Assembly (NCBI GenBank): GCA_002336725.1
Contig: DDEO01000031.1
Span: forward strand, 1-35,362
Direction: 5' to 3'
Length of the DNA: 35,362 bases
From: Bacteroidetes bacterium UBA1952
Lineage (GTDB): Bacteria; Bacteroidota; Bacteroidia; Chitinophagales; Chitinophagaceae
Below the pieces are notes generated by a model. That model was not told the DNA's origin, made no database searches, and was given only the letters and a program-made list of their open reading frames with translations. Positions 1 to 35,362 of the stretch are shown piece by piece. The first letter of the stretch is position 1, and each line of letters begins with the position of its first letter. The position numbers were made by a program, and so were the translations under genes.

Positions 1-659
1 AGTTCTAATTCAAATTCTTTCCAACCCATCACGGCCTGCTCTACCAGCACTTCGTGGATGGGCGAGGCGGTGAGGCCGCGCTCGAGCGCCGCGTCGAGGT
101 CGTCTTTATGAAAAACGAGGCCGCCGCCGGTGCCACCGAGCGTGAAAGACGGGCGGATGACGAGCGGAATGCCGATTTCCTGCGCCGTTTCTTTGCCTTC
201 GAGCAGCGAGTTGGCAATGCGGGCTTTGGCAACCGGCACGCCGAGTTCAATCATCCATTGCCGGAATTTTTCGCGGTCTTCGGCCTTGTCGATGGCTTTG
301 ATATCCACCCCGATGAGGCGTACGCCGTATTCTTCCCAGAGGCCGATTTCGTCGCATTCCTTGCAGAGATTAAGCGCCGTTTGTCCGCCCATGGTCGGCA
401 ATACGGCATCTATTTGATTTTCCTGAAGGATGGTTTCGATGCTTTCCGGGGTGAGCGGTTGCAGATAGACCTTATCGGCAACGATCGGGTCGGTCATGAT
501 GGTTGCCGGGTTGGAGTTGATAAGGATGGTTTTGATGCCTTCTTCGCGCAGGGAGCGGGCAGCCTGCGAGCCGGAGTAGTCAAATTCGCAGGCCTGGCCG
601 ATGACGATGGGGCCAGAGCCGATGATGAGGACGGAGCGGATGGAAGTGTCGAGTGGCAT
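1..659 (-). CDS. carB: Carbamoyl-phosphate synthase large subunit, N-terminal fragment (gene runs off the window start)
   Basis: Reverse-strand translation from the ATG at 659..657 reads MPLDTSIRSVLIIGSGPIVIGQACEFDYSGSQAARSLREEGIKTILINSNPATIMTDP...IPLVIRPSFTLGGTGGG, the canonical CarB ATP-grasp N-terminus. It is absent from the ORF track because it is open at the window edge. The listed 54..716 + ORF is its antisense shadow. Confidence 0.9.
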   Translation of the reverse strand, partial: MPLDTSIRSVLIIGSGPIVIGQACEFDYSGSQAARSLREEGIKTILINSNPATIMTDPIVADKVYLQPLTPESIETILQENQIDAVLPTMGGQTALNLCKECDEIGLWEEYGVRLIGVDIKAIDKAEDREKFRQWMIELGVPVAKARIANSLLEGKETAQEIGIPLVIRPSFTLGGTGGGLVFHKDDLDAALERGLTASPIHEVLVEQAVMGWKEFELE

Positions 660-746
660 ACGGGGAGCAAAGGTAAAGCGCAGGAGCAGGACGACGAAGG
701 CGGGCGCTTTCGCTGAACGGGGGGGGGCGTTTCGGCGGAAAATATT

Positions 747-832
747 TTCCGGAAAATACCCAACCTTATTCCGGAAAATGGCCGTCTTTAGAAATTGCCC
801 CGTGGGTGCTGCGGGCATAAAAAGTTCCGGAA
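747..832. repeat. Three copies of the palindromic octamer TTCCGGAA in the divergent carB / giant-ORF intergenic region
   Basis: Exact TTCCGGAA at 747..754, 769..776 and 825..832, read directly from the sequence. Confidence 0.9.
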
Positions 833-972
833 ATCGTCTTTCTGAAGAGGCGGGATTTAACTATTTGCATTGTGAATAGAAAAATTCCTACCTTAGAAGG
901 CTCTAAAGGCGTTTCCTGTATTTATATGCAGTTGCGCTTCCGGATTTTCTTCTTTTGTATTTACAACCTGCT

Positions 973-3900
973 ATGAGCAAGACTTATACTTCTTTGTTCC
1001 GAACTGATAGGAACTTTTGCTGGTTTAATTCAGGCACACTTCGGCTAACGATGCTGTTACTGATTGCGTTGTTTCTGGGAAACAGCGTTCACGCACAAGT
1101 GCTTCTGTCGGAATCTTTCGACGGTGCCACGTTTCCGCCGACGGGCTGGACGGTAAATGGTACGGGAGTGAGTACCAATCCGAATACTCCGACGCAAATA
1201 GAATGGACGCGGGATCCTGGTGGGGTCACTACTGCTTATGCACCTTATACAAACGCAGCCGGCCCGCACACGGGGGCCGGTATGGCCTTTTATAACGCTT
1301 GGGATATTTCTGCCGGAGGCGTTTCTAATCTTATTACGCCGGCGCTGAACTTTGCCTCACCGTCAGGAACGAAGGTTATTAGTTTTTGGCTTTACCGCAA
1401 CAATGCCCAAGTAGCAAATGATTCGGTAGTAGTTTTAATTAATAGTACGGCCAGTGTAACGGGTGCTACCCGGCTTTTTGGCGTTGCCCCGAGTGAGGGC
1501 GCACCCAGCAGTCTGTGGCAGCAGTACACCGTGAACGTTCCTGCCTCTTTTAATGGCGCTTCTCAGTATATTATTTTTCAGGCTCAATCTGCTTACCAGA
1601 CAGACATATTCTTAGATGATGTGTCTATAAACAATTTGCTTGCCTGTAGCGGCGCTCCTACCTCACTGGTGCTTTCCGCTAGTGTTACCTCTACCTGTCC
1701 TGCTACGCCCTTTACGCTCACGGCTAATCCGGGAATGTTGTCGGGATATACCTATCAATTTGAATCGTCCACCAATGGAGGTGTAACTTGGAGCAACTTG
1801 GGAACGGCATCAACGAATGCAACCTATACGGTTACCAATCAGACTGCTGCCACACAGTATCGGGTAACTGCAACCTGCACAAGTGGCGGCGGCAGCACTA
1901 CTTCCACTCCGGTTTCGGTAGGACAAAACGCACAGAGCAGTTGCTACTGCATCCCATCGAGTACTTCTACTACTTATTATATAGACAACTTCAGCACGAC
2001 GGGTGGTATTTTGAATATCAGCAATCTGGCTTCCGGGCAGTCGTCAAACGGTTATGGACAGTTTTTGGCCCAGACGGTTTCGCAGACACCCCTTCAGTCG
2101 GTTGGTTTTAACGCCTCTTTCGGGGGATCTGGTTCCACCTACGGTTTCACTATCTGGGTGGACTGGAATCAGAACGGCAATTTTAGCGATCCGGGCGAGA
2201 AGGTTTTTAGTAGCACTTCCTATAATGCTACCTATAACGGCACTTTTATGGTGCCTGCCACAGCACTTTCCGGCCCCACTCGTATGCGCATTACCGCCGA
2301 CTATCTGAACTCCTCACCGAATGCGCCCTGTCAGACAACTTCGGCTTATGCAGAATATGAAGACTATACTTTCAATGTGATAGCACTCACGGCTTGCTCT
2401 GGGACGGTTTCGGCAGCCATCGCGAGCAGCATCACGGCCGCCTGCCCGAATGTGCCTTTTACATTAACCGCAACGCCAAACACATTGTCCGGTGTTACGT
2501 ATCAGTTTCAGGCCAATACGGGCAGCGGCTGGACGAACCTGGGAACTGCATCTGTAAATCCGAGCCGTACGGTTACGACACAAACGGTCGCTACGCAGTA
2601 TCGGGTATATATTACTTGTAGCGCCGGCGGAACCGATACTTCTGCGGGTGTAGCCGTTGCCCAGAATCCACCGAATCAATGCTACTGCACCCCGTCGAGC
2701 GCATCCACCTTTTATTATATAGACAACTTCAGCACGACGGGTGGCCTAACCAATGTCAGCAATCTGGGATCGGGGCAGTCTGTCAATGGCTACGGACAGT
2801 TCTTGTCGCAGGTCGTTTCCCAGAATCCAACATTTCCGGTAAGCTTTAGCACCTCTTTTGGCGGTTCCGGAAGTACTTATGGTTTTACGATTTGGGTGGA
2901 CTGGAACCAGAACGGCAGCTTTAGCGATCCGGGCGAGAAGGTTTTTACCAGCAGCTCTTACAATGCCAGCTATACGGGTACTTTCACGGTGCCTGCCACG
3001 GCCGCTGCGGGTACTACCCGTATGCGTATCACGGCGGATTATCTGAATACTTCGCCAAACGATCCATGTCAGACGACCTCGGCCTACGCAGAGTATGAAG
3101 ATTATACCTTTAATGTGATTCCGCTTACGCCTTGTACCGGCACACCTTCGGCTACTATCGCGAGCAGTATTTCTTCTGCCTGCCCGAATCTGCCGTTTTC
3201 TCTAACGGCATCCCCGCTGGGGCAATCCGGCCTGACATATCAGTTTCAGTCTTCTACCAATGGTGGTGCAAGCTGGAATAATATGGGCGCTGCCTCTGCC
3301 AGCCCCAGCTATACGATTGCTACGCAAACAGTTGCGACGCAATACCGCGTATATATTACCTGTAACGCCGGTGGAACCGATACTTCTGCACCTGTATCCG
3401 TTGCGCAGACTCCTGCTACCGGTTGCTATTGCATCCCATCGGGCAGCACTTCCGGTTATTATATCAATAATTTTGTAACCACGGGCGGCATTACTAATAT
3501 ATCCAATCTTGGTACCGGATATCAACCTGGTGGTTATGGTCAGTTTCTGTCGCAAAATGTTACGCAATTCCCAGGGCAAACGGTGAGCTTCACAGCTGAT
3601 TTTGGTGCTGGTAGCAATACTTTCGGTTTTGCTATCTGGGTGGATTGGAATCAGAACGGCAGCCTTACCGATCCGGGAGAAAAAGTGTATTCTTCCACTA
3701 ATTATAGTACCAGCCACAGCGGAACTTTTACGGTTCCTGCAACAGCACTCTCCGGCCCCACCCGGATGCGAATCGGCAACAGCTATACGCCGAGTACCGG
3801 CCCTGCTTCGCCTTGCTCCACCGGTATCTCCGGCGAGTTTGAAGATTACACCTTCCAGGTCGTTCCGCTGGTACCGTGCAGTGGCCCGCCCAATATCGGC

Positions 3901-6900
3901 GCTCTTGTTTCTAATATTCTGGTGCCTTGCGTAGGCGACAGCATCACGATATCAATGCCTAACGCTACTTTCGACACCGGCATTTTGTTTCGCTGGGAAT
4001 ATAGGGATGCGACTACCGGCGGCCTTTGGGCATCCGGTAACCCGGGCAGCATACGCACTTTTGGTCATCGCCCCACTTCAAACACCGAGTACCGGGTGGT
4101 GGCGCGTTGTACGCTGACCAACGACAGCACCACTTCTGCAATCCTGACTATCAACCCGCTGGCACCGACGCTTCCATACTTTGAAGATTTCGAGAGCATT
4201 ACAGCCAACAACCAACTACCTGCCTGTATGAAGGCTACGGCCCTGGGCACGATCAACCTGACTTATCTGAGCAGGCAGGGGGTATCGCGCAAAAACCACA
4301 CGCCGGGCGGGGATAAATATGGTGCTTTTAAATACAACACAACGGCAGAGGAATATTTCTTTACGCCCGGTCTGGCCATGCAGGCAGGTCTGACGTATAA
4401 GATCAGCTACTGGTATGTAACCGACGGCCAGGGCGGCAACAACGGCAACGTGGTTTCAACCCGTACCACCATCGGCACGACACCTACCGTAGCCGGCGTA
4501 ACGGCTACGCTGGGTCAGGTAACAAACCCAACCGATACCAACTATCAGCAGGCCGTTTATTACTACACACCAGCACAGAACGGCACCTACTTTGTTGGTT
4601 TTGGTAATATCGCCACGACCACCAATGCCTATTTCAGTATTGATGATATCGGTGTGGAAGCCCTGCCGCCCTGTACGGGTATGCCGGTTGCCGGAACGGT
4701 GGTTTCCAACACGCCGGTGAACTGCCCCGGTTTGCAGGTACAGCTTTCTACGGTAGGCAGCACTGCGGCAAGCTATCTGACGTATCGCTGGTATGATATC
4801 AATGGTCCGATTGCCGGCATTGCCGCAACCATGCCAACCTATCTGACCGCGCCGCTGACAACAGCAGTCAATACTTATCAGCTCGAAATCACCTGCGCCA
4901 ACCCCAACACCGGCGTTCAGAGCGCCATTACCGCACCTTTCACCATCACGCCTTATACCGTTACAGTTCCGTATCTGGAAACGTTTGAAAGCATCACCCG
5001 CAACAACGATGTGCCATCCTGCTTCACCACAACGGATCTGGCAATCGGAACCTTTACCTATGCTTCCGGCGGCCCAGGCTCCAACCACACGCCGGGCGGC
5101 GCTAAGTATGCAGCCTTCAAGAGTACAACGGGTGGTCCACAGGATGAATGGATGTTTACGCCCATGATGAATATGCAACTGGGGAAAACCTATCGGTTCA
5201 ATTTCTGGTATCGCACGTCGGGCGGCTCGTTCCCCGCACTGCAACCGGCGGTGGCCACCGGCCCCTCGGCACAGCAAGTCATCGCGCCGCTGACGGCTAT
5301 CTACAACGCCGGTACTTCAACGTATCAGGAATACATTGCGACTTATACGCCAACGGCAACCGGCGACTATTCATTTGGCATCTATGCCCAAACCAGCAGT
5401 TCCAATACCAACGCCATGAGTATTGATGATATTGGCGTGATTGAACTGCCGCCCTGCACAGGTATGCCGAGTGTTACTATCTCACCCGCAGGTCCCATTA
5501 ACCTGTGTCCGACGGATAGCTTCACCATGACCGCGCCCCTGCCCAGCTTTAGCGGTCTGGTATATGAGTGGCAGTATTCAGCCGATAGTAATTTTCAGAT
5601 CGGCGTGTTTCCGGCCGGCAGCACGACCACAAGCATCAGACTTGCGGCCCCCCTTATTCCGCGCTACTATCGCCTGCGGGTCATCTGTACGAGTAATACG
5701 CCAAACGATACCGCTTATAGTAATAGGGTATTTGCAAACGTAAACGTTACGCAGTATGCGCCGCTGCCATACCTCAATAATCTGGAAAACTGGGTGAATA
5801 ATTGCAGTAACCACGATGTACCCACGGGCAACAACTGGTTGCAACTGGTAAGAACAGGCAATTCTTCCTGGCGCAGAAACGATGAAGGCGCTACGGCAGG
5901 CTGGACGAGTCCCAACTCCGGCGCATATACCCCACCGGCACGCAGCGGCCTTTATAGCGCCCGATTCCACAGCAGCCAGGCGGCAGTAACAACCGCCAAC
6001 GGCGGCGCAGACGAGGGTAAGCTGGATATGTACCTCAATTGCAATACCGGCCCCGGCACCAGCCCTAATAAAGCACTGTATTTCTACCATATCAGCCCCG
6101 GAACGCCCACGAATGCCCTCGATGTACGTCTGTCTATTGATGGCGGCTCTACATGGTCAACGCTGTCCACCTATGACTCGGCCTTTGACTGGCGTCTGCG
6201 CCGTTTGCCCTTCGTGTCGAACAGTGGTGCTACAATCATCCGGTTTGCCGGTCGGCACACCTCGGCAACTGCCGGAAGCGACATCGGCATTGACTCCATC
6301 TTCGTTGCGCCCCCCTGTAATGCTCAACCGGTAGCAGGTACTATCGGCGCGGTTACGCCTACGCAAATCTGCCCCGGTGATTCGGCTATCCTCAACCTGA
6401 CCGGTACGTCTATGGCCGGCGATCTGCGCATCGACTGGGAGACCTCTGTTGTTGGCCCCGGCGGCCCCTGGACTTCCCGCACGGCAGGCCCCAACGGTGG
6501 CGGATATAGCTTCAACTCCGGCCAACTGATGCAAACAACCTGGATTCGTGCACGGGTAACCTGCAACGGTTCTACACTGAGCGATACCAGCAATGCCATT
6601 GCCTTTACCGTCAGCGTAACACCGGCAACTGCCTACGCGCCGCTGCCCTATACCCAAAACTTCGAAAACTGGACTGACCGCTGCGGACTCAAAGAAATCC
6701 CGTCGGCCAACTGGTCTAATGTTCCTTCCTTCGGCAATACTTCCTGGCGTCGGAACGATCAGGGCGCTACCGGTGCCTGGAGTAATATCATGGCCGGACA
6801 GTGGTGGCCCGGAACGCCGGCAGCCGCTATCGACAGCTTCTCTGCTCGTTTCCACAACGCCGCCGCTACGCCGGATGGCAGCCGTGGTGCGCTCAACCTC

Positions 6901-9108
6901 TATGTAGATTGTAGCAACACCACCGGCGACAAGGAACTGCGTTTCTTTGTAAATATGTCGGATCGCACAGCCGGAAATACCGATTCGCTGCGCATCCGCT
7001 ATTCTATCGATGGCGGCTTCACCTTCACCCGTCTGGACAGCATCCGCCGCACCAACGGCTGGCAACAGCGCATCTATGTACTGCCTTCCAACTCGGCCCG
7101 CACCATCATCCGCTTTGAGGCGGTATCACAGTCTTCGCAGAAAGACATCGGCATCGACTATGTACAAGTGCTGGAACCCTGTGCCGGAACTACTGTTGCC
7201 GGAACCGTGGACAGCGTACAGAAGGTTTGCCCCGGTCGCAGCTTCCGCCTCTCTACTACCGGAACCTCGCTGCAAGGCGGCCTGACCTATGTGTGGGAAA
7301 GCTCTGCTTCCGGACAGCCGGGCAGCTTTACCGCGCAGCCGGGCGGCACACTGCCTTTCTACACTACGAGCATCAACCAAAACACCTGGTTCCGCCTCGG
7401 CGTATCCTGCGGCCCCGGTGGCACGGTGGTCTATACTCCTGCCCGTCTGGTAGAGTTGAACGACACCTTCCATTGCTATTGCGTTACCAACCCGCAGTAT
7501 CCGTTTGTAACGGCGCAGTATAAAGAGAACATCGGCAAGGTGGCGCTGAAGAACAACGCCGGCATCAACATGATGACCAATGGCTTTGGCTCGCCCATCA
7601 ACAACAACAACACCGCCGTAAATGCCTACTCCAACTTCCAGAACCTGCCCGCTACGCCGTTGTATCGCGATAGCACCTACAAACTGGAGGTGCAGCAGAT
7701 TTCCTACAGCTCCAACGCCCCGGCAAAAGTGGTGGCCTGGATTGACTTCAACCGCGACGGCGTGTTTGACGCTACGGAGCGCATCGTAAACCTGAACACG
7801 AGCGGCAGCACGGCCCCGGCCTTCAACATCCTCGGCAGCTTCACTGTTCCGTCGAATGCTACACCCGGAATTACCGGAATGCGCATCACGCTGCAACAGC
7901 CGGGCAGCACCACACCGCCCGATCCTTGCGGCCTCTACAACGGTAACGGTGAAACCGAAGATTACATGGTAGAGCTTCGCTTTGCGCCTTGCAGTGGATT
8001 TGCAACGCTTGGCACCGGAACCGCCTCTATCTCCGACACGATGATCTGCCCCGGCTACCCCGTTACCCTCTGGGATACCGGTTATCAACAACAAGTATAT
8101 GGCGTAACCCGTCAATGGCAGCAGAGCACCAACAACGGCCTGAGCTGGCAAAACGTAGGCACTCCGAATACCGATACCATCAACGCTATCGTGCTGGGCG
8201 CTACCCAATACCGCTTCTCCCTGATGTGTAACAACGGTGTGGCAAGCTATTCCAATACCGTATCGGTGGGCATCCTGCCTTCAACCGTGTGCTATTGCCC
8301 AAGCTACGCCACCGGCGGCCCGAACGGCGATAAGGACAGCAGCGACATCGGCTCGGTATCGCTCAACAACTTTACCTTCCAGGTGGGCGGCCCGCATCTA
8401 CTCAACCCCATGGCAACGCGCAAATGGACCAACTATGCAGCCTCCGGCGGCGTGATTGAACTGTGGGCAGATTCTACCTACGATATGGACATCTACCATA
8501 TCATGCGCGGCAGCGTTCATAAAGATGCCAAGGTAACGGTGTTCATCGACTACAACCAGAACCTCGCCTTTGATATGAACCCGCAACCCGGCTACCCGTC
8601 GGAGCGCGTCCTGACGGCCTATACCACCGCCAACAACTACTACCTCGACAACCTGCAACTGCGCATCCCGTCGCAGCAGGTGTTGCCCAACGGCGCAACG
8701 CTGATGCGTGTTATCCTGAACGAAGACACCGGCCCGAATGCGGCTTCTGATCAGGGCTGCGGCACGTATGTGTCGGGCGAAACAGAGGATTACTATGTCG
8801 TATTCCGCTGCCCATCCTGCCCAACCGGCGTTCAAAACCCAGACGGCGACAACATCCGTATGTTCAGCCTCTTCCCGAACCCAACTACCGGAATGGCGAA
8901 AGTGAGCCTGAGCACCGGGCGTGCCGTGAAGGAAATCGAACTGACGATTACCAACATGACCGGGCAGGTGATGAAGAAAGAAACCTTCAGCCAGCCAGGA
9001 ACGCAGTTTAGCACAACGGTTGACCTGAAAGAACAGCCGCGCGGCGTGTACTTCGTCGAGATTAAAGCCGACAACGAGCGCATCGTTCGCAAACTGGTGG
9101 TTCAATAA
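973..9108 (+). CDS. Giant T9SS-secreted multidomain surface protein (choice-of-anchor-J-like modules, five GEVED-like modules, C-terminal Por sorting domain)
   Basis: Single 2,717-codon ORF. The ATG at 973 (MSKTYTSL...) is preferred over the TTG at 955. Signal-peptide-like LLLIALFLGNSVHAQ. N-terminal LSESFDGATFPPTGWTV module. GEVED-type motifs AEYEDYTF (x2), GEFEDYTF, GETEDYMV and GETEDYYV. The C-terminus FSLFPNPTTGMAKVSLS...GVYFVEIKADNERIVRKLVVQ is typical of the T9SS type-A sorting domain. Confidence 0.9.
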   Translation: MSKTYTSLFRTDRNFCWFNSGTLRLTMLLLIALFLGNSVHAQVLLSESFDGATFPPTGWTVNGTGVSTNPNTPTQIEWTRDPGGVTTAYAPYTNAAGPHTGAGMAFYNAWDISAGGVSNLITPALNFASPSGTKVISFWLYRNNAQVANDSVVVLINSTASVTGATRLFGVAPSEGAPSSLWQQYTVNVPASFNGASQYIIFQAQSAYQTDIFLDDVSINNLLACSGAPTSLVLSASVTSTCPATPFTLTANPGMLSGYTYQFESSTNGGVTWSNLGTASTNATYTVTNQTAATQYRVTATCTSGGGSTTSTPVSVGQNAQSSCYCIPSSTSTTYYIDNFSTTGGILNISNLASGQSSNGYGQFLAQTVSQTPLQSVGFNASFGGSGSTYGFTIWVDWNQNGNFSDPGEKVFSSTSYNATYNGTFMVPATALSGPTRMRITADYLNSSPNAPCQTTSAYAEYEDYTFNVIALTACSGTVSAAIASSITAACPNVPFTLTATPNTLSGVTYQFQANTGSGWTNLGTASVNPSRTVTTQTVATQYRVYITCSAGGTDTSAGVAVAQNPPNQCYCTPSSASTFYYIDNFSTTGGLTNVSNLGSGQSVNGYGQFLSQVVSQNPTFPVSFSTSFGGSGSTYGFTIWVDWNQNGSFSDPGEKVFTSSSYNASYTGTFTVPATAAAGTTRMRITADYLNTSPNDPCQTTSAYAEYEDYTFNVIPLTPCTGTPSATIASSISSACPNLPFSLTASPLGQSGLTYQFQSSTNGGASWNNMGAASASPSYTIATQTVATQYRVYITCNAGGTDTSAPVSVAQTPATGCYCIPSGSTSGYYINNFVTTGGITNISNLGTGYQPGGYGQFLSQNVTQFPGQTVSFTADFGAGSNTFGFAIWVDWNQNGSLTDPGEKVYSSTNYSTSHSGTFTVPATALSGPTRMRIGNSYTPSTGPASPCSTGISGEFEDYTFQVVPLVPCSGPPNIGALVSNILVPCVGDSITISMPNATFDTGILFRWEYRDATTGGLWASGNPGSIRTFGHRPTSNTEYRVVARCTLTNDSTTSAILTINPLAPTLPYFEDFESITANNQLPACMKATALGTINLTYLSRQGVSRKNHTPGGDKYGAFKYNTTAEEYFFTPGLAMQAGLTYKISYWYVTDGQGGNNGNVVSTRTTIGTTPTVAGVTATLGQVTNPTDTNYQQAVYYYTPAQNGTYFVGFGNIATTTNAYFSIDDIGVEALPPCTGMPVAGTVVSNTPVNCPGLQVQLSTVGSTAASYLTYRWYDINGPIAGIAATMPTYLTAPLTTAVNTYQLEITCANPNTGVQSAITAPFTITPYTVTVPYLETFESITRNNDVPSCFTTTDLAIGTFTYASGGPGSNHTPGGAKYAAFKSTTGGPQDEWMFTPMMNMQLGKTYRFNFWYRTSGGSFPALQPAVATGPSAQQVIAPLTAIYNAGTSTYQEYIATYTPTATGDYSFGIYAQTSSSNTNAMSIDDIGVIELPPCTGMPSVTISPAGPINLCPTDSFTMTAPLPSFSGLVYEWQYSADSNFQIGVFPAGSTTTSIRLAAPLIPRYYRLRVICTSNTPNDTAYSNRVFANVNVTQYAPLPYLNNLENWVNNCSNHDVPTGNNWLQLVRTGNSSWRRNDEGATAGWTSPNSGAYTPPARSGLYSARFHSSQAAVTTANGGADEGKLDMYLNCNTGPGTSPNKALYFYHISPGTPTNALDVRLSIDGGSTWSTLSTYDSAFDWRLRRLPFVSNSGATIIRFAGRHTSATAGSDIGIDSIFVAPPCNAQPVAGTIGAVTPTQICPGDSAILNLTGTSMAGDLRIDWETSVVGPGGPWTSRTAGPNGGGYSFNSGQLMQTTWIRARVTCNGSTLSDTSNAIAFTVSVTPATAYAPLPYTQNFENWTDRCGLKEIPSANWSNVPSFGNTSWRRNDQGATGAWSNIMAGQWWPGTPAAAIDSFSARFHNAAATPDGSRGALNLYVDCSNTTGDKELRFFVNMSDRTAGNTDSLRIRYSIDGGFTFTRLDSIRRTNGWQQRIYVLPSNSARTIIRFEAVSQSSQKDIGIDYVQVLEPCAGTTVAGTVDSVQKVCPGRSFRLSTTGTSLQGGLTYVWESSASGQPGSFTAQPGGTLPFYTTSINQNTWFRLGVSCGPGGTVVYTPARLVELNDTFHCYCVTNPQYPFVTAQYKENIGKVALKNNAGINMMTNGFGSPINNNNTAVNAYSNFQNLPATPLYRDSTYKLEVQQISYSSNAPAKVVAWIDFNRDGVFDATERIVNLNTSGSTAPAFNILGSFTVPSNATPGITGMRITLQQPGSTTPPDPCGLYNGNGETEDYMVELRFAPCSGFATLGTGTASISDTMICPGYPVTLWDTGYQQQVYGVTRQWQQSTNNGLSWQNVGTPNTDTINAIVLGATQYRFSLMCNNGVASYSNTVSVGILPSTVCYCPSYATGGPNGDKDSSDIGSVSLNNFTFQVGGPHLLNPMATRKWTNYAASGGVIELWADSTYDMDIYHIMRGSVHKDAKVTVFIDYNQNLAFDMNPQPGYPSERVLTAYTTANNYYLDNLQLRIPSQQVLPNGATLMRVILNEDTGPNAASDQGCGTYVSGETEDYYVVFRCPSCPTGVQNPDGDNIRMFSLFPNPTTGMAKVSLSTGRAVKEIELTITNMTGQVMKKETFSQPGTQFSTTVDLKEQPRGVYFVEIKADNERIVRKLVVQ
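1645..3876 (+). repeat. Three in-frame tandem repeats of about 740-750 bp (246-250 aa) inside the giant ORF
   Basis: Unit boundaries at the conserved Cys codons 1645, 2395, 3133 and 3877. Each unit is a CxxxPFTLTA...ATQYRV..TC module plus a CYC(I/T)PS...GFTIWVDWNQNG.FSDPGEKVF...TRMRI...EYEDYTF module, with long identical peptide stretches between units. Confidence 0.9.
8857..9105 (+). other. T9SS C-terminal sorting domain of the giant protein
   Basis: The last ~83 aa, RMFSLFPNPTTGMAKVSLSTGRAVKEIELTITNMTGQVMKKETFSQPG...VYFVEIKADNERIVRKLVVQ, match the Por secretion C-terminal domain pattern (LFPNP...G.Y.V.I......K....). Confidence 0.85.
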
Positions 9109-9143
9109 TCCTCAAAACGTCCACCAGACGTTGGCATAACACA

Positions 9144-9185
9144 AGCCGGCCTTTCTGTCGAAAAAACAGAAAGGCCGGCTTTTTG
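9144..9185 (+). terminator. Rho-independent terminator after the giant ORF
   Basis: A 14-bp stem agccggcctttctg / cagaaaggccggct (9144..9157 and 9167..9180) is followed by TTTT. Confidence 0.85.
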
Positions 9186-9210
9186 TATGCACCTTGCAGC
9201 ATATCCCCGC

Positions 9211-10257
9211 ATGAACATTTCCGGAAAATATCTGCTGCCAATGCTGCTGCTGCTCGCCCTGCTGCCGGGCTGCCGAAGCGGAGAAAAAGCAACGCCCGCC
9301 TTCTATTACTGGAAAACCACCTGGCAAGCCACGCCCCTTTCCTCCGAAACTTTCCGGAAAATAAAAGCCCAAAAATGCTATCTGCGCCTCTGCGACATTG
9401 GCTATGACCCCGGCAGCCGGACGATTGTTCCACAAGATGTGCTGCGCATTCCGGAAAAAGCCGCCCTGCCCAAAGCCGAAATCATTCCGGTGATTTTCCT
9501 GGAGCCGGCAGCCCTCAAAAGCCTACAAACAGAAAAAGACATTACCCAACTTTCCGGAAATATTGCCCGTTTTGCGAGCCAATATTGTCGGCAGCAAGGG
9601 TGGGAGATAGAAGAATTTCAACTGGACTGCGACTGGACGACCCGCACGGCAGAAATCTATTTCCGCCTGCTGCGGGCATTGAAAAAAGAACCCTTTTTTT
9701 CCGGAAAAATCCTCTCCGTTACGCTGCGCGGCCATCAGGTGAAATACCCCGGAAAAAGCGGCATTCCGCCCGCCGATCGCTGTATGCTGATGGCCTACAA
9801 CATGGGCGACATCCGCTCGCTGACACCGGAAAATTCTATCCTCGACGTGCCGACGGCTAAGGATTATCTGCAAAACCTCTCGGCCTATCCCTTGCCGCTC
9901 GACCTGGCGCTGCCCATCTTTCGCTGGACGCTCTGGTATCGCAACGGACAACTGCTCGGCATCCTGCGCGGCGTGGACCCGGATGCGCTGGCCCAATATT
10001 CATTTCTCCGGAAAGCGAAAAATGCGAACCTTTATACCTGCCTGGCCGATACCGCGCTTGGTAGCTACCGGCTGCAAGCCAGCGATCTGCTAAAAGCCGA
10101 ATCACCCCGGCCCAAAGAAGTCGCAGATATCGCTGCCTATGCCACGCGAAGATTTCCGGAAAAACCCTATGCCGTTGTTTTTTATCACCTCGACGATGCC
10201 AACCTGACCCGCTATGATACCCGCCAACTGGAAGAAATACTCCGCCATTGCCATTAG
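9211..10257 (+). CDS. Putative lipoprotein of unknown function
   Basis: The ORF track gives 9187..10257. The ATG at 9211 gives MNISGKYLLPMLLLLALLPGCRSGE, a signal peptide plus lipobox Cys. No family was recognised by eye. It contains six TTCCGGAA copies. Confidence 0.75.
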   Translation: MNISGKYLLPMLLLLALLPGCRSGEKATPAFYYWKTTWQATPLSSETFRKIKAQKCYLRLCDIGYDPGSRTIVPQDVLRIPEKAALPKAEIIPVIFLEPAALKSLQTEKDITQLSGNIARFASQYCRQQGWEIEEFQLDCDWTTRTAEIYFRLLRALKKEPFFSGKILSVTLRGHQVKYPGKSGIPPADRCMLMAYNMGDIRSLTPENSILDVPTAKDYLQNLSAYPLPLDLALPIFRWTLWYRNGQLLGILRGVDPDALAQYSFLRKAKNANLYTCLADTALGSYRLQASDLLKAESPRPKEVADIAAYATRRFPEKPYAVVFYHLDDANLTRYDTRQLEEILRHCH

Positions 10258-12655
10258 CGCCCTTGCCCTGACGCTGGGCGAACAAATCGTGCAGGCCTGC
10301 ACCGAAGCCCCCGACCCGGGTGATTACTACATCTCTTTCTTTGATAACAAGCTGCCGGTTTCCGGAAATTATGACCTTTTCCGGTATTCAGCCTATACCG
10401 GAATGCTCTATGAAAGCTGGTATGTAGAAGATAATAACACCGATACTGCCGACGGCAACCGCGCCGAGTGGGCCGTCTACACCGGCGTTCCGCCGGCCGA
10501 TGTGGACAGTTTTGTTTATAGTTACGAACGCCCGGTACTGGCCGCTTTGTATGCCAATATCGAAAAAGGCACCCCTTCGGAACTGCTCGCGCCTTATGAA
10601 GGCAACCGTATGGTGCAATGGTTTCGGCGCTCCAAAGACCTCGAAGCCCTGGGCTATCTGATGTATGCCAAGCAGATTCAGCCCTACGCCAACCGCACGC
10701 CTGCTGACCCGTGGAGTCCCGCACCGCCGCCCGACAAGTCCATGATTGAAAAGCTGCGCAAAAACGGAATGCAACTGTATGCCGCTGCGCACAAGCCATT
10801 CATCCGCGACCGGTATGCCTATCAGGTGGAGCGGCTGGCCTTTGCGGGTGCAAATTATGAAGATGCCCTGCGCATTTATAAAGAAATAGCGCCCAAAACC
10901 AATTCCAATATCTCTGGACGGGCATTGGGGATTGAAGCCGGCGCATTGTATCGCCTGAAGCGAATGCCCGAAGCCGCCTACCGCTACAGCCTGCTCTTCG
11001 ATCGCGGCGAGGAATGGCGGCGCAGCGCCTTTATTTCCTATAGCTGGACGGGTGCTGACACCAATACGGCTCCCGTTCTGGCGCTTTGCAAAAATGCCCA
11101 CGAGCGGGCCGTCGTGCAGGTGCTGAGCGGATTGTATGCCTACGAACCGGCGCTGGATAAAATAAAAGCCGCCCTGCGCGAAGACCCCGCCGTAAACGGA
11201 CTCGACGCACTGGTAACCCGCGAAATCAACAAGATAGAAGAACGCTTTATTACCGATGTGCTGCTGGCCAACCGCGAGCAACTGTACAGCACAACCGTTA
11301 CGCCCTGGCCCGTAACAAGCTACTGGCCGGCAGTGAATGAATATAACGACAGCACCGGCGCTTTAAAAAAGGCACGGCTGGAAGAATACCGGAAAACGAC
11401 GCTGCAACTGGCGGACCTTATCAACGAAGCGGCTGCCAAAAATCCCAAAAGTGGTTTCTGGTCCATTGCCGCCGCCTATCTTTCGCTCGTTACCGGCAAC
11501 CAGACAGACCTTGAAAAGCAGCTTCAAAAAGCAGAAGGTATGTCGAAAACAGCACGTGAAAAAGACCAGATCAGCGTCATTAAACTGCTGAGCGTGAGCC
11601 GCGACAACGGGAAGATTACGCCGGAAACCGAAAAAGCCATGCTGCCCCACATTCAGTGGCTGGAAAGTCGCCGGAAAACCTCGCCCCGGCTGGACAAAAC
11701 CTACCGCGATTTCAATAATGGTTACCTGACCTCTGTTTATCTGCGGCAGGGCGATACCGCCAAAGCCATTTTTGCCCTCGCGCATTCGCAGCAAGTCTAT
11801 CAGGATACCAGTTTCGTCTATGGCGTGCAGGATGATTTTATGGATGCATCGGGCCTTATCCTGCAATCGCTGCGCCCGGAGCAGTTTGAAAAAGTAAAAA
11901 CATTTGCTACCCAACAGGGCGGCACTGCCTACGATAGGTGGCTGCGCGGCGATGGCAATATCTATCCGCTGGCGATGCTGCTGGAGCTGGAAGGAACCTA
12001 TCGCCTGCGCGAACACCGCTTCGCCGATGCGGCGGCCATTTTCCGGAAATCCAACGCCAAAGCACTCGCGGTGCATCCAATGCCCAATCCTTTCCGCGTA
12101 ACGGTGCGGGATTATATCGAGTGGGACGCGCAGGATTCAGCAACGCAAATCAACAAATTGCAGTTTGCCGAGAAAATGGCCGCGCTGCAACCGAAAACCG
12201 ATGCCGAAAGTCGCCTGCAATATGGCCTGGGATTATATGGCATGAGCTATTATGGCAAGGCCCACCGCGCCTCCGATTATTACCGCAGCGGCGTGGACGA
12301 CTATGCCTATTACGACGATACCAGCCGCCGTCGCCTTTCGGCAACCCAACAGCAGTATTACAACCCCACCGAGGCCGAAAAAGCCTTTGTGGATGCAGCC
12401 CGCAGCGCCACCGCGCCGGAGACGAAAGCCATCGCCCTGTTTATGGCTGCCAAATGCTGGCAAAAGCGCGCACCCGTGCCGACGAGCGGACGGCCCTATT
12501 CCTGGAGCGGCCCCGGCGAGAATGATCCCTACTACCATAACAGCCTGAAAAATCCGTATTTCCGGCAAATGAAAGCCGAAGTGGGCGAAACGCAGTTTTA
12601 TCGGCAAGCATTGCGCTCCTGCGATTACCTGAGCGATTATGCCCGGAGGCGGTAA
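10214..12655 (+). CDS. Large (813 aa) putative lipoprotein / helical-repeat protein of unknown function
   Basis: Long ORF overlapping the upstream gene by 44 nt. The N-terminus KKYSAIAISALALTLGEQIVQAC looks like a signal/lipobox. The body is rich in Y/A/L helical-repeat-like sequence. No family was recognised by eye. Confidence 0.7.
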   Translation: MIPANWKKYSAIAISALALTLGEQIVQACTEAPDPGDYYISFFDNKLPVSGNYDLFRYSAYTGMLYESWYVEDNNTDTADGNRAEWAVYTGVPPADVDSFVYSYERPVLAALYANIEKGTPSELLAPYEGNRMVQWFRRSKDLEALGYLMYAKQIQPYANRTPADPWSPAPPPDKSMIEKLRKNGMQLYAAAHKPFIRDRYAYQVERLAFAGANYEDALRIYKEIAPKTNSNISGRALGIEAGALYRLKRMPEAAYRYSLLFDRGEEWRRSAFISYSWTGADTNTAPVLALCKNAHERAVVQVLSGLYAYEPALDKIKAALREDPAVNGLDALVTREINKIEERFITDVLLANREQLYSTTVTPWPVTSYWPAVNEYNDSTGALKKARLEEYRKTTLQLADLINEAAAKNPKSGFWSIAAAYLSLVTGNQTDLEKQLQKAEGMSKTAREKDQISVIKLLSVSRDNGKITPETEKAMLPHIQWLESRRKTSPRLDKTYRDFNNGYLTSVYLRQGDTAKAIFALAHSQQVYQDTSFVYGVQDDFMDASGLILQSLRPEQFEKVKTFATQQGGTAYDRWLRGDGNIYPLAMLLELEGTYRLREHRFADAAAIFRKSNAKALAVHPMPNPFRVTVRDYIEWDAQDSATQINKLQFAEKMAALQPKTDAESRLQYGLGLYGMSYYGKAHRASDYYRSGVDDYAYYDDTSRRRLSATQQQYYNPTEAEKAFVDAARSATAPETKAIALFMAAKCWQKRAPVPTSGRPYSWSGPGENDPYYHNSLKNPYFRQMKAEVGETQFYRQALRSCDYLSDYARRR

Positions 12656-12846
12656 GGCCCAAAGGAAATTCATGAAGGTTGAAACCCCATTTGTATTTTT
12701 TGGGGGAGCGCGGTTGAAGTAGCGGTGTCCCGCAGCTAAAGGGGGGTGCATCCCTGGGCGAAAATTTGAAATATGCCCCAGGCAAGGTCTTCTTTCCCCG
12801 TCCGCCTTTTCTTTGGGTTACCTTTCCGCTTAAAACGCATTAACAC

Positions 12847-13455
12847 GTGAGCATGTCTTTTACCGGACCAGACGATGCCGCCGAATGGCTGAAGGCCATT
12901 GCTGCCGGCGACCGTCGCACGACCGAACAGCTCTACCGGCAGGCTTACCCGATGGTGGCCCACTGGATAGGCACTCACGGCGGCGACGACGACGACAGCG
13001 CCGACATCTTTCAGGAAGCGATGGTGGTGCTCTTTGGCAAGGCGCAGGAGGCCGGTTTCCGGCTTACGTGTGCCCCGACGACCTACCTCTACTCGGTGGC
13101 CCGTAACCTGTGGCTCCGTCGCCTGCAACAACAAAGCCGTTTCTCGGCTTTCGAGGATATCTCTTCGGAAGAAACTGCCGAAGGCGGCAGCTGGGCATAC
13201 GAGCCGGACGTGCGCGAGCATGAAGTGCGCGAACGTCAGTTTGACCGCCTGGAGGCCGCGCTCCAGCAAATAGGAGAACCCTGCGCCTCTTTGCTGCGTG
13301 CCTTCTATCACGAAGGCAAAAGTATGCAGGACATCAGCGCCGCATCGGGATACAGCAATGCCGACACGGCCAAAACACAGAAGTATAAATGCCTTACCCG
13401 GCTGAAGAAACTGTTTTTTCAGTCAGAAGAGGCGGCAACCCAAAAAGGATTTTAG
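12847..13455 (+). CDS. ECF-type RNA polymerase sigma-70 family factor
   Basis: Region 2-like DIFQEAMVVLF...TYLYSVARNLWLRRL and region 4-like LLRAFYHEGKSMQDISAASGYSNADTAKTQKYKCLTRLKKL. The start is either GTG 12847 or ATG 12853. Confidence 0.85.
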   Translation: MSMSFTGPDDAAEWLKAIAAGDRRTTEQLYRQAYPMVAHWIGTHGGDDDDSADIFQEAMVVLFGKAQEAGFRLTCAPTTYLYSVARNLWLRRLQQQSRFSAFEDISSEETAEGGSWAYEPDVREHEVRERQFDRLEAALQQIGEPCASLLRAFYHEGKSMQDISAASGYSNADTAKTQKYKCLTRLKKLFFQSEEAATQKGF

Positions 13456-13468
13456 CAGATAAAGCATC

Positions 13469-14569
13469 ATGGAAACACAAGCGCACCTCTGGGAAACAGC
13501 AGAAAAATATATAGCCGGAAAATTAAGCGAAGGCGAGCAGGCAGCACTGGGGCTTCAGCGGAAAGAAGACCCCGCTTTTGCGTTGGAGTTTGACCGCGCC
13601 ACCGACGTGCTGCGTACCCTACAGGCCAAAAGCCGCACAGAAGCTTTCCGGAAAAATCTGTCGGAAATCCATCTGTCTGTTCCGCCAATGGCTCAGCCGG
13701 CAACGCCGCGCCGCCGTACCCTTCCGTTCCGCGTCAATTGGCGCACGGTGGGTGTCGCTGCATCGGTGGCAGGCGTTATCTCGCTTGTTGGGGTGCTGAG
13801 CAATCAAACTACGCACAACGACGCCGCCCGCTATCGTCAGCTGAGCCGCGAAATAGAAGCCGTAAAGCGTTCCCAGAACAGCCTGGTGCAAACCCAGAAC
13901 CAGCTGATTTCGGAAGTCAAATCCGTTAAACACGCCGTGCCCGCTGCACCAGTGGACGCTACCGGAACGGCCTTTGCACTCAACAACAACGGCTATCTTA
14001 TCACCGCCTACCACGTGGCCAAAGATGCCGATTCGCTTTATATCCAGACACGCAAGGGCGAAAATTACAAAGCCTCGCTGCTGGCCTTCAACCCGCAGGC
14101 CGACGTGGCGGTGCTGAAAATAGAAGATAAAAGCTTTCGCTTTTCCGGTGGCACTATCCCCTACACTTTTGCGCCCCGCAAATCCGGCCTCGGCGCACGC
14201 ATCTACACCCTCGGCTTCCCGCAGGAGGAAGTGGTGTATAGCGAAGGCTACGTGAGCGCCGCCAACGGCTATCGGGGCGACTCGGCGCAATACCGGCTGG
14301 AACTGCCCGCCGACCCCGGCGCGAGCGGCGCACCCATCCTCGACGGCAGCGGCAACGTAATTGGCATTGTGGCGGGACGCAACAACGAAATGGGCGGCAC
14401 TACTTACGCCGTTGCTTCTCCGGAACTGCTGCGCCTGCTGCGCTCGATGCCTAAAGACACGCGCCCGGCACTCGGCACGGCCAACCAACTGAAAGGGCTG
14501 AGTCGCGAGCAGCAACTGGATAAATTGCAGGATTACACCTGTATCGTACGGGTCTATAAGAAGAATTAA
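13469..14569 (+). CDS. Membrane-anchored anti-sigma-like protein fused to a trypsin-like (S1) serine protease domain
   Basis: Lies 13 nt after the sigma gene. The N-terminus WETAEKYIAGKLSEGEQAAL...DPAFALEF is typical of Bacteroidota anti-sigma N-termini. One TM segment, WRTVGVAASVAGVISLVGVL. A coiled-coil stretch. A protease core with His (ITAYHVAKD), Asp (ADVAVLKIED) and Ser (DPGASGAPIL). Confidence 0.8.
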   Translation: METQAHLWETAEKYIAGKLSEGEQAALGLQRKEDPAFALEFDRATDVLRTLQAKSRTEAFRKNLSEIHLSVPPMAQPATPRRRTLPFRVNWRTVGVAASVAGVISLVGVLSNQTTHNDAARYRQLSREIEAVKRSQNSLVQTQNQLISEVKSVKHAVPAAPVDATGTAFALNNNGYLITAYHVAKDADSLYIQTRKGENYKASLLAFNPQADVAVLKIEDKSFRFSGGTIPYTFAPRKSGLGARIYTLGFPQEEVVYSEGYVSAANGYRGDSAQYRLELPADPGASGAPILDGSGNVIGIVAGRNNEMGGTTYAVASPELLRLLRSMPKDTRPALGTANQLKGLSREQQLDKLQDYTCIVRVYKKN

Positions 14570-14589
14570 ATCAGGGAAATTTCCGGAAA

Positions 14590-14620
14590 AAAGCCGCGCT
14601 GAAAAGGGCGGCTTTTTTTG
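14590..14620 (+). terminator. Rho-independent terminator after the sigma/protease pair
   Basis: Stem agccgc / gcggct (14592..14597 and 14608..14613) followed by a T-run (tttttttg). Confidence 0.7.
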
Positions 14621-14858
14621 TTTTGCTGACGGAGGGCTGCAATACAAATCGGGACTCCTGAACCTCACCTTTGCGCCTCAATCGGCTCACAGCCCGTCCA
14701 TGCCTTCGCTGCGTCTTTACTCCTCTGCGTTCCCTGCGGGAGAAATGCCCCTGGCGATGGCAGAAAGTTCAGCCGCCCGAGCGATAGAGCTGGAACGCTT
14801 TTTGAGCTTCGCCCAGCAAAGGCAATGGGCGCTGAAACTCCCCAAACGGCTTGTTGCT

Positions 14859-14866
14859 TAAATTTG
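14859..14866 (+). promoter_or_regulatory. Candidate Bacteroidota -7 promoter box (TAAATTTG)
   Basis: Exact match to the TAnnTTTG consensus, 32 nt upstream of the GTG start at 14898. No well-spaced -33 TTTG was seen. Confidence 0.4.
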
Positions 14867-14897
14867 CCGCTCCCACACCATCCCTGCTTTCTGTATC

Positions 14898-15527
14898 GTG
14901 CATTTCGACAAAATTAAAAACAAAGGCCAGGCGCAACTCTTCGACCGCCCCTGGATGGAAGCCCTCACCAAAACCCACCCGGCAGTCATTTTCAGCATCT
15001 ATCTTCCCGTCATCAGTGCGATGTTGTATTACGGCCATGCCTATTTGGGTATTCCGGTGCTGACAGAGCTGGGCTGGTTTGCCGGCGGTGCGCTGTTCTG
15101 GAGCTTTTTTGAATACCTGATGCACCGCTACCTCTTCCACATGATAGTGGAAAGCAAGCGGGCCGAACGCTTTGTCTATACCATGCACGGCGTTCACCAC
15201 GAATATCCGCGCGACACCGAGCGTCTTTTTATGCCGCCCGTGCCGAGCCTGGTTATCGCTACGGTGCTTTTCTTTTTGTTTCGCCTGATTCTGGGCAACG
15301 CGGCCTTTGCTTTTTTTCCGGGATTTATGGCTGGTTATCTCGCCTACGGCTCTATGCACTATGCCATCCACGCGTTTGCACCGCCTAAATACCTGAAGGC
15401 CCTCTGGCGCAATCATCACCTGCATCATTACAAAGAGCCGGAAAAAGGCTTTGGCGTTTCTTCCGTTATCTGGGATCATGTCTTTGGCACCATGACGAAG
15501 AAGGAAGCGGTGAGAAAAACCGCGTAA
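14898..15527 (+). CDS. Fatty acid hydroxylase / sterol desaturase family membrane protein
   Basis: Histidine boxes HRYLFH, HGVHHEYP, HYAIH and HHLHHY. The N-terminus KNKGQAQLF...LTKTHP is typical of this family in Bacteroidota. GTG start. Confidence 0.8.
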   Translation: MHFDKIKNKGQAQLFDRPWMEALTKTHPAVIFSIYLPVISAMLYYGHAYLGIPVLTELGWFAGGALFWSFFEYLMHRYLFHMIVESKRAERFVYTMHGVHHEYPRDTERLFMPPVPSLVIATVLFFLFRLILGNAAFAFFPGFMAGYLAYGSMHYAIHAFAPPKYLKALWRNHHLHHYKEPEKGFGVSSVIWDHVFGTMTKKEAVRKTA

Positions 15528-15660
15528 AAGGAGGCGGAAGGAATCCCCCAAAGCACCCTCTTACGGGCCTATTCCCTTTCGGACAATAAAACCAGATGAA
15601 AATTATGGGGTTAAATGGGAAGGATTATGTATAATTAACAATATACATTAATCTGCAACT

Positions 15661-15668
15661 TATGTTTG
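15661..15668 (+). promoter_or_regulatory. Candidate -7 box (TATGTTTG) in an AT-rich, ORF-free stretch
   Basis: Exact TAnnTTTG match about 55 nt upstream of the strong terminator hairpin at 15722..15750. No ORF of meaningful length lies between them. Confidence 0.3.
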
Positions 15669-15721
15669 GCGTATAGTATAACCCTATCAACGGTGAAAGT
15701 ATTGCCACAAAAGGCGTAAAA

Positions 15722-15750
15722 AAATCCCGGCGCTTTCCGGGATTTTTTTT
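15722..15750. terminator. Bidirectional rho-independent terminator
   Basis: aaaaaaatcccgg-cgcttt-ccgggatttttttt: a 7-bp GC stem with an A-run upstream and a T-run downstream. Confidence 0.8.
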
Positions 15751-15906
15751 AAGCTGGGCTTTCCAAAAAATATAGCGGGCGCTTTCGGCCTCAATAAGAG
15801 CGTCGGAATAACTTCCTCACTTAGCCTTTCTCGAAAATGGTGAAATAAGGCTGCCTTTTACAGCCGCCATGTAGGCAAAATCACCGTATTTTCTATCGTT
15901 ATATCG

Positions 15907-15942
15907 TCACCCCTCTCCTTCGGAGAGGGGCCGGGGGTGAGG
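15907..15942. repeat. REP-like nested hairpin element
   Basis: tcacccctctccttcggagaggggccgggggtgagg. The inner stem is ccctctcc/ggagaggg with a ttcg loop. The outer pairing is tcaccc/gggtga. It lies 35 nt beyond the stop of the 15978..16427 gene. Confidence 0.6.
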
Positions 15943-15977
15943 CTCAAGAAATGCGGAAGTTATTTCAGCACCGTTCC

Positions 15978-16427
15978 TCAATAAATATCCTCCACCTCAT
16001 ACTCGGTGTTGCCGAGCCGGAAGGCATCGCCTTTTTGCAGCGGCTCCATAACAGCGAAGGCCGGGGCCGCCAGCGAAACGCCAACAATTTCTTTCTTTCC
16101 GAAAGGAATGCCGCGCTGCGAAGAGCCAATAAAGAAAATCCGATCCCGGGTTTCTACAAAAGCGCCCGGCTGCACACCCGCGATGACCGCATCCTCATAG
16201 GCGCGTACGTTGGCCAGTTCGGCCTGGGCGCTCTCCAAAGCTACCTGCATATTATTGCGGATATCGGCTTGCTCTTCCTGCTGGCTCATGGCCGAAGCCG
16301 TATAGGTCTGCACCTGATCGGAAGTAACGGTTCCCTGAATCTGATTAATAGATTGCAGATGGCTTTCTACGGTTTCTTGGAGCGCCGATAGCAGTGCGTC
16401 AAAAGATTGTTGGCGTTTTTCAGACAT
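15978..16427 (-). CDS. Small coiled-coil protein with a GreA/GreB C-terminal-like domain
   Basis: 149-aa ORF. The N-terminal half is helical and Q/E-rich. The C-terminal segment GAFVETRDRIFFIGSS...IVGVSLAAPAFAVMEPLQKGDAFRLGNTEYEVEDIY resembles the Gre-factor C-terminal fold pattern (IS..SP....L.GK..GD). The family assignment is tentative. Confidence 0.55.
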   Translation of the reverse strand: MSEKRQQSFDALLSALQETVESHLQSINQIQGTVTSDQVQTYTASAMSQQEEQADIRNNMQVALESAQAELANVRAYEDAVIAGVQPGAFVETRDRIFFIGSSQRGIPFGKKEIVGVSLAAPAFAVMEPLQKGDAFRLGNTEYEVEDIY

Positions 16428-16557
16428 AGAGCGTCAGTTGATTTTTGAAGATAAAGACTGCCGGCGCAGCGGCGGCACACGCCGCGAAGCACACGGCGAT
16501 AGAAGAGATTACAGAAAGGAAACCGACAGGTGGCGGCAGGGTATCATCGGTAGGGTT

Positions 16558-16585
16558 TTCCGGAAAATCCCGGAAATTTCCGGAA
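16558..16585. repeat. Three helically phased (10-bp spacing) TTCCGGAA-type sites
   Basis: ttccggaaaa-tcccggaaat-ttccggaaaa: exact octamers at 16558 and 16578, and a one-mismatch copy at 16568. They sit between the porQ-like stop and the Gre-like gene start. Confidence 0.85.
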
Positions 16586-16593
16586 AATTAAGC

Positions 16594-17715
16594 TTAGTTA
16601 TTCCAGTCGGGATAGACCTTGTTCCAGCGCAGGCGTTCCGTAGCGCCGCCGATGCCCACTGTTTTGTTTAGGTTGATATTCAGGCCAAATTCGTTGGTAG
16701 CCCCGGCCAGGTGATAAATGCCCCGCGAATAACTCACCTGAAAACGATTGAGATTTACGGAGCCGCCAAAAGAGAAACCGGCCAGTCCGGCTTTTTCAGT
16801 CAGGGCCAGCTCGCCGCGCCGCAGGTGGTTGTAGGCGGCGGTCAGGGTGATGTATTTGCCGATAAGTATGTCTGCCCCAACAATGAGGTGGCGGCCCAGC
16901 TTGTCGAAGAAGTAGTTTTTTCCGGCATTGCTGCTGTCGGGCGTGCCGCTCAGGGTGCTGCGTACGATATCGGCGGGGTTGTCGTAGCGCACATCCCACT
17001 GGTAGAGGTGGTGGGCCGTAACGTGGAACCGCAGCGGTGCGCGGGCGAGGCGTTTGGAAAACCCGATTTGCAGGTCGAAGGGCAGGGGTTCGGCCTTATT
17101 TCCGGCGTTGTATTTGTGGGTCATAAAGCCAATATTTTTGGCCACGGCCCCAATGGTAATTCGGCTTTCGGTATCGGCGTAAACAATGCCCACATCGGCG
17201 AGCAGCGCACCGGCAGAAATATCGGCCAGGCGGCTGCCGGCATATTTGAGGGCCACGCCGCCGCGCCACCGCTCTTTGTACTGCTTGCTCGCGCCGAGGC
17301 TCACGGCAAAATCCGTCCCCCGAAACGTACCGATGGTATTGCCATAAGGGTCGGTTTCGTCAAAAGAGCCGTAGTTGAGATATTGGATATTGCCGAAGAA
17401 AGTGGTGTTCCACTTTTCGGAATGATAGCCGTGCTGGAGGTTCAGGATGTTGATACCGGCGTGGTAGCTGTTGTATTGCACCGCCAGTTGATTGTGCAGT
17501 CCGGGCCGCATCAACGCCGGGTTTTGCGCCACGGCAGCGATATTGGAGGCCGGGTCGCTGACGTTGATGCCGCCGAGCGCCGAGGTGCGCGCACTTTGCG
17601 AGAGCCGCAGGTATTCGAAGGCGCGTTGCCCGCCCACAACCTGCGCTTTCGCAGCGAAGCATCCTGCCGTAAGCAGCAAAGCGGAAAGCAGCAGTGGCCG
17701 CAAAATCATTTTCAT
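16594..17715 (-). CDS. porQ: PorV/PorQ-family T9SS outer-membrane beta-barrel protein (PorQ-like)
   Basis: The start was chosen at MKMILRPLLLSALLLTAGCFAAKAQ (ATG 17715). The longer track ORF begins inside a repeat array. It has the FEYLRLSQSARTSALGG motif and alternating beta-strand character, and is ~373 aa as for PorQ. Confidence 0.7.
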   Translation of the reverse strand: MKMILRPLLLSALLLTAGCFAAKAQVVGGQRAFEYLRLSQSARTSALGGINVSDPASNIAAVAQNPALMRPGLHNQLAVQYNSYHAGINILNLQHGYHSEKWNTTFFGNIQYLNYGSFDETDPYGNTIGTFRGTDFAVSLGASKQYKERWRGGVALKYAGSRLADISAGALLADVGIVYADTESRITIGAVAKNIGFMTHKYNAGNKAEPLPFDLQIGFSKRLARAPLRFHVTAHHLYQWDVRYDNPADIVRSTLSGTPDSSNAGKNYFFDKLGRHLIVGADILIGKYITLTAAYNHLRRGELALTEKAGLAGFSFGGSVNLNRFQVSYSRGIYHLAGATNEFGLNINLNKTVGIGGATERLRWNKVYPDWNN

Positions 17716-17786
17716 ACCCAATAATCTGTTTCTCAAAACGCCAACCGCTGTGCTGTTATTGCCCTGAGGCCCCGGCCTCCTCAAGA

Positions 17787-17921
17787 GGGGGCAGACACAT
17801 AGGATGATGGGCAGGCACATAGGGTGGGCGGTCACATAGGATGATGGGCGGACACATAGGGTGGGCGGGCGAATAGGATGATGGGCGGGCACATAGGGCG
17901 GGCAGACACATAGGTCTGCCC
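17787..17921 (-). repeat. Tandem degenerate 17-20-nt repeats plus a terminal hairpin abutting the fabI stop codon
   Basis: Alternating cacataggatgatgggcRgR and cacatagggtgggcggK units. The hairpin gggcagac-acatag-gtctgccc (17900..17921) ends one base before the stop codon at 17922..17924. Confidence 0.85.
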
Positions 17922-18749
17922 CTACGTGGTGCTGGCCTTTTCCATCTCGGTGATGATGGGCTGGCTCACACCGGTCATCGAGAAGCCGCCGTCATGAAAG
18001 AGGTTTTGCATCGTTACGTAGCGCGTCAGGTCGGAGAACAGGGCGCAGCAGAAGGCGGCGCAGTCTTCGGCGGGCGCATTGCCAAGCGGACTCATCTTGT
18101 CGGCATACGAGAAGAAGGCATCGAAACCGCCCACGCCGGAGCCGGCAGTGGTTACGGTCGGCGACTGGCTCACGGTGTTTACGCGCACTTTGCGGGCAAA
18201 GCCATAGTGATAGCCAAAGGAGCGGGCAATGCTCTCGAGCAGGGCTTTGGCTTCGGCCATATCGTTGTAGCCGGGGAAGGTGCGCTGCGCCGCGATATAG
18301 GTGAGGGCCACCACCGAAGCGTGTTCGCTCAGCGCGTCCATCTTCAGGGCCGTTTGCAGCACTTTGTGCAGCGAGAGCGCCGAGATGTCGAGCGTTTTAA
18401 GGAAATTATCGTAGTTGGTATCGGTGTAGGGAATGCTTTTGCGCACATTGGGACTCATGCCAATGCTGTGGAGCACGAAGTCCACCTTGCCGCCGAAGTG
18501 ATTCTGGGCTTCTTCAAACAGTTTGGTCAGGTCTTCCACCGAGGTCGCGTCGGCACCAATGACGGGCGCGTCGTTGCACTGGGCGGCAAGCTCGCGGATT
18601 TTGCCCATGCGCAGGGCGATGGGTGCGTTGGAAAGCACGATTTGTGCGCCTTCTTCGGTGGCTTTCAGCGCCGTTTTCCAGGCGATGGAGCGTTCGTCGA
18701 GTGCGCCGAAGATGATTCCTTTTTTACCGGCAAGAAGTGAGTTGGCCAT
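17922..18749 (-). CDS. fabI: Enoyl-[acyl-carrier-protein] reductase (NADH), FabI
   Basis: MANSLLAGKKGIIFGALDERSIAWK...SIGMSPN...YIAAQRTFPGYNDMAEAKALLES...NTVSQSPTVTTAGSG is the typical FabI SDR pattern (Y..M...K). Confidence 0.9.
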   Translation of the reverse strand: MANSLLAGKKGIIFGALDERSIAWKTALKATEEGAQIVLSNAPIALRMGKIRELAAQCNDAPVIGADATSVEDLTKLFEEAQNHFGGKVDFVLHSIGMSPNVRKSIPYTDTNYDNFLKTLDISALSLHKVLQTALKMDALSEHASVVALTYIAAQRTFPGYNDMAEAKALLESIARSFGYHYGFARKVRVNTVSQSPTVTTAGSGVGGFDAFFSYADKMSPLGNAPAEDCAAFCCALFSDLTRYVTMQNLFHDGGFSMTGVSQPIITEMEKASTT

Positions 18750-18861
18750 AGAGGGCGAAGATAACGCGCGGCGTTGGAAAGTGTTGGTGCCCTTCGGCTT
18801 CTAATAGACTGCCGAAGAGAAAGGGTTTTCGGGATGAGCACGGATGGAAAAATCCCTTTAA

Positions 18862-18884
18862 ATCCCTGAAAATCCGGGGTCTAT
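18862..18884. repeat. Dispersed ~22-nt motif ATCC(C)TGAAAATCCGSGGTCTAT, copy 1
   Basis: atccctgaaaatccggggtctat here, versus atcctgaaaatccgcggtctat at 27387..27408. Confidence 0.6.
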
Positions 18885-19044
18885 TGCAGAACGCCTAACC
18901 TCATGAGCTTGTAGAAGCCGGCAGGAGTGCTGCTATTGGGCGGGCAAAGCACGATAGCATTTCCGGAAATTCAAGTGGGTGTCGCACCCCTGTTTACAGA
19001 ATACGCACCGTCTGAAGATGAAAAAGCGCGTTCGGGTATGGGCA

Positions 19045-19084
19045 TAAAAAATCCCGGAAAATCAGGCTTGATTTCCGGGATTTT
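19045..19084 (-). terminator. Terminator of ssrA (hairpin usable in both directions)
   Basis: An 11-bp stem aatcccggaaa / tttccgggatt. On the minus strand it is followed by ttttttatgcc. Confidence 0.8.
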
Positions 19085-19093
19085 AAGAGATTG

Positions 19094-19465
19094 TGGAGCC
19101 GGGCGGAATCGAACCGCCGTCCAAACAAGTGCCCAATACGCTTTCTACAGGTTTATTCGCGGCATTAGAATCTCGGAAAACGGCCGGAGCCGGACGAACC
19201 TACCGGTTTCCCAGTTGCTGTTTTTAAGCGGTGCGCCGCAACGAGCGCACAACCGATGCTTTGTTGGAGTGATGGGCGGCGGCGGCGTACAAAGCCAAAA
19301 CGCATGCGGCGGCCCAATGGCTTACGCTAGTTCTTTAGGAATTAGGCAGCCATGGCATACTGAGTATTGCCATTTAGGATTTGGATCTTCAGATTTACGT
19401 GCTAATAATCCAACGCACGACCTGCTTACGTATCCTGCCCCCTGCTGTCAAAACCGGTCGGCCCC
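19094..19465 (-). ncRNA. ssrA: tmRNA (transfer-messenger RNA); tag peptide GNTQYAMAA
   Basis: The minus strand starts GGGGCCGACCGGTTTTGACAGC. It ends with the T-arm GGCGGTTCGATTCCGCC plus CGGCTCCA. The acceptor pairs 5' GGGGCCG with 3' CGGCTCC and includes the G3:U wobble. The tag ORF GGC AAT ACT CAG TAT GCC ATG GCT GCC TAA lies at 19371..19342. CCA is not encoded. Confidence 0.95.
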
Positions 19466-19574
19466 GGTGATTTTCAGACAAAAGACGATAGCGGAAAGGC
19501 AAAAGACTATCGGCCTTTGGGAAAAGATACTTTTTTCAAAGAACTGCCTGCGAATATACGATTTTTTCCGGAAA

Positions 19575-19898
19575 CTACGGATTTTCCCGTCGGCTGTTCA
19601 GGAGCCGGAAGTACATTTTCTGCCAGTGTTCCGCATCTTTTTTGTGCTGCACGGCTTTTTGCTGCGCTTTTTGCAACTGCTGGTTTATTTCTTCAAAAAT
19701 TTCTTCCTGTAACCACTGTTTTTTGGTCAGTGTTTTTGCTTCCCGAAGCCGCTCTGTCAGCACTTTTGCATCCGCCAACTCGCCTTCCAGTGCTTCAATA
19801 TGCTGTTTGAGTACGGAGATATAGTGGTGCAGAAATCCATAGGCTTCTTCCGGGCTGTATTGCCGGTGTATTCTCAGCAGAATGTCTCTTTCTTCCAT
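19575..19898 (-). CDS. Hypothetical small (107 aa) coiled-coil protein
   Basis: ORF with ATG at 19898. The sequence is heptad-like and K/E/Q-rich (LKQHIEALEGELADAKVLTERLREAKTLTKKQWLQEEIFEEINQQLQKAQQKA). The overlapping + strand ORFs are Cys/Phe-rich junk. It is divergent from the WYL regulator gene. Confidence 0.55.
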   Translation of the reverse strand: MEERDILLRIHRQYSPEEAYGFLHHYISVLKQHIEALEGELADAKVLTERLREAKTLTKKQWLQEEIFEEINQQLQKAQQKAVQHKKDAEHWQKMYFRLLNSRRENP

Positions 19899-20187
19899 GC
19901 TGCAAAATAGTTTTTTCTTTTGGTCAAACGTAGCACAGGCCTGGTTGATGCCTTTTTAAAAGGTGATTTTTCCGGAAAATAAGCTGCAACCCTTTTACCC
20001 ACGACGCTCTTTGGCGGGGGCGCATTTCACCTTTGCCTGAAATCTTCCTTTTCTACTTATACCATTTTGCTGGTTAAATTTTGCATAGAAATTCTGGCTC
20101 CAGCCCTTACGCAGCAAGGGTTTTAGGAGATTTTATGTGCAAGATTTAGCTGTCCGTTTGGTATTATGCGCCAACTTTCCCCACGCC

Positions 20188-21093
20188 ATGTCTAAAAGAG
20201 AAAGCAACCAACGGCAGCTTCTGATTATCCGCAGGCTGCAACGCGGACCTGCCACCTTTGCCGAAATTCAGGACCACCTGAAGCGGCACTCGGAACAAAC
20301 AGGCTATTCTTTTACCACTTCGGTGCGCACCTTCAAGCGCGACTGCGAAGAAATCTCCCAGAGCCGCAAATACGAGATTCAGTATGATTTTTCGGCGCGC
20401 GTATGGCGGATGGAAGAGCAGGAAGGATATGAGGAAAGCGACCGAATGCTGGAAGCCATGGAAATACAATATGCCTTAAGGCTCGCCGACGGGCTGGCGC
20501 AGCAGGTTCATTTCGAGCCGCGCAAACCTGCCGGAACGGAGCATTTTTATGGCTTGCTGCAAGCCATTCAAAACCGGCTGCTGGTAGCGTTCCGGTACCA
20601 TAAATTCTGGGAAGCAGACTTCACACTCCGGCGGGTGCGGCCCCTGGCTTTAAAGGAGTTCCGGAGCCGCTGGTATCTGCTGGCCTTTGAGGAACACAGC
20701 GATACGCTCAAAACGTTTGGCCTCGACCGGATGGATGGCCTGGAAATTCTGCGCAAGCGTTTTCCGGAACCGGCTCCGCTCGATGTAGCGGCCCTCTACC
20801 ACGATGCTTTTGGCATTCTCAACGATGAAGACGCGCCGCCGCAGGACGTGGTGCTGTGGCTGGAGCCGGTGCAGGCAGGCTATGTGCGCACTTTTCCGCT
20901 GCATCATTCGCAGCGCATCGAGCGCGAAGACGACGACGGCATTACGCTCCGGCTGCGGGTACGCCTGACGCATGATTTTGTAATGGAGCTGTTGTCTTTC
21001 GGTCCGCAGGTGAAAGTGCTGAAGCCCGCCGCGCTGGTGCGCGAAATGCACAGTGCGCTTCAGGCTGCGTTGGCACATTATGAGGGGAGATGA
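20188..21093 (+). CDS. HTH + WYL domain transcriptional regulator
   Basis: From ATG 20188: MSKRESNQRQLLIIRRLQRGPATFAEIQDHL (winged-HTH-like). The central segment LLVAFRYHKFWEADFTLRRVRPLALKEFRSRWYLLAFEEHSDTLKTFGLDRM is a WYL domain pattern, followed by a C-terminal extension. Confidence 0.8.
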   Translation: MSKRESNQRQLLIIRRLQRGPATFAEIQDHLKRHSEQTGYSFTTSVRTFKRDCEEISQSRKYEIQYDFSARVWRMEEQEGYEESDRMLEAMEIQYALRLADGLAQQVHFEPRKPAGTEHFYGLLQAIQNRLLVAFRYHKFWEADFTLRRVRPLALKEFRSRWYLLAFEEHSDTLKTFGLDRMDGLEILRKRFPEPAPLDVAALYHDAFGILNDEDAPPQDVVLWLEPVQAGYVRTFPLHHSQRIEREDDDGITLRLRVRLTHDFVMELLSFGPQVKVLKPAALVREMHSALQAALAHYEGR

Positions 21094-21172
21094 ACACCAA
21101 CACCTGAATGATTCGGAAGGAAACGTCTTCCGTTGTGTCCCTTTCCTTCGCATTGCTGTTCTCCGTTTTGTC

Positions 21173-21242
21173 ATTCCGCCGAAAGGCGGAATCTCAGAAG
21201 AACACCACTGTATGATTGTGAGACCCTGCCTTTCGGCAGGGT
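21173..21242. repeat. Pair of short tetraloop hairpins (REP-like)
   Basis: attccgcc-gaaa-ggcggaat (21173..21192) and accctgcc-tttc-ggcagggt (21223..21242). Confidence 0.7.
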
Positions 21243-21258
21243 GACAAAACAGGACGCT

Positions 21259-21343
21259 GTAGAGACAAGGCATGCCTTGTCTCTACGGGAAGGCATACCT
21301 TGTCTCTACGGGAAGGCATACCTTGTCTCTACGGGAAGGCACT
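21259..21343. repeat. Hairpin whose 3' arm is iterated: 3 x 23-nt tandem repeat
   Basis: gtagagacaagg-cat-gccttgtctctac, then the unit ccttgtctctacgggaaggcata at 21275, 21298 and 21321 (the last ends ...gcact). Confidence 0.9.
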
Positions 21344-21443
21344 GAATAGCCCCTTGCGAAAGTCTGTTTGTTCTCTTTCGAATGATACTTCCGCCGTTGC
21401 TATGGTTGCCACAGATGCAAATACATAATTATAAACTGATTCA

Positions 21444-21727
21444 TCATCTCCAGAATACAGAATAATGGAGATTGCGGGTTGCCGCTTTTCATCGGCACAG
21501 GCTCCGCCGCAATGACGTGTGCTGCAAGTACGCGGTGAAATGCGAGGCGTACGTCTTCCCACGTACGTAATCCGGCGTACGTCTTCCCACGTACGTAATC
21601 CGGCGTACGTCTTCCTGCGTACGTAATCCGTCATGGCGGGCTTGACCCGCCATCTCCATAATGCGGGTTGTCGGTGTTAAGGGTTAAACTCGCCATCTCC
21701 ACAATACAGAATAATCGATATTGTGGG
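21444..21727. repeat. Composite ~280-bp structured repeat (MITE-like) bounded by ~35-nt direct repeats
   Basis: catctccaSaatacagaataatSgaKatt..ggg occurs at 21444..21478 and 21692..21727. Internally there are the hairpin catggcggg..cccgccatc and a 28-nt tandem array. The right half recurs inverted at 28361..28492. Confidence 0.75.
21546..21629. repeat. 3 x 28-nt tandem repeat, each unit a hairpin
   Basis: The unit ggcgtacgtcttcccacgtacgtaatcc starts at 21546, 21574 and 21602. Each contains the inverted repeat cgtacgt-cttccc-acgtacg. Confidence 0.9.
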
Positions 21728-21806
21728 AATACTACACAACAACGAAAATGCTGCTTGAAACTACTTTCGCAAGAAGCCTAATGATAATCCATGGTTTTTT
21801 AATTCC

Positions 21807-22625
21807 TTAAATCACCACTTCGCTCGTCCAGCGGTAGCTTTTTTGAAGGTGAACCGAGAGCACTTCCATCTCCGCGATGCGTTCCAGCAACAATCCGGAA
21901 CGCACCAGCAACAGGTAAAGCAGGTAGTGGTAGGGCTGCGACAAATCGGCCAGTTGCGGCCAGGGTTTCCAGTTTCGGTTGTTGCCAAACCGGTGCTGAA
22001 CGGCTTCTTTTTCAGTCGTCAATCCTTCGGCTGTAACGTTTATCTGCTGGGTATAAACCGGGGCGCTCAGGGCGGGCGGCGCGTAATAATCCAGTTGCAG
22101 TTGATAGCTCACGCTTGCCGGCTCGCTAAATCCTGCCAGAGCGGCCCGGGCAGTTTCGGAGGACGGGTTTTCCCTACGCGCCAGAAGAAATGTTTGCAGC
22201 CGGGCATCGAGCTTCCAGAATGCGGTATTTAGCTGCTCCAGCCGTCCCGGTTGGTCGGCGCGGTCAAATTGTTGCAGCTTATTTCTCACATCTGCTACGG
22301 CTTTCTGAACCGCTATCTCGCACAGCACTTCAATAGCATCCACCCCGTCAATTTGCAGCAAGCCGCTCCGCACGCGGTGTTCCGTTTGTTGCAACACCAG
22401 TTTGAGCGGCACATCGCCCGGCAGCGTACCAGCCACCCGTCGGGCAATACCGGGCCGCAACAGCGCAACCAGGCTCTCGAGTGCCGAAGGCATTTGCTGC
22501 TGCGCCGCGCCGAGCAGAGTTTGCAGGTAACACCGCCTTTCGTAAGTTCCGGCCATGCCGAGCCAGTGATGCGCCAAAAAGTAAGCAACATCGGCCTCGA
22601 GAGAGAAATAATGCACGCCGTTCAT
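21807..22625 (-). CDS. Hypothetical protein (272 aa), no recognisable family
   Basis: Long ORF. The start was chosen at MNGVHYFSLEADVAYFLAHHW (ATG 22625), because the upstream part of the track ORF runs through the palindromic element and the intergenic region. No motif was recognised by eye. Confidence 0.6.
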   Translation of the reverse strand: MNGVHYFSLEADVAYFLAHHWLGMAGTYERRCYLQTLLGAAQQQMPSALESLVALLRPGIARRVAGTLPGDVPLKLVLQQTEHRVRSGLLQIDGVDAIEVLCEIAVQKAVADVRNKLQQFDRADQPGRLEQLNTAFWKLDARLQTFLLARRENPSSETARAALAGFSEPASVSYQLQLDYYAPPALSAPVYTQQINVTAEGLTTEKEAVQHRFGNNRNWKPWPQLADLSQPYHYLLYLLLVRSGLLLERIAEMEVLSVHLQKSYRWTSEVVI

Positions 22626-22713
22626 AGCCGGAGCAGGTAATTTTTTAAAGAAGCAAAACTGAAGCAGGCAGCCGCCAAACCACGTCGGGGTCTCCGCGTT
22701 TTTTTGTGCGGAA

Positions 22714-22749
22714 AGAAACCTATAAGGTTTTTGAAACCTTATAGGTTTG
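22714..22749. repeat. 36-nt palindromic element, copy 1 (15-bp perfect stem, 3-nt loop)
   Basis: ag-aaacctataaggttt-ttg-aaaccttataggttt-g. It is the exact reverse complement of 23837..23872. The right arm plus the flanking g forms TAGGTTTG (22742..22749), a TAnnTTTG match 43 nt upstream of the deacetylase ATG. Confidence 0.9.
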
Positions 22750-22791
22750 GAACAAATTTCCGGAAAGACTGTTTCTTCGCAGTCCCTGCCT

Positions 22792-23703
22792 ATGCCGCCG
22801 CCCTTCATTGCCTTCGACCCGATTTATGCCCATCCGCTGCCCGAAGGTCACCGCTTCCCGATGCTCAAATACGAGCTGATACCGGCCCAACTGCTCCACG
22901 AAGGCACGATTCCGGAAAGCGCACTCTTTGCGCCCCATCCCATTCCGGAAAATAGCATCCTGCGCACCCACGATGCGGATTACTGGCAGCGCATGAAAGC
23001 CCTCCAACTATCGCCCCGCGAGATGCGCGCCATTGGGTTTCCGCTCTCGGCGCCGCTCGTGGAAAGGGAAATCCGCATCCTGCAGGGCACGCTCGACTGC
23101 GCACGTATCTCCGAAACCACCGGCGTGGCGCTCAACGTGGCCGGCGGCACGCACCACGCTTTTGCCGATAAAGGCGAAGGCTTTTGCCTGCTCAACGATT
23201 TTGCCGTGGCGGCCAACGAACTCCTTTTCCGGAATCCCAAAGAGCGCATCCTTATCTGCGACCTCGACGTGCATCAGGGCAACGGCACGGCGGCGCTGCT
23301 TTCCGGAAATAAAAGCGTTTTTACCTTCTCGATGCACGGGGCGCACAACTATCCATTCCACAAGGAAAAAAGCACCCTCGACATTGGTTTGCCCGACGGC
23401 ATTTCCGGAAAAGAATACCTGCAGATTCTTCGGGAAAATCTCCCCAAAATCATCGACACCTTTCGCCCCACACGCCTTTTTTACCTGAGCGGCGTGGATG
23501 TACTCTCGACCGATAAATTCGGCAAAATGGGCCTCACGCGGGAAGAATGCGCCGCCCGCGACCGCTTTGTGCTGGAAACCGCCCGGTGTCATTCGCTGCC
23601 GGTAGCGGTGGCGATGGGCGGCGGCTATTCACCGGAAATAAAAGACATTGTGGAAGCGCACTGCAACACGTTCCGGATTGCAGTAGATGTGTTTGGGCTG
23701 TGA
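22792..23703 (+). CDS. Histone deacetylase family (Zn-dependent deacetylase/amidohydrolase) protein
   Basis: From MPPPFIAFDPIYAHPLPEGHRFPMLKYELI. Motifs: NVAGGTHHAFADKGEGFCLLND, DLDVHQGNGTA, SMHGAHNYP, SGVDVLSTDKFG and MGGGYS. Confidence 0.9.
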   Translation: MPPPFIAFDPIYAHPLPEGHRFPMLKYELIPAQLLHEGTIPESALFAPHPIPENSILRTHDADYWQRMKALQLSPREMRAIGFPLSAPLVEREIRILQGTLDCARISETTGVALNVAGGTHHAFADKGEGFCLLNDFAVAANELLFRNPKERILICDLDVHQGNGTAALLSGNKSVFTFSMHGAHNYPFHKEKSTLDIGLPDGISGKEYLQILRENLPKIIDTFRPTRLFYLSGVDVLSTDKFGKMGLTREECAARDRFVLETARCHSLPVAVAMGGGYSPEIKDIVEAHCNTFRIAVDVFGL

Positions 23704-23836
23704 TACCAAAGGAATATCGGTTTGTAGGGTATGCTGCCTTAGGAATATCTCGCAGAGGCGCAGAGACGCAGAGAAAAACACAGAGGCATTCAGGAGTACC
23801 ATACGACCAATAGGCATCTGGTATAAGAAGTCCCCG

Positions 23837-23872
23837 CAAACCTATAAGGTTTCAAAAACCTTATAGGTTTCT
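23837..23872. repeat. 36-nt palindromic element, copy 2 (inverted relative to copy 1)
   Basis: c-aaacctataaggttt-caa-aaaccttataggttt-ct, the reverse complement of 22714..22749, including the loop and flanking bases. Confidence 0.9.
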
Positions 23873-23909
23873 GATGCCCCGGATTTCCGGAAAAAGCCGG
23901 GCAAAGTCC

Positions 23910-24338
23910 TCAAAACGGCTCTTCCAGATCTTCGAGCGTAAGGCGGATTGTCGGTGGCAGGAAAGGCGCAGCCGTGCAGCGAAAATGCATACACTCAAAA
24001 ATATCAGTTACCTGACCTTCGTGTGATAGAATGATCAAATCCATGCGATGCCGCGAGGCATTTCCCCGAAACTGATAACCGGCGCAGCGAAAATGGCAGT
24101 TCTCGGAATTGCAGTGGCCGCCATAAGCCTCCAGCCATTCGTTGCCCGCCCGCCGGAAGATTTCAAATACCGGCTCCAGCAATTCATACAGAAAATAATC
24201 CTTGTCGCAGTCCTGATACCGGTAGTCGTCGCACAGCAGCGTGTCGAGCATATCGGTGTCCATCCGCTGGATGAAATACACCACGGTATCGAGCTGAGTG
24301 TTCAGAGGGGGCTTTTGCAGGCCGCGAATGATTTCCAA
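23910..24338 (-). CDS. Hypothetical Cys/His-rich protein (142 aa)
   Basis: The ORF starts 26 nt downstream of the alanine-dehydrogenase-family gene on the same strand. It contains a GGHCNSENCHFRCAGY...ECMHFRC cluster. No family was recognised. Confidence 0.55.
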   Translation of the reverse strand: MEIIRGLQKPPLNTQLDTVVYFIQRMDTDMLDTLLCDDYRYQDCDKDYFLYELLEPVFEIFRRAGNEWLEAYGGHCNSENCHFRCAGYQFRGNASRHRMDLIILSHEGQVTDIFECMHFRCTAAPFLPPTIRLTLEDLEEPF

Positions 24339-24364
24339 AGAGAATTTTTTTGAGAAAACAATCC

Positions 24365-25582
24365 TTAAATACCGGAAGCCATCAGCAGGTCGAGGTCGGT
24401 ATATTTCATCCCAAAACGTTTGGAGATAGGTGCGCTTGTTACCGATCCTTTGTAGAGATACACGCCGTGGCGCAGCCCTGCTTTCGAGAAAATTACATTT
24501 TCGGCACCGCCATGTTCCCTAAATTCCAGCAACACCGGCATCAATACATTGGAAACCGCCCGCGAGGCCGTTCGTGAAACCCCCGATGCAATATTGGGTA
24601 CACAATAGTGAATGACATCGTATTTCCGGAAAACGGGCTTCTCGTGCGTCGTCATTCGCGAAGTTTCCACGCAGCCGCCCCGGTCGATGCTCACGTCAAT
24701 AATCACCGAACCGGCCTTCATATTCTGCACCATTTCTTCCGTTACCACCATCGGCGTGATGCCGTTTTGTGGCTTCATCGCGCCAATCAGCACGTTGGCA
24801 TTCATCAGCTCCCGCGCCAGCGTTACCGGCTCTATCACCGAGGTATAAAGGCGGTGGCCTACATGGTTTTGAAGGCGCATCAGCCGATAAATAGAATTGT
24901 CGAACACCTTCACCGAAGCGCCCAGCCCCAGCGCCGTGCGGGCTGCATAAGTGCCTACAATGCCGGCCCCGATAATCACCACTTCGGCGGGCGGAACGCC
25001 GGTGATGCCGCCCAGCAACACGCCTTTTCCCTGGTGCATCCCATTGCTGAGCAGTTGCGCCGCCGTGAGGATGGCCGAGGAACCGGCAATCTCGCTCATA
25101 GCACGCACGACAGGATACGTTCCGGCATCGTCTTTGATAAACTCGAAGGCAATGGCAATGATTTTTTTGCGAACCATTTCTTCAATCATCTCCTGCTTGA
25201 TGAGCGGCAGATGGATGGGCGAGATGATGACCTGCGAGGGTTGTAGCAGCGGCAGTTCCTCTTCGCAAATGGGCGCAGATTTGATGATAGTGGTCGCCTT
25301 AAAAACATCTTCCTTGTCGTAGGCAATGCGTGCGCCGGCTTCGCTGTAATCGGAGTCGAAATAGAAAGACCCATCGCCCGCGCCCTGTTCAATAACCACT
25401 TCCACACCGTTGTTGACCAACACGCTCACGGCTTCGGGCGTGAGCGGTACGCGGTTTTCCAGAAAAGCCGTCTCTTTAGGAATACCTACAAACATCTCTT
25501 TGCGGCGCGGCATCACCTCCAGGGTTTCCGCCAGGGTGGAATAAGCAAAAGAAGCGGTAACGACAGGACGCTTTACCATCAT
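24365..25582 (-). CDS. Alanine dehydrogenase / PNT-family NAD(H)-binding dehydrogenase
   Basis: FVGIPKETAFLENRVPLTPEAVSVLVNNGVEVVIEQGAG and the Rossmann motif VVIIGAGIVGTYAARTALGLGASVKVFD. The start was chosen at MMVKRP (25582). An alternative start, MFVGIPKE, lies further in. Confidence 0.8.
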   Translation of the reverse strand: MMVKRPVVTASFAYSTLAETLEVMPRRKEMFVGIPKETAFLENRVPLTPEAVSVLVNNGVEVVIEQGAGDGSFYFDSDYSEAGARIAYDKEDVFKATTIIKSAPICEEELPLLQPSQVIISPIHLPLIKQEMIEEMVRKKIIAIAFEFIKDDAGTYPVVRAMSEIAGSSAILTAAQLLSNGMHQGKGVLLGGITGVPPAEVVIIGAGIVGTYAARTALGLGASVKVFDNSIYRLMRLQNHVGHRLYTSVIEPVTLARELMNANVLIGAMKPQNGITPMVVTEEMVQNMKAGSVIIDVSIDRGGCVETSRMTTHEKPVFRKYDVIHYCVPNIASGVSRTASRAVSNVLMPVLLEFREHGGAENVIFSKAGLRHGVYLYKGSVTSAPISKRFGMKYTDLDLLMASGI

Positions 25583-25773
25583 GTGGCAGGAGGGTTGAAG
25601 AAGGGAAAGATAATTCCGGAAAACGGAATGCTTGCAGGTACGCTCCTGCAAAGTTCGCCCTAAGTGCTAATTGTGTTACGACTTTCCGGGATAGAAAATT
25701 AAATTTCCGGAAAAGTGCCGTTTGTCAGCCCAGCGCCGCTTCCCTTTTAACGCCGTAGTGCAAACCCAAATGA

Positions 25774-25781
25774 TACCTTTG
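25774..25781 (+). promoter_or_regulatory. Candidate -7 box (TACCTTTG) upstream of rpoN
   Basis: Exact TAnnTTTG match 38 nt upstream of the rpoN ATG. No well-spaced -33 TTTG was seen. Confidence 0.4.
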
Positions 25782-25819
25782 TGCTTTGATTTTCGCGCAC
25801 CGGACTCTTTAGGTTTCAG

Positions 25820-27298
25820 ATGATTCGTCAGTTTCAGACTCAAAAACTTCTTCAACGTCTTTCGCCGCAGCAGATTCAGTTTATGCAACTGCTGCAAGCG
25901 CCTACTATGGCCCTGGAAGAACGTATCAAAGAAGAACTTGAGATAAACCCAACGCTGGAATATGCCTCGGAATCGCCGGGGGCCAATGATGCCGAAGAAG
26001 ACGATTATGAGGCCGAAGACGAAAACCTGGAGTCTTCCGCCGAAGGCGAATCCATCGATCTGGATGAATATCTGCGCAGCGAAAACCAGGACGATGCCGA
26101 CGTTTGGGAAGACGAACCGCAATACAGCGGCTCCGGCAGCGGCGACAGCCCCGGCGGGCGCTACTCGGTAGAATCGGGCTTTTATGAACAAATGATGGAG
26201 CAGGTGTCGATGCTGGGCCTGCCGGCGGAAGAAGACGCAATTGCCCGCCAACTGGTAGGCACGCTCGACGAAGACGGCTACCTGCGCCGCGACCTCGTCT
26301 CTATCGCCGACGACCTCGCCTTTGGCCAAAACGTTTATACCGATGTCGAAAAGGTGGAATCGGTTTTAAAGAAAATCCAGCAACTCGACCCGCCCGGCAT
26401 TGCCGCCCGCGACCTGCAGGAATGCCTGCTGCTGCAACTCGAACGCCAGCCCCAAAACATACCCGCCGTGCAGCACAGCATCGAAATTCTGCGGCGCTAT
26501 TTTCCGGAATTTACCTCCAAACACTACGAGCGCATTCAGCGTTCCCTCCAACTGAGCGACGAGGAACTGCGCGAGGCCATCAATCACATCCTGAAGCTCG
26601 ACCCGCGACCCGGCGTGGCTTTCAGCGTGCTCAACCGCGCCGAGACCTATGTGGTTCCGGATTTTTTTGTGCGGACTGAAAACGGCGAACTGCACGTAAC
26701 GCTCAACGCCCGCAACGCGCCGGAACTGCGCATCTCGGAAAGCTATCAGGAAATGGTGCAGGCCTACGAGCGCAGTCAGTCGAAGAGCGCGGCCCAAAAG
26801 GAAGCCATCAGCTTTATCCGCCAGAAACTCGACTCGGCCAAGTGGTTTATTGATGCCATCCGGCAGCGCCAGCAAACGCTGCTCGGCACGATGAACGCGA
26901 TTATTTCCCTTCAGAAAAATTTCTTTATCACCGGCGACGAATCGGCCATCCGGCCCATGGTGCTGCGCGATGTGGCGGCCATCACGGGGCAGGATGTCTC
27001 CACGGTTTCGCGGGTGGTAAACAGCAAATACATCCAGACCGAATACGGAACCTACCGACTCAAATATTTTTTCTCGGAAGGTCATCAGCTCGAAAGCGGC
27101 GAAGAGGTGAGCACCCGCGAGCTGCGCAAAATTCTACAGGAAGCCGTGGGCAATGAAGACAAAAGCGCCCCGCTCTCCGACGAAAAACTCACCGAACTGC
27201 TGGCCGCCAAAGGCTACAATCTGGCGCGCCGCACGGTGGCCAAATACCGCGAACAATTGCAGATTCCGGTAGCGCGAATGCGCAAAAGCCTGGGGTAG
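25820..27298 (+). CDS. rpoN: RNA polymerase sigma-54 factor
   Basis: MIRQFQTQKLLQRLSPQQIQFMQLLQAPTMALEERIKEELEINPTLE, an acidic linker, and the C-terminal RpoN box ARRTVAKYREQLQIPVARMRK. Confidence 0.95.
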   Translation: MIRQFQTQKLLQRLSPQQIQFMQLLQAPTMALEERIKEELEINPTLEYASESPGANDAEEDDYEAEDENLESSAEGESIDLDEYLRSENQDDADVWEDEPQYSGSGSGDSPGGRYSVESGFYEQMMEQVSMLGLPAEEDAIARQLVGTLDEDGYLRRDLVSIADDLAFGQNVYTDVEKVESVLKKIQQLDPPGIAARDLQECLLLQLERQPQNIPAVQHSIEILRRYFPEFTSKHYERIQRSLQLSDEELREAINHILKLDPRPGVAFSVLNRAETYVVPDFFVRTENGELHVTLNARNAPELRISESYQEMVQAYERSQSKSAAQKEAISFIRQKLDSAKWFIDAIRQRQQTLLGTMNAIISLQKNFFITGDESAIRPMVLRDVAAITGQDVSTVSRVVNSKYIQTEYGTYRLKYFFSEGHQLESGEEVSTRELRKILQEAVGNEDKSAPLSDEKLTELLAAKGYNLARRTVAKYREQLQIPVARMRKSLG

Positions 27299-27381
27299 GG
27301 GCCGCCCTGTGTGGCGGCCCAACATCGGATGTGGCGGCCCAACATCGGGTGTGGCCGCCCAATATCGGATGCGTCCGGCCC
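27299..27381 (+). repeat. Hairpin abutting the rpoN stop codon followed by a 3 x 20-nt tandem repeat
   Basis: TAG (27296..27298), then gggccgcc-ctgtgt-ggcggccc (27299..27320). Units gtggcggcccaacatcggat, gtggcggcccaacatcgggt and gtggccgcccaatatcggat start at 27311, 27331 and 27351. Confidence 0.9.
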
Positions 27382-27386
27382 TTCCA

Positions 27387-27408
27387 ATCCTGAAAATCCG
27401 CGGTCTAT
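27387..27408. repeat. Dispersed ~22-nt motif, copy 2
   Basis: atcctgaaaatccgcggtctat. Compare 18862..18884. Confidence 0.6.
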
Positions 27409-27446
27409 CTACGGCCATTGAGTATTGAGCCATTGAGAAATTAAAA

Positions 27447-28289
27447 ATGTTGTTTTTTCGCCTCCTTTCCCGCCTGCCTCTCTGGCTGCTCTACGGTTTT
27501 TCCAGCGTGGCGCGGGTGGTTCTTTTCGGGGCAATGCAATACCGCAGAAAGGTAGTTTTGGAGAATTTAAGGCACGCCTTTCCGGAAAAAAGCATTCCGG
27601 AAATCCAGGCTGTCCGACGGGCTTTTGAGGCGGCCTTTTGCGACCAATGGGTAGAGACCATCAAGTTGCTTTCCGTTTCCCGAACAACGCTCAACCGGCG
27701 TATGGCCGGCAACTGGGAACTGCTGCGCCAACTGGGCGAAGAAGGCCGCGATGTGTATGTGTTGCTCGGTCATCAGTTCAACTGGGAATGGGCCTTTGTA
27801 GCGACGCAATGGAATATCCCGCAAACAATGGCGGGCTTTTACCTGCCGGTTTCCAATCCGTCCTTCGACCAGTTGATGCAGCGCATTCGTTCGCGCGGCG
27901 GCGGGCTGCTCATTTCCCTTAAAAACCTGCGTGCCGGACTGATGGCCTTGCAAGGCAAACGCTTTGTAGCCGGACTGATTGCCGACCAGAATCCTTCGCA
28001 GCCGGAAAATGCCCTCTGGGTTTCGTTTATGCACCGCGAAGCGCCGTTTTTTCGGGGGCCGGAAGCACTGGCGCGCAAGGCGGGGGCGGCGGTTGTTTTT
28101 GCAGAAGTGGTCCGGGAAAAGCGCGGGCGCTACGAGGTAATTTTAACCCTGTACACGCGCAATGCCGCAGCGACAACGCCGGAAGAAATCACGCGCCGGT
28201 ATGTGCAGCACCTGGAAGAATGCCTGCACCGGCAGCCGCATAATTATCTCTGGAGCCACCGCCGCTGGAAGTGGAAGCGGGATGAATAA
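27447..28289 (+). CDS. Lipid A biosynthesis (LpxL/HtrB-type) lysophospholipid acyltransferase family protein
   Basis: N-terminal TM segment, RRKVVLENLRHAFPEKS, the HQFNWEW acyltransferase motif, and the C-terminal YLWSHRRWK typical of this family. Confidence 0.8.
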   Translation: MLFFRLLSRLPLWLLYGFSSVARVVLFGAMQYRRKVVLENLRHAFPEKSIPEIQAVRRAFEAAFCDQWVETIKLLSVSRTTLNRRMAGNWELLRQLGEEGRDVYVLLGHQFNWEWAFVATQWNIPQTMAGFYLPVSNPSFDQLMQRIRSRGGGLLISLKNLRAGLMALQGKRFVAGLIADQNPSQPENALWVSFMHREAPFFRGPEALARKAGAAVVFAEVVREKRGRYEVILTLYTRNAAATTPEEITRRYVQHLEECLHRQPHNYLWSHRRWKWKRDE

Positions 28290-28360
28290 GGGGCGTTTTT
28301 TAAAATAAGATTCTTGCGAAAGTCGTTTCATGCAGCATTTTCGTTGTTGCGTAGCACGCC

Positions 28361-28492
28361 CCCAATCTCGATTATTCTGTGTTGTGGAGACGGCGAGCCT
28401 GACCCTTAATACCGACAACCCGCATAATGGAGATGGCGGGTTACCGCCTTTCAGCGGCACAGGCTCCGCCGCCATGACGGATTACGTACGAA
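28361..28492. repeat. Inverted partial copy of the 21444..21727 composite element
   Basis: cgattattctgtgttgtggagacggcgagcctgacccttaataccgacaacccgcataatggagatggcggg is about 90% identical by eye to the reverse complement of 21650..21720. It continues ...ggcacaggctccgccgccatgacggattacgtacg, matching the left part and the 28-mer unit of the other locus. Confidence 0.8.
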
Positions 28493-28569
28493 GGATTAAA
28501 GGAGCATATACCGCCATCTATTTTAAAATGGTATAATTCCCGATCTCACGTTAAAGAAGGTCTTTTACG

Positions 28570-28611
28570 AAAAAAATCCCGCCTGCTCTAAAACAGCAGG
28601 CGGGATTTTTC
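28570..28611. terminator. Bidirectional rho-independent terminator (acyltransferase gene / secDF)
   Basis: aaaaaaatcccgcctgct-ctaaaac-agcaggcgggattttt: a 12-bp stem flanked by an A-run and a T-run. Confidence 0.9.
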
Positions 28612-28633
28612 TATAAAAGAAATGCACGTGGTG

Positions 28634-31600
28634 CTATGCCAGTTTCTTCAATTCGGCCACGCGGGCTTCTTTGTCCACCTCGTTTTTGAGCTTATCGCCC
28701 TTGTCGAGGTCCACCAGAATCGGGGCGGCAACGAAGATGGAAGAATACGTGCCGATGACTACGCCAATCAGCATGGCGAAGGCGAAGCCACGGGTTGTTT
28801 CGCCGCCAAACAGGAACAGCACCAGCACCACCAGAAACACCGTTACCGAGGTCATAATCGTGCGGCTCAGCGTGTCGTTGATGGAGCGGTTGATAACCGT
28901 TTTCTTGTCCTGGCCCGGATGTTTCCGGAAATTCTCGCGGATCCGGTCAAATACAATCACCGTATCGTTCATCGAGAAGCCAATAACCGTGAGGATGGCG
29001 GCGATGAAGTGCTGATCAATTTCAAGGGTGAAGGGTACTACATGGCGCAGGAACGAGAACACGGCCAGCGTGATGGCCACGTCGTGTACCAGCGAGGCGA
29101 TGGTGCCCAGCGAATACTGCCATTTCCGGAAACGAACCAGGATATAGATGAAGATGGCCGCCAGCGAGAGCAGTGTTGCCTGCACCGCACCTTTCTTGAG
29201 GTCGTCGGAAATAGTTGGGAGAACGGTTTGCTCATTCACCACATAGTTGCGACGGAAAGCCTCCAGCGACACACTGGCCGGGATCAGCCCTTCCTTCGTC
29301 AGGCCCTCATGCAGCTTGGTGGCCACCTTGCCGGTTGCTTCCTGCGTGTGTTGCTCGATGAGGTACGTGGTGGTGATGTTCAGCTCGTTGTTGTTGCCGA
29401 TGGTCTTTACAATCGGGCGTTCGCCAAAGTATTTATCCAGCTTCTCGCGTACTTCCGTTACTGTGTAGGGCTTGTCGAAGCGAACCGTATAAGAACGGCC
29501 ACCGGCAAACTCTACGCCATAATCGAAGCCGTTGAACAGCGAGCCGATACCGGCCACAAATACAATTGCGAAGATGATATAGGCTACTTTCCGGAAACCG
29601 ATAAAGTCGAAATGGGCTTTCTGGAAGATCTTCTTCGACAGCGTGGTGAAATAATTGAAGTGGCGGTTCCGGTTGGTGTACATATCGGTGATAAGACGGC
29701 TCACCGAAAGGCCGCCAAAGACCGACAGGATGAGGCCGAGCATCTGCGTAGTGGCAAAGCCGCGCACCGGGCCGAGGCCGAAGTAGAACAGGATCAAGGC
29801 CGTGATAAACTGGGTGATATGCCCGTCGAGCACCGGCGCATACGAGCGGGTATAACCGCGCCGCACGGCCTCGGGGTAGGTATGCCCTTCGGCCAGTTCT
29901 TCTTTAATCCTTTCAAACACAATTACGTTGGTATCCACCGCCATACCGATGGTCAGCACCAGACCGGCAATGCCCGGCATGGTGAGCGTGGCACCAAACA
30001 TCGAGAGGATGGCGATGGTGAAAAACACGTTCAGGATAAGCGCGATATTGGCCACCATACCGCCCGTGTTGTAATACACCAGCATCAGGGCGAAGATGAT
30101 GACAAAGGCGATGATCAGCGAGTTGATACCCGAAGCGATGTTTTCAGCGCCGAGCGTCGGGCCTACTACCTGCTCCTGCACGATGCGCGCCGGGGCGGGC
30201 AGCTTGCCGGTCTTGAGGATATTGGCCAGGTCGGTGGCATCTTCGAGGGTGAAGGAGCCGGAAATAGCCGTGTTGCCGCCGGCAATTTCGCCGTTTACGA
30301 TGGGCGAAGAATACACCTTGTCATCGAGCACAACGGCCACGAATTTGCCCACGTTGGAGCCGGTCATCTTCTTCCAGATCTGCGCACCGGAGAAGTCCAT
30401 GCTCATGCTCACCTGCGGTTCGCCGTTCATGCCAAAGTCGGAGCGGGCATCCACCACATGGTTGCCTTCAAGCTGTGCGCCGCCGCCGGGTGCCTGCTTC
30501 AGTGCATAGAGGCGCAGTGGCGCAGCGGCGTTGTTGCGCTCGGCGCGGCTCTCGGAGCCATATACAAACTTCACATTGGCCGGGAATTGATTGCGCACCG
30601 CGTCGAGCGCCAGGTATTGATTCAGCTGGGCGGTATCTTTCTTCATCACCAGGCCCACCACCGGCGAGTTTCCGCGTAGCAGGTCTTCGGAGAGCAGCCA
30701 CACTTTTTGCAGCGGATTTTTTCCGGCATCGGCTTTGGAGGTATCGCCCGGCTTGGTGGTGCCGCCTACCAGTGCGCTCAGCGAAGAGGTGTCGCCGGCA
30801 GCCGGAGCGGTCGTTTTTGCGGTATCGTTTTTGGCAACGGTTGCGGTGTCGGTCGGGGTGATTGCTTTTGTGCCGCTCAGGTAGGCCGCGAGGGCTTTTT
30901 CAGCCGCCTCATATTTGGTCAGGATTTCCTGATTGTTATAAGTCTCGTAGAACTCCAGATTGGCGGTGCTTTGCAGGTAGTTGCGCACGCGCTCCGGGTT
31001 GCGCACACCGGCCAGTTCAACGGTGATGATTTCTTTGGTTTCATCGAGGTTGATATTGGGTTGGGCAACGCCAAACTTGTCAATCCGCGTTTGAAGCACC
31101 TTGTAAGTGCGTTGTACGGCATCTTTGGCTTCTTTGCGAATCTGGGCCAGCACCTGATCGTTGGAGCTTTGCAGGGTAATTTTTTCCTGCGAAGGCTTGG
31201 TGAACAGGTAGGCAATTTTGGCCGAGGGGTTGGTCTTTGCAAACTCTTCGCCGAAGAGCGTTACAAAGTCGGCCTGGCTGCTGGCTTTGCGTTCTTCTGC
31301 CTTCGCCAGTGCAGCGTTGAGCGCCGGGTCCTGTGGGTTGTTGCTCATGGAGCGCACCAGGTCGGAGAGGCTCACGTCGAGCGTTACGTTCATACCGCCC
31401 TGCAGGTCGAGGCCGAGGTTCAGCTCGTTGGCCTTGGCTTGCTGGTAGGTATATTTTTTGAAGAGCAGATTCACGACCTTTTCGCCCTGAAGCGAGTCGG
31501 TGAGGTGATTGTATTGCTCGTCAATGAGGTGCTGAAGCTCCAGGCCGGAAGCCGTTGGATGTGCGGTGCGCGTCTGTCGCTCGGCCTGTGCGCGGGCTTT

Positions 31601-31699
31601 CTTCTCTACGCCCTGCACCAGAAAGGTGAAGGAAAGCTGGTAGAGAGAAATCAAAATCAGGGCTGCGGTGAAAAACTTCACCAGTCCTTTCAACTGCAT
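28634..31699 (-). CDS. secDF: Fused protein translocase subunit SecDF
   Basis: 1,021 aa. MQLKGLVKFFTAALILISLYQLSFTF, LDLQGGMNVTLDV, a large periplasmic domain, and two six-TM bundles (GIAGLVLTIGMAVDTNVIVFERIKEE and IGFSMNDTVIVFDRIRE). Confidence 0.95.
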   Translation of the reverse strand: MQLKGLVKFFTAALILISLYQLSFTFLVQGVEKKARAQAERQTRTAHPTASGLELQHLIDEQYNHLTDSLQGEKVVNLLFKKYTYQQAKANELNLGLDLQGGMNVTLDVSLSDLVRSMSNNPQDPALNAALAKAEERKASSQADFVTLFGEEFAKTNPSAKIAYLFTKPSQEKITLQSSNDQVLAQIRKEAKDAVQRTYKVLQTRIDKFGVAQPNINLDETKEIITVELAGVRNPERVRNYLQSTANLEFYETYNNQEILTKYEAAEKALAAYLSGTKAITPTDTATVAKNDTAKTTAPAAGDTSSLSALVGGTTKPGDTSKADAGKNPLQKVWLLSEDLLRGNSPVVGLVMKKDTAQLNQYLALDAVRNQFPANVKFVYGSESRAERNNAAAPLRLYALKQAPGGGAQLEGNHVVDARSDFGMNGEPQVSMSMDFSGAQIWKKMTGSNVGKFVAVVLDDKVYSSPIVNGEIAGGNTAISGSFTLEDATDLANILKTGKLPAPARIVQEQVVGPTLGAENIASGINSLIIAFVIIFALMLVYYNTGGMVANIALILNVFFTIAILSMFGATLTMPGIAGLVLTIGMAVDTNVIVFERIKEELAEGHTYPEAVRRGYTRSYAPVLDGHITQFITALILFYFGLGPVRGFATTQMLGLILSVFGGLSVSRLITDMYTNRNRHFNYFTTLSKKIFQKAHFDFIGFRKVAYIIFAIVFVAGIGSLFNGFDYGVEFAGGRSYTVRFDKPYTVTEVREKLDKYFGERPIVKTIGNNNELNITTTYLIEQHTQEATGKVATKLHEGLTKEGLIPASVSLEAFRRNYVVNEQTVLPTISDDLKKGAVQATLLSLAAIFIYILVRFRKWQYSLGTIASLVHDVAITLAVFSFLRHVVPFTLEIDQHFIAAILTVIGFSMNDTVIVFDRIRENFRKHPGQDKKTVINRSINDTLSRTIMTSVTVFLVVLVLFLFGGETTRGFAFAMLIGVVIGTYSSIFVAAPILVDLDKGDKLKNEVDKEARVAELKKLA

Positions 31700-31924
31700 G
31701 TGAGAAATGGGATTCTGGGTAAAACCGGGAAAATAAGTGCGCGAAGATAGTATTTATAAAAAAGACAAAAGACTGTTTTAGACACAACTAGCAAGACAGA
31801 AGACAAAACAGCCCGGATAGCGGCATCAAAATACAGGTATCCAGACGAAAAAGGAACCCGCCGGGAAGCATATTTTTTTCATGGATTATGAACAGCGGGC
31901 ATCAAGCCACAAATCGCTCCCACC

Positions 31925-31951
31925 CATGAAACATGAAACATGAAACATGAA
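31925..31951. repeat. Heptanucleotide tandem repeat (CATGAAA) x3, plus one imperfect unit
   Basis: catgaaa at 31925, 31932 and 31939, then catgaat, running directly into the rlmN stop codon (31952..31954). Confidence 0.9.
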
Positions 31952-32992
31952 TTACGCTTCCTCGCCTACATTGGCCAGTTGCCCGCAGGCGGCATCAATA
32001 TCTTTTCCCCGGCTGCGGCGCAGGTGTACGTTTACCTTTTTGCTCTCTAAGTAGCGCACAAAATTATCGGTGGTGATTTCGTCTGGCTTCTGGAAGTGCG
32101 CCATGCCAATGGGGTTGTATTCAATAATATTGATCAGGTCGGCAGGTACGCGGCGGTAGATCTTCACCAGTTCCTCCGCGTCGGCGATGCTGTCGTTCAG
32201 ATCCTTAAACAGGATGTATTCAAAAGTGATTTCGCCGCGTGTTTTTTTATAGAAATAATTCAGTGCTTCGATAAGGGCGGCAATATTATTGGTGTCGTTG
32301 ATGGGCATCACCTCCGAGCGTTTGGCATCGGTGGGCGCGTGCAGCGAGAGGGCCAGTTTGAAGCGTACGCCGTCATCGCCGAGTTGCCGGATCATCTTGG
32401 CCACGCCGGCAGTAGAAAGCGTAATGCGGCGCGGACTCATCCCCAGTCCTTCCGGCGAAGTGATTTTCTCAATCGCCTTCATCACCTCTTTATAGTTGAG
32501 CAGCGGCTCGCCCATGCCCATAAACACAATATTGCTCAGCTTGCGGCCATAGTGCCGGAGCGATTGCTCGTTGAGCAGCGTTACCTCGTCCACAATCTCG
32601 TCGAATAGCAAATTGCGGGTGCGCGGCAGGTAGCCGGTGGCGCAAAACTTACACGAGAGCGAACAGCCCACCTGGCTCGATACGCAGGCCGTTACGCGGT
32701 TATCGGTCGGGATGAGTACGCCCTCAATGTAGTTGCCGTCATGCAATACAAAGCGGTTTTTCACCGTTCCATCCTCGGAGTGCTGGGTGTGATGAATGGC
32801 TACTTTGGGAATATAAAAAGCCGCAGAGAGTTTTTCGCGCAGCGCCTTCGGCAGGTTGCTCATCTCCTCAATGCCGGCGGCGTGTTTTTTCCAGATCCAG
32901 TCGTGCACCTGTGCCGCGCGATACCGGGGTTCGCCCCATTCGTCAAACACCCGCTGCAATTCTTCCAACCCTACGGTTCGCAAGTTTTTCAT
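31952..32992 (-). CDS. rlmN: 23S rRNA (adenine2503-C2)-methyltransferase, radical SAM
   Basis: RYRAAQVHDWIWKK, the radical-SAM cluster motif CVSSQVGCSLSCKFCATG, GMGEPLLN and the terminal DIDAACGQL. Confidence 0.95.
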   Translation of the reverse strand: MKNLRTVGLEELQRVFDEWGEPRYRAAQVHDWIWKKHAAGIEEMSNLPKALREKLSAAFYIPKVAIHHTQHSEDGTVKNRFVLHDGNYIEGVLIPTDNRVTACVSSQVGCSLSCKFCATGYLPRTRNLLFDEIVDEVTLLNEQSLRHYGRKLSNIVFMGMGEPLLNYKEVMKAIEKITSPEGLGMSPRRITLSTAGVAKMIRQLGDDGVRFKLALSLHAPTDAKRSEVMPINDTNNIAALIEALNYFYKKTRGEITFEYILFKDLNDSIADAEELVKIYRRVPADLINIIEYNPIGMAHFQKPDEITTDNFVRYLESKKVNVHLRRSRGKDIDAACGQLANVGEEA

Positions 32993-33009
32993 AAGTGCAA
33001 AATTAACGC

Positions 33010-33300
33010 CTGCGGCGTTGGAAGCCGTCCGGGCGTTGGAGCCTTCGGCTTGGAAATGTTGGATGCCCTACGGGCGTTAGACAATGTTGGACGTTTCGCT
33101 GTTGGAAGATGTTGGATGCCCTACGGGCGTTGGAGCCTTCGGCTTCAGGTTGTGTCTGTTATTTATGTTGCAACCTTGCATGGTTTTAAAAATTAAACGG
33201 CGCAGCTTCCAACAGCCTCAGCCTCCAACAGCGAAGCTGTCCAACGGCTTTGGCTGTCCAACGGCGAAGCCCTCCAACAGCGCCAGCGTCCAACAGCGTA
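33010..33300. repeat. Opposed arrays of short repeats: GTTGGA-containing units (left) and TCCAAC-containing units (right)
   Basis: About 8 GTTGGA-type units between 33017 and 33133, including the duplicated tgttggatgccctacgggcgtt. Six TCCAACRGC units with 16-17-nt spacing between 33207 and 33293. An AT-rich centre at ~33140..33195. The region lies between the divergent rlmN and glycosyltransferase starts. Confidence 0.85.
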
Positions 33301-33322
33301 GCCTTTCCTAATTTCGCTTCCC

Positions 33323-35266
33323 GTGCTTCTTTCCGTCATCATCGTCAGCTATAACGTCCGGCATTTTCTGGATTTGTGTCTGCATTCGGTTTTGCGCGCG
33401 GCAGAAGGGCTTTCAGTGGAAGTGATTGTGGTGGACAATGCCTCTGCGGATGACAGTGTGGCGTGGGTGCGGGCGCATTTTCCGGAAATAAAAGTCATTG
33501 CCAATACCGGAAATGCCGGCTTTTCGAAGGCCAACAATCAGGGCGTGGCGGTGGCGCGGGGGAAATACATCCTGTTTCTGAACCCCGACACGGTGATGCC
33601 GGAAGATTTTTTCCGGAAAACGCTGGCCTATATGGAAGCCCATCCGCAGGCCGGTGCGCTTGGGCCGCGCCTCATCGACGGCAAGGGGCAGTTTGCGCCC
33701 GACTCCAAGAAAGGCTTTCCCAGTTTTGGCATTGCCCTTTTCAAGACCATTGGTTTGAATCGGTTTTTTCCGAAATCGCGGCTCTTCAACGGCTATTATG
33801 CCCCGCACATCGGCGAGTATGAAACGGCGGCGGCGGAGGTGCTTTCGGGCTGTTGTATGCTGGTGCGGCGCGAGGCGATGGAGCAGGTGGGCGGTGCCTT
33901 CGACGAGCGTTTTTTTATGTACTGCGAAGATGTGGATCTGAACTATCGCATCGCGCAGGGCGGCTGGCAGAACGTCTATTTTCCGGAAACCAATCTCATC
34001 CATTATAAGGGCGAGAGCACCCGCAAGGCCACGCTTTCCTACATCCGGATTTTCAACGAGGCGCTGGCAGCGTTTGTGCGCAAGCATTACAGCAAAGGCT
34101 CGGCGCGGGTATTTATTTTTCTGCTCCATATCGGCATTGCCGTTCGGGCCGTTTTGGGGGTGTTGAAGGCACTTTTCAAGCGGTTGAAGCTGCCCCTGCT
34201 CGATGTGGGCATTCTGCTGCTCACGCTGGCGGCAGTGCAGGCTTTCTGGGTCAATTCCGTGAAAGGCATCGAGCCGGTGGATGCGCGGCTGCTGTGGCTG
34301 ACGTATCCGGTGTATATCCTTACCTGGATTGGGTCTTTGTATCTGAATGGCGCTTACGACCCCACGTATAGGCCCCTGCGGGTGGTGCGCGGGATGTTGG
34401 TCGGCACGGTGATTGCGCTGGCTTTTTATGGATTGCTGCCGCCGGAGATGCGGTATTCGCGCGGCGTGGTGGTGCTGGGCGGCATCAGCGGCACGGTGGC
34501 GTTGCTGGCGGCGCACATTGTGCTGCAAAAGCTGGGTATTACCGGTCAGGTTCCCTATGATGCGGCGGCCCGCGAAGCGGTGATTGTGGGCAGTGGAAAA
34601 AGTGCTGCCGAGGCGCGCGGTGCTTTGCAAAAGATTGCCGGTGCGCCGCGCGTGGTGGGCCGGGTGGGCGTTGGCGAAAGCGCCCTTGCGCCGCTGTCTG
34701 ATTTAGGCGGTCTGGTAGAGACGGCGGGCATTGGGGAAGTTATTTTCTGTGCTGCCGATGTGGGTTATGGCGAGATGTTCCGGGCGATGGCGGCGTGTGG
34801 CCCGCGCTATGATTACAAAATCTTTTTGCCGGGCCGGGCGGGTTTTGTTGGCTCCAATTCGAGTAGTACGGCAGGCGATCTTTATACTGCCGACTTGCGT
34901 TACAAGCTTTCCGATCCTTCGTTTCGGCGCAAGAAACGCACCTTTGACGGGGTGTCTGCGTTGGTGCTGCTGGTGTTGTTTCCGCTAACGTTTTGGTTGT
35001 TTCGTTCGCCGGGCGGCTGGCTGGGAGTTCTTTTCGCGATTCTTTCCGGAAATAAATCCTGGGTTGGTTATGGGGGCGGGGCGGCGGGGTTGCCGCGCTT
35101 GCGCGAGGGCATTTTGCCGCCGTGGCAGGTCGTGGAAGACTATGTGCCGTCGCAGGCGGTGGCCGCCACGCTCGATCGGCAATATGCGCTGAATTATGTG
35201 CCGGGGAAAGACCTGGCGTTGTTGGGGAAAAACCTCCGTTTCCTGCGCCGGAAAAAATATTTCTAA
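33323..35266 (+). CDS. Family 2 glycosyltransferase with a multi-TM C-terminal extension
   Basis: GTG start. LSVIIVSYNVRHFLDLCLHSV...VIVVDNASADDSV...NTGNAGFSKANNQG...LFLNPDT is a GT-A/GT2 signature. The C-terminal half has several hydrophobic segments and a sugar-transferase-like KKRTFDGVSALVLLVLFPL stretch. Confidence 0.8.
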   Translation: MLLSVIIVSYNVRHFLDLCLHSVLRAAEGLSVEVIVVDNASADDSVAWVRAHFPEIKVIANTGNAGFSKANNQGVAVARGKYILFLNPDTVMPEDFFRKTLAYMEAHPQAGALGPRLIDGKGQFAPDSKKGFPSFGIALFKTIGLNRFFPKSRLFNGYYAPHIGEYETAAAEVLSGCCMLVRREAMEQVGGAFDERFFMYCEDVDLNYRIAQGGWQNVYFPETNLIHYKGESTRKATLSYIRIFNEALAAFVRKHYSKGSARVFIFLLHIGIAVRAVLGVLKALFKRLKLPLLDVGILLLTLAAVQAFWVNSVKGIEPVDARLLWLTYPVYILTWIGSLYLNGAYDPTYRPLRVVRGMLVGTVIALAFYGLLPPEMRYSRGVVVLGGISGTVALLAAHIVLQKLGITGQVPYDAAAREAVIVGSGKSAAEARGALQKIAGAPRVVGRVGVGESALAPLSDLGGLVETAGIGEVIFCAADVGYGEMFRAMAACGPRYDYKIFLPGRAGFVGSNSSSTAGDLYTADLRYKLSDPSFRRKKRTFDGVSALVLLVLFPLTFWLFRSPGGWLGVLFAILSGNKSWVGYGGGAAGLPRLREGILPPWQVVEDYVPSQAVAATLDRQYALNYVPGKDLALLGKNLRFLRRKKYF

Positions 35267-35271
35267 GCTTT

Positions 35272-35302
35272 TTTGGCAGAATGCCGGAATTGCCTATTTT
35301 TG
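35272..35302 (+). promoter_or_regulatory. Bacteroidota sigma-A type promoter (TTTG-N19-TATTTTTG) for the downstream tRNA
   Basis: -33 TTTG at 35272..35275 and -7 TATTTTTG at 35295..35302, 19 nt apart. The tRNA 5' end is at 35336. Confidence 0.6.
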
Positions 35303-35335
35303 CACTCCGCTTTTGAAAGAGAGCGGGTCTTAGTT

Positions 35336-35362
35336 TCCTCCTTAGCTCAGTTGGTTAGAGCA
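35336..35362 (+). tRNA. tRNA gene, 5' portion only (acceptor arm + D arm); the anticodon lies outside the window
   Basis: TCCTCCT-TA-GCTC-AGTTGGTTA-GAGC-A fits acceptor/D-arm geometry. The TCCTC start is reminiscent of tRNA-Asn, but the identity cannot be determined. Confidence 0.7.

Follow-up and report, generated by a model that had tools for sequence, protein, structure and literature searches.

TTCCGGAA, a lineage-specific palindrome present at about one copy per kb in uncultured Chitinophagales-like bacteria

Copies of TTCCGGAA in the window

The window (the whole 35,362-nt stretch of DNA that was analyzed) encodes T9SS sorting domains and a fused SecDF; together with best hits that are named as Sphingobacteriales/Chitinophagales MAGs, these support placement of the lineage in Bacteroidota. 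Scattered among its genes we counted 40 exact copies of the octamer TTCCGGAA, of which 29 (72%) are the longer palindrome TTTCCGGAAA, matching the original prediction that roughly three quarters extend to a 10-mer. The coordinates given in that prediction are correct at 39 positions; the exception, 28922, should be 28923. The copies are listed below without strand, with signs in parentheses denoting gene strand and "full" denoting a copy that is the complete TTTCCGGAAA.

747..754, full, intergenic, upstream of the giant T9SS gene
769..776, intergenic, 22 bp from the copy at 747
825..832, intergenic
2865..2872, sole copy in the 8.1-kb T9SS GEVED/MAM gene 955-9108 (+), phase 2 (x-S-G-x)
9219..9226, full, ORF 9187-10257 (+), phase 2
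9352..9359, full, ORF 9187-10257 (+), phase 0; TFRKI, orthologues VFKEG/TAAAI
9449..9456, ORF 9187-10257 (+), phase 1; RIPEK, orthologues RVGEK/RITEP
9552..9559, full, ORF 9187-10257 (+), phase 2; common to L004
9699..9706, full, ORF 9187-10257 (+), phase 2; common to L004
10154..10161, full, ORF 9187-10257 (+), phase 1
10360..10367, full, ORF 10214-12655 (+), phase 2; in L004, not L003
12041..12048, full, ORF 10214-12655 (+), phase 0; in L004, not L003
13646..13653, full, trypsin-like peptidase gene (+), phase 0; AFRKN, L003 AFRST
14581..14588, full, intergenic, 12 nt past the peptidase gene stop
16558..16565, full, intergenic, just downstream of ORF 16594-17892 (-)
16578..16585, full, intergenic, 20 bp from the copy at 16558
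18961..18968, full, intergenic, between fabI and the tmRNA gene
19566..19573, full, intergenic, ~100 bp upstream of the tmRNA gene
19970..19977, full, intergenic, upstream of the WYL regulator gene
20762..20769, WYL regulator gene (+), phase 1
22758..22765, full, start region of deacetylase-family ORF 22747-23703 (+), phase 2
22910..22917, deacetylase-family gene (+), phase 1
22943..22950, deacetylase-family gene (+), phase 1
23227..23234, deacetylase-family gene (+), phase 0
23301..23308, full, deacetylase-family gene (+), phase 2
23403..23410, full, deacetylase-family gene (+), phase 2
23885..23892, full, intergenic, 18 nt past the stop of ORF 23910-24338 (-)
24624..24631, full, alanine dehydrogenase gene (-), phase 0; VFRKY site
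25614..25621, alanine dehydrogenase ORF as extended 5'; likely intergenic, given orthologues of 404 aa
25705..25712, full, intergenic, ald/rpoN divergent promoter region
26502..26509, rpoN (+), phase 1; YFPEF
27580..27587, full, lipid A acyltransferase gene (+), phase 1
27595..27602, lipid A acyltransferase gene (+), phase 1; SIPEI, relatives SSVEI/TEAEI
28923..28930, full, secDF (-), phase 0; NFRK
29124..29131, full, secDF (-), phase 0; RFRKW
29589..29596, full, secDF (-), phase 0; GFRKV, relatives GARK
33480..33487, full, GT2 gene (+), phase 1; HFPEI, relatives HFPQI/HFPQV
33611..33618, full, GT2 gene (+), phase 0; FFRKT, L168 FFQKT
33981..33988, full, GT2 gene (+), phase 1; specific to the window
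35044..35051, full, GT2 gene (+), phase 2; common to L166

Such a number is far above expectation. The window should contain 0.52 copies given its base composition, 0.78 under an order-1 Markov model and 3.3 under an order-3 model, and dinucleotide-preserving shuffles averaged 0.88 copies (sd 1.03, maximum 7). The enrichment is 50-80-fold. TTCCGGAA and words that overlap it are the most frequent 8-mers in the window, and the runner-up palindromic octamer occurs 4 times. Within coding sequences, 29 copies were observed as compared with 4.5 ± 1.8 after synonymous-codon shuffling (maximum 11) and 0.9 ± 1.0 after codon-order shuffling. Markov and codon-shuffled nulls had been put forward with the original prediction as checks on the word, and the excess survives both.

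The sequence around the copies is unique past ~12 bp, and no conservation extends past about 10-12 bp, indicating free-standing words of 8-10 bp rather than pieces of a MITE or some longer repeat. Their spacing is Poisson-like rather than regular, with occasional close neighbors 15-33 bp apart. Three such pairs (747/769, 16558/16578 and 27580/27595) speak for a mobile or repeat element of the REP, MITE or CRISPR-like kind that has been dispersed, or for a repeat restricted to this region. We give that explanation practically no weight, and consider it refuted by the unique flanks and by an equal density of the word at unrelated loci of five other genomes; in addition, most copies lie in frame within conserved housekeeping genes.

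The word itself is a perfect palindrome with AT-rich arms. Many one-mismatch relatives had also been predicted, which holds for variants at position 2/7 (TNCCGGAA), enriched ~10-fold, but not for variants altered within CCGG, which are close to background. Position 2/7 is the softest in one-off variants, while the outer T...A (positions 1 and 8) is constrained. One-off variants retain one perfect half-site, and the commonest core variants are the C-to-T products TTTCGGAA (n = 4) and TTCTGGAA (n = 5).

Codon phase, peptide context and orthologous sites

Non-coding DNA, 4.8 kb in all, holds 11-12 copies and coding sequences hold 28-29, corresponding to densities of 2.3 per kb and about 1.0 per kb, respectively. 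Several copies lie directly 3' of stop codons, and among the 40 window copies we observed no positional rule relative to promoters. The coding copies are divided 10/10/9 among the three codon phases and are read as FRK, xPE and xSGx, so the placement and peptides described in the original prediction are as claimed. Motif spelling is used in 9 of the 10 F-R-K/N contexts of the window, in 10/13 [FLIV]-P-E contexts and in 8/22 x-S-G-x contexts; for F-R-K/N and x-P-E taken together it reaches 19 of 23, which is near saturation.

Orthologue comparisons revealed gains of both kinds, the synonymous ones having been anticipated. The NFRK site of SecDF is encoded by TTC-CGG-AAA in the motif clade and by TTC-CGC/CGT-AAR elsewhere, and its RFRKW site has the CGG codon in the motif clade only, with CGC in four other genomes. 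Amino acid changes also occur: RpoN of the window has YFPEF where four relatives have YFAEF, HFADF, YFGDF and YFEEF. Five of 11 window sites, equivalent to 5/6 sites of the related locus L004, are common to the two, against a baseline of 19% of all 8-mers shared at 77.7% nucleotide identity, and all three SecDF sites are common to three clade-A genomes. The VFRKY site of alanine dehydrogenase (copy 24624) is kept in all relatives, including motif-free ones, and is constrained by the protein.

The three phases, the near-saturated contexts and the two kinds of gain bear out the earlier inference of a DNA-level rather than a peptide origin: the process that installs and conserves TTCCGGAA acts on the DNA sequence itself. 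That process overrides synonymous codon choice and, where positions tolerate it, the amino acid. That the word instead merely follows from composition, codon usage or a favored peptide (FRK, xPE or SGK) has virtually no credence with us. Since 4.5 copies, not ~1, remain after synonymous shuffling, the amino acid sequence contributes somewhat, but the observed coding count lies 13 sd above that mean. Furthermore, the three peptide readings, unrelated to one another, are in equal use, 11-12 copies lie in non-coding DNA, conserved RFRKW and NFRK take CGG nowhere outside the motif clade, and relatives that match in GC content and encode the same proteins (L003, L168, L006 and L171) are without the word. 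The shuffle null, the motif-free relatives and the SecDF codon choice together refute this explanation.

Distribution in relatives and resemblance to HIP1

TTCCGGAA occurs at ~1 per kb at independent loci of five related uncultured Chitinophagales-like genomes (motif-rich samples L004/L005, L166, L167, L002 and three contigs of MAG OH_PBB_261). Two genomes of the same clade carry TGCCGGCA instead, also at ~1 per kb (25 copies in 23 kb of L169 and 6 in 7.6 kb of L170). Whichever word a genome carries, gene-anchored loci contain 0.95-1.13 copies per kb; enrichment is therefore not confined to the window. TTCCGGAA is a lineage-specific word kept at ~1 per kb across the chromosome of this clade, and with TGCCGGCA it forms a small CCGG-core family, T-N-CCGG-N-A. 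We placed the word switching inside the clade on a SecDF tree. Neither word is present in the outgroups examined. One sister genome also has neither, and it is depleted in the hexamers embedded in them: its 44.5 kb (L003 and L168) contain 3 TCCGGA versus 9-18 expected and 8 GCCGGC versus 25-41 expected.

We are highly confident that TTCCGGAA is a DNA-level, HIP-type iterated palindrome. Cyanobacteria have HIP1 and "alternate HIPs", and the Bacteroidota clade matches them with TTCCGGAA and, in a sister lineage, TGCCGGCA, which strengthens the analogy first drawn from the window alone and makes this a second, independent case of highly iterated palindromes. Such palindromes, unexplained in cyanobacteria, are thus now found in uncultured soil/water Bacteroidota as well. 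As the original prediction supposed, no published equivalent in Bacteroidota was found in the searchable literature.

Candidate readers of the word

TCCGGA, the type II hexamer within TTCCGGAA, is the specificity of BspEI/Kpn2I, and GCCGGC, within TGCCGGCA, is that of NaeI/NgoMIV. We tentatively favor, at somewhat under an even chance, a methyltransferase-linked mark of self DNA; this is inferred, as there are no methylome data and no methyltransferase gene was located. TTCCGGAA would be the binding site of a symmetric reader of double-stranded DNA, most likely a lineage-specific CCGG-family DNA methyltransferase that recognizes TCCGGA in the TTCCGGAA lineage and GCCGGC in the TGCCGGCA lineage. 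The methylated word would favor conspecific DNA in recombination, uptake or repair, a role proposed by analogy with recent work on methylated HIP1. Cognate methyltransferases co-occur with HIP1 and alternate HIPs (PMC4390886), and transformation rises up to 100-fold when HIP1 is methylated (bioRxiv 10.1101/2024.09.10.611283). Molecular drive and purifying selection may preferentially fix word-bearing alleles, with biased recombination or repair as the amplifier, and the gain would level off at ~1 per kb, where mutation and protein constraint offset it; a changed reader specificity would lead to re-tagging of the genome with a new word.

The hexamer depletion in the motif-free sister is circumstantial support for a methyltransferase link. 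A hexamer methyltransferase alone, however, explains neither the constraint on the outer T...A nor the softness of position 2/7. Methyltransferase, Vsr and restriction genes were not found in ~330 kb of sampled clade loci (not whole MAGs), and a motif scan of these loci that also took in two Firmicutes loci and one phage contig turned up no C5-methyltransferase signature. The two weak xPPx matches were rejected as methyltransferases, being a peptidase and a protein of unknown function. Known biases tied to methylation, for example that of Dcm/Vsr at CCWGG, amount to only ~1.3-2-fold, and the size of the enrichment counts against any bias of that known magnitude.

The same magnitude bears on a functionless mutational generator, in which VSP-like correction toward CCGG, together with context-dependent polymerase or repair bias, leaves the word behind as a neutral side effect. 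Away from the full word, CCGG is enriched 1.7-2.6x in motif-rich genomes versus 1.3-1.5x in motif-free relatives, a difference that also counts toward the methyltransferase reading, and the prevalence of C-to-T core variants fits as well. Nevertheless, we find this quite improbable: known VSP effects are far smaller than the enrichment, C/T mismatch correction cannot install the outer T/A bases, and TTCCGGAA sites are better conserved than other 8-mers.

An architectural, nucleoid-associated protein or global regulator binding T-N-CCGG-N-A as a homodimer, with selection for chromosome organization, would account for the AT-armed perfect palindrome, the intergenic enrichment, the occasional close neighbors and, as expected of a dimeric binder, the intact half-site of one-off variants. 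The periodicity of HIP1 was likewise read as chromosome organization, and a role in nucleoid structure has been put forward for HIP1 (PMC5861425). This too seems improbable, as two thirds of the copies lie in genes, in all phases and at the cost of amino acid changes, without any promoter rule and with random spacing, which lends no support to models that need evenly spaced marks. Complete loss of the word in one sister and its replacement in another would mean that an essential architectural protein had co-evolved rapidly, and no candidate protein was identified.

Unlikely, though still a serious contender, is an uptake or recombination signal without methylation, in which the palindrome is itself the ligand of a competence receptor or recombination protein and copies accumulate because conspecific fragments are preferentially taken up or integrated, as for Neisseriaceae DUS and Pasteurellaceae USS. 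The ~1 per kb density in coding and non-coding DNA, the intergenic excess and the change of tolerant amino acids all suit it, as do the copies just past stop codons, and the different words of sister lineages resemble DUS "dialects". In two genomes the giant T9SS gene, probably of fast turnover, forms a motif desert, and HIP1 itself has been proposed as an uptake sequence (2026 preprint). There is, however, no competence evidence for the clade, and known uptake sequences are non-palindromic (PMC1939737). Moreover, a pilin-type receptor predicts neither words built from type II restriction-modification hexamers plus T...A nor avoidance of those hexamers by a sister genome. Uptake drive would also not easily produce the near-host density of the word on a phage structural-gene contig (7 copies in 9.6 kb), which indicates that the word is no liability for at least one resident virus.

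Abundance and placement of TTCCGGAA in the window

The octameric palindrome TTCCGGAA is present in 40 exact copies in the window (35,362 bp, 54.5% G+C), 29 of which are spelled as the 10-mer palindrome TTTCCGGAAA. The 40 coordinates read by eye in the original prediction were borne out, save for one slip (28923, not 28922). Base composition leads to an expectation of 0.52 copies, dinucleotide-preserving shuffles of the window to 0.88 ± 1.03 (maximum 7), and Markov models to 0.78 (order 1) or 3.3 (order 3); orders above 3 are saturated by TTCCGGAA itself. A ratio near 1 under Markov models would have spoken for a composition artefact, and the excess survives them (40 vs 0.78-3.3 expected). The commonest 8-mers of the window are TTCCGGAA and words that overlap it, and no other palindromic octamer exceeds 4 copies. 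As is required of the class of highly iterated palindromes (HIP) as defined by Robinson 1995 and Elhai 2015, TTCCGGAA is the most over-represented short perfect palindrome, with an observed/expected ratio in the tens to hundreds (40 vs 0.5-3.3).

Around the copies, only the A/T-rich bases at -1 to -3 are conserved, with T at -1 in 85%, and the lack of conservation beyond these bases argues that the copies are free-standing words and not pieces of REP or MITE elements. REP, BIME and MITE elements resemble TTCCGGAA in their many dispersed copies and palindromic character, but they are imperfect palindromes of 30-150 bp in intergenic DNA, whereas TTCCGGAA is 8-10 bp long, has unconserved flanks and is mostly genic. 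Since conservation ends at about 10-12 bp and 70% of the copies are inside genes, the REP/MITE criterion of an intergenic unit of at least 30 bp with an imperfect dyad is unmet, and the unique flanks of the copies rule out a longer repeat or MITE.

One-mismatch variants of TTCCGGAA cluster at position 2/7 (about 10x; TACCGGAA 12, TGCCGGAA 12 and TCCCGGAA 6 copies), whereas those of the cyanobacterial palindrome HIP1 cluster at position 1/8. Variants with a change within CCGG stay close to background, and C-to-T products occur most often among them. We also considered the half-site CCGGAA as the true unit. There are 76 non-palindromic half-sites vs about 45-50 expected from the CCGG count by a rough hand estimate, and this modest excess (1.6x) indicates that the full palindrome is the unit.

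The spacing of the words is Poisson-like, being indistinguishable from random placement in five of the six loci compared, and the window departs from it because of a single desert, the giant T9SS gene described below. Regular spacing is unsupported in these six loci, where the coefficient of variation of the gaps is about random save for that desert. For HIP1, kilobase-scale periodicity of 10-90 kb has been described (PMC5861425). The word could be the site of an abundant architectural protein, a reading that we consider quite improbable. The outer T...A of TTCCGGAA is strongly constrained and position 2/7 is soft, and neither feature is explained.

Coding sequence holds 28-29 copies, divided 10/10/9 over the codon phases and read as F-R-K/N, x-P-E and x-S-G-x. 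The remaining 11-12 lie in 4.8 kb of intergenic DNA, at about 2.3 per kb vs about 1.0 per kb in genes; four of them follow a stop codon by no more than 40 nt, others fall in promoter regions, and no positional rule for the intergenic copies of the window was seen. When synonymous codons were permuted within each gene in 200 trials, with protein and codon usage preserved, 4.5 ± 1.8 copies (maximum 11) were left, and permutation of codon order left 0.9 ± 1.0, vs 29 observed. With the giant gene left out, F-R-[KN] tripeptides are spelled with TTCCGGAA in 9 of 10 cases, [FLIV]-P-E in 10 of 13 and x-S-G-[A-initial codon] in 8 of 22, or 27 of the 45 compatible peptide contexts overall. The original prediction had argued from the use of all phases and of intergenic DNA for selection or generation at the level of DNA, and the even phases, the intergenic copies and the counts above both codon nulls agree with it. 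The word is thus free-standing, occurs in all frames and in non-coding DNA, and is unexplained by codon usage or a peptide motif, as expected of the HIP class. An artefact of composition, codons or peptides is ruled out by the dinucleotide, Markov, synonymous-codon and codon-order nulls, and also by motif-free relatives that have the same proteins. Composition, peptide and mobile-element explanations of the excess are excluded.

Distribution among relatives and exchange of the word

RpoN- and SecDF-anchored loci of relatives were fetched, and codons were threaded onto protein alignments. These gene-anchored loci, from which the densities in relatives are taken, were chosen without regard to the motif.

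Related loci rich in TTCCGGAA, and branches of a neighbour-joining tree built from a single protein (SecDF)
L166: SecDF 93% identical to that of the window; 24 TTCCGGAA in 23 kb
L167: SecDF 91% identical; 22 TTCCGGAA in 23 kb
L004: RpoN 84% identical; 24 TTCCGGAA in 21 kb
L002 (GCA_004144185.1, SEFP01000002.1): RpoN 77% identical; 23 TTCCGGAA in 21 kb
Clade A (window, L166, L167): TTCCGGAA with T/A flanks
Clade B: L002, TTCCGGAA with S flanks; its sister L003/L168, none
Clade C (L169, L170): TGCCGGCA
Deeper branches: neither word

We observed TTCCGGAA at 0.95-1.13 per kb in the gene-anchored loci of five related genomes, so the enrichment is not confined to the window; such confinement would have counted against the original prediction. 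The genome of the window itself was sampled over 35 kb only, and the genome-wide claim rests on the relatives.

In the RpoN- and SecDF-anchored orthologues, conserved peptides take the TTCCGGAA spelling in motif-rich genomes only. The SecDF peptides RFRKW and NFRK are encoded with TTC-CGG-AAA in the window, L166 and L167, and with TTC-CGC/CGT-AAR in L168, L169, L170 and L171, which is the synonymous gain that the original prediction had proposed as a check. Elsewhere an amino-acid change accompanies the word: RpoN has YFPEF in the window vs YFAEF, HFADF, YFGDF or YFEEF in relatives, the acyltransferase has SIPEI vs SSVEI or TEAEI, and the GT2 glycosyltransferase has HFPEI vs HFPQI and FFRKT vs FFQKT. 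SecDF has IFRKA in L167 only, and IFKKA or IFQKA in the others. The window and L004 could be aligned at 77.7% nucleotide identity over 6.9 kb, where L004 shares 5 of the 11 sites of the window and the window shares 5 of the 6 sites of L004, vs 19% for all 8-mers; the three SecDF sites are all common to the three closest genomes. The lineage-specific appearance of TTCCGGAA and the persistence of its sites indicate that it is both gained and retained. The word is common to related genomes and its sites are conserved above control octamers (5/11 and 5/6 vs 19%), which again meets the HIP-class criteria.

Other relatives lack the word or have an alternate. The genome represented by L003 and L168 (long-read assembly ERZ26165376) has 3 copies of TTCCGGAA in 44.5 kb, L006/L007 have 1, and the outgroup L171 has none. 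A different palindrome, TGCCGGCA, is hyper-abundant both in L169 (ERZ24825753 k141_835028; SecDF 80% identical), with 25 copies in 23 kb, and in L170 (ERZ22666098; SecDF 79%), with 6 copies in 7.6 kb. It is usually spelled YTGCCGGCAR there, and TTCCGGAA is at background in these loci. Exceptional relatives without the word (L003/L168, L006, L171) or with an alternate (L169, L170) are likewise a HIP-class criterion. The two words have one frame in common, T-N-CCGG-N-A, and about equal densities (1.08 per kb for TGCCGGCA vs 0.95-1.13 for TTCCGGAA). They sit at different positions and fit different peptides, TGCCGGCA being read mostly as xxT-GCC-GGC-Axx (Ala-Gly; 16 of 22 coding copies), and no direct replacement of TTCCGGAA by TGCCGGCA at an orthologous site was seen in SecDF, RlmN or GT2. 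Density converges on about 1.0-1.1 per kb whichever word is used (window, L166, L167, L004, L002 and L169), and the cause of this is unexplained.

In L002 the bases next to the octamer are C/G (CTTCCGGAAG / GTTCCGGAAC) and not T/A. TCCGGA with other flanks is strongly enriched in this locus (57 copies, of which ATCCGGAA accounts for 14), and the specificity of whatever reads the word appears looser or different in this branch.

GTDB genomes were scanned for three copies within 76 bp, a pattern for which chance matches were more frequent than estimated and the matches listed are no census and are mostly local tandem repeats in unrelated taxa. Among the matches listed, only the MAG 'Bacteroidetes bacterium OH_PBB_261' (JAEWBT01) is clearly motif-rich, three stretches of 8 kb having 6, 14 and 20 copies, and two Firmicutes MAGs are weak; all of these loci were ascertained by the motif. 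One locus of OH_PBB_261 has its orthologue in L169 (68-71% nucleotide identity), so this MAG falls within the same broad clade. In the Firmicutes loci, L038 (Ruminococcus sp. MAG CAMNCU010000022.1) and L102 (Lachnospiraceae RUG285 ONGY01000001.1), TTCCGGAA is the top or near-top 8-mer, with 9 and 8 copies in 8 kb, respectively, in loci ascertained by a 3-copy cluster; 5 and 3 of these are isolated copies, vs about 0.1 expected. The same word may have been amplified in unrelated phyla and the phenomenon may be polyphyletic; the hints from these two MAGs are weak.

One viral contig, L134 (IMGVR_UViG_3300009714_000118; 53.7% G+C), has 7 copies of TTCCGGAA in 9.6 kb and a phage structural module encoding an S49 prohead protease, major capsid protein E, a tail terminator and a tail tube protein. 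The contig probably comes from a phage or prophage that infects this lineage and has the host word, and its 7 copies indicate that the word is shared, and not avoided, by at least one such element. In three IMG/VR scans, L134 was the sole convincing phage contig with host-like density, which is too few to decide between avoidance and mimicry.

Relation to known systems and a possible methyltransferase link

An octamer that is often a 10-mer, at about 1000 per Mb, in three frames, with conserved sites and with alternates in relatives, is a HIP-type palindrome by the features that Elhai 2015 (PMC4390886) and a 2018 NAR study (PMC5861425) give for such words, and TTCCGGAA is thereby shown to be a highly iterated palindrome in the HIP1 sense. 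HIP1 itself (GCGATCGC) occurs at 300-2700 per Mb in cyanobacteria (PMC4390886, PMC5861425). Like TTCCGGAA, it is a free-standing octameric perfect palindrome, often extended to 10 bp, with an observed/expected ratio in the tens to hundreds, found in non-coding DNA and in all coding frames, conserved between genomes above control octamers, and lineage-specific, with exceptional relatives that lack it (PMC4390886, PMC5861425). The two differ in that TTCCGGAA has a CCGG core with AT arms and a Bacteroidota host, whereas HIP1 has a GATC core with GC arms, a cyanobacterial host and the cognate methyltransferases DmtA/DmtC; none has been identified for TTCCGGAA. Because both word and phylum are different, the criterion for HIP1 proper is unmet, and TTCCGGAA is an analogue of HIP1 rather than a member.

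A closer parallel is offered by the alternate HIPs of Elhai 2015, which include rCCGGy / tGCCGGTg-type words in Oscillatoria PCC 10802 and GGGATCCC in Yellowstone Synechococcus; each contains a type II methyltransferase site and co-occurs with a methyltransferase for that sequence (PMC4390886). In both cases a hyper-abundant palindrome is swapped among related genomes, and one cyanobacterial alternate is CCGG-cored. Unlike those alternates, TTCCGGAA and TGCCGGCA have a common T-N-CCGG-N-A frame and switch inside one family-level clade (80-84% SecDF identity), and a third sister depletes both embedded hexamers. A full-text search, which most subscription journals lie outside, returned no paper in which TTCCGGAA, TTTCCGGAAA or TGCCGGCA is described as an iterated palindrome of bacteria, and the HIP literature found within that scope concerns cyanobacteria only. 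What is new here is that HIPs occur in another phylum, use other words and switch from one word to another unusually cleanly inside a single clade.

The hexamer embedded in TTCCGGAA is TCCGGA, the classical BspEI/Kpn2I site, and that in TGCCGGCA is GCCGGC, the classical NaeI/NgoMIV site. Both belong to the CCGG-core family of type II systems. Outside the octamer, TCCGGA is at expectation in the window (9 vs 8-15 expected). In the 44.5 kb of motif-free L003+L168 it is depleted (3 vs 9.4-17.9 expected; Poisson P = 0.016 to 2e-5, by Markov order), as is GCCGGC (8 vs 25-41), and CCCGGG is normal; the pattern in this genome resembles restriction avoidance, aimed at exactly those hexamers that its sisters amplify. 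CCGG outside the full word is enriched 1.7-2.6x in motif-rich genomes vs 1.3-1.5x in motif-free relatives. Regular expressions for C5- and N-methyltransferase motifs, with Pfam on two hits, turned up no gene for a methyltransferase, Vsr or a restriction enzyme in a sample of about 330 kb made up of loci from the clade, two loci from Firmicutes and a single phage contig; whole MAGs were not covered. Support for the methyltransferase link suggested in the original prediction is only circumstantial, coming from hexamer depletion in a sister genome.

As a separate observation, the motif clade has fewer copies of CCCGGG (SmaI/XmaI site) than expected, with 4 vs 12-15 in the window and 13 vs 21-27 in L166+L167+L004. 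Motif-free L168 encodes a TIR-STING (prok_STING) protein at 1359-2363, adjoining unknown genes, in what looks like a CBASS-like defence locus, and further along it has an HNH protein and a Tn5-like transposase.

By analogy with HIP1 we tentatively favor, at somewhat short of even confidence, a model in which a methyltransferase would specify a self-mark at the word. The self-mark would bias recombination, uptake or repair and so drive accumulation of the word, and a change of methyltransferase specificity would re-tag the genome with a new word. Three points speak for this model: both hexamers are canonical sites, CCGG is conserved in the switch from one word to the other, and a sister genome avoids the hexamers. 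With methylated HIP1, natural transformation rises by as much as 100-fold (bioRxiv 10.1101/2024.09.10.611283), and HIP1 abundance co-varies with DNA-uptake machinery (recent preprint).

An uptake or recombination signal could also act independently of methylation. DUS of Neisseriaceae and USS of Pasteurellaceae occur about once per kb in tolerant gene positions and spread by molecular drive (PMC1939737). The words described here share with them a density of about 1 per kb, tolerant coding positions and lineage dialects, but DUS and USS are asymmetric 9-12-mers that need a known competence receptor, a criterion that the perfectly palindromic TTCCGGAA does not meet, and we consider such a signal unlikely. 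Lineage 'dialects' of DUS were reportedly described by Frye et al. in 2013. A functionless repair bias is a further possibility: Bhagwat and McClelland, and Merkl, both in 1992, are said to have found that Dcm/Vsr repair raises the methyltransferase site CCWGG in E. coli. There the increase stays under 2-fold and concerns only the position of the methylated cytosine, whereas the enrichment of TTCCGGAA is 50-80-fold and includes the outer A/T positions, and we regard such a bias as very doubtful.

We judge the chances to be about even that this uncultured family-level clade of Chitinophagales has an undescribed CCGG-core HIP system (T-N-CCGG-N-A) that re-tags genomes as reader specificity changes, with TTCCGGAA, with TGCCGGCA, or with the word erased and the embedded hexamers counter-selected, by branch. 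Should the reader be a methyltransferase or a protein derived from an R-M system, with a link to recombination or uptake, the HIP phenomenon would have arisen independently outside cyanobacteria; if true, it would also be a natural specificity-swap experiment that could show how words are written and what they do. The puzzle of HIP1 has been open for 30 years and treated as a cyanobacterial peculiarity, and a second phylum now shows the phenomenon with a different word. Close genomes with another word or none make the question a comparative one on a shallow tree, in which word identity can be correlated with gene content, above all with methyltransferases, restriction enzymes, Vsr-like nucleases and genes for competence or recombination. 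In practice, k-mer-based binning, detection of horizontal transfer and codon models are distorted by such words, which also visibly alter proteins, in which FRK and xPE tripeptides come and go with the word. The words are also natural barcodes by which contigs and phages can be assigned to this lineage and, if they behave like methylated HIP1, could serve to make these bacteria transformable.

Genomic setting of the window

The window represents ordinary chromosomal sequence from a Bacteroidota bacterium. Its proteins are matched best by unnamed proteins from metagenomes and by MAGs that are labelled Sphingobacteriales or Chitinophagales, and the named genera Flavipsychrobacter, Taibaiella and Polluticoccus reach only 55-68% identity, which indicates that the host is from an uncultured, roughly family-level lineage.

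Features of the window
955-9108, plus strand: T9SS-sorted GEVED/MAM/Reelin-repeat protein, 2,717 aa
19093-19465, minus strand: tmRNA gene, tag peptide GNTQYAMAA
21807-22808, minus strand: 333-aa ORF without a Pfam match
15310-15335, 15730-15760, 16565-16585, 19040-19090 and 25680-25700: hairpin stems with AAAATCCCGGAAA
Further genes: sigma-70 factor and trypsin-like protease; FabI and WYL regulator; deacetylase-family protein, alanine dehydrogenase and RpoN; lipid A acyltransferase, fused SecDF, RlmN and GT2 glycosyltransferase

The giant T9SS gene is a TTCCGGAA desert, with 1 copy in 8.1 kb, and its homologue in L004 (16271-21482) has 1 copy in 5.2 kb. The F-R-K/N and [FLIV]-P-E tripeptides are absent from all 2,717 residues of the protein. 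This fits either a short exposure to the word-writing process or rapid turnover, and the gene may be young, horizontally replaced or fast-evolving.

The ORF at 21807-22808 has an unusually low GC3 (0.41 vs 0.60-0.76 in adjoining genes) and runs at its 5' end into the start of the deacetylase-family ORF; an erroneous gene call or a foreign origin is possible.

The tmRNA gene has copies of TTCCGGAA on both sides (18961 and 19566) and none inside. A second recurrent word, AAAATCCCGGAAA, is present in 6 copies and belongs to hairpin stems, the clearest of which is the intrinsic terminator of the tmRNA gene (AAAATCCCGGAAATCA-AGCC-TGATTTTCCGGGATTTTTT, minus strand). We rejected AAAATCCCGGAAA as a second iterated motif, its copies being ordinary intrinsic terminator stems. 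The terminator stems of this genome seem to favor CCCGG/CCGGG.
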